Positions 1 to 64,000 of a stretch of 64,000 nucleotides of DNA are shown piece after piece. Origin of the DNA: Penicillus capitatus (taxonomy: Eukaryota; Plantae; Chlorophyta). A program made the position numbers and the translations under genes. Below the pieces are notes generated by a model. The model saw only the letters and a list, made by a program, of their open reading frames with translations. It was not told the DNA's origin and made no database searches. The stretch covers positions 329,411-393,410 of the forward strand of contig OZ287708.1 in the NCBI GenBank assembly GCA_965649825.1. Reading direction: 5' to 3'. How positions within the stretch are numbered: the stretch's first letter is position 1; each line of letters starts with the position of its first letter.

Positions 1-1005
1 GCCGCTATCTCTGAACTCTGCCCCACGCCGGATTCTGCTGGCGGCAATGCTTGAATTGGAGATTTAGATGGAGGTACCGTCTCTTTAGCGGTATCCTTTG
101 AAGATTTCTTCAAGTCCTCTCCTGACGCGGTCTCCTGAGGAGTCGCCAGCTTCGGAGCAGAAGCATCTGGATTGTGTGCTGCTGGCGGCGTTATCTGATC
201 CGAATGTGGCACAGCTTCACTCGTTAGCTCTGATTTGCCCTTTGCGTCATCTTCCACCTTCCTGTCCATTTTCCCTCCATTCTCCTCTGGAACATCGCCG
301 GAAGCGGTTTGTCTTTCTTCAGATCCTGGCGGAATGTCTTCCTCGTCTTCGGCATCGTCTGTCACTGTCGCCTCTTCAGAAACAGATGCAGTCGCCATCG
401 AGCTTGTTGGTTCTGGTCTTGTTTTATTGTCAACTTCTTGCCTCCCTTGCGTAGCACGTTGCTTTTCGTCTGTGTATGTCAACATGGCCGTCATCTGAGC
501 AACAACAGCATTTTTGTACCATAATGATATGATGGCGTGTGTCTACGGATCGGGTGAGATGCTCCTGTTCGATCTGCCACATGTTTTTGTTTCGCTTTGC
601 CTCCAACGAAGACATCATAACGTCAAAATGCAATGATTTCTTCAGCATCTGCATAAAGGCATCCATACTTTAAACACCCTCGCACTCCACCATTCTCACA
701 TTCTCTATCTTTTGGCAATGAAATACATAATCCTGATTGTTCTTCGGAATTGAGGGCTTCGAGAACGGCACATGTGTTGCCTTGTCCTCGTCATCGCCAT
801 CTCCGAGAAAGAAATCAGATTCGCTTCGCGTGTCGGAATTCGTCGACGAAGCGTCGCTGCTGAACGGCGACTCCAACGCTGATGCATAAGCCGTCGTCGC
901 CGTCTCGACACTGTAGACTGAGGCTTCTTCTGCTTCTTTCTCTGCCCATCTCTCGACGGAGCTATTGCACGAGTCCTCCGAATCCGCTACGCCCATCACG
1001 CCCAT
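1..1005 (-). CDS. Hypothetical protein, acidic/low-complexity, at least 3 exons, runs off the left edge of the window
   Basis: ATG at 1005 (MGVMGVADS...). A GTGAGA..TGCAG intron removes the in-frame TAA at 670-672 (KIEN|MLKK). After a second intron the frame stays open to position 1 (MTAMLTYTDEKQ...SSEIA). No family recognised. Confidence 0.6.
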
Positions 1006-1139
1006 CACAGCCGATGCACCAAACGTACACACCTTACAAATATAAACCCCCAGGCCGAGACGCGAGGGTAGAACGAAAAGATCCACTTCTTCGCGCTCTC
1101 CTTCCATCATTTTGAAAAATGCGTAAAGAATGATAGTGG

Positions 1140-1688
1140 CTAGAATCCATGATTCTCTTCTGTCCATTTATCGCCCATTAAGGGCTCAGGAGTGGCGGAC
1201 AATGTCCCCGATGCGCCCTTCCATTCGGTGACTCCCAGTGAATATCCCCAATCACTTTGGGTTTCGATCACGACGTCGCTTGTCGGCCGTGCCATACACA
1301 GTAATGCCATGCCGTCTTCGATCTCGTCCTCACTCAATGTAAATGTGAGATCAGGAATGTCGCTCATATCAACAGTGCCTTTAACGATGCGTCCCACACA
1401 TGCGCCGCAAATGCCTCCTCGACATGTACAGGGCAGATCCAGTCCTTGCTCTTCAGCCTGGATCAGAATATACTCGTCGCCCGTCATGCGGCACTCCGTC
1501 TGTTGGCCATTTTTTCCGAGAAATGTTGCTGTGAAGTGTTTGGCCTTCGATGCGTCGGATGGAGGCTTAGGAAGTGCGACTTTGTCGCGACAGAACTCCG
1601 TTTCTTCTGTTCCAGCTCGAAAACGAGACGGCTTGCGTGATCGGTAGATCGCCAGTCGGTGAGTGAAAGGCCGTGTCAGGGAGGCCAT
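1140..1688 (-). CDS. Plastid-type [2Fe-2S] ferredoxin with transit peptide and C-terminal extension
   Basis: Single ORF of 182 aa. Motif C-RGGI-C-GA-C...LL-C-MARPTSDVVIET; Arg/Ser-rich N-terminus; TGTAA on the minus strand at about 1034-1038. Confidence 0.92.
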   Translation of the reverse strand: MASLTRPFTHRLAIYRSRKPSRFRAGTEETEFCRDKVALPKPPSDASKAKHFTATFLGKNGQQTECRMTGDEYILIQAEEQGLDLPCTCRGGICGACVGRIVKGTVDMSDIPDLTFTLSEDEIEDGMALLCMARPTSDVVIETQSDWGYSLGVTEWKGASGTLSATPEPLMGDKWTEENHGF

Positions 1689-1805
1689 TGCGCAGGTAAG
1701 GGGTGAACAGACGAGAGCACTCTTTTGTCGACTGTTCTATCGTCTGATGGGATTGGGTCACGTCGTGACTTGTACATACCATCGAAACCCACTCGAAAGC
1801 GCGTC

Positions 1806-2987
1806 ATGTCGTATCCGATGCTGCGTCTCGGCGTTGCGTCTCTCCCGACGCGGCCTCCGTTAGCTCGCCGCAGTCGACGAAGGAAACGGCGATGCGTCAA
1901 AATTCGTGCGGCGATCGAAACCGCATCGACTCCGTGGACGGCCCAACGATTGAAACATGTCGTCGAGGCGCAGCAGTTTTGCAAGTCGTCGCTCAAGACG
2001 ATCTTCGAAACGGCGATAGAGATGGAGCATGTCAAACGCGGTACGCTTGAATCGAAGCAACTCGAGGGATATCTCATGGCGACGCTGTTCTATGAGCCAT
2101 CGACCCGCACACGCCTTTCCTTCGAATCCGCCATGACTCGCCTTGGCGGAACCGTTCTTACGACAGAGAGCGCTGGTGAATACTCTTCTGCTGCCAAAGG
2201 AGAAACGCTAGAAGGTATGATCTCACACTTTTCGATGCGATCTTTGACGTGACGTCTGCAGATACGATTCGGACGATCGAGAGCTATTCGGATGTCATCG
2301 TCCTGCGCCACCATCTCGCAGGATCGGCCAAAATCGCCGCTGCTGCTGCATCGGTGCCGATTCTGAATGCAGGCGACGGTCCAGGGCAACATCCGACACA
2401 GGCTCTATTGGATGTGTACACCATTCAGCGAGAGATCGGCAGATTGGATGACTTCTCCATTGGTATGGTTGGCGATCTTGCTAATGGTCGGACCGTGCGA
2501 TCTCTGGCATATCTCCTCTCCATGCACCAGAATGTGAAGATGTACTTCGTCGCTCCAGACGTCGTCCGCATGAAAGACGATATCAAGACCTTCCTCACCA
2601 AAGCCGGAGTGAAATGGGAAGAGGTGGACGATTTGAAAGAGATCGCGGCTGAAGTCGATGTCTTGTATCAAACTCGAATCCAGAAAGAGAGATTTCAGGA
2701 CCGACCGGAAGACTACGAACGTGCCAAAGGGAAGTACATCATCGATGGCGAATTCATGAAAATTCTCTCAGAACATGCCGTCATCATGCATCCCTTGCCC
2801 CGAGTCGATGAGGTCCTGTCTGATCAGCTTGCTGTTCGACAGCAAATCACTCAGTGCGGTTTGTTTGTTCGTGCAGATCAGCACAGAAGTAGATAGCGAT
2901 CCGAGAGCAGCCTACTTTAGACAAGCGCGAAATGGGCTGTTTATTCGAATGGCGTTGCTAAGGCTGTGTTTGCTTGGGACAAGTTGA
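1806..2987 (+). CDS. pyrB: Aspartate carbamoyltransferase, plastid-targeted; exons 1806-2214, 2262-2812, 2877-2987
   Basis: Motifs [29 protein letters not shown] and MHPLPR; two GT-AG introns (47 and 64 nt) join the three ORFs in frame. Confidence 0.97.
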
Positions 2988-3247
2988 TCTGTTACGCAGC
3001 TCTTTGCCGTCTTTACATAACTACAGTCAGATGCAGCGTCCAGGGAATCTTTTGATGTGACGGTTTCATCATTGTCCATTGGTAGAGGAGGTTTACAAAA
3101 CTACCAGTGCTGTCAGTCAGGATGCGATGAATTTTACTACACGAGCGACACTATTTCACCCACTCATGCAAAGCAAAGAAATGTACACGATTGATTGAGT
3201 GAATGAGACACGATTCCAACAGCTCGTTGGACAAAATGCTCGAAGCT

Positions 3248-5472
3248 TCATTTCTCACTCTGAACAGTCGCGTTTGTGTGACTGACCCGGAGCGACTTGA
3301 TGGCTGACCCATCTCGGGCCTTCGAAGACAGCACTGTTTTCTTTCTTCTTTTTGTTGATGTGACAGCTCTTTTTGTTTGACGCGTCACGAACTTCTTCCC
3401 TCCTAAAACAGACAGGTTTGCCCAATAGTATTGAAAAATGAGCGTGCCTTGAGGTTTAGCTGTGGTGTTCTTTTTATTTGCACAGACTAAGGGAATGCAT
3501 TCCCATAAGTCTTGTCCTCTCTCATTCTTTCCAGTGCAGCGAAAGATATTGGTGGATTTCTTTAAACACGTGACGATATGAGCTAGACCACTATCTTCAT
3601 CGCTGAATGTTTTTGTCGCATCCCATCCAGGCCACAGCTCAAGACCAGGATTGTCTCCAGGACCCCTTGCTGCAAGATCCAACCGGGATCGTATAGCAGA
3701 CTGCAGTTCATCCACAGTCGCCACCGGTTTTCCCAAAAATGTGAAGGCCATCTAACCACACCAGACGATGCCATTCGCCCCATCGATGCCGGAACGCGTC
3801 TGCATACCTCAACAGTGTTCTCCCAGGTTGGAGCAGACATGCGATCTGATGTAGGTAATAGAGGGCAAGAGGCGGGCAAAGCAGTGTTCTCATTGGGCAG
3901 AAATTCGAGTCCTGCATCTTCCAAAATGCGATAAACATCACTAACATCATCTCTGTCAGACGACATCATGCTATCAGAAGGATGCAAATCCCTAACAGCA
4001 CATGAACGAAACATCATCTGGATGATCATCTGTATTCTACGCATACCGATCCAGTGAGGAAAGAAAAGGATCATTGAACCCAGGCACCAAAAGAAGGCAG
4101 GTTGCATCCGACAGGCCATCTTCTGATCGTTGGGCGATAATGCGATTGGAGGGTGCTGTGTTGACTTTAGCATTTCTTGGCGGTGCAGATGGCAAAGAGG
4201 AAAGAGCTTTGGTCAGTTTGCTCTTGTCCTTAGCTTGATGCTGCTGCTTCCTTCCTCTTGCATTCCCTTTCTTAGAGGTAGCGACATTGCTCGTAGCTTT
4301 TTTTCTTGTTCTGGATTTGGTCACGCCTTTTGTGGAAGGACAACTTTTCCCTGAACATTCAACAGCCACTTAGGCCATATGCATACAAGGAGTGAGCAAG
4401 ATCGTGGATACCTACCTTTCTTTTGTGACTTTTTGGGCGTTTCAGCCGAAGGTTGTTTTTCTGGACAGAGCAACTGATCCATAAAGTCCAAAATCGACTG
4501 CGCTTCATCGCCAATCTCAACGTCGAACATCTCTTGAGAAGTTGGCCAGAGATCTTGTTTTGTCACAGGGGCTTCCTTGATCTCGGCCAATTCGATTGGC
4601 CCACTGCCCCTTAAAACGCGTTCTCCATCACTCGCCACGAAACGCGGCGTCGGAATCATCATGCCACACGGATTCTGATACATAGATTCTTGGGGCGATG
4701 ATCTCACACTGAACAGACTGGCTTCTTGAGAGAATCCAACAGGGCAATGCAGAGAATTGAGCGGATCGTCAAAGTAATCGACCATCAGATGATCCGAACG
4801 AGAGCCATAGTTATGTGTGTTCGGCATAGGTGTCACATTTATCGAGTCTGTAAATGATTGGGAGTACAGCTGGGTCGGATACATCGCATTTCCCAAATTC
4901 TGGTATCTGAGAGAACCCAGACTTGTCACATCAAAGTTCGATCTCTGCATCGGGTGAGGAAGGAAGCTGCCCTCCACTATGCGCCCCTTGAGATCCAGTG
5001 CATTTCTATCGAGGTCGCGTCCAGTCAGTCCAGGTGGAGTTTGGATGTGGTGTAATGTTGCGGGGTAGAGTGGCGGCAGTGCCATCGGAACATTATCACA
5101 AGGCATCGACAGCGAATAGCTGGAAACACCAATCGAGCGTCCAAACGCACTTGTCGCCATCGAAGGTGCCTTCAGTAGAGGACACATCTCTCCAGAGAAC
5201 GTCATCGACGACGCCGTGTGTTGTACAGGGTGTCGCACCAGCAAACGAGCCTTCGGGACATGTTCCAATTCCATCATGTTCCCACACATCGTTGCGTCTG
5301 GGGGACGATGCGGCGCCGTCGGACACGGCTCGGGCACGCGGGTCGCAGGCAGGCCTACAGGCGTCGCTAAAGTGAAGGGGCGGCTGAAAAATGGCTTTAC
5401 CGTTTTGGCGTGGGTGGTATCCAGGCGGATACCGTGTAAAGAGTCTGGCAAGATCTTGGTCGGGTTCAGCAA
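3248..5472 (-). CDS. Hypothetical protein, about 4 exons; long Pro/Ser/Met-rich region, basic KR-rich segment and a globular-looking C-terminal domain (start codon uncertain)
   Basis: ORFs 4321-5472, 4037-4369, 3583-4173 and 3248-3751 can be joined by GT-AG introns (KKG|KSC, ENTVE|MAFTF); TGTAA on the minus strand at about 3013-3017. Confidence 0.6.
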
Positions 5473-5906
5473 TCACACTTCCTCTGAGAACAGTACACGC
5501 CGAAGGCCCAAGCAAGCTTGGCGGCAGTTCTGTTGAGGGACGGTTTGCTGTTGCACGTGGCGCTTGGACAGCGTCGCGTTCTGACACGAAGCTTTGCATA
5601 TTTTTAACCGTGGCGTCGAAATTTCGTCGAAGAGATATAGGAACGGTCGATGAAGCGGGAATGGAACGCACGCGCAAAAACAGTGCAGATACACACGTCA
5701 CGTCAAGATCCTACGATTCAGACAACGATCGACAACAGCGCCGCCGCACGTTCGACCTATGTACATGCATAATCGCGGATGGATCCATTCTGCGTGTAGC
5801 GCATGGCATCGACCTCGAAGACTGCGATCGGTACACCGGACAAAGAAGACGGCCATGTGTTTCCAACACTGGCTGCGTGACGCCATCACATCCCGACTGT
5901 TCATGC

Positions 5907-7336
5907 ATGAGTTGGCTCGACAGATACGAACTGAGCAAACGCGCTCTGGAAGAGGCAAAGGCGACACTGAAGAAAACGACGGAGGAGAACGAACGACTTA
6001 CAACGCAATGCGATACAGTGGAGAAGGAAACGTATGTCATCGTTGAAGCGCTGCGCCGAGATCTCAACAGAAAAGATGAAGAGATCCAGACACTCCATGA
6101 ACGCATCCAAGCTGTCGACTGCTGCTGTGCCCAGCCTTACCTCCGACACTCCTTGTTTGTTCTCAGGTTCGTGAGGAATGTGCCGATGAGCTGGCGACGT
6201 TCAGAGACGCGGCAGCCAACGAGCGACGTCGGTTGGAGAAAGAGAGTTCGGAACTTGCGTGTCAACTGCGCGAGCGTGTCGTTATCGAATGGCGCTTTTT
6301 GTTGGGGGATGCCACTTGCTGTTTAGATCAAGGATCTAGAAAAGCAGCTTGAGGCAGTACAGGAGTTCCGAGAGCGGCAGAGCGAGATGGAACAAGTGGT
6401 TTACCACTTTCAAAACGAGAAGAAGGCCATTGAAGCGAGACGTGACAAAGAGATCCGTAGACTCCACGAAGAGTTCTTCGAAGAGACACGCCGTCTCAAA
6501 TGTGATCATGCAGATCAGCTGGAAAAGCAAAGAATCGAAACAGAAAAGGCCTATGACAAGTCCCTCGATGATCGTATAAAGCACATTCTCTTTCAGAATC
6601 GCAGTTTGTGTATGGAATTGAATCTGCATAAGAGAGTGACGCGCACGACTACCGCCTGGAAACATGTGAAGCTGGATCTGTGATGCAGGAGACGGATGTG
6701 CTGCAGCATGAGGTGAAGAGGCTAGAATTGGAACGTCTGCAGCTGTCGGAGGAAGTTCAGTTTCGAAATGATCTCGAGAAGGGCTATGCCAAACGCAGTG
6801 CGGAGCAGCAGACACGCCTCAAGACACTGAAAGCACGATCGTCGGCCTTGGAGCAAAGCATGCAGCAGGTTCTATCCCAGACGGCTGCACAGCAGAAAGA
6901 GTGGGCACGCAAGCATGCAAGGCAGATGGAAGATGCAGCTCTGGAAACGACAGCACTCAAGAAACTTGCAATTGCACAGAGCAAAGAGAATCGTCGTCTG
7001 CGAGGCCTTGCTCAGGAAGTGCTTATGCAGCGTAACGATGTGGAGAGATTTCTGCTCTCCAGCATCTATTCGGTGCCCCAATGAAATACAATCAAATAAA
7101 AAAGCGTATCTCCTCTGTGCTTAAAGGTGAGGAAAGAGATGCTAGCAGAAGGAAGTGGAAAGGGATCGAAGGTTGACATAGAGAAATGCAGTGTGAAGAT
7201 CGAAGACATGAGCTGGGCTGACAAGGAGAGAGTCTTGAAAATTTTGCTCTCTCGACTTAGAGGGAAGAGTGACGGAGAACGGAATGACAGATGGATAGGC
7301 TCACAGTCAAACGAAGGCCGTGTTGTGCCGACATGA
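5907..7336 (+). CDS. BBOF1: Basal body-orientation factor 1 (CCDC176/DUF4515)-like coiled-coil protein, about 5 exons
   Basis: Coiled-coil exons joined by short GT-AG introns; C-terminal VKIEDMSWADKERVLKILLSRL resembles the BBOF1 C-terminal motif (recognised from memory); TGTAA at 7374-7378. Confidence 0.75.
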
Positions 7337-8305
7337 ATCACATGATCTCGTTTACAATGCAAGATTAGTGTCATGTAAATCAATAGAATACCGTCGTCGA
7401 TGTCACCTGTGAACAAGTGTACACCCATTAGCGAAGACAACATCAGTTAATGACACGCGTCTCGATGACGATCGAGATCGGGAGTTTATTCCTTTGACGC
7501 CTCGCAGAAGAAGAATCGATAGCTTCTAAATTGAACGAACAGATAGGCGCCGCGATCGGTAGAGGACGAGAGTGCAAAGATTGTTACACAATAGACAGCC
7601 GAGGGGCTTGTATCCTCAACAGGGAACGTCCGACGCAAAATGAAAAACCAACATTCCTCGCCAACCCAACAATAGGAAAGGCGTTAGACAGAGACACAGA
7701 ATACCCTATTCAAATCAATTTGTTAAAAGATAGACTTCTGATGTTGCTAGCATATAAAAAAGCTCACTGACATATTGGCAGTCAAATTGCTGCTGCAATA
7801 CCTCGCATTTGATCGGGTACAGAACATCGTTAGATTTCTTTGTCTGTACGAGTGCTTCCAAAGATGATAGAATCGAGTCGTCTTTTGAAATACGATCCTT
7901 CAAATCCTCTCAAAAAGTTTCTATGCCAAGTAGCAGGGTTGTACTTGACGACTTGTATGGCTGTTGTAAGTAGCAGAACAGACAAACGATTAATCAATAC
8001 AACTTGGATCTCAATCGACTACAATCAATCAAGGCAATCAATCCGATAGACAGCGATCGATCGACTCGATTTTTATTTCGATTCACAGCGAGCATTTTAT
8101 CGACCGATTTGGATTACGATGGAAGGCGATCGATCAAAGCAGTCAGATAAACGCGCTCGGTTGACGCGAAGTCCGATAAGAATCGAAGCCAATTGCCAAT
8201 GTCTTCACGTAGAAGAACACTTCTGTCGTTCGTCATGAAGTCTACAATTAAATACTCTTGTCGACAAAGTGTCATCGACGAAATTCGAATTCGTCGTTCG
8301 ATGCA

Positions 8306-9339
8306 TTATCGTTTCACTTGTTTAAGCTTATCGTCCACATCTGGTTTCTCTCTTCCATATAAGTCCAGCTGCGGGATCCTGTCGCCTGACTGCTGCTCAA
8401 GAGAGGACTGTACTGGCGGTCGCACACTTACATCATCGATTTTTGGTTCCAGAGCATCATACAGCACAAGGAGCAGAGAAATCTAAAGCAGTTGCCGCGT
8501 GACAGCTCTCTTGAGAAATGGGGATAACCTTGTACGAAAGAAATCCGATCAATACACATCCTCGATCGGCAAAAGAAAAACCATCCTCCAACACACCATC
8601 CAAAACCCTGTATTCACTCTTTTCCGCATCAAGAGAGGGGGAACTGTGTACCTGGTGATCAGAGCAATGGCGACTAGAACCAGAAGTCTTGGCTGCAAAC
8701 TCTGTCGATAGTGTGCAAAGATGCTGGCCGCACCCTTCAACCATCCTTCCTTCATCTTTAAATGACAGACAGGATGTTCAATGCCATGATGTGACAGAAC
8801 AAACCTCCTTTGCTCTCTGCAATGGAATCTGACGTAGATGCGCAAGTTGATCGACATCCCTCATTAACCACAACAGGTAGACATAGCTTCCTATGCTCCC
8901 AAGTCCAGATGCAAGACCAGCCTGAAAAACTGACAATATGATGATTTTTGCAGAGACTATCGAAAATTTATGCCTTCAGTGAAATCGTGGCACTCAGGTA
9001 AACAAGAAAGAACCCTCCAGAGAAGACAGAATTTTTCAAAATCTGGCCCTTTAGCTGTTCGTATTCTTCGATGCTAGCAGACGCAGTCGATGCGTTTTGA
9101 ACGCCTCGTAGATCGACGCGATCACGATCATCGCCGCTGCGCTTTTCTTCCAAAGAATCCGTCGATGCATAGACTTTCAGCGTTCTGAACAGATGCGATT
9201 CGACGCGTCTGTCTTGCGGCGACGTAGATCGACAAAGAGAACTGCGTCGATCGGTCGCGGTTTTGAACGTCGCTCTCTGCCCAATCCCTCGAGGAATTCG
9301 CACACTCGTACATAACATCGCCACTTTATATGAGTTCAT
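8306..9339 (-). CDS. CGL160/ATP synthase protein I (AtpI)-like plastid membrane protein, multi-exon
   Basis: Transit peptide, then EEYEQLKGQIL..YLSATISLK|AGLASGLGSIGSYVYLLWLMRDVD..YRQSLQPRLLVLV..GCVLIGFLSYK|ISLLLVLYD; stop TAA at 8306-8308. Confidence 0.7.
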
Positions 9340-9510
9340 TTTGAATTACGTCAAATCAATCACGCCATCCGTACAGTCCACAATGTCAATATGCATCTCG
9401 TCACCTTGTGGCTCTGCTCTTGGCACTTTTCGTGTAATCCACCGATCTACCGTTGACAAAGCTCAATGGTGCAAAGCAGCAATGAATGATGGTACACACC
9501 GAGAGTCTGT

Positions 9511-10435
9511 TCAGTAAACAATAGATCCTTCTGTCTTTTCTCTTTCTCCTTTGCTTGAATCCTGCGTCTTCGCATCGGCTGCCTGGGTTGAGGCCTGTGT
9601 GTCTGCGAGCAAGAAAAGAGTCACCCATGTCGTCGGCGATTGAGCCACGACGATAGATCGTACCTTGATGTAGGACCCTCCGCAGATTCTGAGATGCTGA
9701 TGCCAGCGGCAGTATTGGTCAACACATGTTTTATCGCGGATCATTCGTTTTGTGCAATCCGCTAACTGTGGCTTTCTATTAACGGACCTCTTTACCACAT
9801 CGCCACATTGCTGACATGACCACCAGTGTCGTCGGTAGTAATCTGTTTGTGCATGAAAAGAGTGATAGATGGTCACTCGATATCCCCCCTCTGGTCTCTA
9901 ACACATTCGGCATTGTTCGACACATGTTCCCATCGTCATGCTCTGGAGAACCTGGTGATCGAAAACTGAAGCCGAGTTAATGTCATGCATCATGCGTTGG
10001 AACTCTGGCCCATGAGATTCTTTGTCTTTGATCTTTTGAAGATAGATAAATGCATGTATCATTTCATGAAGGAGCGTATTTTTCAAGTCCGTCACCGACA
10101 GAAACTGCAGAGAAGTTGATTGATTGTGTGTTTGTTCATTGGAGCCGATCGACAACTGACCTTGTGCAGAGGCTCTGAAATTCGTATCTTGCATCCACCG
10201 CCTCCGTACTCACACGTTCCCGCACAACTGCAGTCGAAAAAGGACAGATGACATCGACAACAGTAGCATGCAATGGACGATACCTCGTCATGCGATGCGA
10301 ACTCCATTGGACGGAGCATGCACCCAGTTTATTTTTGAAGTAGAGCTTGCTGTAGTAGAGAAACAGAGCGTGCAGGTCGGGAAAGGGATCGATGTCTTCG
10401 GAAACGTCCATCGGAACGACATTCGTGACAGACAT
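9511..10435 (-). CDS. SprT-like (SPRTN/Spartan) zinc metalloprotease, paralog 1
   Basis: PFPDLHALF..WSSHRMT|SCAGTC..IRISEPLHK|..LLHEMIH (HExxH)..HGPEF..RHWWSCQQC..HLRICGGSYIK; GT-AG introns; the exact 3' end may include another intron. Confidence 0.9.
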
Positions 10436-10832
10436 TGTACGACGAACGCCGTGACACCGATGTTTCCACAAAAGACGTCGCTTGAGTGATCGAATGCTTC
10501 TGGCGATCGAATCGGTGACGCTATCCGTCAATACCAACAGCCGCATAGGAAGTTCCGATTAGTGGCATCGTCTGGTGTCTGGGTTCAGATCGTCGGGCCA
10601 GTCGTCCTCGCCGAAGCAGAAACGGTCCAATGTCGACTTTTTCTGTGTCCAAGAGAACGTCTGCTTAATTTTGAGCGACGAAACACCGCTACGTCGGGTT
10701 ATGCAACATTCATTATCTTCTCGTCCCGGCGAAAGCAAGTGCTAGATCACCTCTGTACAGTAGGCGAAGATAATGATTGTGTCGATAGCAAGTTGTTCGA
10801 TCGTTCCTGATACAGGAGACGTTTTCGCACGA

Positions 10833-10926
10833 GCGCGATCGATCGTAGGAATGCGCCGTCGATCCGTGCGCGATCGATCGTAGGAATGCGCCGTCGATCC
10901 GTGCGCGATCGATCGTAGGAATGCGC
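10833..10926. repeat. 35-bp tandem repeat, about 2.7 copies (GCGCGATCGATCGTAGGAATGCGCCGTCGATCCGT)
   Basis: Exact units at 10833 and 10868, partial unit at 10903. Confidence 0.95.
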
Positions 10927-11050
10927 ATATTGCAAGCGCAAATATTCGTGGCTTTTCGACATATCCGGTCAAGACCCCCTCCGCTATCATCCACATGAGT
11001 GCACCGATTCCGCTTTTCCTAAAATCTGTCCCCCTTGTCGCCGACTTTTT

Positions 11051-12010
11051 TTAGTCATCCGTCTTCTGCCGATCAAGAGACGACTCTGCATGACAGATTC
11101 TCAAAAACTGCCCAGAGAGCAAGTCTTGTCCACCAGGAAGACGATATCTCGTTGGTTTGTTCTTTCTTCGTTTCTTAAGTGGCGATGTGACCGACGACAA
11201 CAACATCCTCTTCGACTTTGACGCTGGTCCCCGAACCTGATGACGTTCGATTGATCATTATCGTTTCGGAGAAGGCGACCTTTATGTACTCTCCGCCACA
11301 TGTTTCGAGATGTCGATGCCAGGGACAGTACTGATCGTAACACTCTCCGTTCTTAATATTCACTCGGGCGCAGTCGGCCGATTGAGGCTTCCGATTCACA
11401 GCACGTTTCGCCTCATTACCACACTTCTCGCACCGCCACCAGTGCTTCCTGTAGAATTCGCTCTCTTCCTCGAACTCGTGAAACACAGTGATGCTGTATC
11501 CCTCTTCCGGTCTCTAAAGAAACTCATCCATCGGCGTTCATACAGCCCAGGCGAATAACGTGTTCGTCAGGGAAGGCGGCTTCGTTAATGTAGTGCATCT
11601 GTCTAATGAACTCGGGTCCGTGGCCATCTTTGTCGTCGATTTTGTTCAGAAACATCGAAGCGTGAATCATCTCATGCAGCAGTGTGTTCTTCACGTCGTT
11701 GACGGGCCTCAACTACGAAGCGATTGTCTGATAGAGCAGTTCAGCGTGTCTCTCGGGTCAGCTAACCTTGTGTAATGGCTCCGAAATGCGGATGATGCAT
11801 CCACGATTTTTATCATAGCGACAGTGGCCCGCACAACTACATCCGATACGATGCATGCATGTAGCAAGGAGAGAGGGGCGAAAAGAACCTCGTCATGCGT
11901 TCCGTGCTCCATTCGACTTTGCAGGAGCGAAGTCGTTTGGCGAAATATACATCGTTGTAGTGCAAGAAAAGCGTCTGAAGATCTGGCTTGGATCTAGTGT
12001 CGTTCGCCAT
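11051..12010 (-). CDS. SprT-like (SPRTN/Spartan) zinc metalloprotease, paralog 2
   Basis: ATG at 12010 MANDTRSKPDLQTLF..WSTERMT|SCAGHC..IRISEPLHK|LRPVNDVKNTLLHEMIH..RKHWWRCEKC..CGGEYIK|VRGP..PLKKRRKNK; the last exon is inferred from a GT-AG intron. Confidence 0.88.
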
Positions 12011-12425
12011 GTCAAATGAAGGAACGGTTATAAGCGTCTCGCCGATTTTTCACACAGCGTCCATAAACGCGTATCCCCGAAGCCGTTATGAAGTGACAAA
12101 CCGGTATGGACAGTACGCTTCATAGTGAACTTCTTTGTGTCGTAAAAGGTTTACCAACAGTCAACGAGACGCGCATTGTTTAGTGATCCCGAAATGAGGG
12201 TCGCACGTTTGAGAGGCATGCTGCCAACGAATACTCGGCCATGAGAAGAATGCAACTCATCCTTGCACGAGAGATGGCGTGCGGTTTTGCCAGACTGAAT
12301 TTCGCATGACATTCAACGGGTGTTCATCGCATTGATGTGACGATTACATCGTGAAGAGGCATCCAGCGGCGGACTGTTCAATCTTCACACTGCGCCGTCG
12401 ACCGATACGGAATCGATGACACAAG

Positions 12426-13979
12426 ATGCAAGGAGGACCAAAAGATGATTACAACACCGCCTTGAGCATTCTTTCGTCGCTGCAAAGAAGTCCAAGTCAG
12501 GATGCTTGCGAACAACACCACCGTCTTGCACCGCGTTACCTCAAAGCCCTACGTCTGACCGAGGACGACCTCGCTCGACTGCCAGTGATCCACGTGTCAG
12601 GAACGCGAGGAAAAGACATAACTTGTGCCATGCTCGAACGCATACTGCGCTGTGCGGGATATCGAACAGGTCTCTTTGCGTCGCCGCATCTCTGTGATAT
12701 CCGTGAGCGGGTTCGCATCGACGGTGTCAAAGTGGACAAAGAGACATTTGCCCGCGGCGTTCTTTGGCTTCACGATCGATTTCGTGAAGGCGACCAGGAC
12801 GAACAGCTCCCAATGCCGAGCACCTTCGGGTTCCTGACCTTCCTCGCTTTGCACCTGTTCCTTCAGCAGCAGCTGGATGTTGTGATTTTACAAGTCGGTA
12901 TCGGCGGACGATTGGACCCGACGAACATCGTTCCCTCTCCCGTCATCTGCGGCATCACCTCTATCGGCTACGATCACACGGAGCTCCTGGGAACCACGCT
13001 GCAAGAGATTGCCAGTGAAGTGGCTGGGATTTTCAAGCGGAGAGCAATGGTCTTCACCGTACCCCAGTATCAAGAAGCACAGCAGACACTTGAACACTGC
13101 GCGGCACGGATGATGGTACCGTTGATCGATGTGGGACAGGCAGCCGCCTTTCGTAACTTCTATGAAATTCAGAATTCGTCCGTCGCAAAGGGAGGCCTGA
13201 CAAACTATGCCGTGTTGGCTGTACACATCGCACAGGCGTTCGAAGGGGCATCGTGGCGACGACCTATGCGACCTGAACTGCGTCAGAAGCATAGCGACTA
13301 CGTCGATCGGATGCACTTGCTGAAAAAACACTATCTCCTACCGAAGCCTTACCTGAAAGCCCTGTCCGAATTTGAATGGCCAGGACGACTGCAGAAAATA
13401 CGAGATGTCGAATTGAGAGAGCTCAAAGGCCAAACGAACCTGACGTTCTATTTGGACAGAGCGCATACGGCTGAGGGTATTGCTGCGTGTTTTAACTGGT
13501 TTGCCAATGAGACATCCCAACTGCCTTCTCCCGTCCGACTGTTGCTCTTCAATTCGCCCAGAGAGAGAAATCCAGAACCCTTGATCCGAGCAATGGTATC
13601 CAGTACGAAGACCTGTGGAATCTCTTTTCGTCACGTTTTCTTCGTTCCGTCTCTCACGGAACAGTTCAGTCCATTTCGTGGATGTCAGCATCAGAAACGA
13701 CAACTGCAGTTATGGCTCACTCTTTTAGAAAAGGAAAAACACTCCACTACTGGCCTTCTGGACCAAAAGGCCTCTTCTCACACTTTTCTTAAAACTTCCG
13801 CGATAAAAAATCGCTCTGGGAACATTCAGGCAGATGTCTTTCCCTCACTCCTGAGTTCCTTAGGCTGGTTTCGCTCTCTGGCCCACGAGCGTCCACACCT
13901 TGACATTCATTTACTCATTACAGGTTCACTCTCACTTGTGGGAGATGTTCTGAAGTTGTTGGGAAAGGCGACAAAGTAG
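12426..13979 (+). CDS. Folylpolyglutamate synthase (FPGS/FolC)-family protein, intronless, with several catalytic residues substituted
   Basis: 517-aa ORF with IHVSGTRGKDIT, FASPHL, QVGIGGRLDPTN, GYDH, SEVAGIFK, WPGR and YLDRAHT; TGTAA at 14020-14024. Confidence 0.9.
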   Translation: MQGGPKDDYNTALSILSSLQRSPSQDACEQHHRLAPRYLKALRLTEDDLARLPVIHVSGTRGKDITCAMLERILRCAGYRTGLFASPHLCDIRERVRIDGVKVDKETFARGVLWLHDRFREGDQDEQLPMPSTFGFLTFLALHLFLQQQLDVVILQVGIGGRLDPTNIVPSPVICGITSIGYDHTELLGTTLQEIASEVAGIFKRRAMVFTVPQYQEAQQTLEHCAARMMVPLIDVGQAAAFRNFYEIQNSSVAKGGLTNYAVLAVHIAQAFEGASWRRPMRPELRQKHSDYVDRMHLLKKHYLLPKPYLKALSEFEWPGRLQKIRDVELRELKGQTNLTFYLDRAHTAEGIAACFNWFANETSQLPSPVRLLLFNSPRERNPEPLIRAMVSSTKTCGISFRHVFFVPSLTEQFSPFRGCQHQKRQLQLWLTLLEKEKHSTTGLLDQKASSHTFLKTSAIKNRSGNIQADVFPSLLSSLGWFRSLAHERPHLDIHLLITGSLSLVGDVLKLLGKATK

Positions 13980-14246
13980 CCCGCTCACTCTTTATCCATG
14001 CCGATTCTTTTCGCGGACATGTAAAAACATTTTGTGCTCTGTCATTTGTTTATTATTGATCGGTTCCCTCTGATCTGTGGTAGAGGATAGATGGATTAGT
14101 GAAGGGATGCATGCGGGATCTTTGATGTGACATGGTAGATCCAACCGCATCTCTGCTATTTGGCGCATGGTAAGCGTCGGTCGGTACGGCATACGTCACC
14201 ATCCATCACAACTTGCTTGTTTCGTTGTTGTTTATCCGTGGAATAT

Positions 14247-15576
14247 ATGGAGCCAAGTTTTTATGGCCCTCAATCGAAATGGACCCTTTCAGAAGCGAAA
14301 ACAAGAAACCGAGTCAAACCAATGAACCAGCACAAGATTGCAAAGAACAGACAGACAACGACTAACGTAACACGTCACGAGCATCCGTGCGCTTTCCATG
14401 AGAATGGGTCCATAGAAAAAGACGACAAGGGGAGTAGTTCAACGACGCGAAGGCAAAAACTATCGAGGCGTCCGACAACGCCCCTGGGGTAAATGGGCAG
14501 CTGAGATAAGAGATCCGAGCATTCGAGCTAGACGGTTGGTTAGGCACGCGGCAACGACGGCCTCATGAACGCAGTATCTATCGCGTAGGTGGCTGGGGAC
14601 GTTTGATACTCCCGAAGCGGCTGCGCGTGCCTACGACACAGCAGCACGGGCCATTCGTGGACCAACAGCCAAGTGCAATTTTCCAACAAGCGACGACAGC
14701 CACAACACTGCTCCCTTTCCGACAAAGCCGACGACTTTCCGTCAAACGCGATCCCTAAAGGAACGATGCCCTTCCCATCCCCCCGACGATTCCACGGACT
14801 CGAAAGGTACAACCGTTTTCGTGGGTCAATCGATGAAAGGTGACAGTGGTGGGTCTGGTGTGTCAGCAGGGTCTCATCATCAACCATCCAATTCCATGAT
14901 TCAAATTCAATGGAGTGGTACAACGACGGATCAGATCTCGGACGCTGGCAGCAGTGTACATGATGTGACGGCTTTTGTGCCGGAACCTGATTTGCATGAC
15001 TGCCTGCCTGACTGTGTGATAGAATGCAGTCCATCTGTCGATGTCACTTCATGGATGCTGCCACCAATGCAGTACTACCCAACAGACAATGCATTGCACA
15101 CAGAGGCGCTTAGCTTTCTGGACAGCGGTTTGGTAAATCCAGATGTTGATGTGACGCGATGCTTGGAAGAAAACAGCAGGGCTGGCGATTCCTCCAGTCT
15201 TGCATGTGTGGGGGTAACAGACATGGGACTATCCTCTACTGCGACAACGACAACCACAACGACGACGACAGCATCAGACCTCTCTCCTCTTCCCTGGATG
15301 AAATCCACATCTGTGCAGCACACGTCTCCAGATGCAGTGATAGGTTATGCTGAAGGACTTATGGGGCTGCGAAGCAATGAATGCAACTGCATCGCCTGTG
15401 CTCTGGATATGCATGGTGCCTGCACTGAACTGGAGATGCTAAACACAACGCAAGGCCTTTTTTCTTATCTGCCTGATAATTCCCATTTTGGCCAAGATTC
15501 AATTTTCTTCGATTCCACTTCCACATCTACCTGGGAACCCCTCTGGGAGACAGGCTTATTTAGTGAGCTGTCGTAA
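14247..15576 (+). CDS. AP2/ERF-domain transcription factor; exons about 14247-14366, 14416-14533, 14599-15576
   Basis: Spliced domain [24 protein letters not shown]|[33 protein letters not shown], followed by a Ser/Thr/Asp-rich tail. Confidence 0.93.
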
Positions 15577-15916
15577 GTAGTTAAGATCCGGAAAAAAAGA
15601 ATACTCCATTCATTTTTCTTAGTCCAATGAACTCATGGCGTATAGCTCACTTCTAGTTGCCATAAATTAGTTTCTTCGTCTTTTCTGCCATTCGGTAAGG
15701 ACTCGAGGGTGCTTTGTTTCCTTTCTTGGAGAAATTTATTTGCTTTGGTTACGTGGAGAATTTCCATTCTGTTACCAAAGCGTCTGCCATTGTTATTGAG
15801 AAGGACTGAGGGACCCGCGTCGGTTAGTTTTTGTTTTACTTTGATCGAACGTGTCTTTCTCTCTAATTCTCAATCCCAATTTCAACAATGACCGGAGAAC
15901 GATGTAATGAACAACG

Positions 15917-17766
15917 CTAAGATCGTTCTCCGCCCTTTTCTCGAGCAATGGCTCTGAACCCAATGTCTCGGCGGCAGAATCCCCCAGACCAATCGATACG
16001 ATCCACACCCTAGATCAAAGAGCATGATTGGATCTCCACTTCAGAAAGAGGATGGGATGAACGTCGTAGGCTCTTTGTTGGGCTTCTGTAACGCTCTGGC
16101 CAAGAGCCGTGACACCAAGGACGCGTCCTCCGCTGCTGATCAACTGACCATCTGCATCTAGTGCTGTTCCGGCATGAAAGATCTGTACAGCAAATACTGC
16201 CACCGTCAGCGATCGTCATGATGTACACCGATAGATACTTTGCCATGTGGAATGGAGCCGAGTTGCCGGATGCGTGTTCCCTTTTGGTAGGGTCCAGGGT
16301 AACCGCGTGATGCCATGACAACGGTCAGTGCATAGTCATCTGCCCATTCGATAGGCGGCGCAGCGTCTAGATTTCCTTCACAGGTTCTGATCATGAGATC
16401 GAGTAGATCTGATTTCATTCGCAGCATGAGTGCCTGGCATTCGGGATCGCCAAAACGAACATTGAATTCCAATAGCTTCGCCTACAACGAAAGCTCGCAG
16501 GTGGCAGCCGTCATAAAAAGGAGGATGATGTGACTTGAGTGTGGTGGATCATGAGTCCGGCGAAGAGCACACCTTTGAACGGTATTCCAGCCTTCGCCAT
16601 TGCCGATGCTATCGGCTGCACAATCTCTGAGAGAATCGCCTTCTCCATTTCCAAAGTCACAGCCGGTGCAGGAGAGTACGCTCCCATACCGCCTGTATTC
16701 TCTCCGACATCTCCTTCGCCAACAGCTTTGTGATCCTGACAACAGACAGCGTTTAATGCTCCGGCTCCGTGTCATTGTCAGGAACTGACTTGGGCAGATG
16801 TCAAGGGCAGCACTGTCTCTCCGTCGATAAGAGCAAAGTAAGATGCCTCTTCTCCTCTGAGATACTCCTCGATCACAAGGCGCGAACCTGAAGTCCCGTC
16901 ATTCTGTTATCGGCGGAGTGGCTGCTTGACCTGCTGTGCCGAAGCATTGTTGTAGGAGAATTCGATCGACCGCGGCATGAGCTTCCTCTTTCGTTTTGCA
17001 TACAATGACTCCCTTGCCTGCTGCCAGACCATCTGCCTTCACCACAATAGGAACATTTTGCGCATAAATGTAGTCCTTCGCGGCAGAGGCATCTGTGAAC
17101 TGTGCATAGGCGCCAGTAGGGATGCCTGATTTTTCACAAAGCGCCTGGAACACACACGAATCATTTGTCGAGGAATGGGACCAGTATGATCGCAAAGATC
17201 CACCCACTTTCATAAAGGCTTTGGAGCCCTCCAATTGAGCAGCTTCCTTCGATGGACCGAATGCCATGACTCCTGCCATACTGAGATCATCAACAATACC
17301 GCTGACCAGAGGCGCCTCCGGTCCAACCACCACTAGATCAATTCCACGCTTCTTACAGAAATCCACCACCTCCATTGCACAATCCACTGTTCCACACTCC
17401 CTCCTCGACATTCCGCTTGCACTTCTTCGTGATCGTGGATGTCTTGAATGGGCGGGTGTTGGATGTCTGGCTCTTTGAGGATGCCGGCATTGCCAGGTGC
17501 GCAGTACAATGCCCCACATCGATCCGATTGGCGCAGCTTCCAACAGAGAGCATGTTCGCGTCCGCCACCGCCCAAGATCAAGACATTCGTCTACCCCTCA
17601 TCTCTCACGTCACCAAATCTCCGTTCGCCTTTACTTGAGAGGCCGCGACGGCTATGGAACCGCCCTTCCGACGTGATCGCGGCTGAGAGCGTCGTCGTCC
17701 AATCGACGATCCTCGGAGGGCGGCAGTACGCATCTGTCGAACGTTCATGTCGTTCATGAGTGGCAT
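15917..17766 (-). CDS. purD: Phosphoribosylamine--glycine ligase (GARS), plastid-targeted, multi-exon
   Basis: [73 protein letters not shown]; the start Met (17766/17757/17748) is uncertain. Confidence 0.96.
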
Positions 17767-17786
17767 TTCGTGTCGTCTCTCAAAAG

Positions 17787-18571
17787 ATGGACATTCAGAA
17801 CAACGCAGCACTGGAATCGGCTACTCGCGTCTTTCGTGCACGGAAGACCACTTTAGAGATGCTCACCGATCGCGGATACCACATTCCGAAGGCACGCGCG
17901 TCTCCCTTCCATATCTGACTCAACAGCAACTCCTGTAGGAAGACTGGACATCTCTTGACCACTTTCTCGAGGTCCACGGGACAGATCTGCGACGAGAGAG
18001 TCTCACTCAAGTCTTCCACAAACCGGCAGATCACACAGACCAAGTGCCCATCTCCATTCCTGCAGCAATATTCCTCCGCGAATCGCAACGGTGTAGATTT
18101 TCGTGTATTTTGCCGAAGATGAGAAGGTCGGTGTGGCCACCGTCAAAAGTCTGCATCAGAAAATGAAGTCAGAGAACGCGCATCGCGCCATTATGATTAT
18201 CCATGGCAAACTGAGCCCGTTCGTGCGCTCTGCTCTGAACAATATGGAAGATCAGTATCGCATCGAGGTCTTTCAAGAACAGGAGCTCCTTGTCAACATC
18301 ACCAAACATGTCTTGGTTCCGGAGCATCACGTTCTGAGCCAGCAGGAAAAGCAGGACCTCCTTGGGGAATACAAACTGAAAGACAATCAACTGCCACGCA
18401 TTCAAGCAAGCTCTCTTCTCAGTTTCAGCGTCGGCATTGACTGGGTCATGCTGTGGTCAGTTGACAGATCCAGTCGCTCGGTACTTTGGCATGTCCCGCG
18501 GAGAAGTGGTTCGGATCATACGGCCCAGTGAGACGGCCGGGCGTTATGTGACTTACCGAATCGCCTTTTGA
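17787..18571 (+). CDS. RPB5: RNA polymerase I/II/III common subunit RPB5, 4 exons
   Basis: [32 protein letters not shown]|[24 protein letters not shown]; introns 17892-17938 and 18406-18460 are GC-AG. Confidence 0.96.
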
Positions 18572-18690
18572 GATGTCATTGTCTGTCTGTCACTGTAGAA
18601 TATACGCCATTATTTGCATGATGCTCATTAGATCTTGGATCCCGTGCCCAACGCACGTTTTTATTGCGTCGAAGTACTGCAGCGCGCATC

Positions 18691-20245
18691 ATGGCTCAAG
18701 TTGCGAACATGATTACGCGCATTGCCCCAACGGCACGCGTTCACGGGGCGCGGATCCGTCCGCACGTCTCGAGTTCGTTGCGTCGCGGCGATGTCGGTTC
18801 TGCCCACAGATTTTTCGGCGCTCCGGTTCGGCAATCTCCGTTCGTTGCGGCACCTTTTACGCGACGTGTTCATGCGATGCCCGTTCTTGCGATGGCGAAG
18901 AAATCGGTTGGCGATCTGATGGGTGCCGATCTCAAGGGCAAGACCGTGTTTGTACGTGCCGATCTCAACGTCCCACTCGACGGAGATCGAAAAATCACAG
19001 ACGACACACGTGTGCGTGCAGCAGTGCCAACTCTGAAATACTTAGTCGACGCTGGGGCCAAAGTTTTGTTGACATCGCATCTGGGCCGGCCAAAATCTGG
19101 ACCCGAAGACAAATTTAGACTCGACCCCGTTGTCCCACGTCTCTCCGAGCTCGTCGGGAGCACCGTCAAAAAAGTGAACGATTGCGTGGGCGATACCGTC
19201 AAATCTGCCGTTTCTACAATGTCTGATGGCGAAGTGCAAGAATCTCACACTTTCCCTCTTTCTCACACAAATGCCCTAGATCCTGCTATTGGAGAATGTT
19301 CGGTTTTACAAGGAAGAGACCAAGAATGATCCGGGATTCTCTGAGAAGGTAAGAGGCGGTGTGTGATGCCAGATGGATGATGTTGTTGTGTAGTTGGCAG
19401 CAAATGCTGAGCTGTATGTGAATGACGCTTTCGGAACTGCCCATCGAGCACACAGTTCGACAGAAGGCGTGACGAAGTTTCTGAAACCCTGCGTTGCCGG
19501 ATTCCTTCTGCAAAAGGAATTGGATTATCTCGACGGAGCTGTCAGCAATCCTAAACGTCCCTTCTGTGCGATCGTGGGCGGATCGAAAGTCTCATCCAAA
19601 ATCACTGTCATCGAGAGTCTCCTCGGGAAAGTGGACAAAATCATACTTGGGTAACATCTCGACCTGACGATCCCATCTTCTGAATACACAGATCTGTCTG
19701 TTTCTAGTGGAGGAATGGTGTTCACCTTCTACAAGGCTAGAGGGTTGAATGTGGGAAGCTCTTTGGTGGAGGAAGACAAACTGGATCTCGCGAAGGATCT
19801 GGAAGCAAAGGCAAAGGCAGCAGGGGTGGAGTTTATTCTGCCGACGGATATCGTTGTGGCCGACAAGTTCGATGCCGCCGCCAATTCGAAAGTCGTCGCC
19901 GCCGAGGAGATTCCGGATGGTTGGATGGGATTAGATATTGGACCGGCGTCCATTGACAGCCTCAAGAAAACACTGTCTGAGTGCCAGACAGTGGTATGGA
20001 ACGGTCCTATGGGCGTGTTCGAGTTTGAGAAATTCGCAGCCGGCACTCTGGGCATTGCTCAGTGTCTGGCCGAACTGACAGACAAAGGATGCACGACCAT
20101 CATCGGCGGCGGCGATTCTGTCGCTGCTGTGGAGCAGGCGGGACTGGGATCAAGAATGAGTCACATTTCAACAGGCGGCGGAGCTTCGTTGGAACTACTC
20201 GAAGGAAAGGTCTTGCCTGGTGTGGCTGCTCTCGATGAAGCATAA
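18691..20245 (+). CDS. PGK: Phosphoglycerate kinase, chloroplast type, 4 exons
   Basis: Transit peptide, then [53 protein letters not shown] and [14 protein letters not shown]. Confidence 0.98.
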
Positions 20246-20367
20246 AGGGCATTTTGGTATGATGATTTCATTTTTTGTGATCCGACGCATTGCCGTCAAT
20301 ACATCCTTCGAGTCTGGGATGAATGGATAGATGGATGGATGACACTCTTCAATTAAGTGTTTGGGCC

Positions 20368-22339
20368 TCATGATCGACTGCTGAAGAGTGAGAAGCAGGT
20401 CACTGCTGTCGACAAGAGTATGGGCAAAAAGAGAGGCAGGTAGATTCCGAGCTTGTGCTCTGGGGGAAAGTTTTCCCTCGAGACGATAGCGGGGTGTGAA
20501 AAGGCCAGCTCTGCTAGATGCTTAGAATGGCTGGCTGCCTGTGCAGCGCCTGTCACATCACCAGTCCTGAGCTTTAACAACGTCGTTTCGACAGCCGCCA
20601 GTGATGCAAGCACCTAAAGAACGCCCATCCACCAAAGGCGATAAGTATGGAAGGACACAGACTTGGTCTTGGATGATATCCGGGACTTCCAAGTTGGGTA
20701 TCGTGTCGACCAAATTCACAAGGGACAACAAGATATGAACACTTGTTCCGGTATCTTGGGTCAGTTTCTTCAGCACCAGCCATTCCACTTCGTTCTGTGC
20801 AAATCCCTCTTCCAAAAATCGCACGTGTGAGATTCCCTTTTCCTGTGGCATCTCATCGAAACCCAATGACAGACGCAGCATCGTCACAGCAGCTTCTGCA
20901 ATCGACTGTTCGTCTTCTTCGTTCAGATCTGCCCCTCTCGGCGGCGGCATAGATCCCTTGTTGAGGTGTTTGTTCAGAATATGAACGCCTCCCCACGACG
21001 GGACAAAGAAGGACTGTGTTTGTCCTGCGTCCAGATGGAGGCTGAGAGGAGACGCGTCTTTGGGCGGAATGTACGCCATGAAATGCAAAACATATGGCAG
21101 TGTGCCCTCTCCTCGAACACTGGCAGTCACTTTTCCACTCGGATCGACATCCCACTCATTGTTAACACAGAAGGGAAGATCAGACGGATCGATCGTGAAG
21201 GACTCCATGCTGACATTCCACTTCGGATCGACCAGAAGATCACAATCCATAATAACCTAACACAAGCAGCCACAAAACGCCGTCGGAGCACATCTCATTG
21301 GATCAAACAACATGACTTTCTAAGCTGACGTTAAAAGGTGTCAGTTGATGTAGTGTTGCCGTCAGCCAATCGGATTCGATACGGGTAAAGTTCCACTGCC
21401 AATATCCGTTTCTCGGGTCGGAGCTGCACAATGTGAACGACAGCAACAGTTCGGTCGAGAATTCCATGTCGCTGCCTAAGAAGTTGGCCAGTGCGTGTCA
21501 ACCGACATTCGATCCTAAAGATGACCATCACTTGATGGTCGATCGAGGAAAGCATCTCTGAGAAAAGCGTCGAGAAAAGACAGGACTTGATTCTCCAGGG
21601 GTGATGAACCTACTGATGGCGTAGCTATCTGCATCCAACTGTTGTGGCCATGTACCATGGGTTGGCTTTCCTTGACAGTATCTATAGGACACACCTGTTC
21701 TCGGTGACCAAGGGGAGATAATGATGTGACGTGTGGCAGGGAACAGGAGAATATGATAGGACGTCTGATCCTCTACTGTGCGAAAGCATTTTTCGAGATC
21801 CATCGCTATCTGCTCAGTCGATCCAGAAGTGGCGGAATCTGTTAGAAACGTGTCCAGTAGACATTGTTCTTCAGGTTGCCCGATGGATTTGGGATCCATC
21901 AGATCCACAAACTGCACTGTGGATACGATCTCTAGAAAAGAGGTGCTCGCGCTTTTTACGGCGCCTTCAAGGTTCCTTTTAATCCCAGATGCATTCTCGG
22001 ACGCTAAGTACACCACATACATATCTCGCACTGAGTGTTGCATGTGAGATGTCAGCACTACGAGGCAAAAACGAGTAGATCGTGAAATGTAAAGGCAGTT
22101 TGAGTGCGTTCGATGATTTTAGGAGAGAGGAGAGTGTTTGGATTCGTTCTCTCGGCAGAGGCGGTCTTGAGATGAGCGTCGTTTGCCACCACACAGGCAA
22201 TCCTTACGCCAACAACGTAGCGCTCTCGATGCAGAGAGGCAGAAATACCCAAGAGGAAATAGCAGATGATGCTGGCAAGGACAAAACCATTCTGCCTCCT
22301 TTTCAGAGTAGAGACGACGGAAGTGCTCGATCGCGTCAT
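20368..22339 (-). CDS. PIGS: GPI transamidase component PIG-S, multi-exon
   Basis: N-terminal TM segment; VLHFMAYIPP..FFVPSWGGVHILN; C-terminal FPPEHKLGIYLPLFLPI TM motif. Confidence 0.82.
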
Positions 22340-24820
22340 CAAGACGTCAGTCTCTTTGGGTCTTCTCGCGTGTTGGCTATCCTTCAGACGCGGACGATGG
22401 TTTCGTTTCTCGATCGCGTACTAGAAGACCTGCGCTTCCGACTGTGTGTCAGATACGTCTCCGAGACGTCCGTTGCGATATCTCTGTTTTTCCGATAAAG
22501 GCGTCAGACAGAAATGTCATGCCACAAAACACGCTCTTTACATCCGGAGAGATGTTTAAAGTATTGTGCTAGATCGAAGCCACTCTGATACAGAGACAGA
22601 TTGAAAGAATCCTCGATGTTGCTATCCACTCTTGGTGGAGTCTCATCGACATCGAGCACGCAATGTCGACTAGGGTGTGTTCCATTCGCCACCGCAACAC
22701 CTTTGCTTTTATATGAGACAAGTACTCTGTGTACGTTATCGATTGCTTTGTTTGACGTTCTGTTTTCAGGTTGCTTGATCGGATGGCGATTTCTCAACGC
22801 ATTTACACCCTTCTAATCATTGTGTCTCAGAATCTTTGCCTGCTGTACATTATGGGACAAACATAGGCGAGTCATGGCGTTTGTTTTTGCCTCGGCAAAC
22901 AAGAACAGTCTTGGAATTGTGGAAGGGGAGCCAAAAGCTAAAAGATCTTAAAACGAAAAGAGCTTATTCGAGACATCACAGCCTCCGCGTTTTGTTGTCA
23001 TGCAGCAGGAGAAAGAAAGATGACAGCTGGGTACAGAGAAAATGTAGATTTACCAGTGACGATGTAAAAAACAAGTGCGACGAACATTTCTTGCCTCGCA
23101 ACGCAAAACACAGGACAAACAGAATATAGGCGAAGGGTTAGACTAGATAGATGATTCGTTCAATATCTGCGAGTTCGTTAGACACATGATCTCTTGCGAC
23201 GGCTCTCAAGCATCAGCAGAGAAGCGTCCAGCGTTTCTGGACAGCGCAGCTTCTTTCACTGAACTTCTGCTCACTGCTGGCACCAAGGAATTGCTTTCCG
23301 TCTGTATTCTTGAGCCCGGCGGGGTGTTGTGTGTAGAACCAGTCAACCAATCAACCAACATGGTCTGATGGGTGCGTGAGATCGCTATCGCACTGAACGG
23401 AGGTAAGTGTTGGGTATGAGATCAGGCAGGTAGGTATGCAGGTTGGACGGACGGACGATCATGAGCCACCAAAACAATCACCACAGGATGCTTACATGAA
23501 TGTAATCTTAGTTCATTTACAATGGAAATAAAACTCATTGTTCTCTTCTGCAGCCAAGAAAAACAACCCCGTTCGCTTTTGGCTCAATCGTCTGTCGTCA
23601 ACAACAGTCAAGATCAACAAATCAAGGCACAAGAAATCTCTTAGAAGAGCATCTATTTGCTTGTATTGAGGGTGCATTGAACAGAAGCAATGGTCGTCCA
23701 CGTATTGGTCACAAATTGACAGGGACCAAAAAGAACTTCAAACACTGGGATGTGTTATCCCTCCGTTAGAAACATTTATTTCTGTCCTTATTGAACCAAG
23801 AACGTCCTTCATGCGACCTGGATAGACGGAAAACACCGTTGGGGTAGATTCTGAAGACCCATCAGACAGTCGTAGGCTTGTCGTCATAGTCGTCGTCACT
23901 TGTTGCTGTTGTCATGATTGTTGTTGTTTATAACAGTCTTGTCTTGCTCTGGTGTGCATCATATGTGACTTCTTCAAAAGTCGAAAATCATGCGTTGTCG
24001 TCACTGCATTATTTAAAGCTGTGATGCAAGACCTATTAAAAACAAAGAATTAAATTAGCCAAAAACTGCCACCCCGGAAGAGAACCATTTAATAAACCAA
24101 CACAAAGCAAAAAACACTAAAATGCTGTATCAGTGCGGATCTCCAGATGCACACGACGCCATCTAAAAAGCGGCGGCGCCGCACGCCCGAAAAAGAAATC
24201 TAGACTGACACAGACATTTCGTGACAGTTGGACAACTGCAGTCTGGTCAAACACTGAATTCACTAGCGGACAATTAATCTGTCTAATGCGCTAACGTCAA
24301 AAGAGTAAATCTGGAATTGTGCTAAGTGATTGCACAGAAGAGTAAAAGCGAATCGTGAATGACATTGTTTGTTTCCCAACTTCGTACTTCTCGATACCAC
24401 CACCACCATCATCATCACCGATGTCGGCAATAGATAGAACATCATCGCCAATATCATCATCGGACGATAAACGATGCACCATGATCGAAATTCAACACAC
24501 AGCAATCATCATCACCACCACCACTACCACATCGACAACAACAACGACGACGATGAAACAATCAATCAATCAGTACAGTTTGGTATCCATCAAAGGGCCC
24601 CCATCACAATGCGTCAGTTTCTGTCTGTTTGACGAAGAACAAGAATGAGGGGGCGTTTGCAGGAAAGAGAAGTACACAACGACTCATACAGCTCGGGGAA
24701 ATCTATCTTGCCTCTTCGTTATCGTCAGGAGACGGAACGGACTATACTAAAAAACAGTGTTGGTCAAGCTGCGGTGTCCACGTCTTGGTCCTGCTTCAGT
24801 TGGTTGCTGATTGGTTGTTG

Positions 24821-25496
24821 TTATGACAGGCACATGGCTTTAGCGAGGAGAACAGCTGTTGGCATGGGAAGTGCCTCTGGCGGTGGCGAATTGAAACAAA
24901 TGGGACCGGCGAATAACGAACACACACTGGCTGGCTGAAAGGTATAGGCTCCTTCGTCGCTGTCTTCCTTCTTTGACAGGAGCGTCACACTCGCGACGGA
25001 GTGCCCACCAAAATGACGCTCGCGCACGCGACTGCGCCGGTTACGCGCTTCTTCGGTCGCATGATTGTAGGGACGGCTGCCCATTCCTCCGCGGCGAGAA
25101 GACCGAGGACTTGTTCGTTTGTATCCTCCACTTCCATTACCGCCGCCGCCTCCATTTTTTGATGCGCCTCGAACATAACTCCCATCCCTGAACACAAACG
25201 AACGAACATACATCCCTCTCTCCACCAAACATATACACCCACGATTTCTGCTTAGTCGACTTTTCCACTGGAGAATCAGAGGCGTCGCTAAAGTAAGGAA
25301 TGAGCTTTCTTCCAAAGCCCGGATGTCGCGTAGTCGGTCGCGTTTGACACTGCTCTATCATACGGTCTAACAGCAACTCGGAGTCTCCACAGAAAGAACC
25401 CGCGTTGTTTTCCCTCTGTAACAGAGCAGTGACATCCGTGAACACACAAGACGCCGGCACTTGTGCGTCCCTACCAGGTTTTCGCTGACGGTGCAT
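24821..25496 (-). CDS. Disordered protein with a C-terminal PNRC/Edc1-type motif (FAGPICFNSPPPEALPMP), 2 exons
   Basis: ORFs 25137-25571 and 24821-25315 join through a GT-AG intron (KQKS|DGSYVRG); the C-terminus matches YAGxxFxxSPxxxxLPxP. Confidence 0.6.
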
Positions 25497-25912
25497 GAAG
25501 TGGCGATGCCCGCAGCATCGCTCAAGTGTAAAGTCATTCGAACACGTAACTACGTGCGTTGATGGACTCACAGTGCGTAACAGTGTGCGAAGCCGTGGCT
25601 TCGACTCAGCTTGGTATGAACAACCCGAAAAGGCGATACGAAAACACCTGACGTGAAATTCCGCCGACCGTCAAACTAGGCTGATGTGACAGCTCATGAT
25701 CGATCCGTATTCTCAGGCAGCGTCCGACCCTTTCACTGCAACTGCACGATGCCAACCAGCTCTCAACCGCCACACTTGGTGTCTACGACGACCAGTGAAT
25801 ACGAACCGAATGCCCCATGGGCATCAAAGGGGCGCCAAGCGAAGAGATGAACGGCTCGCTTGTTCTCAGAACTCGTGACTTGATTTTGCATCGTGATAGG
25901 AATAGGGAAAGA

Positions 25913-27202
25913 ATGGATGTGTCGTACAATTCGATGCCGATCCGAATTCTGAAGCATGTGTCGAAATGGCCTCTGCCGGTTTTGAAGACGATTCGCTGGC
26001 TGACGATCGCCACGCATGATGGCGACTTCCACTGTGACGATGCATTGGGTGTCTGGCTCGTGAAACAGACGGATCGATTTCGCGATGCATCGATCCTCCG
26101 AACGCGCGATTCGTCTCTGCTCGACGAAGCAGACGTCGTCGTCGTCGATGTTGGGGGTGTTCACGATCCACGTCAGCTAAACATCCACGTGCTTCGTTTG
26201 GAAAAGATTCTTGATGTCCAGAGACCCTTCGCTTCCATCATGCTGTGTATGGTTTTGATGACATCTACAAGAGAAGTGCGTTTTCCGTCCGTCTGATCCG
26301 TCCGTCTGCAATGAGAACTGGCAGGCCTCAAGATTCAACCCTCCAGCGCAGGACTCGTCTATGCGCATTTCGGCATAGCTACAGTAAGTTGCCTCTCCGT
26401 CGGGGACGAGGCGTCGTTGTGGTAGGGAAGGAAGTCATTTCCAGTATTGCAAAGGATATTAAACTAAACGATGAAGAATTGGAGGCGATCCACGAGCACA
26501 TATACGAGGAATACATCGAAGCGCTTTGCGCCATAGCCATCGGTACACACCCTTGGATTGCATTCGTTGTCGGTCCGAGCATGTGTGTGGTAAGGCTATC
26601 GTCAATGTGTCGCGGGTAACTCGCGGAAGACGGGGAATGCCAGAACTACCTACCGTGATGCAACGGGGCTGTCAGCTCGGGTCGGCCGCGTCCTGTCAGT
26701 GTGTCTTGTCTTCTAGCATTGGTTTTCTGCGCGGAGCTGCGTGAGGCGTGCACTGGAAACAGTGCATCAGGTTCACGAGGATGGAGAGACTATGTTCCTT
26801 GAACGACACTGCCCGTGGATCGAGGTCCTTTCGGAACTCGAATCCAAGATTCTGAAAGAGGGCCAGATCAAGTTCTGCGTGCACATTCTTGTGAGTCCAT
26901 GGTCCTATGGAATCCATGCATCCCGAAGAGGTAGGCGTGCATAGGAGGTGAATGGGACAGGTGTTTATATCGTCGAAGCTGTCCCCAATCATCCACTGAG
27001 ATTCTTCTGTCGCAATCCATTCCCTTACGAATGGGGAGGCTTGTCAGGAGAAGAGCTTGAGCGCAAGAGTGGGATTGAAGGCTGTCTCTTTGTGAGGAAA
27101 ATCGATCACATAGGAGCACATCGCACAAGGGAAGGCGCTATTGCTAAGGCTCTAAAAGCAATCGAGATCCATAAATCTCGCGGTGGTTACTATTTTGGAT
27201 AA
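25913..27202 (+). pseudogene. MYG1-family paralog A1, degenerate (DHH to HHA, DAxDNG to CAIAIG, internal deletion); pseudogene or pseudo-nuclease
   Basis: THDGDFHCDD, RTRD, DVGGVHDP, SSAGLVYAHFG, CPW and EWGGL are retained. The segment matching MNVHW..EFAEFV of paralog B is missing, and in-frame splicing needs an unusually short intron of about 36 nt. Confidence 0.65.
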
Positions 27203-27464
27203 GATGCCTTTGCAGATTCACCTACCCGTTGTCCGATTCAAACTCGAGCCATCCCGTTCAACATCTACAGGCCACTCAGTCGAGAAGGGAACGGCTTGGG
27301 GGATAATACGCATGGTCGATCGATGCAACATTCTTAGCAATCACGATTTAGAACAGCTTCACATTCGGTCGCGTCGCAGATGACGATCCCTTAAGTCTTT
27401 GATCGTTCTATCAGGCGAATAAAACACAATCGAACCATCCAGTCGTTGGACTGTTCGTCACCGG

Positions 27465-28877
27465 ATGCGGATTTCAAGTTTCGTGCCCGGCATACGAAGA
27501 GTGCTGCGGCCGTTTTTGAAGACGACACGCGTGTTTTCGATTGTCACGCACGATGGCAACTTTCATTGCGACGAAGCCTTAGCCGTGTGGATGCTGAAGC
27601 AGACAGCACGATTTCGGGATTCTCCCGTCATCCGAACACGAGATCCTTCACTCGTTGAAAAGGCGGACGTCACCGTCGACGTCGGGGATATCTACGACCC
27701 AGGTTGCTCGATTCAACGTCACCCACTGGCCTGATACAGACGCGTTGATTGATAGACACCCTTCGATTCGACCATCACCAGCCGGGTTTCGAAGAGTACT
27801 TCGATTCGAGTAAGTTCTGATGCCGTCCGTCTCCACAAAGGAGATGACGAACGAATCATTTCAGATAGACGCCGCATTCAGTTATCGAGCTGCGGACTCG
27901 TGTACAAACACTTTGGTATGCCTGGCTACGCGATGTTCGTCGAATACAGAGATGAGGACATGTTTCTGCATCAGGAAGAGAAGTGATTTCTGAAATCGCG
28001 AAGGACTTTGAACTGACCGATGATGAGATGGAAGTGCTTTACGAAAGAGTCTATGCAGCATTCATCGAGGCCATCGATGCCATGGATAACGGTACAGATT
28101 GCTCTGTTCTATGCTTTGTCTGAGGAGGACTGCTGTGATAGGTTACCCTGAATGTGTCACGGATACTTATCGAATGCGTAAAGCTTGCAAGACCTTCAGC
28201 GATTGCACAGGGTTGACTGCCAGAGTTCGAAGAATGAATGTTCACTGGCGATCGCCTCCTGATGTCACATCCGATGGTCAGTTCCAGAAGGCGGTGGAGT
28301 TGTGTGGCAAAGAGTTTGCGGAATTCGTTCTCTACAGAGCTTATGTTCGTCCATCCTTCTAGACGAGACCCCTCCCTGCCGACAGTTTGTTTTCTAGAAA
28401 TACATTCCGGCACGAAGATACGTGCAACGTGCCCTGGAGACCATCTACGACGTTAGCAAACAGGGCGATATTATGTTGTTGGAGATCGGGTGTCCATGGA
28501 ACAGATTCCTTCATGAACTCGAGTCTCAGATTCTGAGGCACAACCAAGTCAAGTACTGCGTTTATACTGGCGTAAGCAAGCCCACAGTTTCTCTGACGAG
28601 CTTCCCAGAGAGGTGCCGTGTCCAGGAAGAGGAAAACAGTGACTATCGAGTTCATGCCGTTACCGTTAACCCCGATTCGAATACGCCCCGTCTTGGGTTC
28701 CCCGACGAATGGAGAGGGTTGAGTGGAGAGAAGCTCGAACGCGTGACCGGAATCGAAGGTAGCTCCTTTGTGCATCGAGGAGGATATATTGGAAGGAATC
28801 GCACAAAGGAGGGTGCCATCGCCATGGCCCGAAAGTCCATAGAGATTGCAAGAGGAAAGAGATTTGTCACCGGTTGA
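27465..28877 (+). CDS. MYG1: MYG1-family 3'-5' exoribonuclease (DHH superfamily), paralog B1, about 7 exons
   Basis: THDGNFHCDE, RTRD, RFDHHQPGF, LSSCGLVYKHFG, IDAMDNG, CPW, DEWRGL and FVHRGGYIG are all joined by GT-AG introns. Confidence 0.88.
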
Positions 28878-29871
28878 TCATGAACGTCATTGATCGTCCG
28901 TCAGCTGCCTCGACGAATCTCGATCTTTCGATTTTGCGTTGTGTCAGACGGAGACTGTGTTTGTGAGTCTTCTTATCGGCGATGAGCAAACTCGAAACCA
29001 GGACTGCACTAATGGAGTCGTTTTCGTGAATTTGACAGTTCAAAACAGTCACACGGCCACGACTTCACACACACCAACATCTTTCTTAAATACCCGGCCA
29101 ATCATTAAGGTCTTCACAGAACACTGTCTAATGGCGGTTGGCTCGACTCTCTCCCGCTGCATCAGATTCGTGTCTCTTCGAAGTTTCACAGAGATTTGGC
29201 CAAATGGCCGTTCCTTGGCGGAGAGTATAAGTACTAATGTGGAAACTGGAGTTTACATTTTAGCTTCTGCTTCCTGGAAAATCGGGAGTTCTGCATCGCA
29301 GAAGGTTCTTCGAATCAACTGCGGTCGGTTGAATTTAAATGTCGACGAGAACATCCGACTGACTCATCGAATGGACTACAAACATTTCTGAGAACTTTTT
29401 GCGTCGCAAGAGTAGCAAGTCTGTTTCACGTGTCTTTCAGATAGACGTTGTGGGTTCTGTCAACAGGTTACTGAACATGCAACCCAACTTTTGGACGAAG
29501 AGCTGGCCGTTGGAGGACCGTCCGCATCGGAATGTGGTGGTAGACCTTACCTGCCGGATCTCGATATCCAAGAAAGAAAACGGGCGAAGTTTTGCGTGCC
29601 CTCGCATCGAAACATGACTTCGTCAATACCGAGTCGCTTGTCGCAGCATACAACGCTACGACGAATAAAAATGAACGAAACACTCCTCTTGGATGGTTAA
29701 GGAGATTCGGCGAAAGAAGTCGTCATGGATGTCTCAAACCTGATGATGTCTTCGAATTCACAGACATTCCAAAATCGCACCTGTTCTCGAACAAGATGCG
29801 GATTCTCTGAGAGAACTGGTGTGTGTCTTCCGTTCAAGAATCATCATGCAGACACGCAGCATTGCGCCGAG

Positions 29872-30130
29872 TTGGATGCTGCCAAGACAGTCAGTTCACA
29901 AGGTAAGGTGGCTATTGCAGAGAGCAAATGTGATGGGACATTCGTGTGGTGGTTGGTCTTCAGGGATTTTGCGTCTTCGCTGATGGATCTGGACTTTGCA
30001 CCAGCAGGACGTGAATTTGTGGCCGGTGGCTTTGATCGGATGGCTAAGACTGTTCGAGAAAGGGCACCAGGAAGCAAAGATGTCTACTCCATTCCTCGCA
30101 TGTCACGACGGTCTTCCTTCTGTTCTAGTC
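29872..30130 (+). pseudogene. DCAF13/SOF1-like WD40 fragment, decayed
   Basis: LDAAKTV..|DFASSLMDLDFAPAGREFVAGGFDRMAK..SKDVYSIPRM resembles the SOF1 segment MDxDFSPTGREFVxGSxDR..REVYHTKRM; no intact full-length frame in the flanks. Confidence 0.65.
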
Positions 30131-31777
30131 TTGATGCAACGTATGTCTTTTGCGTCAGAATCAAACACAATGGCACTATGTGTGGTGTTTACGTATCCCT
30201 ACTTCTAAGAACAGACAGTTTCCACAGGTTTTCGACCATTGTCGACTCTCTAATCGAAATACCTTGTACTTGCTGCCCGTTTCGCGTTCCTGCTTCTTTT
30301 CCACGTCAGTGATCGACTTGGCGTGCATCTGCAATCATCACTAGACACAGGCAAATAGACTTTTTCGTGCCGCGTCCGATTCAGAGATATTAGCTCCTGT
30401 TTCGTCTGGCATCATCCCCTTTGTCTCGTCTCGATTTGCCTGGCGAAACATCGAGGAGTGGACAGTCGCATTGTTTTGGCACCCCCGTTCGTCGCGAACA
30501 GACTCTCTCTCTCTCTCTCTCTCATCCGAAATCGTTTACCGTCTGCAGAGCGCGTCGTTTAATGTGTGTTCTCTCGCACTGTTTTCTGAAGACGCTTTGT
30601 TATCCGAATGCGTCTTTCGGACTCGATCCAACGCGTCGACGGTGGCATGCATCTCGGTGTTCAATGAGGAATGCCGCGTCACAGGTCCAAATGGCAGAGC
30701 CAAGAGCAGTCATTTCTACAGTGTCTGTCTTTCATGTATTCTACAGAGCATTTGCCGCACGAGAGAACATCGCCAGCTCTGACGACATCGTCCTAGAACG
30801 CCCCACGCACGTAGAGCACTCGGAGGTAGTTAGTCTTTCATTACAGAGATTTTCCAGAAGTGTATCCAAACAGAAAACAGACATTCTCCGTCACAGCCCT
30901 CATAGCCTCAGAACTCGCCAGATACTAGAACGGAACGGCATGGACGATTCCAACGAGGATGCAGCAGCATGCCATCCACTTCCAATGGTAATCCACCACT
31001 TTGGTGCGCTCTGCACGGTGGAACACGCCGAAAAGAAAGAAGGCGACGACATTAGATCGCGACTGGCTTCGACCGCGATCAACTGCGCCATCACGTAGGT
31101 TGCTCTCGAAACTGTCTGATCGATGGCTTCGCAGACAGAACAGCAATCTTGCACAGCAGCCACACAACGCGATAGAACTTCGCTAGTTGGAGCGAACGGC
31201 GTCTTCCAAGGCACTCACTCGACGCTATGCGCGAGCACGAACCGAAACGACGACTCCGCGGCCGTCTGGTTCTCGCAGGGCGTCGTTCGGTTCCGCCTTC
31301 CATGTTCGAGGGAGTTAGGACCAACGGCAACTCCTCAAACCGACTCGCGTTACACTGCGCAGATCGCTCTCTCGACGGTGTTTGCGACGGAAACGCCCGC
31401 AAGAGACGGCCGTCTAGACAAAGAGTCTTTGCCGCTCCTGCGAACGAGAACGCCCGCCTCATACCTCTGCCCGGGCAACGCGGAGCTGGCTCGAGCGGTT
31501 GGCTGTTGGGAGAATCGCGTCTGAGAGGCCGTAGAGAACGCATGCGGTTACACTCAGAGAGGTCCATGCCGAACAAACTGTAAAGAATTTCCTCTGTAAA
31601 ACACTCTGCAAAGCGTCCAGAAGCGCTCTTTCGTTCGCGTCGCGCATCCAGACGACAGCATCCTGCGTTTCCGGACATCTGGCGGCCGTTTCTTTGTCCG
31701 GCGGCGCATGCATGCGCCGCCAACGGTCACAGTTCCCAACCGCCACCCGCAGGCCGCGCCCGGCAACCGAAGCGGTC

Positions 31778-31783
31778 TATAAA
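31778..31783 (+). promoter_or_regulatory. TATA box (TATAAA) of Pro-rich gene P1; the same box is at 43804-43809 (P2) and 58202-58207 (P3)
   Basis: CTATAAAGGTCCTGTCACA is conserved about 85 nt upstream of the ATG in all three copies. Confidence 0.7.
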
Positions 31784-31861
31784 GGTCCTGTCACAAACCT
31801 TTCCGCACTGTCGAGTTTTCTGAACTCCTTCTGTTTTCTTCGAGCACAAGCAACGACGACA

Positions 31862-33207
31862 ATGGCCGACGCACACCTCACCGCCGAAGACGATTACGGC
31901 TATCCGGGAAGACCGTAAGTCCTCTGACCATGTTTCAACGCGCCGCGCGCTACGGACCTCTGCGACTGCGGCCAGGACGCCTTTCATGTGCTGGCATGCG
32001 TCCGGCTGCAGTCGAAACGTCGGCGGCTACTTGCTTTCGAGAATGCGCAGCCATCCTGTTCTTCGGGACATCTCTAACTAACCTTTGTGTGTTTTTTAGA
32101 TTCGACCAGGTGACCTTGCCGGAGGTCTTGGGAAGTCATCCGCCCAGGGCCTTCATGGGTATGGACCTGGCCGCGAGAGAGCAGTGGTTTTGGGCTCTGA
32201 GGGGCCAACAGCTCCCCGAGGAGCAGGCCCCTCCTGTGCGGGTTGGTCCCAATAGGGACCAACCCGCACGGCCGCGGCCCGGTCGGCGGGCAAGGAGGAT
32301 CTCCGCCGAGGAGAGGAGAGCGCGGCTGGCCCAAGAGGGCCAGCCTGCTGCACAGCCACCACCGGCACGCCGTCCATCACCGCCGCCTGCAGTTTCTGAG
32401 CCGCCGACATCATCACCGCCTGGCCCACATCCGGCATCGTCGCCGCCAACCGAGACGCCAGTAGCTCCTACTCAGGCCCAGCCGGCCTCGCAGCCGCCAG
32501 CAGTACCCCAGCCGTTCCCGCCGCCGCCCATGCAGTGGTCGCCAGTGCCACCAGCGGCTCATCAACATGCCCAGCCGAGCACGCCGCCGCCTCAGGCCTG
32601 CCAGTCGAGCGCACCGCCGCCTCAGGCCTGCCAGTCGAGCGCACCGCCGCCTCAGGCCTGCCAGTCGAGCGCACCGCCGCCAATGGAGTGGTCACCAGTA
32701 CCGCCAGCGGCGCATCCTCATGCCCAACCCGCCGCACCGACTCCGGCATCATCGCAGCCCCCGTGTCCGGCTGCCATGGAGTGGTCATCCGGTCCCTTTC
32801 CGCAGCCGACCCCGACCATGTCCCCTCCCTCCCTGCAGCCTACCAAGCCTCCACTTTTTCCCCCTCGCCCCCAGGTATTTTGCATCCCAGCTTCCCCGCC
32901 CCCGGTCATCCCCTCACGGCCTCTAAAGTACTCACTCCCCTTTTGCCCACCTTTTCCTACGCGCACTTCTGTCTTCTCCCTACGCTCTTATCCACCCCCA
33001 ATCCCCCCACGCCCATTTATCTTCTCCGTCGGCCCGCTCGGTATCCCTCCCCGGCCGTATTTTCTCTCAGGCCAGTGTGTGACGGTGGGCCCAGCCATAC
33101 CAGAGCGACTCTTCTTCCTATCGGGACAATGTGTAAGTTACTCTTCAGTTCCATCCCTCTTTTGATGTGTTTTTGTGTAGGTTTTCATTGAAGATTGGTC
33201 AGTCTGA
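31862..33207 (+). CDS. Orphan proline-rich protein P1 (370 aa); exons 31862-31914, 32100-33132, 33181-33207
   Basis: Splice sites are conserved across three paralogs and the spliced length is divisible by 3. MADAHLTAEDDYGYPGRP|FDQVTL...LSGQC|VFIEDWSV*; internal 30-bp x3 repeat (APPPQACQSS) at 32581-32680. Confidence 0.85.
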
Positions 33208-33625
33208 GGGCCTTTTTCTGCAATTTTTTGAGCTGTTTTCTTTCTCGACAACAAAATTAAAAAAAACAAAAAAAACTGATATGGCTGTTTTCGTTCCTTG
33301 TTGTTTCTGCCATGCCACCTTCGCTTTGTTGTGGATGGCTCTGCGTTAGCAGTTTTTACATAGAGGCTGTCAAAAGCTCATTTGCTGTTTTGCTTTCCCG
33401 GAGGCTAAAGTGTCCTAAACTGCTGTCTTGCTGCCTGGAGATTGCCATGTCCGACTTTGCTGTCTAGCCGTGGATGAAATCTGCCATGTTTCTACTTGAT
33501 GTTTCTTTTGTGAAGAGGCCTGTGGTCGTCTTATTTTCTGTTTTGCTCTACTGAGGTGTTTTTGTCCCAATCTGCTGTTTTGCTTTCGGAGACCTCAGTG
33601 TCCTATAACCTGTTTAGCTGCCCGG

Positions 33626-34460
33626 GCTATGCCGTGTGACTGTCTAGCTGCTGCCGTCTGCCGCCCGGAGGATGCCTTGACTGTCTACCTGCTGCCGTCT
33701 GCCGTCTGCCGCCCGGAGCATGCCTTGACTGTCTACCTGCTGCCGTCTGCCGTCTACCGCCCGGAGGATGCCTTGACTGTCTACCTGCTGCTGTTTGCTA
33801 CTGGAGGCCGTGACTATCTACCTGCTGCCGTCTGCCGCCCGGAGGAAGCCGTGACTGTCTAGCTGCTGCCGTCTGCCGCCCGGAGGAAGCCGTGACTGTC
33901 TAGCTGCTGCCGTCTGCCGCCCGGAGGATGCCGCCCGGAGGAAGCCGTGACTGTCTAGCTGCTGCCGTCTGCCGCCCGGAGGATGCCGCCCGGAGGAAGC
34001 CGTGACTGTCTAGCTGCTGCCGTCTGCCGCCCGGAGGATGCCTTGACTGTCTACCTGCTGCCGTCTGCCGTCTGCCGCCCGGAGGATGCCTTGACTGTCT
34101 ACCTGCTGCCGTCTGCCGTCTACCGCCCGGAGGATGCCTTGACTGTCTACCTGCTGCTGTTTGCTACTGGAGGCCGTGACTGTCTACCTGCTGCCGTCTG
34201 CCGACCGAAGGATGCCGCCCGGAGGATGCCGTGACTGTCTACCTGCTGCCGTCTGCCGCCCGGAGGATGCCGCCCGGAGGATGCCGTGACTGTCTACCTG
34301 CTGCCGTCTGCCGACCAGAGGATGATGCCGTGACTGTCTACCTGCTGCCGTCTGCCGTCTGCCGCCCGGAGGATGCCTTGACTGTCTACCTGTTGCTGTC
34401 TGCTGCCTGAAGGATGATGCCGTGACTATGTACCTGCTGCCGTCTGCTGCCCGAATGAAT
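33626..34460. repeat. Minisatellite family 1, about 41-48-bp units (GCCGTGACTGTCTACCTGCTGCCGTCTGCCGCCCGGAGGAT)
   Basis: About 17 variant units read directly; related units recur at 45890-46030. Confidence 0.92.
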
Positions 34461-34649
34461 GATGCCTCCTTGACTATGTACCTGCTGCTTGGTGTAGATG
34501 GAGGCCGCCGCCGTTCAATTTCCTTCCTCGCTGCCCGAACAATCACACGTGTGGCACCGCTACCTGGAGGCCACAGTCGTTCGATCCGCTGCCTTTGTGT
34601 GGATGGAGGCCGCAGTCGATCTACATGCTGCCTTGCAGATCATTGAAGG

Positions 34650-37600
34650 CGACCGCCACACTACTTGCCGCCTTGCCGTGATTGCGAGGCGGCGGTCGTA
34701 AAACCTGCGGCCTCGCTGACCGGGGTCACAGTCGTAAAACCTGCGGCCTCGCTGACTGGGGTCGCAGTCGTCCACTTGCCACCTTGCCCTGGATGCAAGG
34801 CGGCTGGCTACCTACCTACCGCCTGCCGCCTGGAGAACGAAGTCGCTCTAGCTGCCGCCTTGTCGTGGATGCGAGGCGGCAGTCGCCATATCTGTCGATT
34901 GCCACCTGGAGGAAGAGGTCGTCCTACTTGCCGCCTCTTTGTAAATGCGAGGCGGCTGTCGCACAAGCAGCGACCTGGATTCCCAGATGCCGCAGTCGTC
35001 CTACTCGCCGCCTTGCCGTGGATGCGAGGCGGCTGTCGCCAAACCTGCGACCTGGATGCCCGAAGGCCGCAGACACAATGCCTGCCGCTGCCGCCCAGAG
35101 AACGAAGTCGCCCTACTTGCCGTCTCGCCATGGATGCGAGGCGGCTGTCGACTTACTTGCCGCTGCCGACCAGAGATGAAGTCGCACTACCTGCCGCCTT
35201 GCCTGACACCTGGATGCCGAAGTCGTCCAACTCGCCGCCTCGTCGTGGATGCGAGGCGGCGGACGCCTTACCTGCCGCTGCCGACCAGAGATGAAGTCGC
35301 ACTGCCTGCCGCCTTGCCGTGGATGCAAGGCGGCTGTCGCCCTGCCTGACACCTGGATTCCTCAGTCGTCCAACTAAACCGCCTTGCTCTGGATGCGAGG
35401 CGACTGTCGCCACTACCTGCTGCCTTGAAGACAACTCGAGGCAGCAGTCGACCTACTTGCCGCAGACGCAATACCTGCCGCCTCGTCGTGGATGCGAAGC
35501 GGCTGTCGCCCTGCCTGACGCCTGGATGCCGAAGTCGTCCAACTCGCCGCCTCGTCGTGGATGCGAGGCGGCGGACGCCTTACCTGCTGCCTTGCAGATC
35601 ATTGAAGGCGACCGCCACACTACTTGCCGCCTTGCCGTGATTGCGAGGCGGCGGTCGTAAAACCTGCGGCCTCGCTGACCGGGGTCACAGTCGTAAAACC
35701 TGCGGCCTCGCTGACTGGGGTCGCAGTCGTCCACTTGCCACCTTGCCCTGGATGCAAGGCGGCTGGCTACCTACCTACCGCCTGCCGCCTGGAGAACGAA
35801 GTCGCTCTAGCTGCCGCCTTGTCGTGGATGCGAGGCGGCAGTCGCCATATCTGTCGATTGCCACCTGGAGGAAGAGGTCGTCCTACTTGCCGCCTCTTTG
35901 TGAATGCGAGGCGGCTGTCGCACAAGCAGCGACCTGGATTCCCAGATGCCGCAGTCGTCCTACTCGCCGCCTTGCCGTGGATGCGAGGCGGCTGTCGCCA
36001 AACCTGCGACCTGGATGCCCGAAGGCCGCAGACACAATACCTGCCGCTGCCGCCCAGAGAACGAAGTCGCCCTACTTGCCGTCTCGCCATGGATGCGAGG
36101 CGGCTGTCGACTTACTTGCCGCTGCCGACCAGAGATGAAGTCGCACTACCTGCCGCCTTGCCGTAGATGCAAGGCGGCTGTCGCCCTGCCTGACACCTGG
36201 ATGCCGAAGTCGTCCAACTCGCCGCCTCGTCGTGGATGCGAGGCGGCGGACGCCTAACCTGCCGCTGCCGACCAGAGATGAAGTCGCAATACCTGCCGCC
36301 TCGTCGTGGATGCGAGGCGGCGGACGCCCTGCCTGACACCTGGATGCCGAAGTCGTCCAACTCGCCGCCTCGTCGTGGATGCGAGGCGGCGGACGCCTTA
36401 CCTGCTGCCTTGAAGACAACTCGAGGCAGCAGTCGACCTACTTGCCGCAGACGCAATACCTGCCGCCTCGTCGTGGATGCGAGGCGGCGGACGCCCTGCC
36501 TGACACCTGGATGCCGAAGTCGTCCAACTCGCCGCCTCGTCGTGGATGCGAGGCGGCGGACGCCTTACCTGCTGCCTTGAAGACAACTCGAGGCAGCAGT
36601 CGACCTACTTGCCGCAGACGCAATACCTGCCGCCTCGTCGTGGATGCGAGGCGGCGGACGCCCTGCCTGACACCTGGATGCCGAAGTCGTCCAACTCGCC
36701 GCCTCGTCGTGGATGCGAGGCGGCGGACGCCTTACCTGCTGCCTTGAAGACAACTCGAGGCAGCAGTCGACCTACTTGCCGCAGACGCAATACCTGCCGC
36801 CTCGTCGTGGAGCGAGGCGGCGGACGCCTTACCTGCTGCCTTGATGACAACTCGAGGCAGCAGTCGACCTACTTGCCGAAGACATCTTACCTGCCGCCTC
36901 GCCGTGGATGCGAGGCGGCTGTCGCCCTGCCTGACGCCTGGATGCCGAAGTCGTCCTACTCGCCGCCTCGCCGTGGATGCGCGGCGGCGGACGCCTTACC
37001 TGCTGCCTTGAAGACAACTCGAGGCAGCAGTCGACCTACTTGCCGCAGACGCAATACCTGCCGCCTCGTCGTGGATGCGAGGCGGCGGACGCCTTACCTG
37101 CTGCCTTGATGACAACTCGAGGCAGCAGTCGACCTACTTGCCGAAGACATCTTACCTGCCGCCTCGCCGTGGATGCGAGGCGGCTGTCGCCCTGCCTGAC
37201 GCCTGGATGCCGAAGTCGTCCAACTCGCCGCCTCGTCGTGGATGCGAGGCGGCTGTCGCCCTGCCTGACGCCAGGATGCCGAAGTCGTCCTACTCGCCGC
37301 CTCGCCGCCTCGCCGTGGATGCGAGGCGGCTGTCGCCTTACCTGACGCCAGGATGCCTGGATGGCCGCAGACGCAATACCTGCCGCCTCGCCGTGAATGA
37401 GAGTCGGCTGTCGCCAAAACTGCGACCTTGATGCCCGGGGTCGCAGTCTTCCACTTGCCGCCTTGTTCTGGATGCAAGGCGGCTGTCGCACTATTAGCGA
37501 CCTGGATTTCGGGCTGCTACAGTCGTCCTACCTTCCGTCTGCCGCTGCCGCCCAGAGGACGAAGTCGTCCTACTCGCCGCCTTGCCGTGGATGCGAGGCG

Positions 37601-37700
37601 ACTGTCGCCTTACCTGCTGCCATGGAGTTCATTGGTGGCCGCAGACGCAATACCTGCCGCCTCGCCGTGGATGCGAGGCGGCTCTCGTCTTACCTGCCGC
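34650..37700. repeat. Minisatellite family 2: about 35 stem-loops GCCGCCTYG-N9-CRAGGCGGC with reused linkers and higher-order repeats
   Basis: Hairpins spaced about 70-115 bp apart; 959-bp-offset duplication (34626-35202 vs 35585-36161); 167-bp units at 36357, 36524 and 36691. Confidence 0.95.
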
Positions 37701-39796
37701 ATTGACGATCTTTGGAGACCGAAGTCGCCGACTTTAAGTTCTCTTTTCATGAAATTGCACTTTCTTACTCTTTCTCTGCAGACTTTGTTGCGGGGTGTAT
37801 CTTATCCTTCGCGAACCACTGTTTTATCGATTTTGCGCTTGAGATCACACTTTTTAAAAAAGAATGACCTTTTTACAAGCGTTTTGAACAATTGAAATCC
37901 GTTCTTTTAACATTTATCGAGCGCGAGTTACGATTCGACAACGGAACGCTGTATGTCGACGCCTTCCCGTCCATTGCCGAGGGCGTTGTTCAGGCGCGTT
38001 AAATCGTGAAGCTCGTTACCATCTGCTGTGGGAAGACGCATGGCATCCACAGACCTGTTTCCTGCATTCGCTTCCTAGGGACAGGCGAAGATGACGCGAC
38101 GTCTACTTCGTGCATGCACCGTCGACCCAGGTTTCGAAACTCGGCAAGCACGTCGCACTGTGCGACCGCGATGAATTGCCTTACCCTATCGTGTGTTGCG
38201 CTACTGCCTGTCTGCAACATCACGGCTACAAGCTTCCGTCCGATGGGCTTGCACTCGAGTGCCTTGTGTCGGTGTCGTTCAGTGCCCGAAAGCTTGGAAG
38301 CGTGCCTGCGGATGAGAATCGACTTGTGGCGGCTGTGTCGATGAAGTGGCGATAGGAGAGCGAGGGAAGAGAGCCTCGTCGGTATGCATCACTCTAAAGA
38401 AGTGGCGACTCGCCCTTTCTGTTTACGGATCTATTCGAAACGACACGTTTCGGGCGATGTCCGATATGGCGACAGCATTATCGCCAGAAGCAAAAAGGTA
38501 GCTGCACGTTGTCGACTGACGGCGGCGTGCTCCGAAGGGAGGAGCGCCAGACGAACGATTGTCTCTTCGAAGTTGTTTACACGATGTATCGTCTAAGATT
38601 CTGGGCGCACTCCTTCCGTTGTCTGAGGAGCGGAGTGCATTAAATTCCGTGCAGTCGGTTGCCCGGACAGAGAAGACTATGCGCATCGTCACGACGAAGG
38701 CGTCGTTTTCGTTTCATCGCCTTGGCGGCTCCGCAGTTTAAGCGAAGAACGACAGAGGAGGAACACGGAAGGCTTCGACGAAAGCCGAACAGATACAAGA
38801 ACAGCGTGAACTCTGGAGAGGCTAGAGTCGCGAAGCCGTCGACGCAACGCTCACAGGAACGCGTGTTCGACAGTTCAGATGGCGTCAACTGACTGGAGCT
38901 GTACCATTCGACGCGACCAGCGACAGCTCCAATGCTCCATATTCAAGGCGCGTCTTGCCGATTTGGACGACTCGCCCTTTCGCTGGTCCGCGTTGCTCGT
39001 GTTCGGTGGACCCTTTAACGAGGCCTCGCCTTTCAAGTTCTCGGACAACGACATCAAGATCTACGCGTCTCCGCGTGTCGCTCGTTCGATTTCGAGTAGA
39101 TCGTCGGAATGGCATCCGACCGCTCGTCAAGTGGAGACGCCTGTCCGAACGCCGATGTCGCCGCCGCGGGAAAAAGATCTCGGCATTGCGCGCGTGTACA
39201 AAGCGACCTTCGCCCTTTGTCGGAAAGTCAGAGACCAGAAATGAGAATCAAACAACATCCCCCAAGACGATGCAGAGTGGATCATCCTCGTAAGCCTGGG
39301 TGAATCTCGCCTCCTGAGCTGAATGTGTTTGCATCATCATCCTCGGGAACTGTTAAAGTCCCTTTGGAACACGGACGTTTCCGAATCCGCCTCATCGTGC
39401 GCGACAGGAATGCCGGCCACTTCAGCGCAGTACAGGGAAATGATTGCGGTGTGAGCGGTGAATGAAAGGAAAGAGCGTCAAGACGGCGCGCGAGCTTGCG
39501 GCGACGGAAGTGCTGAGCGTTCAGGACGTCTGAAGGCAATAGGACCGCGATGACTCCTCGAAGAGAGACCTCTGCAAATCGTGTGGTCTGTTTCTGCTCG
39601 GAAGTTCTGTCGAGACGCCTCTAACGAGCTCCTCGGTGCGAATCTCCAAGCGAATCGACGTCCACTTATGAGGAGCTCCAGGTAGGTGTATAGGCATCGT
39701 TGCCCGACGACAACATAGACGGTCGGTTCACGGCATCTTGTGACGCGCGTCCCTAGACGGAGGCAGTGTTCATTCGGTGTCCAAGTGGAGCAAAGG

Positions 39797-39960
39797 ATGC
39801 ATGCGTTTTGTTTTACGTATCTCTATGCGGTGCTGCTAGCGTTGGGCGGATTCATCGGTTTAGCTACCGAAGGCAGGAATGGCTCGCTCGGAGGCGGTGT
39901 GGGTTCTGGCGCCGTGCACAATCTTCCTGCGCACACCAGTCTGCTCTGCTACGTGCCGGG
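39797..39960 (+). pseudogene. TMEM14/FAX (fatty-acid export)-like N-terminal fragment
   Basis: MHAFCFTYLYAVLLALGGFIGLATEGRNGSLGGGVGSG resembles plant TMEM14 MHDFCFTIPYG..GG.IG...GS..SL.GG; the homology is lost afterwards. Confidence 0.6.
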
Positions 39961-42900
39961 AGGCAGTGGAAGACAGGAACAGTCGGCAGAGAAATCGACA
40001 CCAGCCACGCCATCGGCAAGTCTTGCACGACACGCTCACCGCGATCGATCTATCCAAGCTGCCGTCGACGAGCGAGACGAACGCTCCCGCACCGAGTGCG
40101 CCTGAGCCGACAGGTAAAGTATGGTACAAGGAGATCGCTCGTGTACCATCTGGACACACTATGCAGAACTGAGCCGCAATGGAAGAGAACGGGCTGGAAG
40201 TTCTAATGGCGCCGTCGTTTGCACAAGGCGTGTACGCGTCGACACGCCACCGGCTATAGAGTAGATGAATGATCGGTCTCGGCGTTCCACGCACTGGGGC
40301 AAACGGAATGCGCAACAGCTCCCCTTTCTTGCATCTCTTTCGTCGCGACATTACGCATATGGTCTTCCATCGAGATGCGCAACGTTAGAGGCAGCAAACG
40401 CTTTCGGCGACCGATCACAGATCCGCCTGACTGTAGCAGACGTTTCCACTCGAGTAAGGGCAATTCGCACGCTGGCTTCGCATCGAACAAATCTGTGTCT
40501 GTATCAGCATGACAAAGACCAAAGAAAAAGGTAACAAAACAGGCTGGCGACTGAAGAAATGTTGATCACGAGGTCGAATGGGATGCCACACACATTTCGC
40601 ACTCTTCCCGCGCACAAGCGACTGTCCGACACATCTCGACTTCTAACACAGTGTTCGATGAAATCCTGCTGCCAGTCGTGTTAGTCGGTCCGCGACCAAG
40701 CACGCCGCCAACCAGAACCTCAGAACCGCTAGGGCACTGCACAGGTAAACGAATACGGCGACTCCACCTTGCGTCTCTGGCAGATCTCTCACCAGTTTGG
40801 CGGCACTTCTTCCCCGTGTCTTCGTTCGCCGCTGAAGCGCGACGAGCTCGAGTTTAACGAAGCGCTGCGGCAATATGGACTAAGTGGGATGTGGTTCCTT
40901 TGCCATCACCACCTCTAGGCCTTTCGCTGCGTTTCTGTCCTGTCGCCTTCCCCGCAGCACGATCTCTAAACGCTCGGGATATCTGTCCGTCTTTCCTCTG
41001 TCGTTTGGATGGCGGCTTGGAAGTCATCGTCTACATTTCATGCGACTGAGCGGCACCGAGACAGAAAACGAGACCGTTGCGCAGCGACCCTATAAGGCAA
41101 CCATCGGCACGCCGCCGCAGACCGATCCGTTGCTTCCCTACGGTCCGCTCTCCGAACCGAACTACTGCTAAGGTCGTCTGTGGTGCTGCAGATGGCGTCT
41201 CTACGCGATGCAGGAGGTTCCAGACGGACTGCCATCCGCTCGAGGAAGCCGAAATGAGAACACCGCTGGATGCAGGCGAGGTCGGACGAGTCTACGTCGC
41301 CCAGGAACGCAAACCCAGATCCGTCCGTCTTCACCTCAAGGCGGTCCATAGAAGAGATCTCCGTCTTCTTAGTGTGTCTGTGCCACTTTCAGCGAACAAA
41401 CAAACATCACATGGCGGCGGCAATATACAGGGCCGAGTGACAGACGCGACGTGCGGCGGAGATCAAGTCGAGATTGAAGCTCTTACACATATCGCCCAGC
41501 TCTACACGCAGATCACACTCCCCAGTAGACCTACCGCAGGATCTGCAATGTCGACAATTGCTTCCAGCAGGAGCCCAAAGTCAATGTGGACGCCACGATC
41601 CGAGATCGAAAGTGCGTTCCTCCCGCGAGATGTGCGGATATCGATCAATACCTGTCCAGCTTCTACGCAGGAACGGCGAAGAGAGAATCCAGCTCGAACG
41701 GGTCTTCGACCACCCGCGGGTCGAGAGACATGCGGATCCCTCGCGGCGGCTGCGACTCAAGGGTATCTCTAGGGCTGAGAGAGCATCGACCGGCTTGAAT
41801 TCATCGAAGACACGTGGATGCAGTCCCGACGTCGGTGGTCCGTTGCACCGAGACAAGAACGAAACGTTTTTTGTCTTGTAACAAGTTTTGTTAAGGGTAC
41901 TAGTGTCCGTCAGCAGACAGCGCCTTCGGTCGTTGCTCAATCGGCCTCGTCGGTTGGCGGGGTTCCTGACGTCAGAGACGTCCACCATCCAGGAGGCCTC
42001 TCGGCGTTGTACCTCTGCAACAGCTCGTCGATGTCTACGGAGTCTTGTCGAGTGACCCCCATCGCTCGCGGCAGCTTCGTCGTCCCTTGCTGTCTCTGAC
42101 GAACGACGCATCGGTTCCACCGAAGAATGGGCTGCGTACGAAGGATGCTGTGGAGCAGACGCATCCACCAGGTGAGTCGAGTGACCGGCAGGGACGTCAG
42201 AGCAGAGCACAGGGGAAACGCCTGACTGGTGAGCAGCGCCGTCGTGAAACGCCACCTTTCTTCGCCGTCCTTGCTTCCGAGGCTATCTGAGGATACCTGC
42301 TGGACTGAGATGCCCCTCGCTGTCGGAGACCGAATCGTCTGATGCTTCACCGTCCGCGTTTCTTGCCAGACGATCTGTGGCTCTGTCCTCCGTCGAGGCA
42401 TCTCTTGCATCACGTCTTCGGTCTCTGCAATCAGGTCAGCGGCCTTTGCGAATTCAAACACTAGATCTTCGTCCGCGCCGTCGTTGTCTGTCTTCTAAAA
42501 CACGTATTCAACGATACCGCAGTCGGGACCGACAGTCGACGAATCTTCCATAAGTGCCATAACTATCTCGTCGTGCTGTGCGATTGCGACGGTGAATGCA
42601 TGTGCCTTTCGACACGAGTCGTCGTTCCGTGTGAGCAAACACTATTACAAGGCGTTCGATCTCAATAGAAGTGCGACGAGGCCAAATCTCTCTCCGCCAA
42701 AAGCGTCGAATCCAGCATACAGCCGCAGGGCTCCCTGAGAAACACACCTCTAGTAACTCTGTCGACAGCGTCTTTCGCCACCTGACAACGCATCGTCGCT
42801 TGAGGCCATCGCTCCCGGAAGACGACAGCACATGCAAGATGCCAGAGAATCTTCCTCCGAAGACGGCTGCCGGTCCGAGCACTGCGACACCGACTGCGGT

Positions 42901-43889
42901 CGAGAACAGACTCCGTCTGTCCTACTTTACCGTCGCCACACGCGTCCTTCGGCCAGAGAGAGAGACATCTGACAGCTTCACCTGCATACAGTCGTCAGTC
43001 GATCGTGATCGTCCAAACTGTCTGCCATCCGGCTTGCGTTCGGTGCAATTCGCTGGCGGCAGCACCACAGCTAGATCCAGATCTCTAGGAGCGCTCTCTT
43101 CGAGGCTCTGCCGGTTTCTCGTACTCTTTGGCCAGAAGAAGTCGTCGATGGCTGCACAGACAGACGAGTGAGTCCGCGAGGCCGATGTAAGACGCGATAG
43201 AACTTCGCTAGTTGGAGCGAACGGCGTCTTCCAAAGCGCTCCCTCGACGCTGTGCGCGAGCGCGAACCGAAACGACGACTCCGCGGCCGTCTGGTTCTCG
43301 CAGGGCGTCGTTCGGTTCCGCCTTCCATGTTCGAGGGAGTTAGGGCCAACGGCAACTCCTCAAACCGATGCGCGTTACACCGCGCAGAACGCTCTCTCGA
43401 TGGCGTCTGCGACGGAGACGCGTGCAAGAGACAGCCGCCTTGACATAGAGTGTGTGCTGCTTTCGCGAAAAAGAATGCCCGCCTCGTTCCTCTGCTCAGG
43501 CAACGCGGAGCTGACTTCTGACGGTTCGCCGTTCGGAGATCCACGTCTGAACAGCCGAGGAGAACGCATGCGCGTTACACTCAGAGAGCAGAACGCCGAC
43601 AAACTGTAGAGAACTTCCTCTGTAAAACTCCTTGCAAGGCATCCAGAAGCGCTCTCCCGTTCGCGTCGCGCACACCGGTCACAGAATCCTGCTTTTCTGA
43701 ACGTCTGGCGGCCGATCGCTTGTCCGGCGGCGCATGCAGCGCCGCCGAACGGCCACGGTTCCCAGCCGCCACCCGCAGGTCGCGCTCGGCAACCGAGGCG
43801 GCCTATAAAGGTCCTGTCACAGACCCTTCCGCACTGTCGACTTTCCTTGGCGCCTTCCTGTTTTCCGGAGCTCAAGCGAAGACGAAGAC

Positions 43890-45182
43890 ATGGCCGAAGC
43901 ACACATGTACACAGAGGACGACTACGGATATCCTGGCAAACCGTGAGTCCTGTGGCCATTTGTCGACGCGTCGCGCGCTGCAGAGCCTTTCGACTGCAGC
44001 TGGACACTCTCCATGAACACAACACGCATGCGTCCGGCTGCAGTCGAGAAGCTCTGCAGCGCGCGACGCGTCGACGAACTCTTCCTCGACTGATCTCTAA
44101 CTCTTCTGTGTGTTCCTAGATTTGACCAGGTGACGTTGACGGAGGTCCTGGGCAGTCACCCGCCCAGGGCCTTCGAAGGCTTGGACGAGGCCGCGCGTGT
44201 GCAGTTGTATTGGGACCTAAAATCCCGAACAACTGCACAGAGGGGTCAAGCGCACATCGATGCGCAGACCCCTCCTGTGCGGTTTGGACCCAATAGGGTC
44301 CAAACCCCACAGCCGCGGCCTGTGCGGCGGGCAAGGGTCCTCTCCAGCGAGGAGAGGAGAGCGCGGCTGGCCCAAGAGGGCCAGCCTGCTGCACCTCCGC
44401 CGCCCCAGCGTGTCCCGCCCTATGCGCCGCCTCCGCCGACCTCCGAGCCTGCCGCACCGCCTCCGTGCAGCCAGCCGCCAGCCCAGCCACCCGTCTCCCA
44501 GGTTGGCGCACCACCGGCAGCCTCTCAGCCTGCTGCTCCTCCACCCGTCTCGGAGCCAGCCCAGGGGCCTGTCGATCCTCAGGCCCAGCCTGCCGCACCG
44601 CCTCCAGTCTGTCAAGCGGCCCAGTCTCCCCAGATGGAGTGGTCTTCTGCGCCGCCAGCTGCGCCGTTTACCCAGCCGCCTGCCAGCTATACTGCCCAGT
44701 CGTCAGCCGCCATTCCCGTCGAGTCTCCCCAGATGGAGTGGTCCCCTGTTCCATTCCCGCAGCCGACCCTCTCTCCGCCTTCTCTGCAGCACAGCCAGAC
44801 CCCCTTGTTCCCTCCCCGACCGCAGGTTTTCTGCATTCCTGCCTCCCCTCCCCCCGTAATTCCGTCTCGTCCCTTACTTTTTTCCCTACCTGCTCTTCCA
44901 TCCCCCTTTCCTAAACGGACATCGCTCTTTTCCCTCCGTCAGCCACCCCCCATCCCTCCCCGTAACTCTATTTTTCCGGTCAGACGACCTGGATTCCCTC
45001 CCCGACCTTTTTTTATGTCTGGCGAGTGCTTACAGATCTGCCCTCCAGCCATCCCGCAGCGACTGTTTTTCATGTCGGGAGAATGTGTAAGTGAATCATT
45101 CTTTTTAAGTCTCTCTAATGCTATGTTTGCTGTGTAGGTTTCAATCCAGAACTGGCCTGTATGGGGGGCCAGACCCTTTTGA
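43890..45182 (+). CDS. Orphan proline-rich protein P2 (354 aa); exons 43890-43942, 44120-45086, 45138-45182
   Basis: Same exon phases as P1 and P3; MAEAHMYTEDDYGYPGKP|FDQVTL...MSGEC|VSIQNWPVWGARPF*. Confidence 0.85.
43962..44075 (+). ncRNA. Intronic 44-bp inverted repeat (pre-miRNA-like hairpin) in P2 intron 1
   Basis: Arms 43962-44005 and 44032-44075 are reverse complements with two G-U pairs and one C-A mismatch; 26-nt loop. The structure is seen directly; an RNA function is inferred. Confidence 0.45.
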
Positions 45183-45569
45183 GTTTTTCTAGCTGTCATC
45201 TTGGGGGTAAAAATTTAAAAAAAAACAAAAGTTTTTATTTTCTTCTGTCACATCTCACATTTTTTATGTGAGATGTCTGAAAAACTTAAAGAACAAAAAA
45301 AAAACAAAAGGGGCTGTTTTCGTTGTTTTGATGTCTCTGCCATTCCACCTTCGCTCTGTTGTGGTTGGCTGTGTGTTACATATATTTGCCTGGAGGCTGG
45401 TGTGTCCTGCGTGCTGTTTTGATGTCATCGGAGGCTGGAGGCTGGGTTATTTACCTGATGTCATTGGAGGCTGTAGGCTGGTGTATACTGTCTCATGTCA
45501 TCGGAGGCTGAATAGCTGGATATTTTACCTGATGTCATTGGAGGCTGTAGGCTGGATATTTTACCTGAT

Positions 45570-45880
45570 GTCATTGGAGGCCCGGAGGCCCTCGTCGATG
45601 TTCTGCTGCTGCCCTGCTGTCGCTGGAGGCCGGAGGCCCGAGGCCCTCGTTCTGCTGCTGCCCTGCTGTCGCTGGAGGCCCGAGGCCCTCGTCGATGTTC
45701 TGCTGCTGTCCTGCTGTTGCTGGAGGCCCGGAGGCCCTCGTCGATGTTCTGCTGCTGCCCTGCTGTCGCTGGAGGCCCGAGGCCCTCGTCGATGTTCTGC
45801 TGCTGCCCTGCTGTCGCTGGAGGCCCGAGGCCCTCGTCGATGTTCTGCTGCTGTCCTGCTGTTGCTGGAGGCCCGGAGGA
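45570..45880. repeat. 48-bp minisatellite (GGAGGCCCGAGGCCCTCGTCGATGTTCTGCTGCTGCCCTGCTGTCGCT), about 6 units
   Basis: Units at 45771 and 45819, for example, are 48 bp apart. Confidence 0.9.
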
Positions 45881-46029
45881 TGATACCTCCGTGACTGTCT
45901 AGCTGCTGATGTTTGCTACTGGAGGACGCCGTGACTATGTACCTGCTGCCTGCTGCCGACCGGAGGATGCCTTGACTGCCTACCTGCTGCCGTCGGCCGC
46001 CCGGAGGATGCCTTGACTGCCTACCTGCT

Positions 46030-46782
46030 GCTTGGTGTGGATGGAGGCCGCCGCCGTTCAATTTCCTTCCTCGCTGGCCGAACAATCACACGTGTGGCAT
46101 CGCTACCTGGAGGCCACAGTCGTTCGATCCGCTGCCTTTGTGTGGATGGAGGCCGCAGTCGATCTACATGCTGCCTTGCAGATCATTGAAGGCGACCGCC
46201 ACACTACTTGCCGCCTTGCCGTGATTGCGAGGCGGCGGTCGTAAAACCTGCGGCCTCGCTGACTGGGGTCGCAATCGTCCACTTGCCACCTTGCCCTGGA
46301 TGCAAGGCGGCTGGCTACCTACCTGCCGCCTGCCGCCTGGAGAACGAAGTCGCTCTAGCTGCCGCCTTGTCGTGGATGCAAGGCGGCATTCATCCTACCT
46401 GCCGCTTGCCGGATGGAGGACGGTGTCGCTTTAGCCGCCTTGCATTGGATGCGAGGCGGCAGTCGCCATATCTGTCGATTGCCGCCTGGAGGAAGAGGTC
46501 GTCCTACTTGCCGCCTCGTTGTAAATGCGAGGCGGCTGTCGCACAAGCAGCGACCTGGATTCCCAGATGCCGCAGTCGTCCTACTCGCCGCCTTGCCGTG
46601 GATGCGAGGCGGCTGTCGCCAAACCTGCGACCTGGATGCCCGAAGGCCGCAGACACAATACCTGCCGCTGCCGCCCAGAGAACGAAGTCGCCCTACTTGC
46701 CGCCTCGTCGTGGATGCGAGGCGGCTGTCGACTTAATTGCCGCTGCCGACCAGAGACGAAGTCGCACTACCTGCCGCCTTGC
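46030..46782. repeat. Diverged copy of the 34470-35200 segment, including about 8 family-2 hairpins
   Basis: Collinear match beginning CTTGGTGT.GATGGAGGCCGCCGCCGTTCAATTTCC. Confidence 0.9.
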
Positions 46783-46949
46783 TGCTGATGATGGCTTTCT
46801 CTGCGTTTGGATGCCTGCGTAGGCGTCCCTACCTGATCATTCGCTGCTAATGGAGGCAGCCATAGGCTACCAGCCCGACCGCTCTGGCTGCCAGTGGAGG
46901 CAGTAATCAGCGGTTTACCTTTTGCTCTGGCCGTCACTAGAAGCAGTCT

Positions 46950-49140
46950 CAGGCGTCCACCCGACGTCTGGCCGCCGCTGGAGACAGTCTCAGGCGTCTG
47001 CCCCGACTGCTGGCCGCCGCTGGAGACAGTTTCAGGCGTCTGCCCCGACGTCTGGCCGCCAATGGAGGCGGTCTCAGGCGTCCACCCGACGTCTGGCCGC
47101 CAATGAAGCCACACAGGCACCCTTCCTACCCTATCGCCGCCGCCGGAAACAGTCGCAGGCGTCCTACCTGACGTCTGGCCGCCGCTGGAGACAGTTTCAG
47201 GCGTCTGCCCCGACATCTGGCCGCCACTGGAGACAGTCTCAGGCGTCCTACCTGACGTCTGGCCGCCAATGAAGCCACACAGGCGACCTTCTCACTGTCT
47301 CGCCGCCACTGGAGACAGTCTCAGGCGTCTGCCCCGACATCTGGCCGCCACTGGAGGCGGTCGCAGGCGTCCTACCTGGCGTCTGGCCGTCAATGGAGGC
47401 CTTTCGACCGCTCTGACTGCCAGTGGAGGCAGTCATGGGCGGCTTACCGACCGCTTTAGCTGCACTGGGGACAGTCTCAGGCGTCCACCCGACGTCTGGC
47501 CGCCAGTGAATGCGGTCACAGGCGTCACCTACCTACTGTCTCGCCGCCACCGGAGACAGTCGAAGACGCCACTGGAGACAGTCTCAGGCGTCCTACCTGG
47601 CGTCTGGCCGCCAGGGGAGACAGTCTCAGGCGTCTGCCCCGACATCTGGCCGCCATTGGAGGCGGTCTCAGGCGTCCGCCCCGACGTCTGGCCGCTAATG
47701 AAGCCACTCAGGCACCCTTCCTACTGTCTCGCCGCCACCGGAGACAGTTCTAGGCGTCCACCCGACGTCTGGCCGTCCGTGGAGACACTATCAGGCGTCC
47801 ACCCGACGTCTGGCCGCCAATGGAGGCGGTCACAGGCGTCACTTACCTACTGTCTCGCCGCCACTGGAGACAGTATCAGCCGTCCACCCGACATCTGGCC
47901 GCCACTGGAGACAGTCTCAGGCGTCCGCCCCGACTTCTGGCCGCCAATAAAGCCACACAGGCGTTACTTACCTACTGTCTCGCCGCCACCGGAGACAGTA
48001 TCAGCCGTCCACCCGACATCTGGCCGCCACTGGAGACAGTCTCAGGCGTCCGCCCCGACATCTGGCCGCCAATGGAGGCGGTCTCAGGCGTCACTTACTT
48101 ACTGTCTCGCCGCCACCGGAGACAGTTCTAGGCGTCCACCCGACTTCTGGCCGGCAATGGAGGCGGTCTCTGGCGTCCGCTCCGACTTCTGGCCGCCAAT
48201 AAAGCCACACAGGCGTTACTTACCTACTGTCTCGCCGCCACCGGAGACAGTTCTAGGCGTCCACCCGACTTCTGGCCGCCAATGGAGGCGGTCTCTGGCG
48301 TCCGCTCCGACTTCTGGCCGCCAATGGAGGCGGTCTCTGGCGTCTGCCCCGACATCTGGCCGCCAATGGAGGCGGTCTCAGGCGTCTGCCCCGACATCTG
48401 GCCGCCAATAAAGCCACACAGGCGTTACTTACCTACTGTCTCGCCGCCACCGGAGACAGTTCTAGGCGTCCACCCGACATCTGGCCGACAATGAAGGCGG
48501 TCTGAGGCGTCCTACCTGACGTCTGGCCGCCAATGGAGGCGGTCTCTGGCGTCCGCTCCGACATCTGGCCGCCAATGGAGGCGGTCTCAGGCGTCCGCCC
48601 CGACATCTGGCCGCCAATAAAGCCACACAGGCGTTACTTACCTACTGTCTCGCCGCCACTGGAGACAGTCTCAGGCGTCCGCCCCGACATCTGGCCGACA
48701 ATGGAGGCGGTCTGAGGCGTCCTACCTGACGTCTGGCCGCCAATGGAGGCGGTCACAGGCGCCCTTCCTACTGTCTCGCCGCCACTGGAGACAGTCTCAG
48801 GCGTCCGCCCCGACATCTGGCCGCCAATAAAGCCACACAGGCGTTACTTACCTACTGTCTCGCCGCCACTGGAGACAGTCTCAGGCGTCCGCCCCGACAT
48901 CTGGCCGCCAATGGAGGCGGTCTCAGGCGTCCGCCCCGACATCTGGCCGCCAATGGAGGCGGTCTCAGGCGTCCGCCCCGACATCTGGCCGCCAATGGAG
49001 GCGGTCTCGGGCGTTCTGCCTACTATCTGGCAACCAATGGAGGCCGTCAGGAATCACTTTTCTGACATCCGGCGGCCGAGAGAAGCCATCAGCGAAGATC
49101 TCTTTCCGACGTCTGGCGGCCAAGAGAGGCCGTCAGGGAT
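46950..49140. repeat. Minisatellite family 3, 42-bp monomer (CCGCCAATGGAGGCGGTCTCAGGCGTCCGCCCCGACATCTGG) with variants; flanked by ~69-bp related repeats at 46850-46940 and 49260-49500
   Basis: Exact 42-bp period at 48905 and 48947; about 50 variant monomers. Confidence 0.95.
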
Positions 49141-51339
49141 CACCTGTGCCATAGAAGGAGGCTATGCCAACATAGTGGACTACTTACGAAGCAAAGGGGC
49201 AGCAACGTATTACCTGCCTCACATCTGGCCGCCAACGGAGGCCTATCAACTGCTTTGACTGACTGCAGGCAGCCATTGGCGGTTTACCTTCTGCTTTGGA
49301 CGTCACTAGAGGCCTACCAACCGCTTTGGCTGCACTGGAGGCAGCCATTGGCGGTTTACCTTCTGCTCTGGACGTCACTAGAGGCCTACCCACCTCTATG
49401 GCTGTCACTGGAGGCCTATCGACCGGTTTGGCTGCACTGAAGGTTGTCATGGCCGGTTTATCTTTTGCTGTGGCCGTCACTAGAGGCAGTCTGGGTGCCC
49501 TACCTTGTCTTTGCTATTGCTGGAGGCCTTCTCTGCGATTGGAAGCTTTCGTGGAGCGTCCTACCTGATGCCTAGCGGCTGCGTGGCGGCCATCATGTCG
49601 AGAAAAATACAATCTGCTGATTGGTGAAAAAAGGCCATTTTTCCTCGCCGACTATGTTCTGTGAAATGACAGATTTGGATGTTTGCTCCGGGTAGCATAC
49701 TGTTTCTGATCAATAAGCACAGATGTAGAAACGAAACCGCAGTTTTTACGAGATTGAAGAACACAACTGTAAAAGCATAAAATGTTCAAGTTACAGCGCG
49801 CTCTGTGGTTGGACGTATCGATAGACCACCGAAAATAGCGAGGAAGAAGATGAAGCTGACGGTGGGGCAGCAGCCATAGTGTGGAACGACGCACTGTGGT
49901 GGCTAGACAGAATACGTGATACGCATTCGCCCATCGAATCCACATCCAGCAGTTCTCTGAGCATTGCGCTCGCGTAGATGCGCTGGAAGGGCACGAACAG
50001 AATCCACGACGATTCACCGTCGGGTTCCAGCACATGGGACACTCTGATAACCAAGGCGATGTGCTCGCGTCTGCAGGACAGTGCCTCTTTGTGAAGCGTC
50101 TTCTCCGTCTCCGTTGAGAGAACCGAGGAGGAATTCGTTCTCTTGTCTAGTCTCAGCTTATCGTCTCCTTGCACGCAGACATCGATGTGATATTGATTCG
50201 AGCAGTGCTTGGCAACACCATCTAACTGTCGTGGATCTTCTTAGCTGCTCGTTCAGTCCGGTCAGAACATTCGCAATTCGGATCTCCGTGCGTTCTCAGG
50301 TTTCCTCTGAGACTCCGATTTCCTGTTGGCGAAAATAAACTTGGAAAGCTCTGACTTCGTCGTTCGTCTTAAGTTCAGCTGCATGGAAGGTGCTGTCGTT
50401 CAACTTTGTCCTTTCGGCACACGACTTCTCTACGTCTGTCGATCTTCAGGGCATCAGGAAGCACATCAAGGACGTGTTATTTATTGACTCCGGTGAACGA
50501 TAGGCGAAGATGTGTCTTCGGAACATTGTCCCGCTGAAGAATCCCTCATCAGGTAAGGAAGATCAAGGCTTCATCCCGACGAGAGTCGCCGTCGCGCGTG
50601 GCGAGTGAATTCTCACTGTCGCGTTCTAAAACAATTGCGACACTCTGCCAATTCGTGTTCAATGCCAACCTTGTCTGAGATTTTACACGGCGAACTCTAC
50701 TGTGAAGAAGGCAAATCTGCCGATTCCGTTTTTTGACTCTCGACTTGGCAGTCCTGACAGAACGAAGAGTACAGGAGACGACCATTCGGACGAGTTAAGG
50801 ATTTTAAACCGCTACACAATTCCAACTTTCGACGATGAAAACAAGAGATTCGAAACTGCGATTTCGCTACTTGGTATCTGCTTATCGTAAAAATGATGCT
50901 GCACAAACAGATGTCTAAGACCGAGCTCAGTCGTTGGTGGGCATGGCAGATGAAGAGCGCAGACTGCGGTCGATTCGTTGCAGGACATCGCGCGCGATGC
51001 TTGGCGCGCGCGAGATGATATCGGACGGTGGAGGAGATGGATCTTCGACCATGGTCGTACGTTCTGAGGTCGGATGGGAGTCTCTGTGTCTGTAGGACGG
51101 CAAGCAAAGGTAGGGCATCGTAATCGGCTGCGATGCCGATGAAATCGAGCTTTTCCTGCCACACCATCGATTAGCCCATCGCCATGTTTGATATGCGTCG
51201 ACCACGTATGAGTATCGCTGTGCGTCCTTCGACGGGGATTTCTGCTACCGGGCGATACCACCTTGCTCCTCGCCACTGACACCAGCGTATCCACGTCTCT
51301 CTTTTGCGTCGTCTGCGAAAACGAAAAAACGGATGCGAC

Positions 51340-52325
51340 GTCGAAGAGAGTGAGAAATGATCGGACGCCTGCCGTTCTCTGCCAGCCACGAAGACGTTCA
51401 TTCTCTTTCGCCAGGCGTTTGCTGGTATTCACCAGTTCCAAAACTTCATCGTTTATATTCCTGTCTTGATGTGACAGCGATGCGCGCTGCTGATCGGCTA
51501 CGGAGAACAATAGAGATTGCCGAGTAACAACCGGGAGCGTGATAACTTTTTTGTCCAAGTTCAGCCTCCAGTCTATCTTGTCGGCTGCGTCGCCCATCGG
51601 ACTGGAGGTCCGCATGAAGCTCTGCGTTTTCTCTTACCTGCAGACGATATCGAATTTCGGCCTCGCTCGCCGTTTTCTTCAGCGTGTCGATATCGTCTTG
51701 CCGTTCGACGATCATGCGATGCCGATCGCCAGCGATCTTCGTTAAGCGCATGACATCTCTCTGGAAATGATGCGCCTTCTCTCTCAGTGTCGCATTTCAC
51801 CTGCAACAGATAGCTTCACTTGCGGAGAGGCACGTGACCGAGGGAGACATTGCACTCAGCAAGAGCGCGTTTTAGCATTGCTGCCTCCTGCTCAGCACGT
51901 TCACGGTCGGCATGGAGAGTCCGCTGCAGCCGGTCGCGTCGGGAGAGGTCTTGACTGAGTTTGTCAATGCGTTCATCAAATTCGCCATTCGCACGCGATT
52001 GAGCTTCCAATCTCTCCTGCATTGATCGGCCAGAGGGACCGGTACCGTGCCGCAAACCAGCCAGCCCACCTGAAGGGACAGGTTCTCTGCTGCTAAGGTC
52101 TGTTTCTCGTCGGCTATTTGAGCGACATCGCGATTGGTCAGCTCGAGGGTGGACTGAATGCGTTTCAGTTGCTCAGCAAAAGCCTCGACTTCTTGTTCTT
52201 TCTTCGAGATCACATGCCGAGCGCTTTCCAATTCGACCTCGCTCTTTTGGCTGTTTGTCTATGGCACGCTTTTTGAATGCGCTGCCCCAACTCTTTACAG
52301 GCACGCGATACCAGCTGCACTTCGA
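51340..52325 (-). pseudogene. Fragmented long coiled-coil gene (possibly centriolar, CEP135/Bld10-like; unconfirmed), 5'-truncated by duplication copy B
   Basis: Heptad-like frames KKEQEVEAFAEQLKRIQSTLE.., QERLEAQSRANGEFDERIDKLSQDL.., IDTLKKTASEAEIRYRLQVRENAEL are interrupted by stops and frameshifts. Confidence 0.45.
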
Positions 52326-52356
52326 GATTTTGCATCGTGATAGGAATAGGGAAAGA

Positions 52357-53646
52357 ATGGATGTGTCGTACAATTCGATGTCGATCCGAATTCTGAAGCA
52401 TGTGTCGAAATGGCCTCTACCGATTTCAAAGACGATTTGCTGGCTGACGATCGCCACGCATGATGGCGACTTCCACTGTGACGATGCATTGGGTGTCTGG
52501 CTCGTGAAGCAGACGGATCGATTTCGCGATGCATCGATCCTCCGAACGCGCGATTCGTCTCTGCTCGACGAAGCAGACGTCGTCGTCGATGTTGGGGGTG
52601 TTCACGATCCACGTCAGCTAAACATCCACGTGCTTCGTTTGGAAAAGATTCTTGATGTCCAGAGACCCTTCGCTTCCATCATGCTGTGTATGGTTTTGAT
52701 GACATCTACAAGAGAAGTGCGTTTTCCGTCCGTCTGATCCGTCCGTCTGCAATGAGAACTGGCAGGCCTCAAGATTCAACCCTCCAGCGCAGGACTCGTC
52801 TATGCGCATTTCGGCATAGCTACAGTAAGTTGTCTCTCCGTCGGGGACGAGGCGTCGTTGTGGTAGGGAAGGAAGTCATTTCCACTATTGCAAAGGATTT
52901 TAAACTAAACGATAAAGAATTGGATGGAGGCGATCCACGAGCACATATAGAGGAATACATCGAAGCGCTTTGCGCCATAGCCCTCGGTACAGACCCTTGG
53001 ATTGCATTCGTTGTCGGTCCGAGCATGTGTGTGGCAAGGTTATCGTCAATGTGTCGCGGGTAACTCGCGGAAGACGGGGAATGCCAGAACTACCTACCGT
53101 GATGCAACGGGGCTGTCAGCTCGGTCGGCCGCGTCCCGTCAATGGTGTCCTGTCTTCTAGCATTGGTTTTCTGCGTGGAGCTGCGTGAGGCGTGCACTGG
53201 AAACAGTGCATCAGGTTCACGAGGGTGGAGAGACTATGTTCCCTGAACGACACTGCCCGTGGATCGAGGTCCTTTCGGAACTCGAATCCAAGATTCTGAA
53301 AGAGGGCCAGATCAAGTTCTGCGTGCACGTTCTTGTGAGTCCATGGTCCTACGGAATCCATGCATCCCGAAGAGGCAGGCGTGCATAGGAGGTGAATGGG
53401 ACAGGTGTTTATATCGTCGAAGCTGTCCCCAATCATCCACTGAGATTCTTCTGTCGCAATCCATTCCCTTACGAATGGGGAGGCTTGTCAGGAGAAGAGC
53501 TTGAGCGCAAGAGTGGGATTGAAGGCTGTCTCTTTGTGAGGAAAATCGATCACATAGGAGCACATCGCACAAGGGAAGGCGCTATTGCTATGGCTCTAAA
53601 AGCAATCGAGATCCATAAATCTCGCGGTGGTTACTACTTTGGATAA
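52357..53646 (+). pseudogene. MYG1-family paralog A2, degenerate
   Basis: Same lesions as A1, plus a +4/-1 indel pair near 52925-52950 and a 1-bp deletion near 53123. Confidence 0.7.
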
Positions 53647-53905
53647 GATGCCTTTGCAGATTCACCTACCCGTTGTCCGATTCAAACTCGAGCCATCCCG
53701 TTCAACATCTACAGGCCACTCAGTCGAGAAGGGAACGGCTTGGGGATAATACGTGGACGATCGATGCAACATTCTTAGCAATCATGCTTTAGAACAGCTT
53801 CACATTCGGTCGCGTCGCAGATGACGATCCCTTAAGTCTTTGATCGTTCTATCAGGCGAATAAAACACAATCGAACCATCCAGTCGTTGGACTGTTCGTC
53901 ACCGG

Positions 53906-55314
53906 ATGCGGATTTCAAGTTTCGTGCCCGGCATACGAAGAGTGCTGCGGCCGTTTTTGAAGACGACACGCGCGTTTTCGATTGTCACGCACGATGGCAA
54001 CTTTCACTGTGACGAAGCCTTAGCCGTGTGGATGCTGAAGCAGACAGCACGATTTCGGGATTCTCCCGTCATCCGAACACGAGATCCTTCACTCGTTGAA
54101 AAGGCGGACGTCACCGTCGACGTCGGGGATATCTACGACCCAGGTTGCTCGATTCAACGTCACCCACTGGCCTGATACAGACGCGTTGATTGATAGACAC
54201 CCTTCGATTCGACCATCACCAGCCGGGTTTCGAAGAGTACTTCGATTCGAGTAAGTTCTGATGCCGTCTCCACGAAGGAGATGACGAACGAATCATTTCA
54301 GATAGACGCCGCATTCAGTTATCGAGCTGCGGACTCGTGTACAAACACTTTGGTATGCCTGGCTACGTGATGTTCGTCGAATACAGAGACGAGAGCGTGT
54401 TTCTGCATCAGGAAGAGAAGTGATTTCTGAAATCGCGAAGGACTTTGAACTGACAGGCGAGGAGATGGAAACACTTTACCAAAGAGTCTATGCAGCATTC
54501 ATCGAGGCCATCGATGCCATGGATAACGGTGCAGATTGCTCTGTTCTATGCTTTGTCTGAGGAGGACTGCCGTGATAGGTTACCCTGAATGTGTCACGGA
54601 TACTTATCGAATGCGTAAAGCTTGCAAGACCTTCAGCGATTGCACAGGGTTGACTGCCAGAGTTCGAAGGATGAATGTTCACTGGCGATCGCCTCCTGAT
54701 GTCACATCCGATGGTCAGTTCCAGAAGGCGGTGGAGTTGTGTGGCAAAGAGTTTGCGGAATTCGTTCTCTACAGAGCTTATGTTCGTCCATCTTTCTAGA
54801 CGAGACCCCTCCCTGCCGACAGTTTGTTTTCTAGAAATACATTCCGGCACGAAGATACGTGCAACGTGCCCTGGAGACCATCTACGACGTTAGCAAACAG
54901 GGCGATATTATGTTGTTGGAGATCGGGTGTCCATGGAACAGATTCCTTCATGAACTCGAGTCTCAGATTCTGAGGCACAACCAAGTCAAGTACTGCGTTT
55001 ATACTGGCGTAAGCAAGCCAACAGTTTCTCTGACGAGCTTCCCAGAGAGGTGACGTGTCCAGGAAGAGGAAAACAGTGACTATCGAGTTCATGCCGTTAC
55101 CGTTAACCCCGATTCGAATACGCCTCGTCTTGGGTTCCCCGACGAATGGAGAGGGTTGAGTGGAGAGAAGCTCGAACGCGTGACCGGAATCGAAGGTAGC
55201 TCCTTTGTGCATCGAGGAGGATATATTGGAAGGAATCGCACAAAGGAGGGTGCCATCGCCATGGCCCGAAAGTCCATAGAGATTGCAAGAGGAAAGAGAT
55301 TTGTCACCGGTTGA
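53906..55314 (+). CDS. MYG1: MYG1-family exoribonuclease, paralog B2, apparently intact
   Basis: All B1 motifs and splice sites are retained; the TGA at 55051-55053 lies inside an intron. Confidence 0.85.
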
Positions 55315-56310
55315 TCATGAACGTCATTGATCGTCCGTCAGCTGCCTCGACGAATCTCGATCTTTCGATTTTGCGTTGTGTCAGACGGAGACTGTGTTTG
55401 TGAGTCTTCTTATCGGCGATGAGCAAACTCGAAACCAGGACTGCACTAATGGAGTCGTTTTCGTGAATTTGACAGTTCAAAACAGGCACACGGCCACGAC
55501 TTCACACACACCAACATCTTTCTTAAATACCCAGGCAATCATTACGGTCTTCACAGAACACTGTCTAATGGTAATTGGCTCGACTCTCTCCCGCTGCATC
55601 ACATTCATGTCTCTTCGAAGTTTCACAGAGATTTGGCCAAATGGCCATTCCTTGGCGGAGAGTATAAGTACTAATGTGGAAACTGGAGTTCACATTTTAG
55701 CTTCTGCTTCCTGGAAAATCGGGAGTTCTGCATCACAGAAGGTTCTTCGAATCAACTGCGGTCGGTTGAATTTAAATGTCGACGAGAACATCCGACTGAC
55801 TCATCGAATGGACGATAAGCTTATCTGAGAACTTTTTGCGTCGCAAGAGTAGCAAGTCTGTTTCCACGTGTCCTTCAGATAGACGTTGTGGGTTCTGTCA
55901 ACAGGTTACTGAACATGCAACCCAACTTTTGGACGAAGAGCTGCCCGTTGGAGGACCGTCCGCATCGGAATGTGGTGGTAGACCTTACCTGCCGGATCTC
56001 GATATCCAAGAAAGAAAACGGGCGAAGTTTTGCGTGCCCTCGCATTGAAACATGACATCTTCAATACCGAGTCGCTTGTCGCAGCATGCAACGCTACGAC
56101 GAATAAAAATGAACGAAACATTCCTCTTGGATGGTTAAGGAGATTTGGCGAAAGAAGTCGTCATGGATGTCTCAAACCTGATGCTGTCTTCGAATTCGCA
56201 GAAGTGGCCAAAATCGCACCTGTTCTCGAACAAGATGCGGATTCTCTGAGAGAACTGGTGTGTGTCCTCCGTTCAAGAATCATCATGCAGACACGCTGCA
56301 ATGCGCCGAG

Positions 56311-56560
56311 TTGGATGCTGCCAAGACAGTCAGTTCACAAGGTGAGGTGGCTATTGCAGAGAGCAAATGTGATGGGACATTCGTGTGGTGGCTGGTCTTC
56401 ACGGATTCGCGTCTTCGCTGATGGATCTGGACTTTGCACCAGCAGGACGTGAATTTGTAGCCGATGGCTTTGATCGGATGGCTGAGACTGTTCGAGAAAG
56501 AGCAGCAGGAAGAAGAGATGTCTACTTCATTCCTCGCATGTCACGACGGTCTTCCTGCTG
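56311..56560 (+). pseudogene. DCAF13/SOF1-like fragment, copy 2
   Basis: MDLDFAPAGREFVADGFDR; the splice acceptor TTCAG of copy A is TTCAC here. Confidence 0.62.
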
Positions 56561-58287
56561 TTCCGGTCTTGATGCAAGCAACGTATGTCTTTTGCGTCAG
56601 AATCAAACGCAATGGCACCGTGTGCCGTGTTTACGTATCCCGACTTTTAAGAACAGACAGTTTCCACAGGTTTTCGACCATTGTCGACTCTTTAATCGAA
56701 ATACCTTGTACTTGCTGCCCGTTTCGCGTTCCTGCTTCTTTTCCACGTCAGTGATCGACTTGGCGTGCATCTGCAATCATCACTAAACATAGGCAAATAG
56801 GCTTTTTCGTGCCGCGTCCGATTCAGAGATATTAGCTCCTGTTTCGTCTGGCATCATCCCCTTTGTCTCGTCTCGATTTGCCTGGCGAAACATCTAGGAG
56901 TGGACAGTCGCATTGTTTTGGCACCCTTGTTCATCGCGAACAAACTCTCTCATCCGAAATCGTTTTCGCGTCTACAGAGCGCATCGTTTAATGTGTGTTC
57001 TCTCGCACTGTTTTCTGAAGATGCCTTGTTGTGCGAATGTCTTTCGGACTCGATCCAACGCGTCGACGGTGGCATGCATCTCGGTGTTCAATGAGGAATG
57101 CCGCGTCACAGGTCCAAATGGCAGAGCCACGAGCAGGCATTTCTACAGTGTCTGTCTTTCACGCGTTCCACGGAGCATTTGCCGCACGAGAGAACATCGC
57201 CAGCGCTGACGACATCTCCTGGAACGCCCCACGCATGCAAAACACTCGGAGGTAGTTAGTCTTTCATTACAGACATTTTCCAGAAGTGTCTCAGAACGGA
57301 AAAACAGACATTCTCCGTCACAGCCCTCATAGCCTCAGAACTCGCCAGACACTAGAACGGAACGGCATGGACGATTCCAACGCAGATGCAGCAGCATGCC
57401 ATCCACTTCCAATGGTAATCCACCACTTTGGTGCGCTCTGCACGGTGGAATACGCCGGAAAGAAAGAAGGCGATGACATTGGATCGCGACTGGCTTCGAC
57501 CGCGATCAACTGCGCCATCACGCAGGTTGCTCTCGAAACTGTCTGATCGATGGCTTCGCAGACAGAACAGCAATCTTGCACAGCAGCCACACAACGCGAT
57601 AGAACTTCGCTAGTTGGAGCGAACGGCGTCTTCCAAAGCACTCACTCAACGCTATGCGCGAGCACGAACCGAACGACGACTCCGCGGCCGTCTGGTTCTC
57701 GCAGGGCGTCGTTCGGTTCCGCCTTCCATGTTCGAGGGAGTTAGGACCAACGACAACCCCTCAAACCGATACGCGTTACACCGCGCAGAACGCTCTGCCG
57801 ACGGCGTTTGCGACGGAGACGCCCGAAAAAGACGGCCGTCCAGACGCAGAGTCCGTGCCGATCATGCGAACGAGAGAGACCGCCGCTTTCCTCTGCCCAG
57901 GCAACGCGGAGCTGAGCCGGGCGGTTTGCCGTTCGGAGATCCGCGTCGGAACAGCCGCAGAGAACGCATGCGCGTTACACTCAGAGCGGAACATGCCGAC
58001 AAACTGTAAAGAACTTTGACTGTAATACACTTCGCAAAGCTTCCAGAAGCGCACTCCCTTTTGCGTCGCGCATCCGACGACAGTGCTCTGCGTTTCTGAA
58101 CGTCTGGCAGCCGATCGTTTGTCCAGCGGCGCATGCAGCGCCGCCGAACGGCCACGGTTCCCAGCCGCCACCCGCAGGTCGCGCTCGGCAACCGACGCGG
58201 CTATAAAGGTCCTGTCACAGACCCTTCCGCACTGTCGACTTTCCTTGGCGCCTTCCTGTTTTCCGGAGTTCAAGCAAAGACGAAGAT

Positions 58288-59467
58288 ATGGCCGAAGCAC
58301 GCATGTTCACAGAAGACGACTACGGATATCCTGACAGACCGTGAGTCCTGTGGCCATTCGTCGACGCGTCGCGCGCTACGGAGCCTTTCGACTGCGGCTG
58401 GACACTCTCCATGAACACGCATGCGTCCGGCTGCAGTCGAGAAGCTCTGCAGCGCGCGACGCGTCGACGAACTCTTCTTCGACTGATCTCTAACTCTTCT
58501 GTGTGTTCTTAGATTTGACCAGGTGACGTTGAGGGAGGTCCTGGGCAGTCACCCGCCCAGGGCCTTCGAAGGCTTGGACGAGGCCGCGCGTGTGCAGTTG
58601 TATTGGGACCTAAAATCCCGAACAACTGCACAGAGGGGTCAAGCGCACATCGATGCGCAGACCCCTCCTGTGCGGTTTGGACCCAATAGGGTCCAAACCC
58701 CACAGCCGCGGCCTGTGCGGCGGGCGAGGGTCCTGTCCTCAGAGGACAGGAGAGCGCGACTGGCCCAACAGGGCCAGCCTGCCGCTCCGCCGCCTCCAGC
58801 GCGCCCCGCTCCGCCGCCGCCTGCAGTCTCAGAGCCACTGCCGTGCCAACATCCGGCATCACCAGCGCCAGCGCCAGCCGAGACTCCTCAGGCCCAGCCG
58901 GCCTCGCCGCCAGCAGCACCCCAGCCGAGCGCGCCTCTGCCGATGGATTGGTCGCCAGTGCCGCCGGCAGCTTATTCTCAGGCCCAGTCAGCCGCACCGA
59001 CTCAAGCATCATCGCAGCCACCGTGTCCAACTGTCATGGAGTGGTCATCCTGTCCCTCTCCTCAGCCGACCCCGACAATGCCCGCTTCCGTCACCCAGTC
59101 CATCAAGCCTCCACCTTTCCCCCCTCGCCCACAGGTGTTTTGCATCCCAGCGTCCCCGCCTCCACTTATCCCCTCGCGCCTGTTTAAGTTTTCATTCCCC
59201 TTTTTCCCACCTTCCTTTCCTGTACGCACCTCCCAGTTTTCCTTACCCTGCCCCCCTCCAATCCCACCACGCCCCTTTGTCTTTTCCGTCGGGCCCCTCG
59301 GTATCCCTCCCAGACCGTATTTCCTCTCCGGCCAGTGTGTGCCCATCGGTCCTGCCATTCCAGAACGGCTTTTCTTTCTATCAGGCGAATGTGTAAGTTA
59401 CTCTGCATTTCCTTCTCTCTTTCAATGTGTTTTTCTGTAGGTTTTCATTGAAGATTGGTCTCTCTGA
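58288..59467 (+). CDS. Orphan proline-rich protein P3 (319 aa); exons 58288-58340, 58513-59392, 59441-59467; mosaic of P2 (5') and P1 (3')
   Basis: Intact spliced frame MAEARMFTEDDYGYPDRP|FDQVTL...LSGEC|VFIEDWSL*. Confidence 0.85.
58357..58471 (+). ncRNA. Intronic inverted repeat (pre-miRNA-like hairpin) in P3 intron 1
   Basis: The right arm is identical to that of P2; left-arm changes give two G-U pairs and one A-C mismatch; the stem is extended by a terminal TTC/GAA. Confidence 0.45.
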
Positions 59468-59869
59468 GGGCCTGTTTGTTTAGTTTTTTGAACGCTGTTT
59501 TCTTTTTTGAAAGAAAAATATAAAAAGAAACAAAGATCTGAAAGGGCTGTTTTCGTTTCTTGCTGTTTCTGCCATTCCACCTCCGCTTTGTAGTGGATGG
59601 TTGTGTGTTTTCTGTTTTTACATAGAGGCTGTCAAGGGCCCATCTGCTGTTTTGTTTGCTCGGAGGCTGAAGTGTCCTAACCTGCTGTCTTGATGCGATC
59701 AAAGGCCTGGAGGCTGTCATAGATGTTCTATTTACTGCTTGTTGTCATTGGAGTGCGCCATGGATGTTCTACCTGCCGCTATTGCTGTCTTGCTGGAGGC
59801 CTTCGTAAATCATCTACATGATCTCTTGCTGCTGCTGCTGCTGCTGCTGCTGGAGAACTTCTCTTGCCG

Positions 59870-61600
59870 CGTGGAGGCAGTCGTTTTCGAACTACCTGAT
59901 GCCTGGAGGCTGTGTGGAGGCCGTCTTTTTCGAACTACCTGATCTCTGGAGGCTGTGTGGAGGCCGTCTTTTTCGAACTACCTGATCTCTGGAGGCTGCG
60001 TGGAGGTCGTCTTTTTCGAGCTACCTGATCTCTGGAGGCTGCGTGGAGGTCGTCTTTTTCGAGCTACCTGATCTCTGGAGGCTGCGTGGAGGCTTTCTTT
60101 TTCGAACTACATGATGCCTGGCGGCTGCATGGAGGCCGTCGTGTCCGTCTCACCTGATCTCTGGCGGCTGCATAGAGGCCGTCGTTTCTGAACTACATGA
60201 TGCCTGGCGGCTGCATGATTCCGTCATCAGCGTTCTACCTGATCTCTGGCGGCTGCATAGAGGCCGTCGTGTCCGTCTCACCTGATCTCTGGCGGCTGCG
60301 TGGAGGCTGTCTTTTTCGAACTACATGATGCCTGGCGGCTGCATGGAGGCCGTCGTGTCCGTCTCACCTGATCTCTGGCGGCTGCGTGAAGGCCGTCATC
60401 AGCGTTCTACCTGATCTCTGGCGGCTGCATAGAGGCCGTCGTTTCTGAACTACATGATGCCTGGCGGCTGCATGGAGGCCGTCGTTTCTGAACTACATGA
60501 TGCCTGGCGGCTGCATGGAGGCCGTCTTTTCCGAACTACCTGATGCATGGCGGCTGCATGAGACCGTCGTGTCCGTCTCACCTGATCTCTGGCGGCTGCG
60601 TGAAGGCTGTCTTTTTCGAACTACATGATGCCTGGCGGCTGCATGGAGGCCGTCGTGTCCGTCTCACCTGATCTCTGGCGGCTGCGTGGAGGCTGTCTTT
60701 TTCGAACTACATGATGCCTGGCGGCTGCATGGAGGCCGTCTTTTCCGAACTACCTGATGCATGGCAGCTGCATGAGACCGTCGTGTCCGTCTCACCTGAT
60801 CTCTGGCGGCTGCGTGAAGGCTGTCTTTTTCGAACTACATGATGCCTGGCGGCTGCATGGAGGCCGTCGTGTCCGTCTCACTTGATCTCTGGCGGCTGCA
60901 TGGAGGCCGTCTTTTTCGAACTTCATGATGCCTGGCGGCTACATGAGACCGTCGTGTCCGTCTCACCTGATCTCTGGCGGCTGCGTGGAGGCTTTCTTTT
61001 TCGAACTACATGATGCCTGGCGGCTGCATGGAGGCCGTCGTGTCCGTCTCACCTGATCTCTGGCGGCTGCGTGGAGGCTTTCTTTTTCGAACTACATGAT
61101 GCCTGGCGGCTGCATGGAGGCCGTCGTGTCCGTCTCACCTGATCTCTGGCGGCTGCGTGAAGGCTGTCTTTTTCGAACTACATGATGCCTGGCGGCTACA
61201 TGAGGCCGTCTTTTTCGAACTACCTGATGCCTGGCGGCTGCATGAGGCCGTCTTTTTCGAACTACCTGATGCCTGGCGGCTGCATGAGGCCGTCGTTTCT
61301 GAACTACCTGATGCCTGGCGGCTGCATGAGGCCGTCATCGGCGTCCTACCTGATCTTTGGCCGCGTGGAGGCCGTCGTGGCGGCGTCCTACCTGACGTCT
61401 GGCGGCGGCGGAAAGGCTGTCTTAAGCGTCCTTCCTGATCTCCTGCTGCTACTGGAGGCCTTCACAGCGAATGAAGGCCGTCGTGGCGGCGTCCTACCTG
61501 ACGTCTGGCGGCGGCGGAAAGGCCGTCTTAAGCGTCCTTCCTGATTTCTGGCGGCTGCATGAGGCCGTCTTTTCCGAACTACCTGATCTCTGGTGGCTGC
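59870..61600. repeat. Minisatellite family 4, about 43-bp monomers often as an 86-bp dimer (CTACATGATGCCTGGCGGCTGCATGGAGGCCGTC../CTCACCTGATCTCTGGCGGCTGCGTGGAGGCTGTC..)
   Basis: 86-bp period at 60621 and 60707; about 38 monomers; the array ends with one family-2 hairpin at about 61611-61637. Confidence 0.95.
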
Positions 61601-63699
61601 CGGCTTACTTGCCGCCTTGCTGTGGACGCAAGGCGGCTGTCGCCGACTTTAAGTTCTCTTTTCATGAAATTGCACTTTCTTACTCTTTCTCTGCAGACTT
61701 TGTTGCGGGGTGTATCTTATCCTTCGCGAACCACTGTTTTATCGATTTTGCGCTTGAGATCGCACTTTTTAAAAAAGAATGACCTTTTTACAAGCGTTTT
61801 GAACAATTGAAATCCGTTCTTTTAACATTTATCGAGCGCGAGTTACGATTCGCCGACGGAACGCTGTATGTCGACGCCTTCCCGTCCATTGCCGAAGGCG
61901 TTGTTCTGGCGCGTTACATCTTGAAGCTCGTTACCATCTGCTGGGGAAGACGCATGGCATCCACAGACCTGTTTCCTGCATTCGCTTCCTAGGGACAGGC
62001 GAAGATGACGCGACGTTTACTCCGTGCATGCACCGTCGACCCAGGCTTCGAAACTCGGCAAGCACGTCGCACTGTGCGACTGCGATGAATTGCCTAACCC
62101 TATCGTGTGTTGCGCTACTGCCTGTCTGCAACACCTCGGCTACAAGCTTCCGTCCGATAGGCTTGCACTCGAGTGCCTTGTGTCGGTGTCGTTCAGTGCC
62201 CGAAAGCTTGGAAGCGTGCCTGCGGATGAGAATCGACTTGTGGCGGCTGTGTCGATGAAGTGGCGATAGGAGAGCGAGGGACGAGAGCCTCGTCGGTATG
62301 CATGACTCTAAAGCAGTGGCGACTCGCATTTTCTGTTTACGGATCTATTCGAAACGACACGTTTCGGGCGGTGTCCGATATGGCGACAGCATTATCGCCA
62401 GAAGCAAAAAAAGTCGCTGCACGTTGTCGACTGGCGGCGGCGTGCTCCGAAGAGAGGAGCGCCAGACGAACGATTGTCTCTTCGAAGTTGTTTACAAGAT
62501 GTATCGTTTAAGATTCTGGGCGAACTCCTTTCGTTGTCTGAGGAGAGGAGTGCATTACATTCCGTGCAGTCGGTTGCCCGGGACAGAGAAGACTATGCGC
62601 ATCGTCACGACGAAGGCGTCGTTTTCGTTTCATCGCCTTGGCGGCTCCGCAGTTTAAGCGAAGAACGACAGAGGAGGAACGCGGAAGGCTTCGACGAAAG
62701 CCGAACAGATACAAGAACAGCGTGAACTCTGGAGAGGCTAGAGTCGCGAAGCCGTCGACGCAACGCTCACAGGAACGCGTGTTCGACAGTTCAGATGGCG
62801 TCAACTGACTGGAGCTGTACCATTCGACGCAACCAGCGACAGCTCCAATGCTCCATATTCAAGGCGCGTCTTGCCGATTTGGACGACCCGCCCTTTCGCC
62901 GGTCCGCGTTGCTCGTGTTCGGTGGACCCTTTAACGAGGCCTCGCCTTTCAAGTTCTCGGACAACGACATCAAGATCTACGCGTCTCCGCGTGTCGCTCG
63001 TTCGATTTCGAGTAGATCGTCGGAATTGCATCTGACCGCTCGTCAATTGGAGACGCCTGTCCGAACGCCGATGTCGCCGCCGCGGGAAAAAGATCTCGGC
63101 ATTGCGCGCGTGTACAAAGCGACCTTCGCCCTTTGTCGGAACGTCAGAGACCAGAAGTGAGAATCAAACAACATCCGAAGACGATGAAGAGTGGATCATC
63201 CTCGTGAGCCTGGGGGAATCTCGCCTCCTGAGCTGAATGTGTTTGCATCATCCTCCTCGGGAACTGCCAAAATCCTTTTGGAACACGGACGTTTCCGAAT
63301 CTGCCTCATCGTGCGCGACAAGAATGCAGGCCACTTCAGCGCAGTACAGGGAAATGATTGCGGTGTGAGCGGTGGATGAAGGGAAAGAGCGTCAACACGG
63401 CGCGCGAGCTTGCGGCGACGGAAGTGCTGAGCGTTCAGGACGTCCGAAGGCAATAGGACCGCGAGGACTCCTCGAAGAGAGACCTCTGCAAGCCGTGTTT
63501 CTGCTCGAGAGTTCTGTCGAGACGCCTCTAACGAGCTCCTCGGTGCGAATCTCGCAGCAGATCGACGTCCACCGATGAGGAGTTCGAGGCGTACCGGCAT
63601 CGTTGCCCGACAACAACATAGACGGTCGGTTTACGGCATCTTGTGACGCGTGTCCCTAGACGGAGGCAGCGTTCAATCGGTGTCCAAGTGGAGCAAAGG

Positions 63700-63860
63700 A
63701 TGCGCGAATACTGTTTCACGTATCTCTATGCGGTGCTGCTGGCGTTGGGCGGATTCATCGGTTTAGCGACCGAAGTCAGGAATGGCTCCCTCGGAGGCGG
63801 TGTGCGTTCTGGCGCCGTGCTCTCTCTCTCCTCGCGCACAGTCTGCTCTGCTACGTGCCA
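63700..63860 (+). pseudogene. TMEM14/FAX-like fragment, copy 2
   Basis: MREYCFTYLYAVLLALGGFIGLATEVRNGSLGGGVRSG, then diverges at a CT run. Confidence 0.55.
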
Positions 63861-64000
63861 GGAAGCAATGGAAGACAGGAACAGTCGGCAGAGGAATCGA
63901 CACCAGCCACGCCATCGGCAAGTCTTGCACGACATGCTCACCGCGATCGATCTATCCAAGCTGCCGTCGACGAGCGAGACGAACGCTCCCGCACCGAGTG

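Follow-up and report, generated by a model that had tools for sequence, protein, structure and literature searches.

Minisatellite families of the Jeffreys type include arrays with various unit lengths and sequences, which have a short G-rich core in common and turn over rapidly. The var-type genes of Plasmodium combine a conserved 5′ flank common to the paralogues with a conserved element in the intron and a coding core that varies. In Trypanosoma brucei, the VSG genes are flanked by 70-bp repeats (PMC4858185), and the proline-rich and hydroxyproline-rich (extensin-type) proteins of plants and algae form multigene families with a high proline content and length-variable repeats (PMC4769139). 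Duplicated gene families with concerted evolution resemble the gene family described here in that their paralogues lie in segmental duplications, form mosaics, and bear gene-conversion tracts, and in that purifying selection acts on the functional domains while the repetitive middle varies in length. The present family differs from them in two respects: (i) a non-coding 5′ block, unusually long at ~0.66 kb, is constrained across genomes; and (ii) in one clade, every copy is followed on its 3′ side by a large minisatellite, and these minisatellites have a core in common. It is a real, fairly ordinary expanding gene family and not a new kind of system. We assign a probability of about 0.6 to the reading in which a chlorophyte green alga carries a lineage-specific multigene family that expands by duplication and whose arrays are inherited with the copies. 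The family changes no general concept, and its chief use lies in the annotation of these genomes.

Self-BLAST of the window (the whole 64,000-nucleotide stretch of DNA that was analysed) recovered three homologous cassettes at ~31.2–37.7, 43.2–49.5, and 57.6–61.6 kb (copies 1, 2, and 3), as the initial annotation had described. Each cassette has the same order of a conserved upstream block, a three-exon gene, and a minisatellite, all on the plus strand. Re-derivation reproduced the previously proposed gene models exactly, with identical splice phases and predicted proteins of 370, 354, and 319 aa for copies 1, 2, and 3. In copy 1, exon 1 (31862–31914; MADAHLTAEDDYGYPGRP, phase 2) is separated by intron 1 (31915–32099), which carries a conserved inner inverted repeat (..CGACTGCGGC.AGGACGC / GCGTCCGGCTGCAGTCG.. 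around GCATGC), from exon 2 (32100–33132), which encodes an N-domain, a variable Pro-rich middle with a 30-bp coding repeat (32571–32681), and a C-terminal PxxPxR repeat domain; a 48-nt intron precedes exon 3 (33181–33207), which encodes VFIEDWSV and the stop codon. The copy 2 gene (43890–45182) has exons at 43890–43942, 44120–45086, and 45138–45182, and the copy 3 gene (58288–59467) at 58288–58340, 58513–59392, and 59441–59467. Exon 1 (M..EDDYGYPGKP/GT) is kept in 11 of the 12 copies from three genomes. The intron-2 donor is kept in all relatives, and exon 3 (..IEDWS-stop) in several; the IEDWS ending is also present in copy 3 and, after removal of intron 2, in P0002 and P0006. The dN/dS of the gene ranges from 0.17 to 0.63, and variation in exon 1 reaches 0.32 at third codon positions versus 0.09–0.11 at first and second positions. 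By these codon patterns, the gene encodes a protein and is constrained by purifying selection, as had been proposed.

The predicted proteins contain 24–27% proline and are mostly disordered. No transmembrane or signal-like segment was found by hydropathy, in agreement with the initial annotation: 19-residue Kyte–Doolittle windows reach at most 1.1, residues 1–25 have a mean hydropathy of −0.66 to −0.98, and the protein begins with an acidic stretch (MADAHLTAEDDYGYP). The AlphaFold2 model (pLDDT 56), the confidence of which is too low to support a fold search, has three short N-terminal helices, and the remainder is coil. The family protein is probably intracellular, intrinsically disordered, and proline-rich, and its predicted layout comprises a short acidic/aromatic exon-1 peptide, a helical/basic N-domain of ~100 aa, a length-variable P/Q/S/A-rich middle with M(E/D)WS motifs, and a C-domain of five to six PxxPxR-type repeats. 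It may serve as a scaffold or adaptor made of short linear motifs. The high proline content, the repetitive length-variable regions, and the multigene organization are shared with extensin-type proteins. By contrast with these, the present proteins have no signal peptide, contain ~2 SPPP motifs each (three predicted sequences) and not many Ser-Pro(3–5) repeats, and include an N-domain and a PxxPxR C-domain that are unrelated and have no Pfam match. If expressed, they would constitute a fast-evolving and so far uncharacterised class of proline-rich, disordered proteins, restricted to an almost unsampled lineage of green algae.

The block upstream of the gene is 658 bp long, non-coding, and conserved across 12 copies (653–663 nt in 11 of them; 70–88% identity), and it is also matched by BLAST in the distant L004 and L008. 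In the N-domain, codon positions 1 and 2 are conserved to the same degree as the block, and position 3 less so. This block accounts for the ~700 bp of conserved upstream DNA with a TATAAA box reported initially; it spans 31129–31786 in copy 1, 43154–43812 in copy 2, and 57556–58210 in copy 3, and TATAAA lies inside it at −84/−86 in all three (31778–31783, 43804–43809, and 58202–58207). The copy 1 block further contains GCGTTACAC twice, GCATGC motifs, the palindrome GGCGGCGCATGC(A)GCGCCGCC, and a TGTAA pair at 31579 and 31595. We infer that the block acts as a promoter or 5′ regulatory region, and the ~0.66-kb non-coding block and the intronic palindrome are candidates for family-wide cis-regulation. 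A coding role of the block was rejected, as the six frames were equal in tBLASTn and there was neither codon periodicity nor a consistently open frame. A structured RNA was also rejected, the RNAalifold covariation term being unfavourable (+3.08) and compensatory pairs few; Rfam gave no match at the gathering threshold in the window as a whole, and over 31000–34600, which includes the block and the intron, none at E ≤ 1 either. Compared with a promoter, the block is long and indel-poor, and TGTAA is invariant in it. TGTAA is the usual green-algal poly(A) signal, so a non-coding transcript from farther upstream could include part of the block. The conserved 5′ flank, the intron element, and the variable coding core are features that the family shares with the Plasmodium var genes, but the protein is unrelated and has no transmembrane segment or export signal.

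The arrays, which are 1.7–4 kb long, start 429, 238, and 399 bp past the stop codon in copies 1, 2, and 3. The copy 1 array (33636–37705) consists of 41–55-bp units (33636–34490) and of 69–77-bp units with the hairpin GCCGCCTCGCCGTGGATGCGAGGCGGC (34563–37705). The copy 2 arrays (45420–49487) consist of 36/48-bp units (45420–46031), 77-bp hairpin units (46100–46790), ~50 units of 42 bp (46820–49048), and 72-bp units (49238–49487), and the copy 3 array (59866–61600) of ~34 units of 43 bp (TGGAGGCCGTC...CTGGCGGCTGCA). Unit lengths differ among arrays (41–315 bp), and the units are otherwise unalignable between arrays, but all 17 arrays analysed are enriched in a shared core, TGGA[G/T]GC (0.6–20 per kb versus 0.1 per kb in the background), which can also be written as TGGAGGC or CTGGCGGC-N3-4-TGGAGGCCGTC. 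Core density is 5–20 per kb in most arrays; in c1a and the arrays of 77-bp hairpin units, where the variant is TGGATGC or GGAGGA, it is 0.6–2.9 per kb. The core is strand-specific and lies on the sense strand, its reverse complement being enriched in no array. The description of the arrays as locus-specific is only partly right, since one strand-specific core is common to all. Folding z-scores of the arrays range from −2.9 to +2.6 (c1b, −1.6; c3, about 0; c1a, +2.6); a folding excess is confined to some arrays, and the label of stem-loop arrays, which is apt for these, was rejected as a general one. Coding repeats were likewise rejected, since unit lengths mix multiples and non-multiples of 3. 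A scan of JGI metagenomes for the array core returned 118 single chance matches and zero arrays.

A same-strand array is present, as revealed by TRF, at all 13 copies whose 3′ flank is visible (the window and L001–L003, L005, L006, and L127), a count of loci that were located via the gene, so that arrays lying elsewhere in these genomes without the gene fall outside it. The distant L004 and L008 have 2–4 units of 35–38 bp with the same core. The expectation that an array would adjoin every copy is thus borne out among close relatives. With tandem arrays at several loci and a common short core, the arrays form a minisatellite family, and their unit lengths, G-rich core, and quick turnover are of the Jeffreys type; unlike Jeffreys-type minisatellites, those analysed here all accompany a single gene family, keep one orientation with respect to the gene, and derive from a short repeat located in its 3′ flank. 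The seed would be the 35–45-bp repeat (TGCTG...GGAGGCTG) in the 3′ flank of distant relatives, from which the arrays may have been enlarged by slippage or unequal exchange. The duplicated unit would comprise the constrained ~0.7-kb 5′ block with its TATA box, the three-exon gene with its intronic palindrome, and the 3′ flank, and an array would be found at every copy because it is inherited together with the copy. The coupling of gene and array is most simply explained by descent; no dedicated system is required. The locus would then be a natural example of a short 3′-flank repeat that has given rise to kilobase minisatellites retaining a common core. We take the arrays to be probably neutral. 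Nevertheless, the one-strand core in otherwise unalignable units and the persistence of the repeat in distant genomes, neither of which is predicted by pure neutrality, hint at a constraint on the arrays, for example as a binding site, termination zone, or recombination signal.

One alternative is that the arrays lie inside or just past the 3′ UTR of the gene and act in cis, either as sites for RNA- or DNA-binding proteins or as a termination or insulator zone between the gene and TMEM14. Degenerate units begin ~150 nt past the stop codon and grade into the array, the core is strictly sense-strand, and in 7 of 13 copies the stop is followed by an ancestral element consisting of an A-rich tract and a TCACAC/GTGTGA hairpin. 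In addition, there is no TGTAA or AATAAA within 700 nt past any stop; the transcript may therefore run into the array. However, array length varies from ~0.1 to 4 kb and the unit sequence is highly variable, and we regard a cis-acting role as clearly unlikely.

An RNA-based alternative holds that the family is silenced or coordinated by small RNAs made from the intron-1 hairpin or from array units of the hairpin type. In copy 2, intron 1 (43943–44119) forms a hairpin of ~45 bp, and the stem is also present in copy 3 (z about −10 in both); copy 1 has only a short inner stem (z −2.1), so that the term hairpin intron, applied initially to all three, fits copies 2 and 3. The long near-perfect hairpin occurs in 3 of 12 introns (copies 2 and 3 and L005b), whereas the inner stem of ~13 bp is kept in all 12. 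These stems, together with the 10-bp-stem hairpins of some arrays, are what such a control would draw on. Against it, the long hairpin is derived and confined to some copies, sequence conservation accounts for the preservation of the inner stem, with almost no covariation (a compensatory change at one pair only), the majority of arrays fold no better than shuffled sequence, and Rfam has no match. Control of this kind is very improbable.

The preferred reading, growth of the family by duplication, would involve both tandem and segmental duplication of the unit. The left flank of duplication A (25848–31322), which contains two MYG1 paralogues, matches 52300–57750 (~97%), and its right flank (37724–40098) matches 61639–64000 (95%); TMEM14 exon 1 lies at 39797, and its A′ copy at 63700. 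The neighbouring genes had been described as decayed, but tBLASTn with the ORFs of relatives found the TMEM14 first exon and the MYG1 pieces open in both duplicated segments; neither SOF1 nor the coiled-coil sequence was found in the flanks. The module has also been viewed as a mobile unit, namely a non-autonomous element with a captured gene. Copies are found among unrelated neighbours at three sites of a 572-kb contig. Several points speak against mobility: (i) no terminal repeats of at least 11 nt, inverted or direct, are common to the ends of the module; (ii) the limits of upstream homology lie anywhere from 650 to 2130 nt; (iii) the post-array flanks are common to nested subsets of copies; (iv) the synteny of the gene with TMEM14 holds even in a distant genome; and (v) there is no transposon-related Pfam match. 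We consider a mobile element hardly credible.

The flanks of A and A′ are ~97% identical, whereas the interior, with the gene and array, is 60–85% identical or unalignable; identity falls sharply at 31323 and returns at 37724. A 700-bp tract of copy 3 (58094–58793) is 91–100% identical to copy 2, and the rest of the copy 3 gene is copy-1-like. L127 is collinear with copy 2 to 44480 and then has a copy-1-type 3′ half and array. The diverged interior and the copy-2-like tract show that ectopic recombination or gene conversion has taken place between copies. By these identity patterns, the copies are mosaics that exchange parts by recombination, and diversifying multigene family is a fair description of them. 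The 5′ block, the gene, and the arrays would provide the homology for ectopic recombination and gene conversion, which would yield mosaic copies and swap the 3′ half of the gene along with the array. The arrays and the conserved putative promoter block thereby mark sites of paralogue recombination.

A stronger interpretation is that the 5′ block and the 3′ array are kept as homology tracts, and that frequent cassette exchange diversifies or switches the expressed variant. The interior breakpoints, one within the 5′ block (31323) and the other at the far end of the array (37724), are consistent with this, as are the conversion tract that joins copies 2 and 3, the swap at L127, which is orthologous to the copy 2 locus, and the retention of the strand-specific core in all arrays. 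Linkage of an array to each member of a variable family (in the clade of the window) and recombination breakpoints at conserved flanking sequence are also known from the VSG 70-bp repeats. Unlike these, the present arrays are downstream and not upstream, and there is no expression site, telomeric context, or surface protein, and the mosaics seen are historical only. No telomeric repeats were found, the surface-protein features (signal peptide and transmembrane segment) are missing, mosaic paralogues are frequent in any tandem gene family, distant relatives retain the family with almost no array, and switching of the antigenic type has no obvious use in a free-living or symbiotic alga; our analysis makes such exchange unlikely. 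That the 5′ block and the core-bearing array are recombination handles for cassette exchange at an elevated, possibly regulated rate is distinctly improbable. The cassettes exchanged would then be the 3′ half with the array or promoter-to-N-domain tracts, and in a variant reading the basic N-domain of the family protein is a candidate binder of the array core. If true, a family of intracellular proline-rich proteins in a green alga would generate diversity in a VSG-like manner.

The distribution of the family is restricted. Among 1.84 billion (1.84e9) representatives, 24 relatives were found by exhaustive profile search and 13 by word-based search, and all 24 are nameless ORFs from ENA metagenome-type assemblies. 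No known family was matched in this search, in Pfam (transposon-related families included), or in the PDB, as expected from the initial annotation, which had recognised none. In one relative, the neighbouring AK-HSDH gene has its closest named homologues in green algae (57–64% identity), which places the lineage among the chlorophyte green algae. The best match of an NSUN2 neighbour from a named source is 49% identical.

The cassettes are most economically explained as members of a disordered, proline-rich protein family that expands and recombines, in which the promoter region would be under strong constraint and each copy would inherit its 3′ minisatellite. In the neutral form of an orphan gene family plus linked minisatellite, the observation of the initial annotation was largely correct. 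Self-comparison revealed 3 homologous cassettes in the window. Copies 1 (31167–33434) and 3 (57594–59696) lie inside a larger segmental duplication (25882–32574 versus 52326–58987, 92.5% identity; right side, 37724–40098 versus 61639–64000, 95%), and copy 2 (43192–44488) is 89% identical to copy 3 and 79% to copy 1. The 3 gene models were reproduced exactly, with exons at 31862–31914, 32100–33132, and 33181–33207 in copy 1 (370 aa), 43890–43942, 44120–45086, and 45138–45182 in copy 2 (354 aa), and 58288–58340, 58513–59392, and 59441–59467 in copy 3 (319 aa); all introns are GT..AG, with identical phases.

Comparison among the family members revealed that (i) exon 1 (M..EDDYGYPGKP, then GTRAGT) is kept in 11 of 12 copies, the distant genome (loci L004 and L008) included, and third codon positions carry most of its variation (0.32 versus 0.09–0.11 elsewhere); (ii) the unspliced ORFs of the relatives all read ..GQC-VS.., so that GTRAGT follows the same codon everywhere, and several relatives end in ..IEDWS* once spliced; and (iii) overall pairwise dN/dS is 0.23–0.27, with 0.45–0.63 in the conserved N-terminal domain and 0.17 or saturated dS in the C-terminal domain. 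Proline makes up 24–27% of the protein. Its C-terminal domain carries five to six PxxPxR motifs, the M(E/D)WS motif occurs two to three times, and no segment is hydrophobic (hydropathy in 19-residue windows peaks at 1.1). From the family alignment, AlphaFold2 predicted three short N-terminal-domain helices and coil elsewhere (pLDDT 56), and searches of Pfam and of PDB profiles gave no match. A 30-bp coding minisatellite (32571–32681; ×3.7, 96% matches), which encodes PPPQACQSSA repeats, is confined to copy 1 and partly explains why the copies differ in length. In intron 1, a ~13-bp inner inverted repeat around GCATGC is present in 12 of 12 copies and is maintained nearly entirely by sequence conservation. 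The ~45-bp intron hairpin (z about −10), found only in copies 2 and 3 and the relative L005b, is a derived inverted duplication.

The upstream block (31129–31786 in copy 1) spans 653–663 nt with very few indels. Among eleven aligned copies (twelve with L008 by BLAST), its pairwise identity of 70–88% equals that of codon positions 1 and 2 of the N-terminal domain and exceeds that of position 3, whereas the 5′ UTR just downstream reaches only 57–73%. The block has no codon periodicity (0.124/0.119/0.119), no frame consistently open across the aligned copies, no covariation support in RNAalifold, and no Rfam match. It contains two copies of GCGTTACAC, several GCATGC motifs, the perfect palindrome GGCGGCGC-ATGCA-GCGCCGCC, and TATAAA at about −84. 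We read it as a constrained cis-regulatory region. TGTAA at about −283/−267 from the ATG (31579–31599, 43621, and 58005–58025) is invariant in 12 of 12 copies and paired in most; the window as a whole has little TGTAA (0.45 per kb), and none occurs in the 700 nt after the stops of the family genes. Should this alga use TGTAA as its poly(A) signal, an upstream non-coding transcript could terminate within the block.

Tandem Repeats Finder placed the arrays at 33636–37705 (429 bp past the stop), 45420–49487 (238 bp), and 59866–61600 (399 bp) for copies 1, 2, and 3, respectively. A same-strand array of 0.3–4 kb, starting ~0.15–0.9 kb from the CDS end, adjoins every close-relative copy with a visible 3′ flank (13/13: 3 in the window, one each at L001 and L002, and 2 each at L003, L005, L006, and L127). 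Beyond the modules, just one tandem repeat in the window scores above 100, a trivial one at 10833–10926 (94 bp; perfect 35 bp × 2.7) that is unrelated to the array family. The arrays had been described as locus-specific; instead, they have a common strand-specific core, TGGA[G/T]GC, which occurs 5–20 times per kb in most arrays versus 0.1 per kb in the background and is enriched on the opposite strand of no array. TGGAGGC falls to 0.6–2.9 per kb in the 77-bp hairpin arrays and in sub-array c1a of copy 1, which use a TGGATGC or GGAGGA variant. The core extends to CTGGCGGC-N3-4-TGGAGGCCGTC or GCCGCCTCGCCGTGGATGCGAGGCGGC, and each array is preceded, from ~150 nt past the stop, by degenerate AT-richer units that merge into it. 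The arrays therefore did not arise independently. Their description as stem-loop arrays applies to some, which have excess folding, and fails for the others. A role of the repeats in RNA silencing is conceivable but unlikely.

At the same place, the distant genome has just 2–4 units of 35–38 bp (TGCTG..GGAGGCTG), which indicates that the kilobase arrays are clade-specific expansions of an ancestral 3′-flank repeat. A cis role of the repeats at the 3′ end is conceivable but improbable. The 3′ flanks of L004 and L008 also have A-rich tracts with a TCACAC/GTGTGA hairpin, and that of L007, the most divergent member, has the A-rich hairpin only. This A-rich tract and palindromic TCACAC..GTGTGA hairpin lie ~170 nt past the CDS end in 7 of 13 copies, the most divergent members included (window 45248–45274; L004 ~11310–11370; L006 ~3385 and 11175; L007 8770–8960; L005 ~20630), and were lost from window copies 1 and 3. 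They may represent an ancestral 3′-end element.

The two segments of the duplication are 93–100% identical (mean ~97%) over 25848–31322 and 37724–40098. Identity falls sharply to 83% at 31323, within the upstream block, and to 60–85% across the gene, and the arrays are unalignable. Copy 3 is 91–100% identical to copy 2 over 58094–58793 (core promoter, exon 1, intron, and N-terminal domain), where N-terminal-domain dS is 0.064, versus 0.45 between copies 3 and 1. Locus L127 is collinear with window 35878–44480 (84% identity) and is thus the positional counterpart of copy 2; past 44480 it carries a 3′ half of the copy 1/L003 type and a 77-bp hairpin array. Together, the divergent interior, the copy 2-like tract, and the swapped 3′ half indicate that ectopic exchange has repeatedly replaced cassette parts, with breakpoints in the shared block and the gene and at the array. 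A dedicated recombination-cassette role of the repeats is conceivable but improbable.

The proposal that the module is a mobile unit was unsupported, and the evidence is against a transposon: the 5′ homology limits vary from 650 to 2130 nt among copies, the module ends have no common terminal repeats, flanks are common to nested subsets of copies, and gene–TMEM14 synteny is kept in the window, L001, L003, L127, and L008. Nor was the reported decay of neighboring genes borne out for TMEM14 or MYG1. Each duplicated segment has two diverged MYG1-like genes (25799–28407; 52309–54844), and MYG1 also lies ~4.5 kb downstream of L007, which suggests that the family–MYG1 synteny is old. The region between TMEM14 and copy 2 (40375–43110) is 87–89% identical to L003 and L127, clearly above the surrounding DNA (~76%), and thus probably contains a conserved gene. 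The longest ATG ORF of the window (12426–13979, + strand, 517 aa) has no significant Pfam match.

Word-based searching detected 13 relatives among 5.8 billion proteins, and exhaustive HMM searching detected 24 among 1.84 billion representatives, all singleton ORFs from ENA metagenome-type assemblies; those traced came from ERZ25074695 and ERZ26696514. The window is 70–92% identical to the traced loci and so derives from a related yet distinct genome. The best match of the NSUN2 neighbor from a named source reaches only 49%. The nearest named matches of an aspartokinase-homoserine-dehydrogenase gene adjoining a family member are green algal (Raphidocelis 64%, Ulva 61%, Elliptochloris 59%, and Edaphochlamys 57%), which places the lineage, as judged from this neighbor, among poorly sampled chlorophyte green algae and agrees with the earlier guess of an alga. 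The family loci of ERZ25074695 differ in coverage (L001/L002 36–41×, L003 9×, and L127 7×) and also in divergence from the window, which points to several related algae, whether strains or species, within that one sample.

Follow-up and report, generated by a model that had tools for sequence, protein, structure and literature searches.

The window, by which we mean the whole 64,000-nt stretch of Penicillus capitatus DNA analysed here, is eukaryotic (algal) nuclear DNA, not bacterial. The evidence for this is its ORF landscape, housekeeping genes split by introns, and a lack of tRNA and Rfam matches. The genes for PGK, PIG-S, GARS, OTCase, MYG1 and Rpb5 are all interrupted by introns, and the PGK is of the plastid/cyanobacterial type. 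No Rfam family reached its gathering score anywhere in the 64 kb, and a search of 33170-37760 at a permissive E-value returned only noise (17-24 bits, unrelated sRNAs).

Three paralogues of a gene for a proline-rich protein lie in the window, all on the + strand, and an array bounded by conserved unique ends follows each of them. Paralogue 1, directly upstream of the main hairpin array, has three exons, is driven by a TATA promoter and encodes a disordered proline/arginine-rich protein. Its TATA box (CTATAAAGG, 31777-31785) lies ~85 nt before the ATG, as in all three paralogues, and its coding part (31862-33207, 370 aa, from an in-frame model common to the three loci) comprises exons at 31862-31914 and 32100-33132 and a coding exon 3 at 33181-33207 with the TGA at 33205, separated by introns at 31915-32099 (GTAAGT...CTAAC...TAG) and 33133-33180. 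Paralogue 2 (43890-45182, 354 aa) has exons at 43890-43942, 44120-45086 and 45138-45182; paralogue 3 (58288-59467, 319 aa) has exons at 58288-58340, 58513-59392 and 59441-59467. TATA box, GT-AG introns and reading frame are kept across the three, and dN/dS is ~0.25. We found 21 homologues of the protein, which has no Pfam match and no PDB relative by profile; AlphaFold models it as disordered (pLDDT 59) with two short helices. A Pfam match to a PNRC motif was rejected as the identity of the gene product, since it sits in another ORF. A scan of JGI metagenomes with the protein profile gave no matches, and a DNA scan with GTGGATGCRAGGCGGC gave single chance matches only and no arrays.

Arrays in the same orientation as the gene lie downstream of every paralogue, both in the window and in nine related loci: each consists of kilobases of ~40-nt sense-strand modules that run from just past the stop codon between unique ends. 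Behind paralogue 1 the modules begin within ~100-400 nt of the stop codon at 33205. The proximal region (33208-33635), conserved in related loci, is A-rich and then reads as degenerate ~40-nt modules (UGCUG...GGAGGCU...). It is followed by an array of 41-55-nt units (CTGCCGTCTGCCGCCCGGAGGATGCCGTGACTGTCTACCTG, 33636-34560), delimited with Tandem Repeats Finder and by repeat families, by the hairpin array itself (34563-37723), and by a conserved unique element at the array's end (TCGCCGACTTTAAGTTCTCTTTTCATGAAAT..., 37724-37810), which recurs at 49645, at 61640 and in loci L126, L127 and L129. Behind paralogue 2, repeat and hairpin searches place arrays of 36-, 41- and 48-nt units at 45420-49595; these include a block of seven hairpins (46210-46725, with a degenerate copy at 46170) and ~50 copies of a 42-nt unit (GGCCGCC-AAUGGA-GGCGGUC, 46926-49020), followed by 72-102-nt units to 49487. 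Behind paralogue 3, the arrays at 59827-61637 hold ~34 copies of a 43-nt unit (GGCGGCU-GCAUGGA-GGCCGUC), and the last element is a single hairpin at 61611-61637. All of these features are on the + strand.

The first-pass annotation had reported about 35 stem-loops of the pattern GCCGCCTYG-N9-CRAGGCGGC. Pattern searches, covariance-model searches and repeat finding bear this out: the main array holds 36 copies of this core element plus seven of a compensated variant, GCTGCCTTG-AAGACAACT-CGAGGCAGC (GCTGCC...GGCAGC), giving 43 hairpins, all on the + strand. The individual copies that it had listed for the variable stem pair also read as stated (C:G at 36364; T:A at 35308, 36152 and 37457; T:G at 34667 and 35007). 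With up to two mismatches allowed, the pattern has 50 matches in the window, 50 of 50 on the + strand, where shuffled sequence would give 0.02. A covariance model of the hairpin recovers these and one further copy with a 1-nt loop deletion at 36792, scoring 45-61 bits on the + strand and ~21 bits on the minus strand, the latter being weak echoes of the palindrome. Copies stand head-to-tail on one strand and are confined to three loci in the window. The hairpin has a 10-12-bp stem and a 7-nt loop, CGUGGAU (counted as a 9-nt loop, CCGUGGAUG; mostly YCGTGGATG in the DNA). The hairpin is real and conserved; at stem positions other than the variable pair, A:C or C:A mismatches do occur in the window, at position 4 (34778, 35737, 46285), positions 1 and 2 (35378), position 6 (35477) and position 2 (37576). 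Two known hairpin classes were considered and rejected. The Smaug/Vts1 recognition element is a hairpin whose loop starts CNGG, and positions 3-4 of this loop, in either delimitation, are not GG; a cluster of miRNA or small-RNA precursors would need stems of at least ~20 bp for a ~21-nt duplex, compared with the 10-12 bp found.

Within 34563-37723 the hairpins alternate with GUCGC-N7-GCGAC hairpins and YGGAKGCCGAAGUCG modules, and higher-order repeats are evident: a 959-nt block that is 98-99% identical, and units of 167 and 264 nt. With periods of 36-431 nt plus these higher-order repeats (Tandem Repeats Finder), the locus is by definition a minisatellite. The three paralogues carry 43, seven and one hairpins, and related loci 37-67. 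From one paralogue to the next the arrays vary widely in length and in type of unit, which is what unconstrained minisatellites would show.

A repetitive protein or a set of many micro-exons might also produce tandem units, and there are short ORFs of 100-209 aa in several frames; in L001 an 848-aa ORF even spans a 147-nt × 14.8 array of 99% identity. However, all six frames are stopped across 33500-37800, unit lengths (41, 43, 69, 74, 77 and 167 nt) are not divisible by three, and the frame of the host gene closes at 33205. Given the stops in all frames and the unit lengths, we rejected a repeat protein or micro-exons on either strand, and we regard coding repeats as scarcely conceivable.

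The first-pass annotation had found C:G, T:A and T:G but no C:A at the variable pair in about 45 copies, and had taken this to suggest selection for pairing on the + strand. Our counts in the window agree: among 51 copies, pair 8:20 is C:G in 25, T:G in 18, T:A in 8 and C:A in none. Higher-order duplication of recent date accounts for much of the array, and these copies therefore reduce to an inferred ~10 changes at the pair; A20 arose ~4 times, each time together with T8. As had been suspected, independent mutation events are few, and the evidence within the window alone, at ~4 events, is marginal. We therefore turn to a wider set of 247 copies (132 distinct sequences) from five loci; the hairpin is kept across loci and across two related genomes. 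Here C:A does exist: pair 8:20 is C:G in 159 copies, T:G in 50, T:A in 29 and C:A in 7, and pair 3:25 is C:G in 144, T:G in 69, T:A in 13 and C:A in 4. Under parsimony on trees of the copies, changes from C:G to T:G still outnumber those from C:G to C:A, by 18-32 to 4-5 at pair 8:20 and by 27-36 to 3 at pair 3:25, with 8-11 events from T:G to T:A, although these event counts depend on crude UPGMA trees of copies related by duplication and possibly gene conversion. The hairpin statistics on the 247 copies and 132 distinct sequences give 1001 Watson-Crick, 90 G:U and 24 A:C combinations.

On the + strand G:U versus A:C is fully confounded with C>T versus G>A. One could explain the array as a neutral palindromic minisatellite, that is, selfish or slippage-prone DNA expanding by unequal crossing-over downstream of genes, with stems kept perfect by template switching within quasi-palindromes, gene conversion between copies and amplification of recently perfect units, and with the T:G excess due to strand-biased transitions, for instance C>T changes on the non-template strand linked to transcription. 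That template switching generates and preserves hairpins, with changes that look compensatory, is documented (PMC8794818). The high-identity higher-order repeats, the large differences in copy number among paralogues and from one of the two genomes to the other, the few independent events in the window and the location of the variable stem sites at CpG all suit such an origin. So does the base composition of change outside the stem: in linker and loop columns C/T variation exceeds G/A variation ~1.9-fold, a general bias that accounts for some of the G:U excess. Non-CpG stem positions show no clear excess. A genome-wide CpG-decay null, of the kind proposed in the first-pass annotation, is the wrong yardstick, because the genome lacks CpG depletion (observed/expected ~1.0-1.3), even though the variable sites are indeed CpG.

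Tested on the 1.9:1 baseline, 48 versus 7 events gives p = 2e-4, and G20>A falls mostly on a T rather than a C background (p = 0.003 or lower). The substitutions are arm-specific, which mutation alone leaves unexplained: at equivalent CpG sites the 5' arm shows C3>T 82 times and C8>T 79 times, versus 6 for G4>A and 9 for G9>A, while the 3' arm shows G20>A 36 times and G25>A 17 times, versus 4 for C19>T and 5 for C24>T. Strand bias leaves this unexplained, as cytosines at CpG change 79-82 times in one arm and 4-5 times in the other, with guanines reversed; template switching, for its part, should mend C:A and T:G equally. Across the stem 97.8% of cells are paired, and 19 have changed on both sides compared with 7.3 ± 2.1 after shuffling (0 of 500 shuffles as high), the both-sided changes being limited to three of the ten stem pairs. 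Stem columns are conserved at 0.91-0.99, far better than the linkers of the same units (0.4-0.8). Conservation is higher in the 3' arm than in the 5' arm and peaks in the 3'-arm sequence CRAGGCRGC together with A16, the invariant loop base (99%). The GGA-type loop of the first-pass annotation holds as a consensus, being present in 148 of 247 loops (60%), but G14 and G15 are conserved at only 70-74%. Covariation takes the form of three pairs changed on both sides, with wobbles that fit the sense strand only, in copies that are related to one another. We consider the neutral origin possible, if on balance rather improbable.

The unequal numbers of wobbles and mismatches point to the + strand, and the adjoining upstream gene has this as its sense strand too. 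Folding of the single hairpin agrees: the + strand form is the more stable by 1.6 kcal/mol (111 versus 53 distinct copies, p = 2e-9), a gain that stems from the variant stems and not from the loops. Global folding energy does not support the + strand for the main array, as 120-nt sliding windows over 34600-37723 fold ~3 kcal/mol better on the minus strand. This slight advantage would suit a minus-strand transcript. On that strand the linker CTTACCTG reads CAGGTAAG, a consensus 5' splice site, and an antisense RNA would then bear U1 snRNP sites by the dozen and serve as a U1 sponge or as a chromatin-retained non-coding RNA; in most arrays TACCTG is found at 4-9 per kb, and its reverse complement is absent from the + strand. 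Read on the minus strand, however, the common variants T3 and T8 give C:A mismatches, and the hairpin is weaker by 1.6 kcal/mol on average; motif orientation is tied to the upstream gene; and we found no promoter or gene that would drive antisense transcription into the array. A minus-strand gene starting from an ATG at 37751, next to the array, was rejected because this ATG is not conserved in L126 or L129. An antisense role seems very unlikely to us.

Common to the modules are the oriented motifs UGGAGGC/UGGAUGC, UGCUGC and UACCUG. Every 3' region, even the distant ones, is enriched in the 6-mers TGGAGG, GGAGGC and TGCTGC, with their reverse complements near zero. Distant paralogues retain the motifs without the palindrome, and the motifs survive in paralogues with near-saturated synonymous sites (dS 0.6-1.2), a persistence that also argues against the neutral minisatellite. 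These motifs bear as well on the idea that the array acts as DNA, through + strand hairpins or cruciforms or as a palindromic duplex, for example as a zone where transcription ends or pauses between convergent genes, as an element of replication or recombination, or as a series of sites for a dimeric DNA-binding protein. The stem arms do form a perfect palindrome, single-stranded DNA hairpins also tolerate G:T wobbles, and the arrays occupy the space from stop codon to conserved flank. Yet a dimeric duplex binder predicts that both half-sites are conserved, and not that they covary with one-sided wobbles; the shared motifs UGGAGGC and UGCUGC are no palindromes and keep strictly to the orientation of the gene; and the distant paralogues do without the palindrome. 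A function at the DNA level is, in our view, unlikely. Inspection by eye of the GUGGAU and UUACCU loops for kissing complementarity found none, and a search of the literature on UGGAGG and on hairpin repeats in 3' UTRs found nothing relevant.

We put at about an even chance that the array is a structured sense-strand 3' UTR that serves as a multivalent platform for an RNA-binding protein. The array would be the expanded downstream part of a nuclear gene, most likely its 3' UTR. At the main locus one module type has turned into the 10-12-bp hairpin with its 7-nt loop CGUGGAU and has been amplified by unequal crossing-over, with the stem kept by compensatory change and wobbles tolerated only as read on the sense strand. 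We infer that the region is transcribed with the gene and that the RNA folds into a string of hairpins, which may display a purine motif where the loop meets the 3' arm. An RNA-binding protein could then steer localisation, translation or stability of this family of mRNAs; alternatively, it could be sequestered or condensed by the array RNA. Copy number would tune valency. Of the interpretation in the first-pass annotation, the hairpin, the upkeep of pairing by compensation and the + strand are retained, whereas the absence of C:A and the CpG null are not; the GGA loop stands as a consensus, and the likeness to REP arrays or sponge RNAs as an analogy. The A-rich stretch straight after the stop codon could end the mRNA ahead of the arrays, and AAUAAA occurs there in the distant paralogues L002 and L005. 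TGTAA was rejected as a poly(A) signal, being inconsistent (there is none after the PGK stop, for example).

It is tempting to speculate, though we think it improbable, that the mRNA and the proline-rich protein it encodes co-assemble into a multivalent condensate or localisation particle whose valency is set by repeat number. The reader would be a dedicated RNA-binding protein, conceivably the protein's own arginine-rich helix, and the RNA would be a eukaryotic counterpart of multi-hairpin sponge or scaffold RNAs, the 3' UTRs of an algal gene family having grown into kilobase arrays of up to ~65 identical hairpins.

If transcribed and bound, the array would be a natural equivalent of engineered 24× stem-loop tags and a rare multivalent structured RNA outside animals and bacteria, with valency evolving by repeat expansion. 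The gene family to which it is attached is lineage-restricted and encodes a disordered proline-rich protein resembling SH3 ligands; its arrays, expanded independently in dozens of cases, also provide a data set on the birth, amplification and upkeep of hairpins, in which selection can be set against template switching. If neutral, the arrays are a cautionary case of palindromic minisatellites mimicking RNA covariation.

Among known systems, likeness to REP arrays and protein-sponge RNAs, raised in the first-pass annotation, is an analogy only, the host being eukaryotic and Rfam giving no match; bacterial readings (REP arrays, CsrB-like sRNAs, terminators) were rejected on the evidence for a eukaryote given above. 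REP/BIME elements are likewise GC-rich, imperfect ~30-nt palindromes, repeated and non-coding, but they are bacterial, dispersed and often of alternating orientation, while the algal copies are strictly head-to-tail in one orientation and so fall outside that class. CsrB and RsmZ resemble the array in having many short hairpins on one strand with a GGA-containing purine motif in or near the loop (in the alga as a consensus only), multivalency and a variable number of sites. However, they are stand-alone bacterial sRNAs of 100-400 nt that bind CsrA/RsmA, whereas the algal array spans 2-4.5 kb, is joined to a spliced protein-coding gene, has no Rfam match and does not strictly require GGA. The Xist A-repeat, NORAD units, roX boxes, HSATIII and PNCTR are tandem modules, partly GC-rich hairpins with pyrimidine-rich linkers, which are thought to recruit or sequester RNA-binding proteins multivalently and which combine fast turnover with conserved motifs. 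These are metazoan long non-coding RNAs of 8-12 units, or simple satellites; the alga instead has 40-65 near-identical hairpins behind an ORF, across a whole gene family, with no sequence similarity to them. Ordinary 3' UTR minisatellites share the head-to-tail 35-170-nt units, higher-order structure and copy-number variation, yet lack a conserved compensated stem and a motif set kept across synonymously saturated paralogues. Synthetic MS2/PP7 24× arrays are likewise built of identical short hairpins, tens of them, each with a specific loop and spaced ~40-77 nt apart in a 3' UTR; they are engineered, whereas the algal array is natural and lies in a putative 3' UTR.

Searching the window for GCCGCCTYG-N9-CRAGGCGGC with up to two mismatches gave 50 matches, every one of them + strand, where dinucleotide shuffles predict 0.02. 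A detailed listing together with a covariance model built from the hairpin places 43 copies at 34667-37682. Of these, 36 are of the main type, among them one at 36792 whose loop has lost 1 nt, and the other seven have the variant form GCTGCCTTG-AAGACAACT-CGAGGCAGC, where C:G has become T:A at pair 3:25 of the 27-mer. Outside the main array, 46210-46725 holds seven more copies and 61611 a single one. The states that the first-pass annotation quoted for the variable pair, 8:20, at individual coordinates were all correct on relisting. Its observation that C:A is absent from this pair holds in the window (C:G 25, T:G 18, T:A 8, C:A 0), but not in a wider sample, where C:A is present though rare. 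A:C mismatches occur in the window at other stem positions (34778 and its two duplicates, 35378, 35477 and 37576). Because the array was built up by recent duplication at a higher order, with a 959-nt block (98-99% identity) and units of 167 and 264 nt, the window data for pair 8:20 collapse to about 10 inferred changes, with A20 gained about four times, each time with T8. This pattern is suggestive but not significant.

The enlarged sample comprised the window, one related locus of the same genome (L004) and three of a related, lower-coverage genome (L126, L127, L129); a collecting pattern with equal penalty on T8 and A20 yielded 247 copies and 132 distinct 27-mers from these five loci. Both genomes are in one metagenome assembly, with coverage of 7-9x for L126, L127, L129 and L003 and 36-41x for the window, L001, L004 and L128. 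In flanking genes the second genome matches the window at 76-89% identity, and it carries orthologous arrays, expanded differently. Its terminal flanks are ~97% identical to the window at locus 3 and ~85% at locus 1, an inequality that hints at divergent haplotypes or gene conversion.

Across the 247 copies, pair 8:20 is C:G in 159, T:G in 50, T:A in 29 and C:A in 7, and pair 3:25 is C:G in 144, T:G in 69, T:A in 13 and C:A in 4; over the whole stem, the 132 distinct sequences show 1001 Watson-Crick, 90 G:U, 24 A:C and 73 other pairs. Counting events by parsimony on UPGMA trees of the flanks gave 18-32 CG>TG versus 4-5 CG>CA changes at pair 8:20, with 8-11 TG>TA, and 27-36 versus 3 at pair 3:25. 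Since G:U versus A:C is fully confounded with C>T versus G>A on the + strand, we took the baseline from linker and loop columns, where C/T variation is ~1.9 times G/A variation. Against this baseline, the T:G excess over C:A (48 versus 7 events) is significant (p = 2e-4), and G20>A fell on a T8 background in 10 of 14 events, far above the exposure-based expectation (p = 0.003 or lower). The strand-asymmetric pairing bias proposed in the first-pass annotation is borne out to this extent; at non-CpG stem positions, where G:U changes are about as rare as A:C changes, no clear bias is seen.

The strongest point for + strand pairing is that substitution at equivalent CpG sites is arm-specific. In the 5' arm, C3>T (82) and C8>T (79) are common and G4>A (6) and G9>A (9) are rare; in the 3' arm, G20>A (36) and G25>A (17) mostly compensate a T, and C19>T (4) and C24>T (5) are rare. 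Strand-biased or symmetric mutation models do not give this pattern; it is what + strand pairing yields if the 3' arm is under a further sequence constraint. A neutral palindromic minisatellite under biased mutation is a rather unlikely account, even though copy number varies as it does in unconstrained minisatellites (1 to about 67) and template switching in quasi-palindromes can yield compensatory-looking changes without selection (PMC8794818); such switching is not expected to favour T:G over C:A.

Column conservation is 0.91-0.99 in the stem, 0.99 at loop position A16 and 0.4-0.8 in the linkers. Of all cells in the 150 top-scoring model matches (96 distinct ones), 97.8% are paired and 19 are changed on both sides, compared to 7.3 +/- 2.1 in shuffles (0 of 500 as high), these changes being confined to three of the ten stem pairs. 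The + strand form of the hairpin is the more stable one, by 1.6 kcal/mol on average (111 versus 53 distinct copies, p = 2e-9), a gain that stems from variant stems rather than the loop. Sliding windows of 120 nt speak against the + strand across 34600-37723, where folding is ~3 kcal/mol better on the minus strand, but at locus 3 the + strand folds better in 35 of 35. Hairpin folding, and selection on it, are moderately well supported. The GGA-type loops noted earlier are a consensus, present in only 60% of copies.

A prokaryotic reading of the window is ruled out: it is without long ORFs, its housekeeping genes are of the intron-split type, and no tRNA genes or Rfam families were found in the 64 kb. 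PGK, GAR synthetase, OTCase, PIG-S, MYG1 and Rpb5 are each spread over several ORFs. The intron-split PGK gene (18900-20242, + strand) is of plastid/cyanobacterial type. A protein on the 572-kb ENA contig ERZ25074695:ctg340397 matches its last exon at 100% identity, and the nearest named relatives are cyanobacterial and algal, which speaks for a plastid enzyme encoded in the nucleus of a photosynthetic eukaryote. Across the window, CpG observed/expected is 1.0-1.3. An unrelated part holds a perfect 35-nt tandem repeat (2.7 copies, 10833-10926).

Each array follows one of three paralogous genes with a TATA box, a 53-nt exon 1 (MAEAH..DDYGYPGRP), a GT-AG intron with a CTAAC branch site, a proline-rich exon 2 of ~1 kb, an intron of 48-51 nt and a last exon that stops after 8-14 codons. 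In this shared model, the locus 1 exons are 31862-31914, 32100-33132 and 33181 onward, with TGA at 33205 (+ strand). Both introns leave the reading frame intact in each of the three paralogues, between which dN/dS is ~0.25 (dS 0.6-1.2). The protein has no relative in Pfam or PDB and is predicted to be disordered except for two short helices, one arginine-rich; its 21 homologues among 5.8 billion proteins all come from two ENA metagenome assemblies. Five further paralogues (P0002, P0004, P0006, P0010, P0011) lie on ERZ25074695:ctg340397. A segmental duplication (25882-40098 and 52326-64000, 92-95% identity) spans a MYG1-family gene, the proline-rich gene and 2.4 kb of downstream flank, and only the arrays differ between its copies. 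The ~600 nt upstream of the TATA box (31167-31780, corresponding to 43192-43800 and 57594-58200) are 70-90% conserved in all paralogues, the distant loci L002, L005 and L128 among them, equal to or above the coding exon; ORFs of either strand there have no Pfam match, and the region could be regulatory or an unrecognised divergent gene.

The stop codon is followed directly by an A-rich stretch, beyond which ~40-nt modules run for 4.5 kb to 37723 at locus 1, about 4.2 kb to about 49595 at locus 2 and 1.8 kb to 61637 at locus 3. Unit types vary among paralogues (41-55, 69-77, 42 and 43 nt). A unique conserved element, TCGCCGACTTTAAGTTCTCTTTTCATGAAAT, closes every window array and also stands behind those of three related loci. 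In the arrays of the window and of nine related loci, including distant paralogues without obvious hairpins, the 6-mers TGGAGG, GGAGGC and TGCTGC occur throughout and TACCTG in most, strictly oriented, their reverse complements being essentially absent. Together, these features argue that the arrays arose by expansion within a conserved downstream region and without exception follow the sense direction of the gene. A coding-repeat reading was rejected. The mRNA could already end in the A-rich stretch, short of the arrays; in distant paralogues this stretch contains AAUAAA. As a poly(A) signal, TGTAA is of no use here.

Other hairpins accompany the main type. The A-rich stretch just past the paralogue 2 stop codon has a perfect 11-bp hairpin, ACATCTCACAT-TTTTT-ATGTGAGATGT (45240-45285), and the distant paralogues L002 and L005 have TGTCACAC-N7-GTGTGACA hairpins within A-rich repeats at the same place. 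The 42-nt unit forms GGCCGCC-AAUGGA-GGCGGUC at 46926-49020 and GGCGGCC-AGUGGA-GGCCGUC in L001 and L003, so that C:G is exchanged for G:C at one pair and a G:U wobble is kept at a second; in its sub-variant GCCGCCACUGGAGACAGUC the stem is broken, yet GUCUC can pair with GAGAC instead. The locus 3 array starts with a (TGC)8.7 microsatellite (59827-59852). In the 77-nt unit, the loop of a second small hairpin, GUCGC-N7-GCGAC, holds the linker motif YUACCUGC, often CUUACCUG, which resembles the 5' end of U1 snRNA. On the minus strand, this linker motif of 34563-37723 reads CAGGUAAG, a consensus 5' splice site. Because CTTACCTG gives CAGGTAAG on the other strand, the arrays might instead produce an antisense RNA rich in 5'-splice-site mimics, which we consider very improbable; a role at the DNA level is also improbable, if slightly less so.

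The likeliest reading, to which we give about even odds, is that the arrays are transcribed with the proline-rich gene and fold into strings of sense-strand hairpins. Such hairpins would expose a purine motif, YGGAKGC, running into CRAGGCRGC, and the second small hairpin would expose its UUACCU loop. By analogy, we infer that the string may serve as a multivalent platform for a putative RNA-binding protein.

Two known element types were rejected: a Smaug element, since the loop breaks the CNGG rule, and a small-RNA precursor, the stems being too short. The array meets the formal definition of a minisatellite. Its architecture is similar to that of bacterial CsrB/RsmZ sponges, metazoan repeat-module RNAs and synthetic MS2 arrays, but it is a member of none of these; it has no match in Rfam searches, and its host is eukaryotic. 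We rate the array as a probable further form of repeat-module structured RNA elements.

Follow-up and report, generated by a model that had tools for sequence, protein, structure and literature searches.

A probable multi-event mosaic gene in a lineage-restricted tandem gene family of Penicillus capitatus

P3, a member of a tandem gene family in Penicillus capitatus (Chlorophyta), is a mosaic in which a 5' module resembling that of its paralog P2 is joined to sequence of other ancestry on both sides. The data suggest that it is probably the product of several events of non-allelic homologous recombination (gene conversion) among copies of the family. The 5' module (58093-58735, on to ~58830) would have come from an alpha lineage that includes P2, P4, L004b and L002g, and the 3' part from a type-I lineage held in common with P1.

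The window, by which we mean the whole 64,000-nt stretch of contig OZ287708.1 (assembly GCA_965649825.1) that was analysed, contains two tandem units (Table 1), with self-BLAST matches pairing 25882-32574 with 52326-58987 and 37724-40098 with 61639-64000. Judging from the structure of a 41x contig, the second unit continues beyond the window end with block Y, the gene P4, satellites and block Z. The upstream flanks of the two units are 93-100% identical per 200 bp as far as 57750, and block X' is 91-99% identical to X; self-BLAST and flank identity both place P3 in the second copy (B) of the duplication at the position held by P1 in the first (A), in agreement with an earlier sequence-only reading of this DNA. 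The gene on L009 was considered as a P2 allele and rejected, the contig order identifying it as P4, the next gene past the window end. Other genes present are GARS, ATCase/OTCase, PIG-S and MYG1, with introns, and a PGK of plastid/cyanobacterial type whose best relative of solved structure is 7ZY7, with bacterial PGKs next and yeast PGKs after them.

Table 1. Positions of the tandem units, genes, zones of P3 and palindromes in the window
Feature	Coordinates	Strand	Description
Tandem unit 1	25882..52325	.	~26.4 kb, from self-BLAST; MYG1-like flank, P1, satellites, block X (Tmemb_14), block Y, P2, satellites, block Z
P1 gene	31862..33207	+	Exons 31862-31914, 32100-33132, 33181-33207; 370 aa; ORF intact
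P2 gene	43890..45182	+	Exons 43890-43942, 44120-45086, 45138-45182; 354 aa; ORF intact
Tandem unit 2	52326..64000	.	Flank, P3, satellites, block X'; incomplete at window end
Zone B	57594..57750	+	5' edge of family homology; P1/P2/P3 homogenised, 96-99%
Zone C	57751..58092	+	Upstream region; P3 ~80-82% to P1, P2 and P4, best match L004a/b at 86-87%
Zone D	58093..58735	+	Alpha-type ("P2-type") 5' module: core promoter, 5'UTR, exon 1, intron 1, N module
TATAAA box	58202..58207	+	~80 bp 5' of the ATG, within the 58103-58200 patch conserved family-wide
P3 gene	58288..59467	+	Exons 58288-58340, 58513-59392, 59441-59467; intron 1 58341-58512; 319 aa; ORF intact
Intron 1 inverted repeat	58357..58471	+	Near-perfect, 115 nt; centre ~58414, the tract midpoint
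Exon 2 coding palindrome	58650..58723	+	Core 58674-58699 (VRFGPNRVQT); borders the P2-like tract at its 3' edge
Zone E0	58736..58830	+	80% to P1 and to P2; 96.8% to L002g
3' part of P3	58831..59700	+	Pro/Gln/Ser-rich linker, type-I C module, micro-exon, 3'UTR; 78-84% to P1, 62-68% to P2
Satellite array 3' of P3	59866..61600	.	43/214-bp units; differs from the arrays following P1 and P2

The family is a small, uncharacterised and lineage-restricted orphan, of which P3 is a real and intact member. At least 7 copies occur in the same species, 23 cluster representatives are found among 1.84 billion proteins, and GT..AG introns are kept in 14 family copies. The encoded proteins consist of a conserved N module of ~85 aa with one predicted helix, a disordered and hypervariable linker, a Pro-rich C module of ~93 aa and the micro-exon, whose peptide is VFIEDWSL in P3, VFIEDWSV in P1 and VSIQNWPVWGARPF in P2. 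AlphaFold2 with a 16-sequence alignment predicted a mostly disordered chain with a single confident helix (mean pLDDT 57.6). P1, P2 and P3 matched no Pfam family, and the N-terminus, MAEARMFTEDDYGYPDRP, is without a hydrophobic signal-like stretch. An Rfam scan of the window returned nothing at gathering score, and a scan for bacterial promoters and terminators, which is unsuited to a eukaryote, gave no match.

Switch points were located in a three-way MAFFT alignment of P1, P2 and P3, in which P3, at first P1-like or neutral, becomes P2-like at ~58093 and reverts at ~58735. The maximum-chi2 segment, 58097-58813, has chi2 = 204.7, a value reached in none of 1000 permutations (permutation maximum 27.5); inside it 148 of 161 informative sites agree with P2, as against 74 of 321 elsewhere. 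Zone D matches P2 at 96.7% identity (21 mismatches, plus 2 indels that make up 6 gap columns), L002g at 95.3%, L004b at 89.8%, P1 at 75.8-77% and, at 95.5%, P4, which like P3' is a sister-strain sequence, so that some of the differences are allelic. The closeness of 58090-58725 to P2, described earlier from the letters alone, is thus real, as is the presence within it of the TATA box, exon 1, intron 1 and the N-terminus; the tract takes in the first 223 nt of P3 exon 2. The earlier observation of a single-base difference from P2 exon 2 over 58513-58725 is equally correct (58536, G/C, Arg/Thr), and so are the peptides quoted with it. Identity to P2 is 96.4% in the promoter and 5'UTR, 96.5% in intron 1 and 98.7% in the exon 2 part. 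Since coding and non-coding parts are equally P2-like, the similarity of the tract reflects shared descent and not protein-level selection.

Both breakpoints have sequence of other ancestry outside them: upstream, to 57750, identity to unit A is 97-99%, and downstream P3 belongs to the type-I clade with 100% bootstrap. The sequence-only reading had described a P2-type tract within a P1-type locus, which is not supported in that form; only the flanks are P1-type, 57751-58092 and the sequence 3' of 58735 being ~80% identical to P1. Its description of the C-terminal domain, micro-exon and 3' flank as P1-like is likewise right in a relative sense, these parts being nearer P1 than P2 (Table 1) at a P3/P1 identity of ~80%. 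It had attributed the mosaic to ectopic gene conversion or unequal crossover. The mosaic is genuine and has two breakpoints, but its flanks rule out a single unequal crossover, which would have left the 5' flank of one parent and the 3' flank of the other. Upstream, P3 is A/P1-type as far as 57750, with P2 homology starting only at 57594, and downstream X' is 91-99% identical to X.

A repeat-rich locus such as this, with satellites and with paralogs separated by ~14 kb, could in principle lead an assembler to mis-join P2 and P3 reads. We regard such a chimera as exceedingly improbable. The tract carries the mismatches and indels noted above and is not identical to P2, the splice sites and reading frame of P3 are intact, and L002g is collinear with P3 over 58735. 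In addition, a 41x contig of the same species, ctg340397, has the same sequence across both junctions, reproducing 57594-59720 at 99.906% with 2 differences; a single read set may lie behind the window and the ENA contigs alike, and the replication is therefore one of assemblies, not necessarily of samples. Both junctions thus recur in an independently assembled contig, and a misassembly of P3 specific to the window is very unlikely.

Recombination is not confined to P3. Bootstrapped NJ trees of 11-14 family copies, including 7-9x contigs (L001, L002, L005 and L007) that could represent a related lineage or divergent paralogous arrays, are incongruent between the 5' and 3' parts, and the incongruence stays at 93-100% bootstrap with the added copies. 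In zone D the support is 93% for (P2,P3), 99% for (P2,P3,L002g), 100% with L004b added and 0% for (P1,P3), whereas in the 3' part the type-I clade including P3 has 100%, (P1,P3) 72%, and the type-II clade including P2 99.7-100%. The PHI statistic over seven same-species copies is 0.317 against 0.382 +/- 0.003 (0 of 1000 permutations), and significant maximal fragments are shared by P2 and P3 at 58541-58723 and by P3 and P4 at 58126-58268. The suggestion that N- and C-terminal modules are shuffled among paralogs is borne out by these results. L005a is a separate mosaic, in which the N module is that of L001g (97%) but the C module and 3' flank come from the L002g type (95-97%), and L004a and L004b are 97% identical upstream but 77% in the 5' module. 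Breakpoints recur at 58070-58200 among family copies, and the alpha module is found in five genes (P3, P2, P4, L004b and L002g), joined to both 3' types. L004 and L006 were considered as another species; this was rejected, L008 matching the window at 99.8%, and they are same-species paralogs. Non-allelic recombination in the family is pervasive. It also continues between units A and B: at 19 flank sites in about four clusters, the two copies of one strain are set apart from the two copies of the other, which shows that conversion between the units is still going on.

How P3 itself arose is less direct. The simplest account, a single recent conversion of ~640 bp from P2 into an otherwise P1-derived duplicate, agrees with the near-identity of the tract to P2, the (P2,P3) grouping in zone D and the position of P3 within a ~97% duplication, yet we consider it unlikely. 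P3 and P1 gene bodies are only ~80% identical, against ~97% for the duplication around them, while the companion pair P2 and P4 is 92-100% identical; E0 is as distant from P1 as from P2 and close to L002g; and the same mosaic is present in both strains. RIP-like or selection-driven divergence was rejected as an origin of the 80% P1/P3 identity, since divergence in the introns and in non-coding zones C and F is as high as in the exons. Nor is the exchange recent, as had been proposed: P3 differs from P2 by 3.3% in zone D, about as it does from L002g (4.7%) and more than P2 does from P4 (2.2%; 21 differences versus 14), and the mosaic is common to the two strains (99.9%). Five derived sites in zone D are shared by P2 and P4 and absent from P3, four are shared by P3 and L002g, and one by P2 and P3. 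The P3 tract is thus not nested within present-day P2. Zone D alpha sequences are nearly star-like, so that any donor and direction can be proposed only tentatively.

E0 groups P3 with L002g at 100% bootstrap (13 sites in common) and is, in this P3/L002g sublineage, an extension of the alpha module. L002g shares with P3 the combination of alpha and type-I modules. This, the star-like alpha copies in zone D, and the drop in A/B identity from ~97% to ~80% at 57750, lasting until 61639 and accompanied by differing satellites, are all in keeping with replacement en bloc of the P3 cassette (~57751 to 61600, satellite array included) from an unsampled alpha/type-I paralog. The N/C combination would then have arisen earlier elsewhere, with no direct exchange between P3 and P2. 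Taken as a whole, this account is possible, though we do not favour it. No sampled copy matches P3 throughout: identity of L002g to P3 is 84% in zone C and 95-97% in D and E0 but falls to 79% over the C module and 73% over the 3' flank. Exon 2 of P3 is moreover somewhat nearer to P2 (99%) than to the other alpha copies (96%). No single donor accounts for P3, whose nearest relative changes from zone C to E0 and again in the 3' part. Zone B, homogenised within the window, is only 73-91% identical to copies on the 7-9x contigs.

As for direction, P2 and P4 both carry alpha and share 96-100% identity, and P1, at the position corresponding to P3, is non-alpha. It follows that alpha is older than the unit duplication in the P2/P4 lineage, and the distribution favours transfer into P3. 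The reverse, in which alpha would belong originally to the P3/L002g lineage and P2 (and P4) would have acquired it by copying, seems improbable to us. It would fit a zone D in which P2 is nearer to L002g (95.5%) than to L004b (90%), L004b being the nearest relative of P2 in E0 (90%) and the C module (81%), but it requires that both P2 and P4 were converted, or that conversion preceded the unit duplication, and L002g lies at a P2-like position, downstream of X-Y.

We therefore return to a multi-event mosaic as the probable origin of P3; the conversion mechanism, the part played by homology patches, the direction and the number of events are what we infer from these comparisons. Exchange would end in two patches conserved across copies, one being the core promoter (58103-58200) and the other a stretch that encodes RRARLAQ (~58740-58790), and these could act as homology anchors. 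The tract is probably not a fresh copy of present-day P2. The two sampled strains would have diverged only after the events, and the last P2/P4 homogenisation would be of similar or younger age.

Two palindromes lie within the exchanged module. The intron 1 repeat, with arms of ~45 nt and a ~20-nt spacer, is strongly structure-prone as RNA (MFE -96.5, z -8.9) and as DNA (z -9.9). Among 8 full-hairpin copies 92.9% of cells are paired, with 5 compensatory pairs; this count replaces an RNAalifold consensus of 12 introns that gave the inner stem only, the 3' arms being mis-registered. The exon 2 palindrome is kept with compensatory changes in 14 of 14 copies (DNA z -4.1 in P3, -5.6 in P1). Compensatory changes in the palindromes couple amino-acid differences in the protein. 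Fragility of inverted repeats induces double-strand breaks and recombination (PMC3855049; PMC3616911). P3 resembles such systems in having its 115-nt repeat at the tract centre and a second palindrome at the 3' edge; the arms in this family, by contrast, are short, and a breakage role here is putative. One doubtful idea is that the palindromes are putative cis-acting, structure-prone sites that initiate or bound break-induced exchange, forming a built-in device for transferring promoter and N module while C modules stay put. Alternatively, an RNA function may underlie the conservation of the palindromes and their compensatory changes; in one variant the intron hairpin would give rise to a small RNA acting on the entire family. 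The palindrome pair is the most unusual side observation of this work, and could repay closer study.

Module exchange as such is ordinary and known for tandem gene families; the family in which it occurs here is an orphan. Interlocus (non-allelic) gene conversion in tandem duplicates is familiar from human HBG1/HBG2 (gamma-globin), RHD/RHCE and CYP21A2/CYP21A1P. P3 shares with these a sub-kilobase patch far closer to a paralog than its flanks are, two breakpoints in conserved sequence, coverage of intron, promoter and exons together, and flanks in concerted evolution. Unlike them, its family keeps several module types that are reassorted rather than simply homogenised, P3 has no nameable unique donor, and the cassettes are ~80% identical within a ~97% duplication. 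Oomycete Crinkler (CRN) effectors undergo modular reassortment of N- and C-domains, with recombination after a conserved junction motif; conserved N modules, alternative C modules and exchange points in conserved junction sequence are found here too. There is, however, no sequence relationship to CRN proteins, the P3 family has no Pfam match or evident signal peptide, and the LFLAK, DWL and HVLVxxP motifs are absent from P1, P2 and P3. Mosaic formation is also characteristic of the contingency and antigen families Plasmodium var, Trypanosoma VSG and Pneumocystis MSG, where, as here, ectopic recombination yields chimeric members and arrays are linked with repeats or satellites. The P3 family differs in being small, with a mostly disordered product that is not evidently a surface protein, and no evidence of an expression-site mechanism of the var/VSG/MSG kind was found for it.

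These findings document the reassortment of modules through non-allelic recombination in a lineage-restricted family whose tandem units have satellite arrays of their own. Units A and B appear still to be exchanging sequence, in a way that differs from one co-sampled strain to the other. For annotation, members of the P family are not simple orthologs or duplicates, and trees are needed for each module.

The DNA of the window is eukaryotic: it has GT..AG introns and carries housekeeping genes such as ATCase/OTCase, GARS and PIG-S. Its self-comparison yielded three related genes, P1, P2 and P3, which have a common three-exon layout and intact reading frames throughout. The duplication described in the sequence-only reading is present but larger than was thought, consisting of ~26.4-kb units (1 and 2, carrying flank copies A and B), the second of which runs past the window end. 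A 572-kb ENA contig from this species shows unit 2 going on with block Y, a fourth gene (P4) and block Z. Each of P1, P2 and P3 is followed at its 3' side by a private satellite array of 1.7-4 kb (units of 36-264 bp); some repeat families are common to the arrays after P1 and P2, and that after P3 (43/214-bp units) is different.

Genes, tandem units and satellite arrays in the window
Feature	Coordinates	Details
P1 gene	31862-33207	
P2 gene	43890-45182	
P3 gene	58288-59467	exons 58288-58340, 58513-59392, 59441-59467
Tandem unit 1, ~26.4 kb	25882-52325	MYG1-like flank, P1, satellites, block X, block Y, P2, satellites, block Z
Tandem unit 2	from 52326	flank, P3, satellites, X'; window end falls within X'
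Satellite arrays	33636-37728, 45420-49500, 59866-61600	

The three loci were aligned and examined by sliding windows and informative sites, with zones given in P3 coordinates. Up to 57593, P3 is P1-like and P2 is unrelated; in the first 157 bp of family homology on the 5' side (57594-57750) P1, P2 and P3 are 96-99% alike (P4, 92%), after which identity falls suddenly to ~80%, the level at which all three stand to one another in 57751-58092. Across 58093-58735, P3 matches P2 at 96.7% identity (21 mismatches, 2 indels) and P1 at 75.8%, and from 58736 to 59700 it is nearer to P1 (80-83%) than to P2 (62-68%). The 58093-58735 tract takes in TATAAA (58202-58207), the 5'UTR, exon 1, intron 1 and 223 nt at the start of exon 2, and the two-breakpoint maximum chi-square reached 204.7 against a permutation maximum of 27.5 (n=1000). 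The P2-type tract and P1-like 3' part originally read in P3 are thereby borne out, as is the near-identity of 58513-58725 to P2 exon 2, where the sole difference lies at 58536. The mosaic structure of P3 is confirmed as real and robust.

An independent assembly (ENA ERZ25074695) provided further versions of the locus. Its contig ctg340397_41x_l encodes a protein identical to that of the window's PIG-S ORF, matches window 10558-31258 at 99.80% identity and so comes from the same species. A 6x contig of this assembly is 100.000% identical to window 44548-56467, which identifies the window as the low-coverage haplotype or strain and the 41x contig as that of a sister strain. Look-up with an ORF common to both flank copies recovered both units of the 41x contig, whose P3 shows 2 differences from window 57594-59720 in 2127 bp. 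It is very unlikely that P3 is an assembly chimera, a possibility acknowledged when the mosaic was first proposed, since both junctions are reproduced in the 41x version, the tract is not identical to P2, and L002g, a gene copy from another contig, is collinear with P3 across 58735.

Comparison of the flanks of both units in both strains identified 19 sites, in ~4 clusters, that are strain-specific yet common to both copies, which is a signature of recent conversion between the units. The two co-sampled strains differ by ~3% in the copy B flank (52326-57750 versus 7777-13225 of ENA locus L010), ~0.3% in the copy A flank and 0.1% in P3. In the 41x strain, homology between A and B reaches ~500 bp further to the left. 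A MYG1-exonuclease exon has an intact ORF of 151 aa in copy A (28422-28877) and in copy B of the 41x strain. In copy B of the window (54859-55053) the ORF is shortened to 64 aa, which makes the duplicated MYG1 a probable pseudogene in the window's strain.

Eleven, and then 14, copies were aligned and compared zone by zone: P1-P3; the 41x P1', P3' and P4; the same-species paralogs L004a, L004b and L006g; and L001g, L002g, L005a, L005b and L007a from 7-9x contigs. The 7-9x arrays (L001, L002, L005, L007; ERZ25074695) are built of gene, satellites, X, Y and gene, are 76-92% identical to the window, and carry COG4 fragments in place of MYG1; they belong either to a related lineage or, as divergent paralogous arrays, to the low-coverage strain itself. 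Bootstrapped NJ trees of 58093-58735 joined (P2,P3) at 93%, (P2,P3,L002g) at 99% and these with L004b at 100%, with 0% for (P1,P3), whereas the C module plus 3' flank separated a type-I clade (P1, P3, L001g, L002g, L005a, L006g; 100%) from a type-II clade (P2, L004b, L005b, L007a; 99.7%). The 5' and 3' trees thus still conflict with more copies included. PHI among the seven certainly conspecific copies was 0.317 versus 0.382 +/- 0.003 when permuted (0/1000), and maximal-fragment tests picked out P2-P3 (58541-58723) and P3-P4 (58126-58268).

Further mosaics extend the pattern. L005a follows L001g in its N module (97%) and, past a breakpoint at ~59150, L002g in the C module and 3' flank (95-97%). 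Identity between L004a and L004b falls from 97% upstream to 77% in the 5' module, and L005b resembles L002g upstream (94-97%) and L007a in the gene (99-100%). Together with the incongruent trees and PHI, these bear out the proposed shuffling of N- and C-terminal modules among paralogs. Partners change at 58070-58200, a core-promoter patch conserved in all copies, in three independent comparisons, and the 3' edge of the P3/P2 tract falls within a conserved RRARLAQ-coding stretch.

The age and donor originally suggested for the exchange fared less well. In all zones, P2 and its companion from the unit duplication, P4, show 92-100% identity, and the 26.4-kb unit outside the P1/P3 cassettes is ~92-100% identical (flanks averaging ~97%), whereas the P1 and P3 cassettes with their satellites (31325-37724 versus 57751-61639) either share ~80% identity or are unrelated. 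P3 is accordingly no patched copy of P1, and either one of the cassettes has been replaced or homogenisation has affected the flanks. The adjoining 58736-58830 is 80% identical to P1 and to P2, and 96.8% to L002g (13 shared sites, 100% bootstrap). The "P2-type" tract is itself a module type, alpha, of five genes, whose 3' end is type II in P2, P4 and L004b and type I in P3 and L002g. Inside it the relationships among alpha copies are close to a star (differences: P3-P2 21, P3-P4 29, P2-P4 14, P3-L002g 30; shared derived sites: (P2,P4) 5, (P2,P3) 1), and both strains carry the mosaic P3. The exchange is thus not recent, present-day P2 is not a demonstrable donor, and a simple P2 tract in a P1-type locus does not describe P3. 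Since alpha occurs in both P2 and P4 and is absent from P1, transfer into the P3 position is the more economical direction; later P2/P4 homogenisation may make both look younger than they are. P3 may have been patched in place, or its whole cassette may have been imported from an unsampled alpha/type-I copy. The unequal crossover offered as another origin is, as a single event, ruled out by an upstream flank that is A-type up to 57750.

The exchanged module contains two palindromes. Intron 1 of P3 holds a near-perfect 115-nt inverted repeat (58357-58471; 43959-44078 in P2) centred on the midpoint of the tract, 58414, with an RNA MFE of -96.5 kcal/mol (z -8.9) and a DNA z-score of -9.9. It is complete in two module types, others keeping just the inner stem; pairing covers 92.9% of cells in 8 copies, versus 27-42% in slid controls, with 5 compensatory pairs. 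Of the 43 differences private to L004b in the tract, none falls in 58367-58494, the repeat being kept perfectly despite ~10% divergence around it. The second palindrome (58650-58723, core 58674-58699; 32216-32291 in P1) lies in coding exon 2, encodes PVRFGPNRVQT and terminates at the tract's 3' edge. It is kept in 14/14 copies (DNA z-score -4.1 in P3, -5.6 in P1), with compensatory base changes that impose coupled amino-acid changes (RFGPNRVQT versus RVGPNRDQP). Inverted repeats are an established cause of breaks and recombination (PMC3855049), and the two palindromes may act in this way or may have an RNA function.

No Pfam match was found for the family. A protein search of 5.8 billion sequences returned 19 unnamed ORF calls from ENA metagenome-type assemblies, and an exhaustive N-module profile search only 23 cluster representatives among 1.84 billion. 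The protein comprises a conserved N module (~85 aa), a hypervariable Pro/Gln/Ser-rich linker with MEWS repeats, a C module (~93 aa) of FP.RP..F..S-like repeats, and the micro-exon. AlphaFold2 predicts disorder except for one helix, DEAARVQLYWDLKSRTTAQRGQAHIDAQ, exactly the segment distinguishing the P1 from the P2 type. In a more distant subgroup (P0014-P0019; L003) the N module (EITLREVLGSRPPRAF...) is fused to unrelated C-terminal parts, in P0019 one with FMIPATPPPAIPPR repeats, so module reassortment reaches beyond the core family.

The first interpretation of P3 was therefore partly right. Repeated non-allelic homologous recombination among family copies, mostly gene conversion, is the interpretation with most support; in it, exchange tracts would resolve in conserved patches and a promoter/exon 1/intron 1/N-module cassette would be reassorted against linker and C-module cassettes. 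Mosaic paralogs arising through gene conversion in a tandem family are a known phenomenon, met here in an orphan family.
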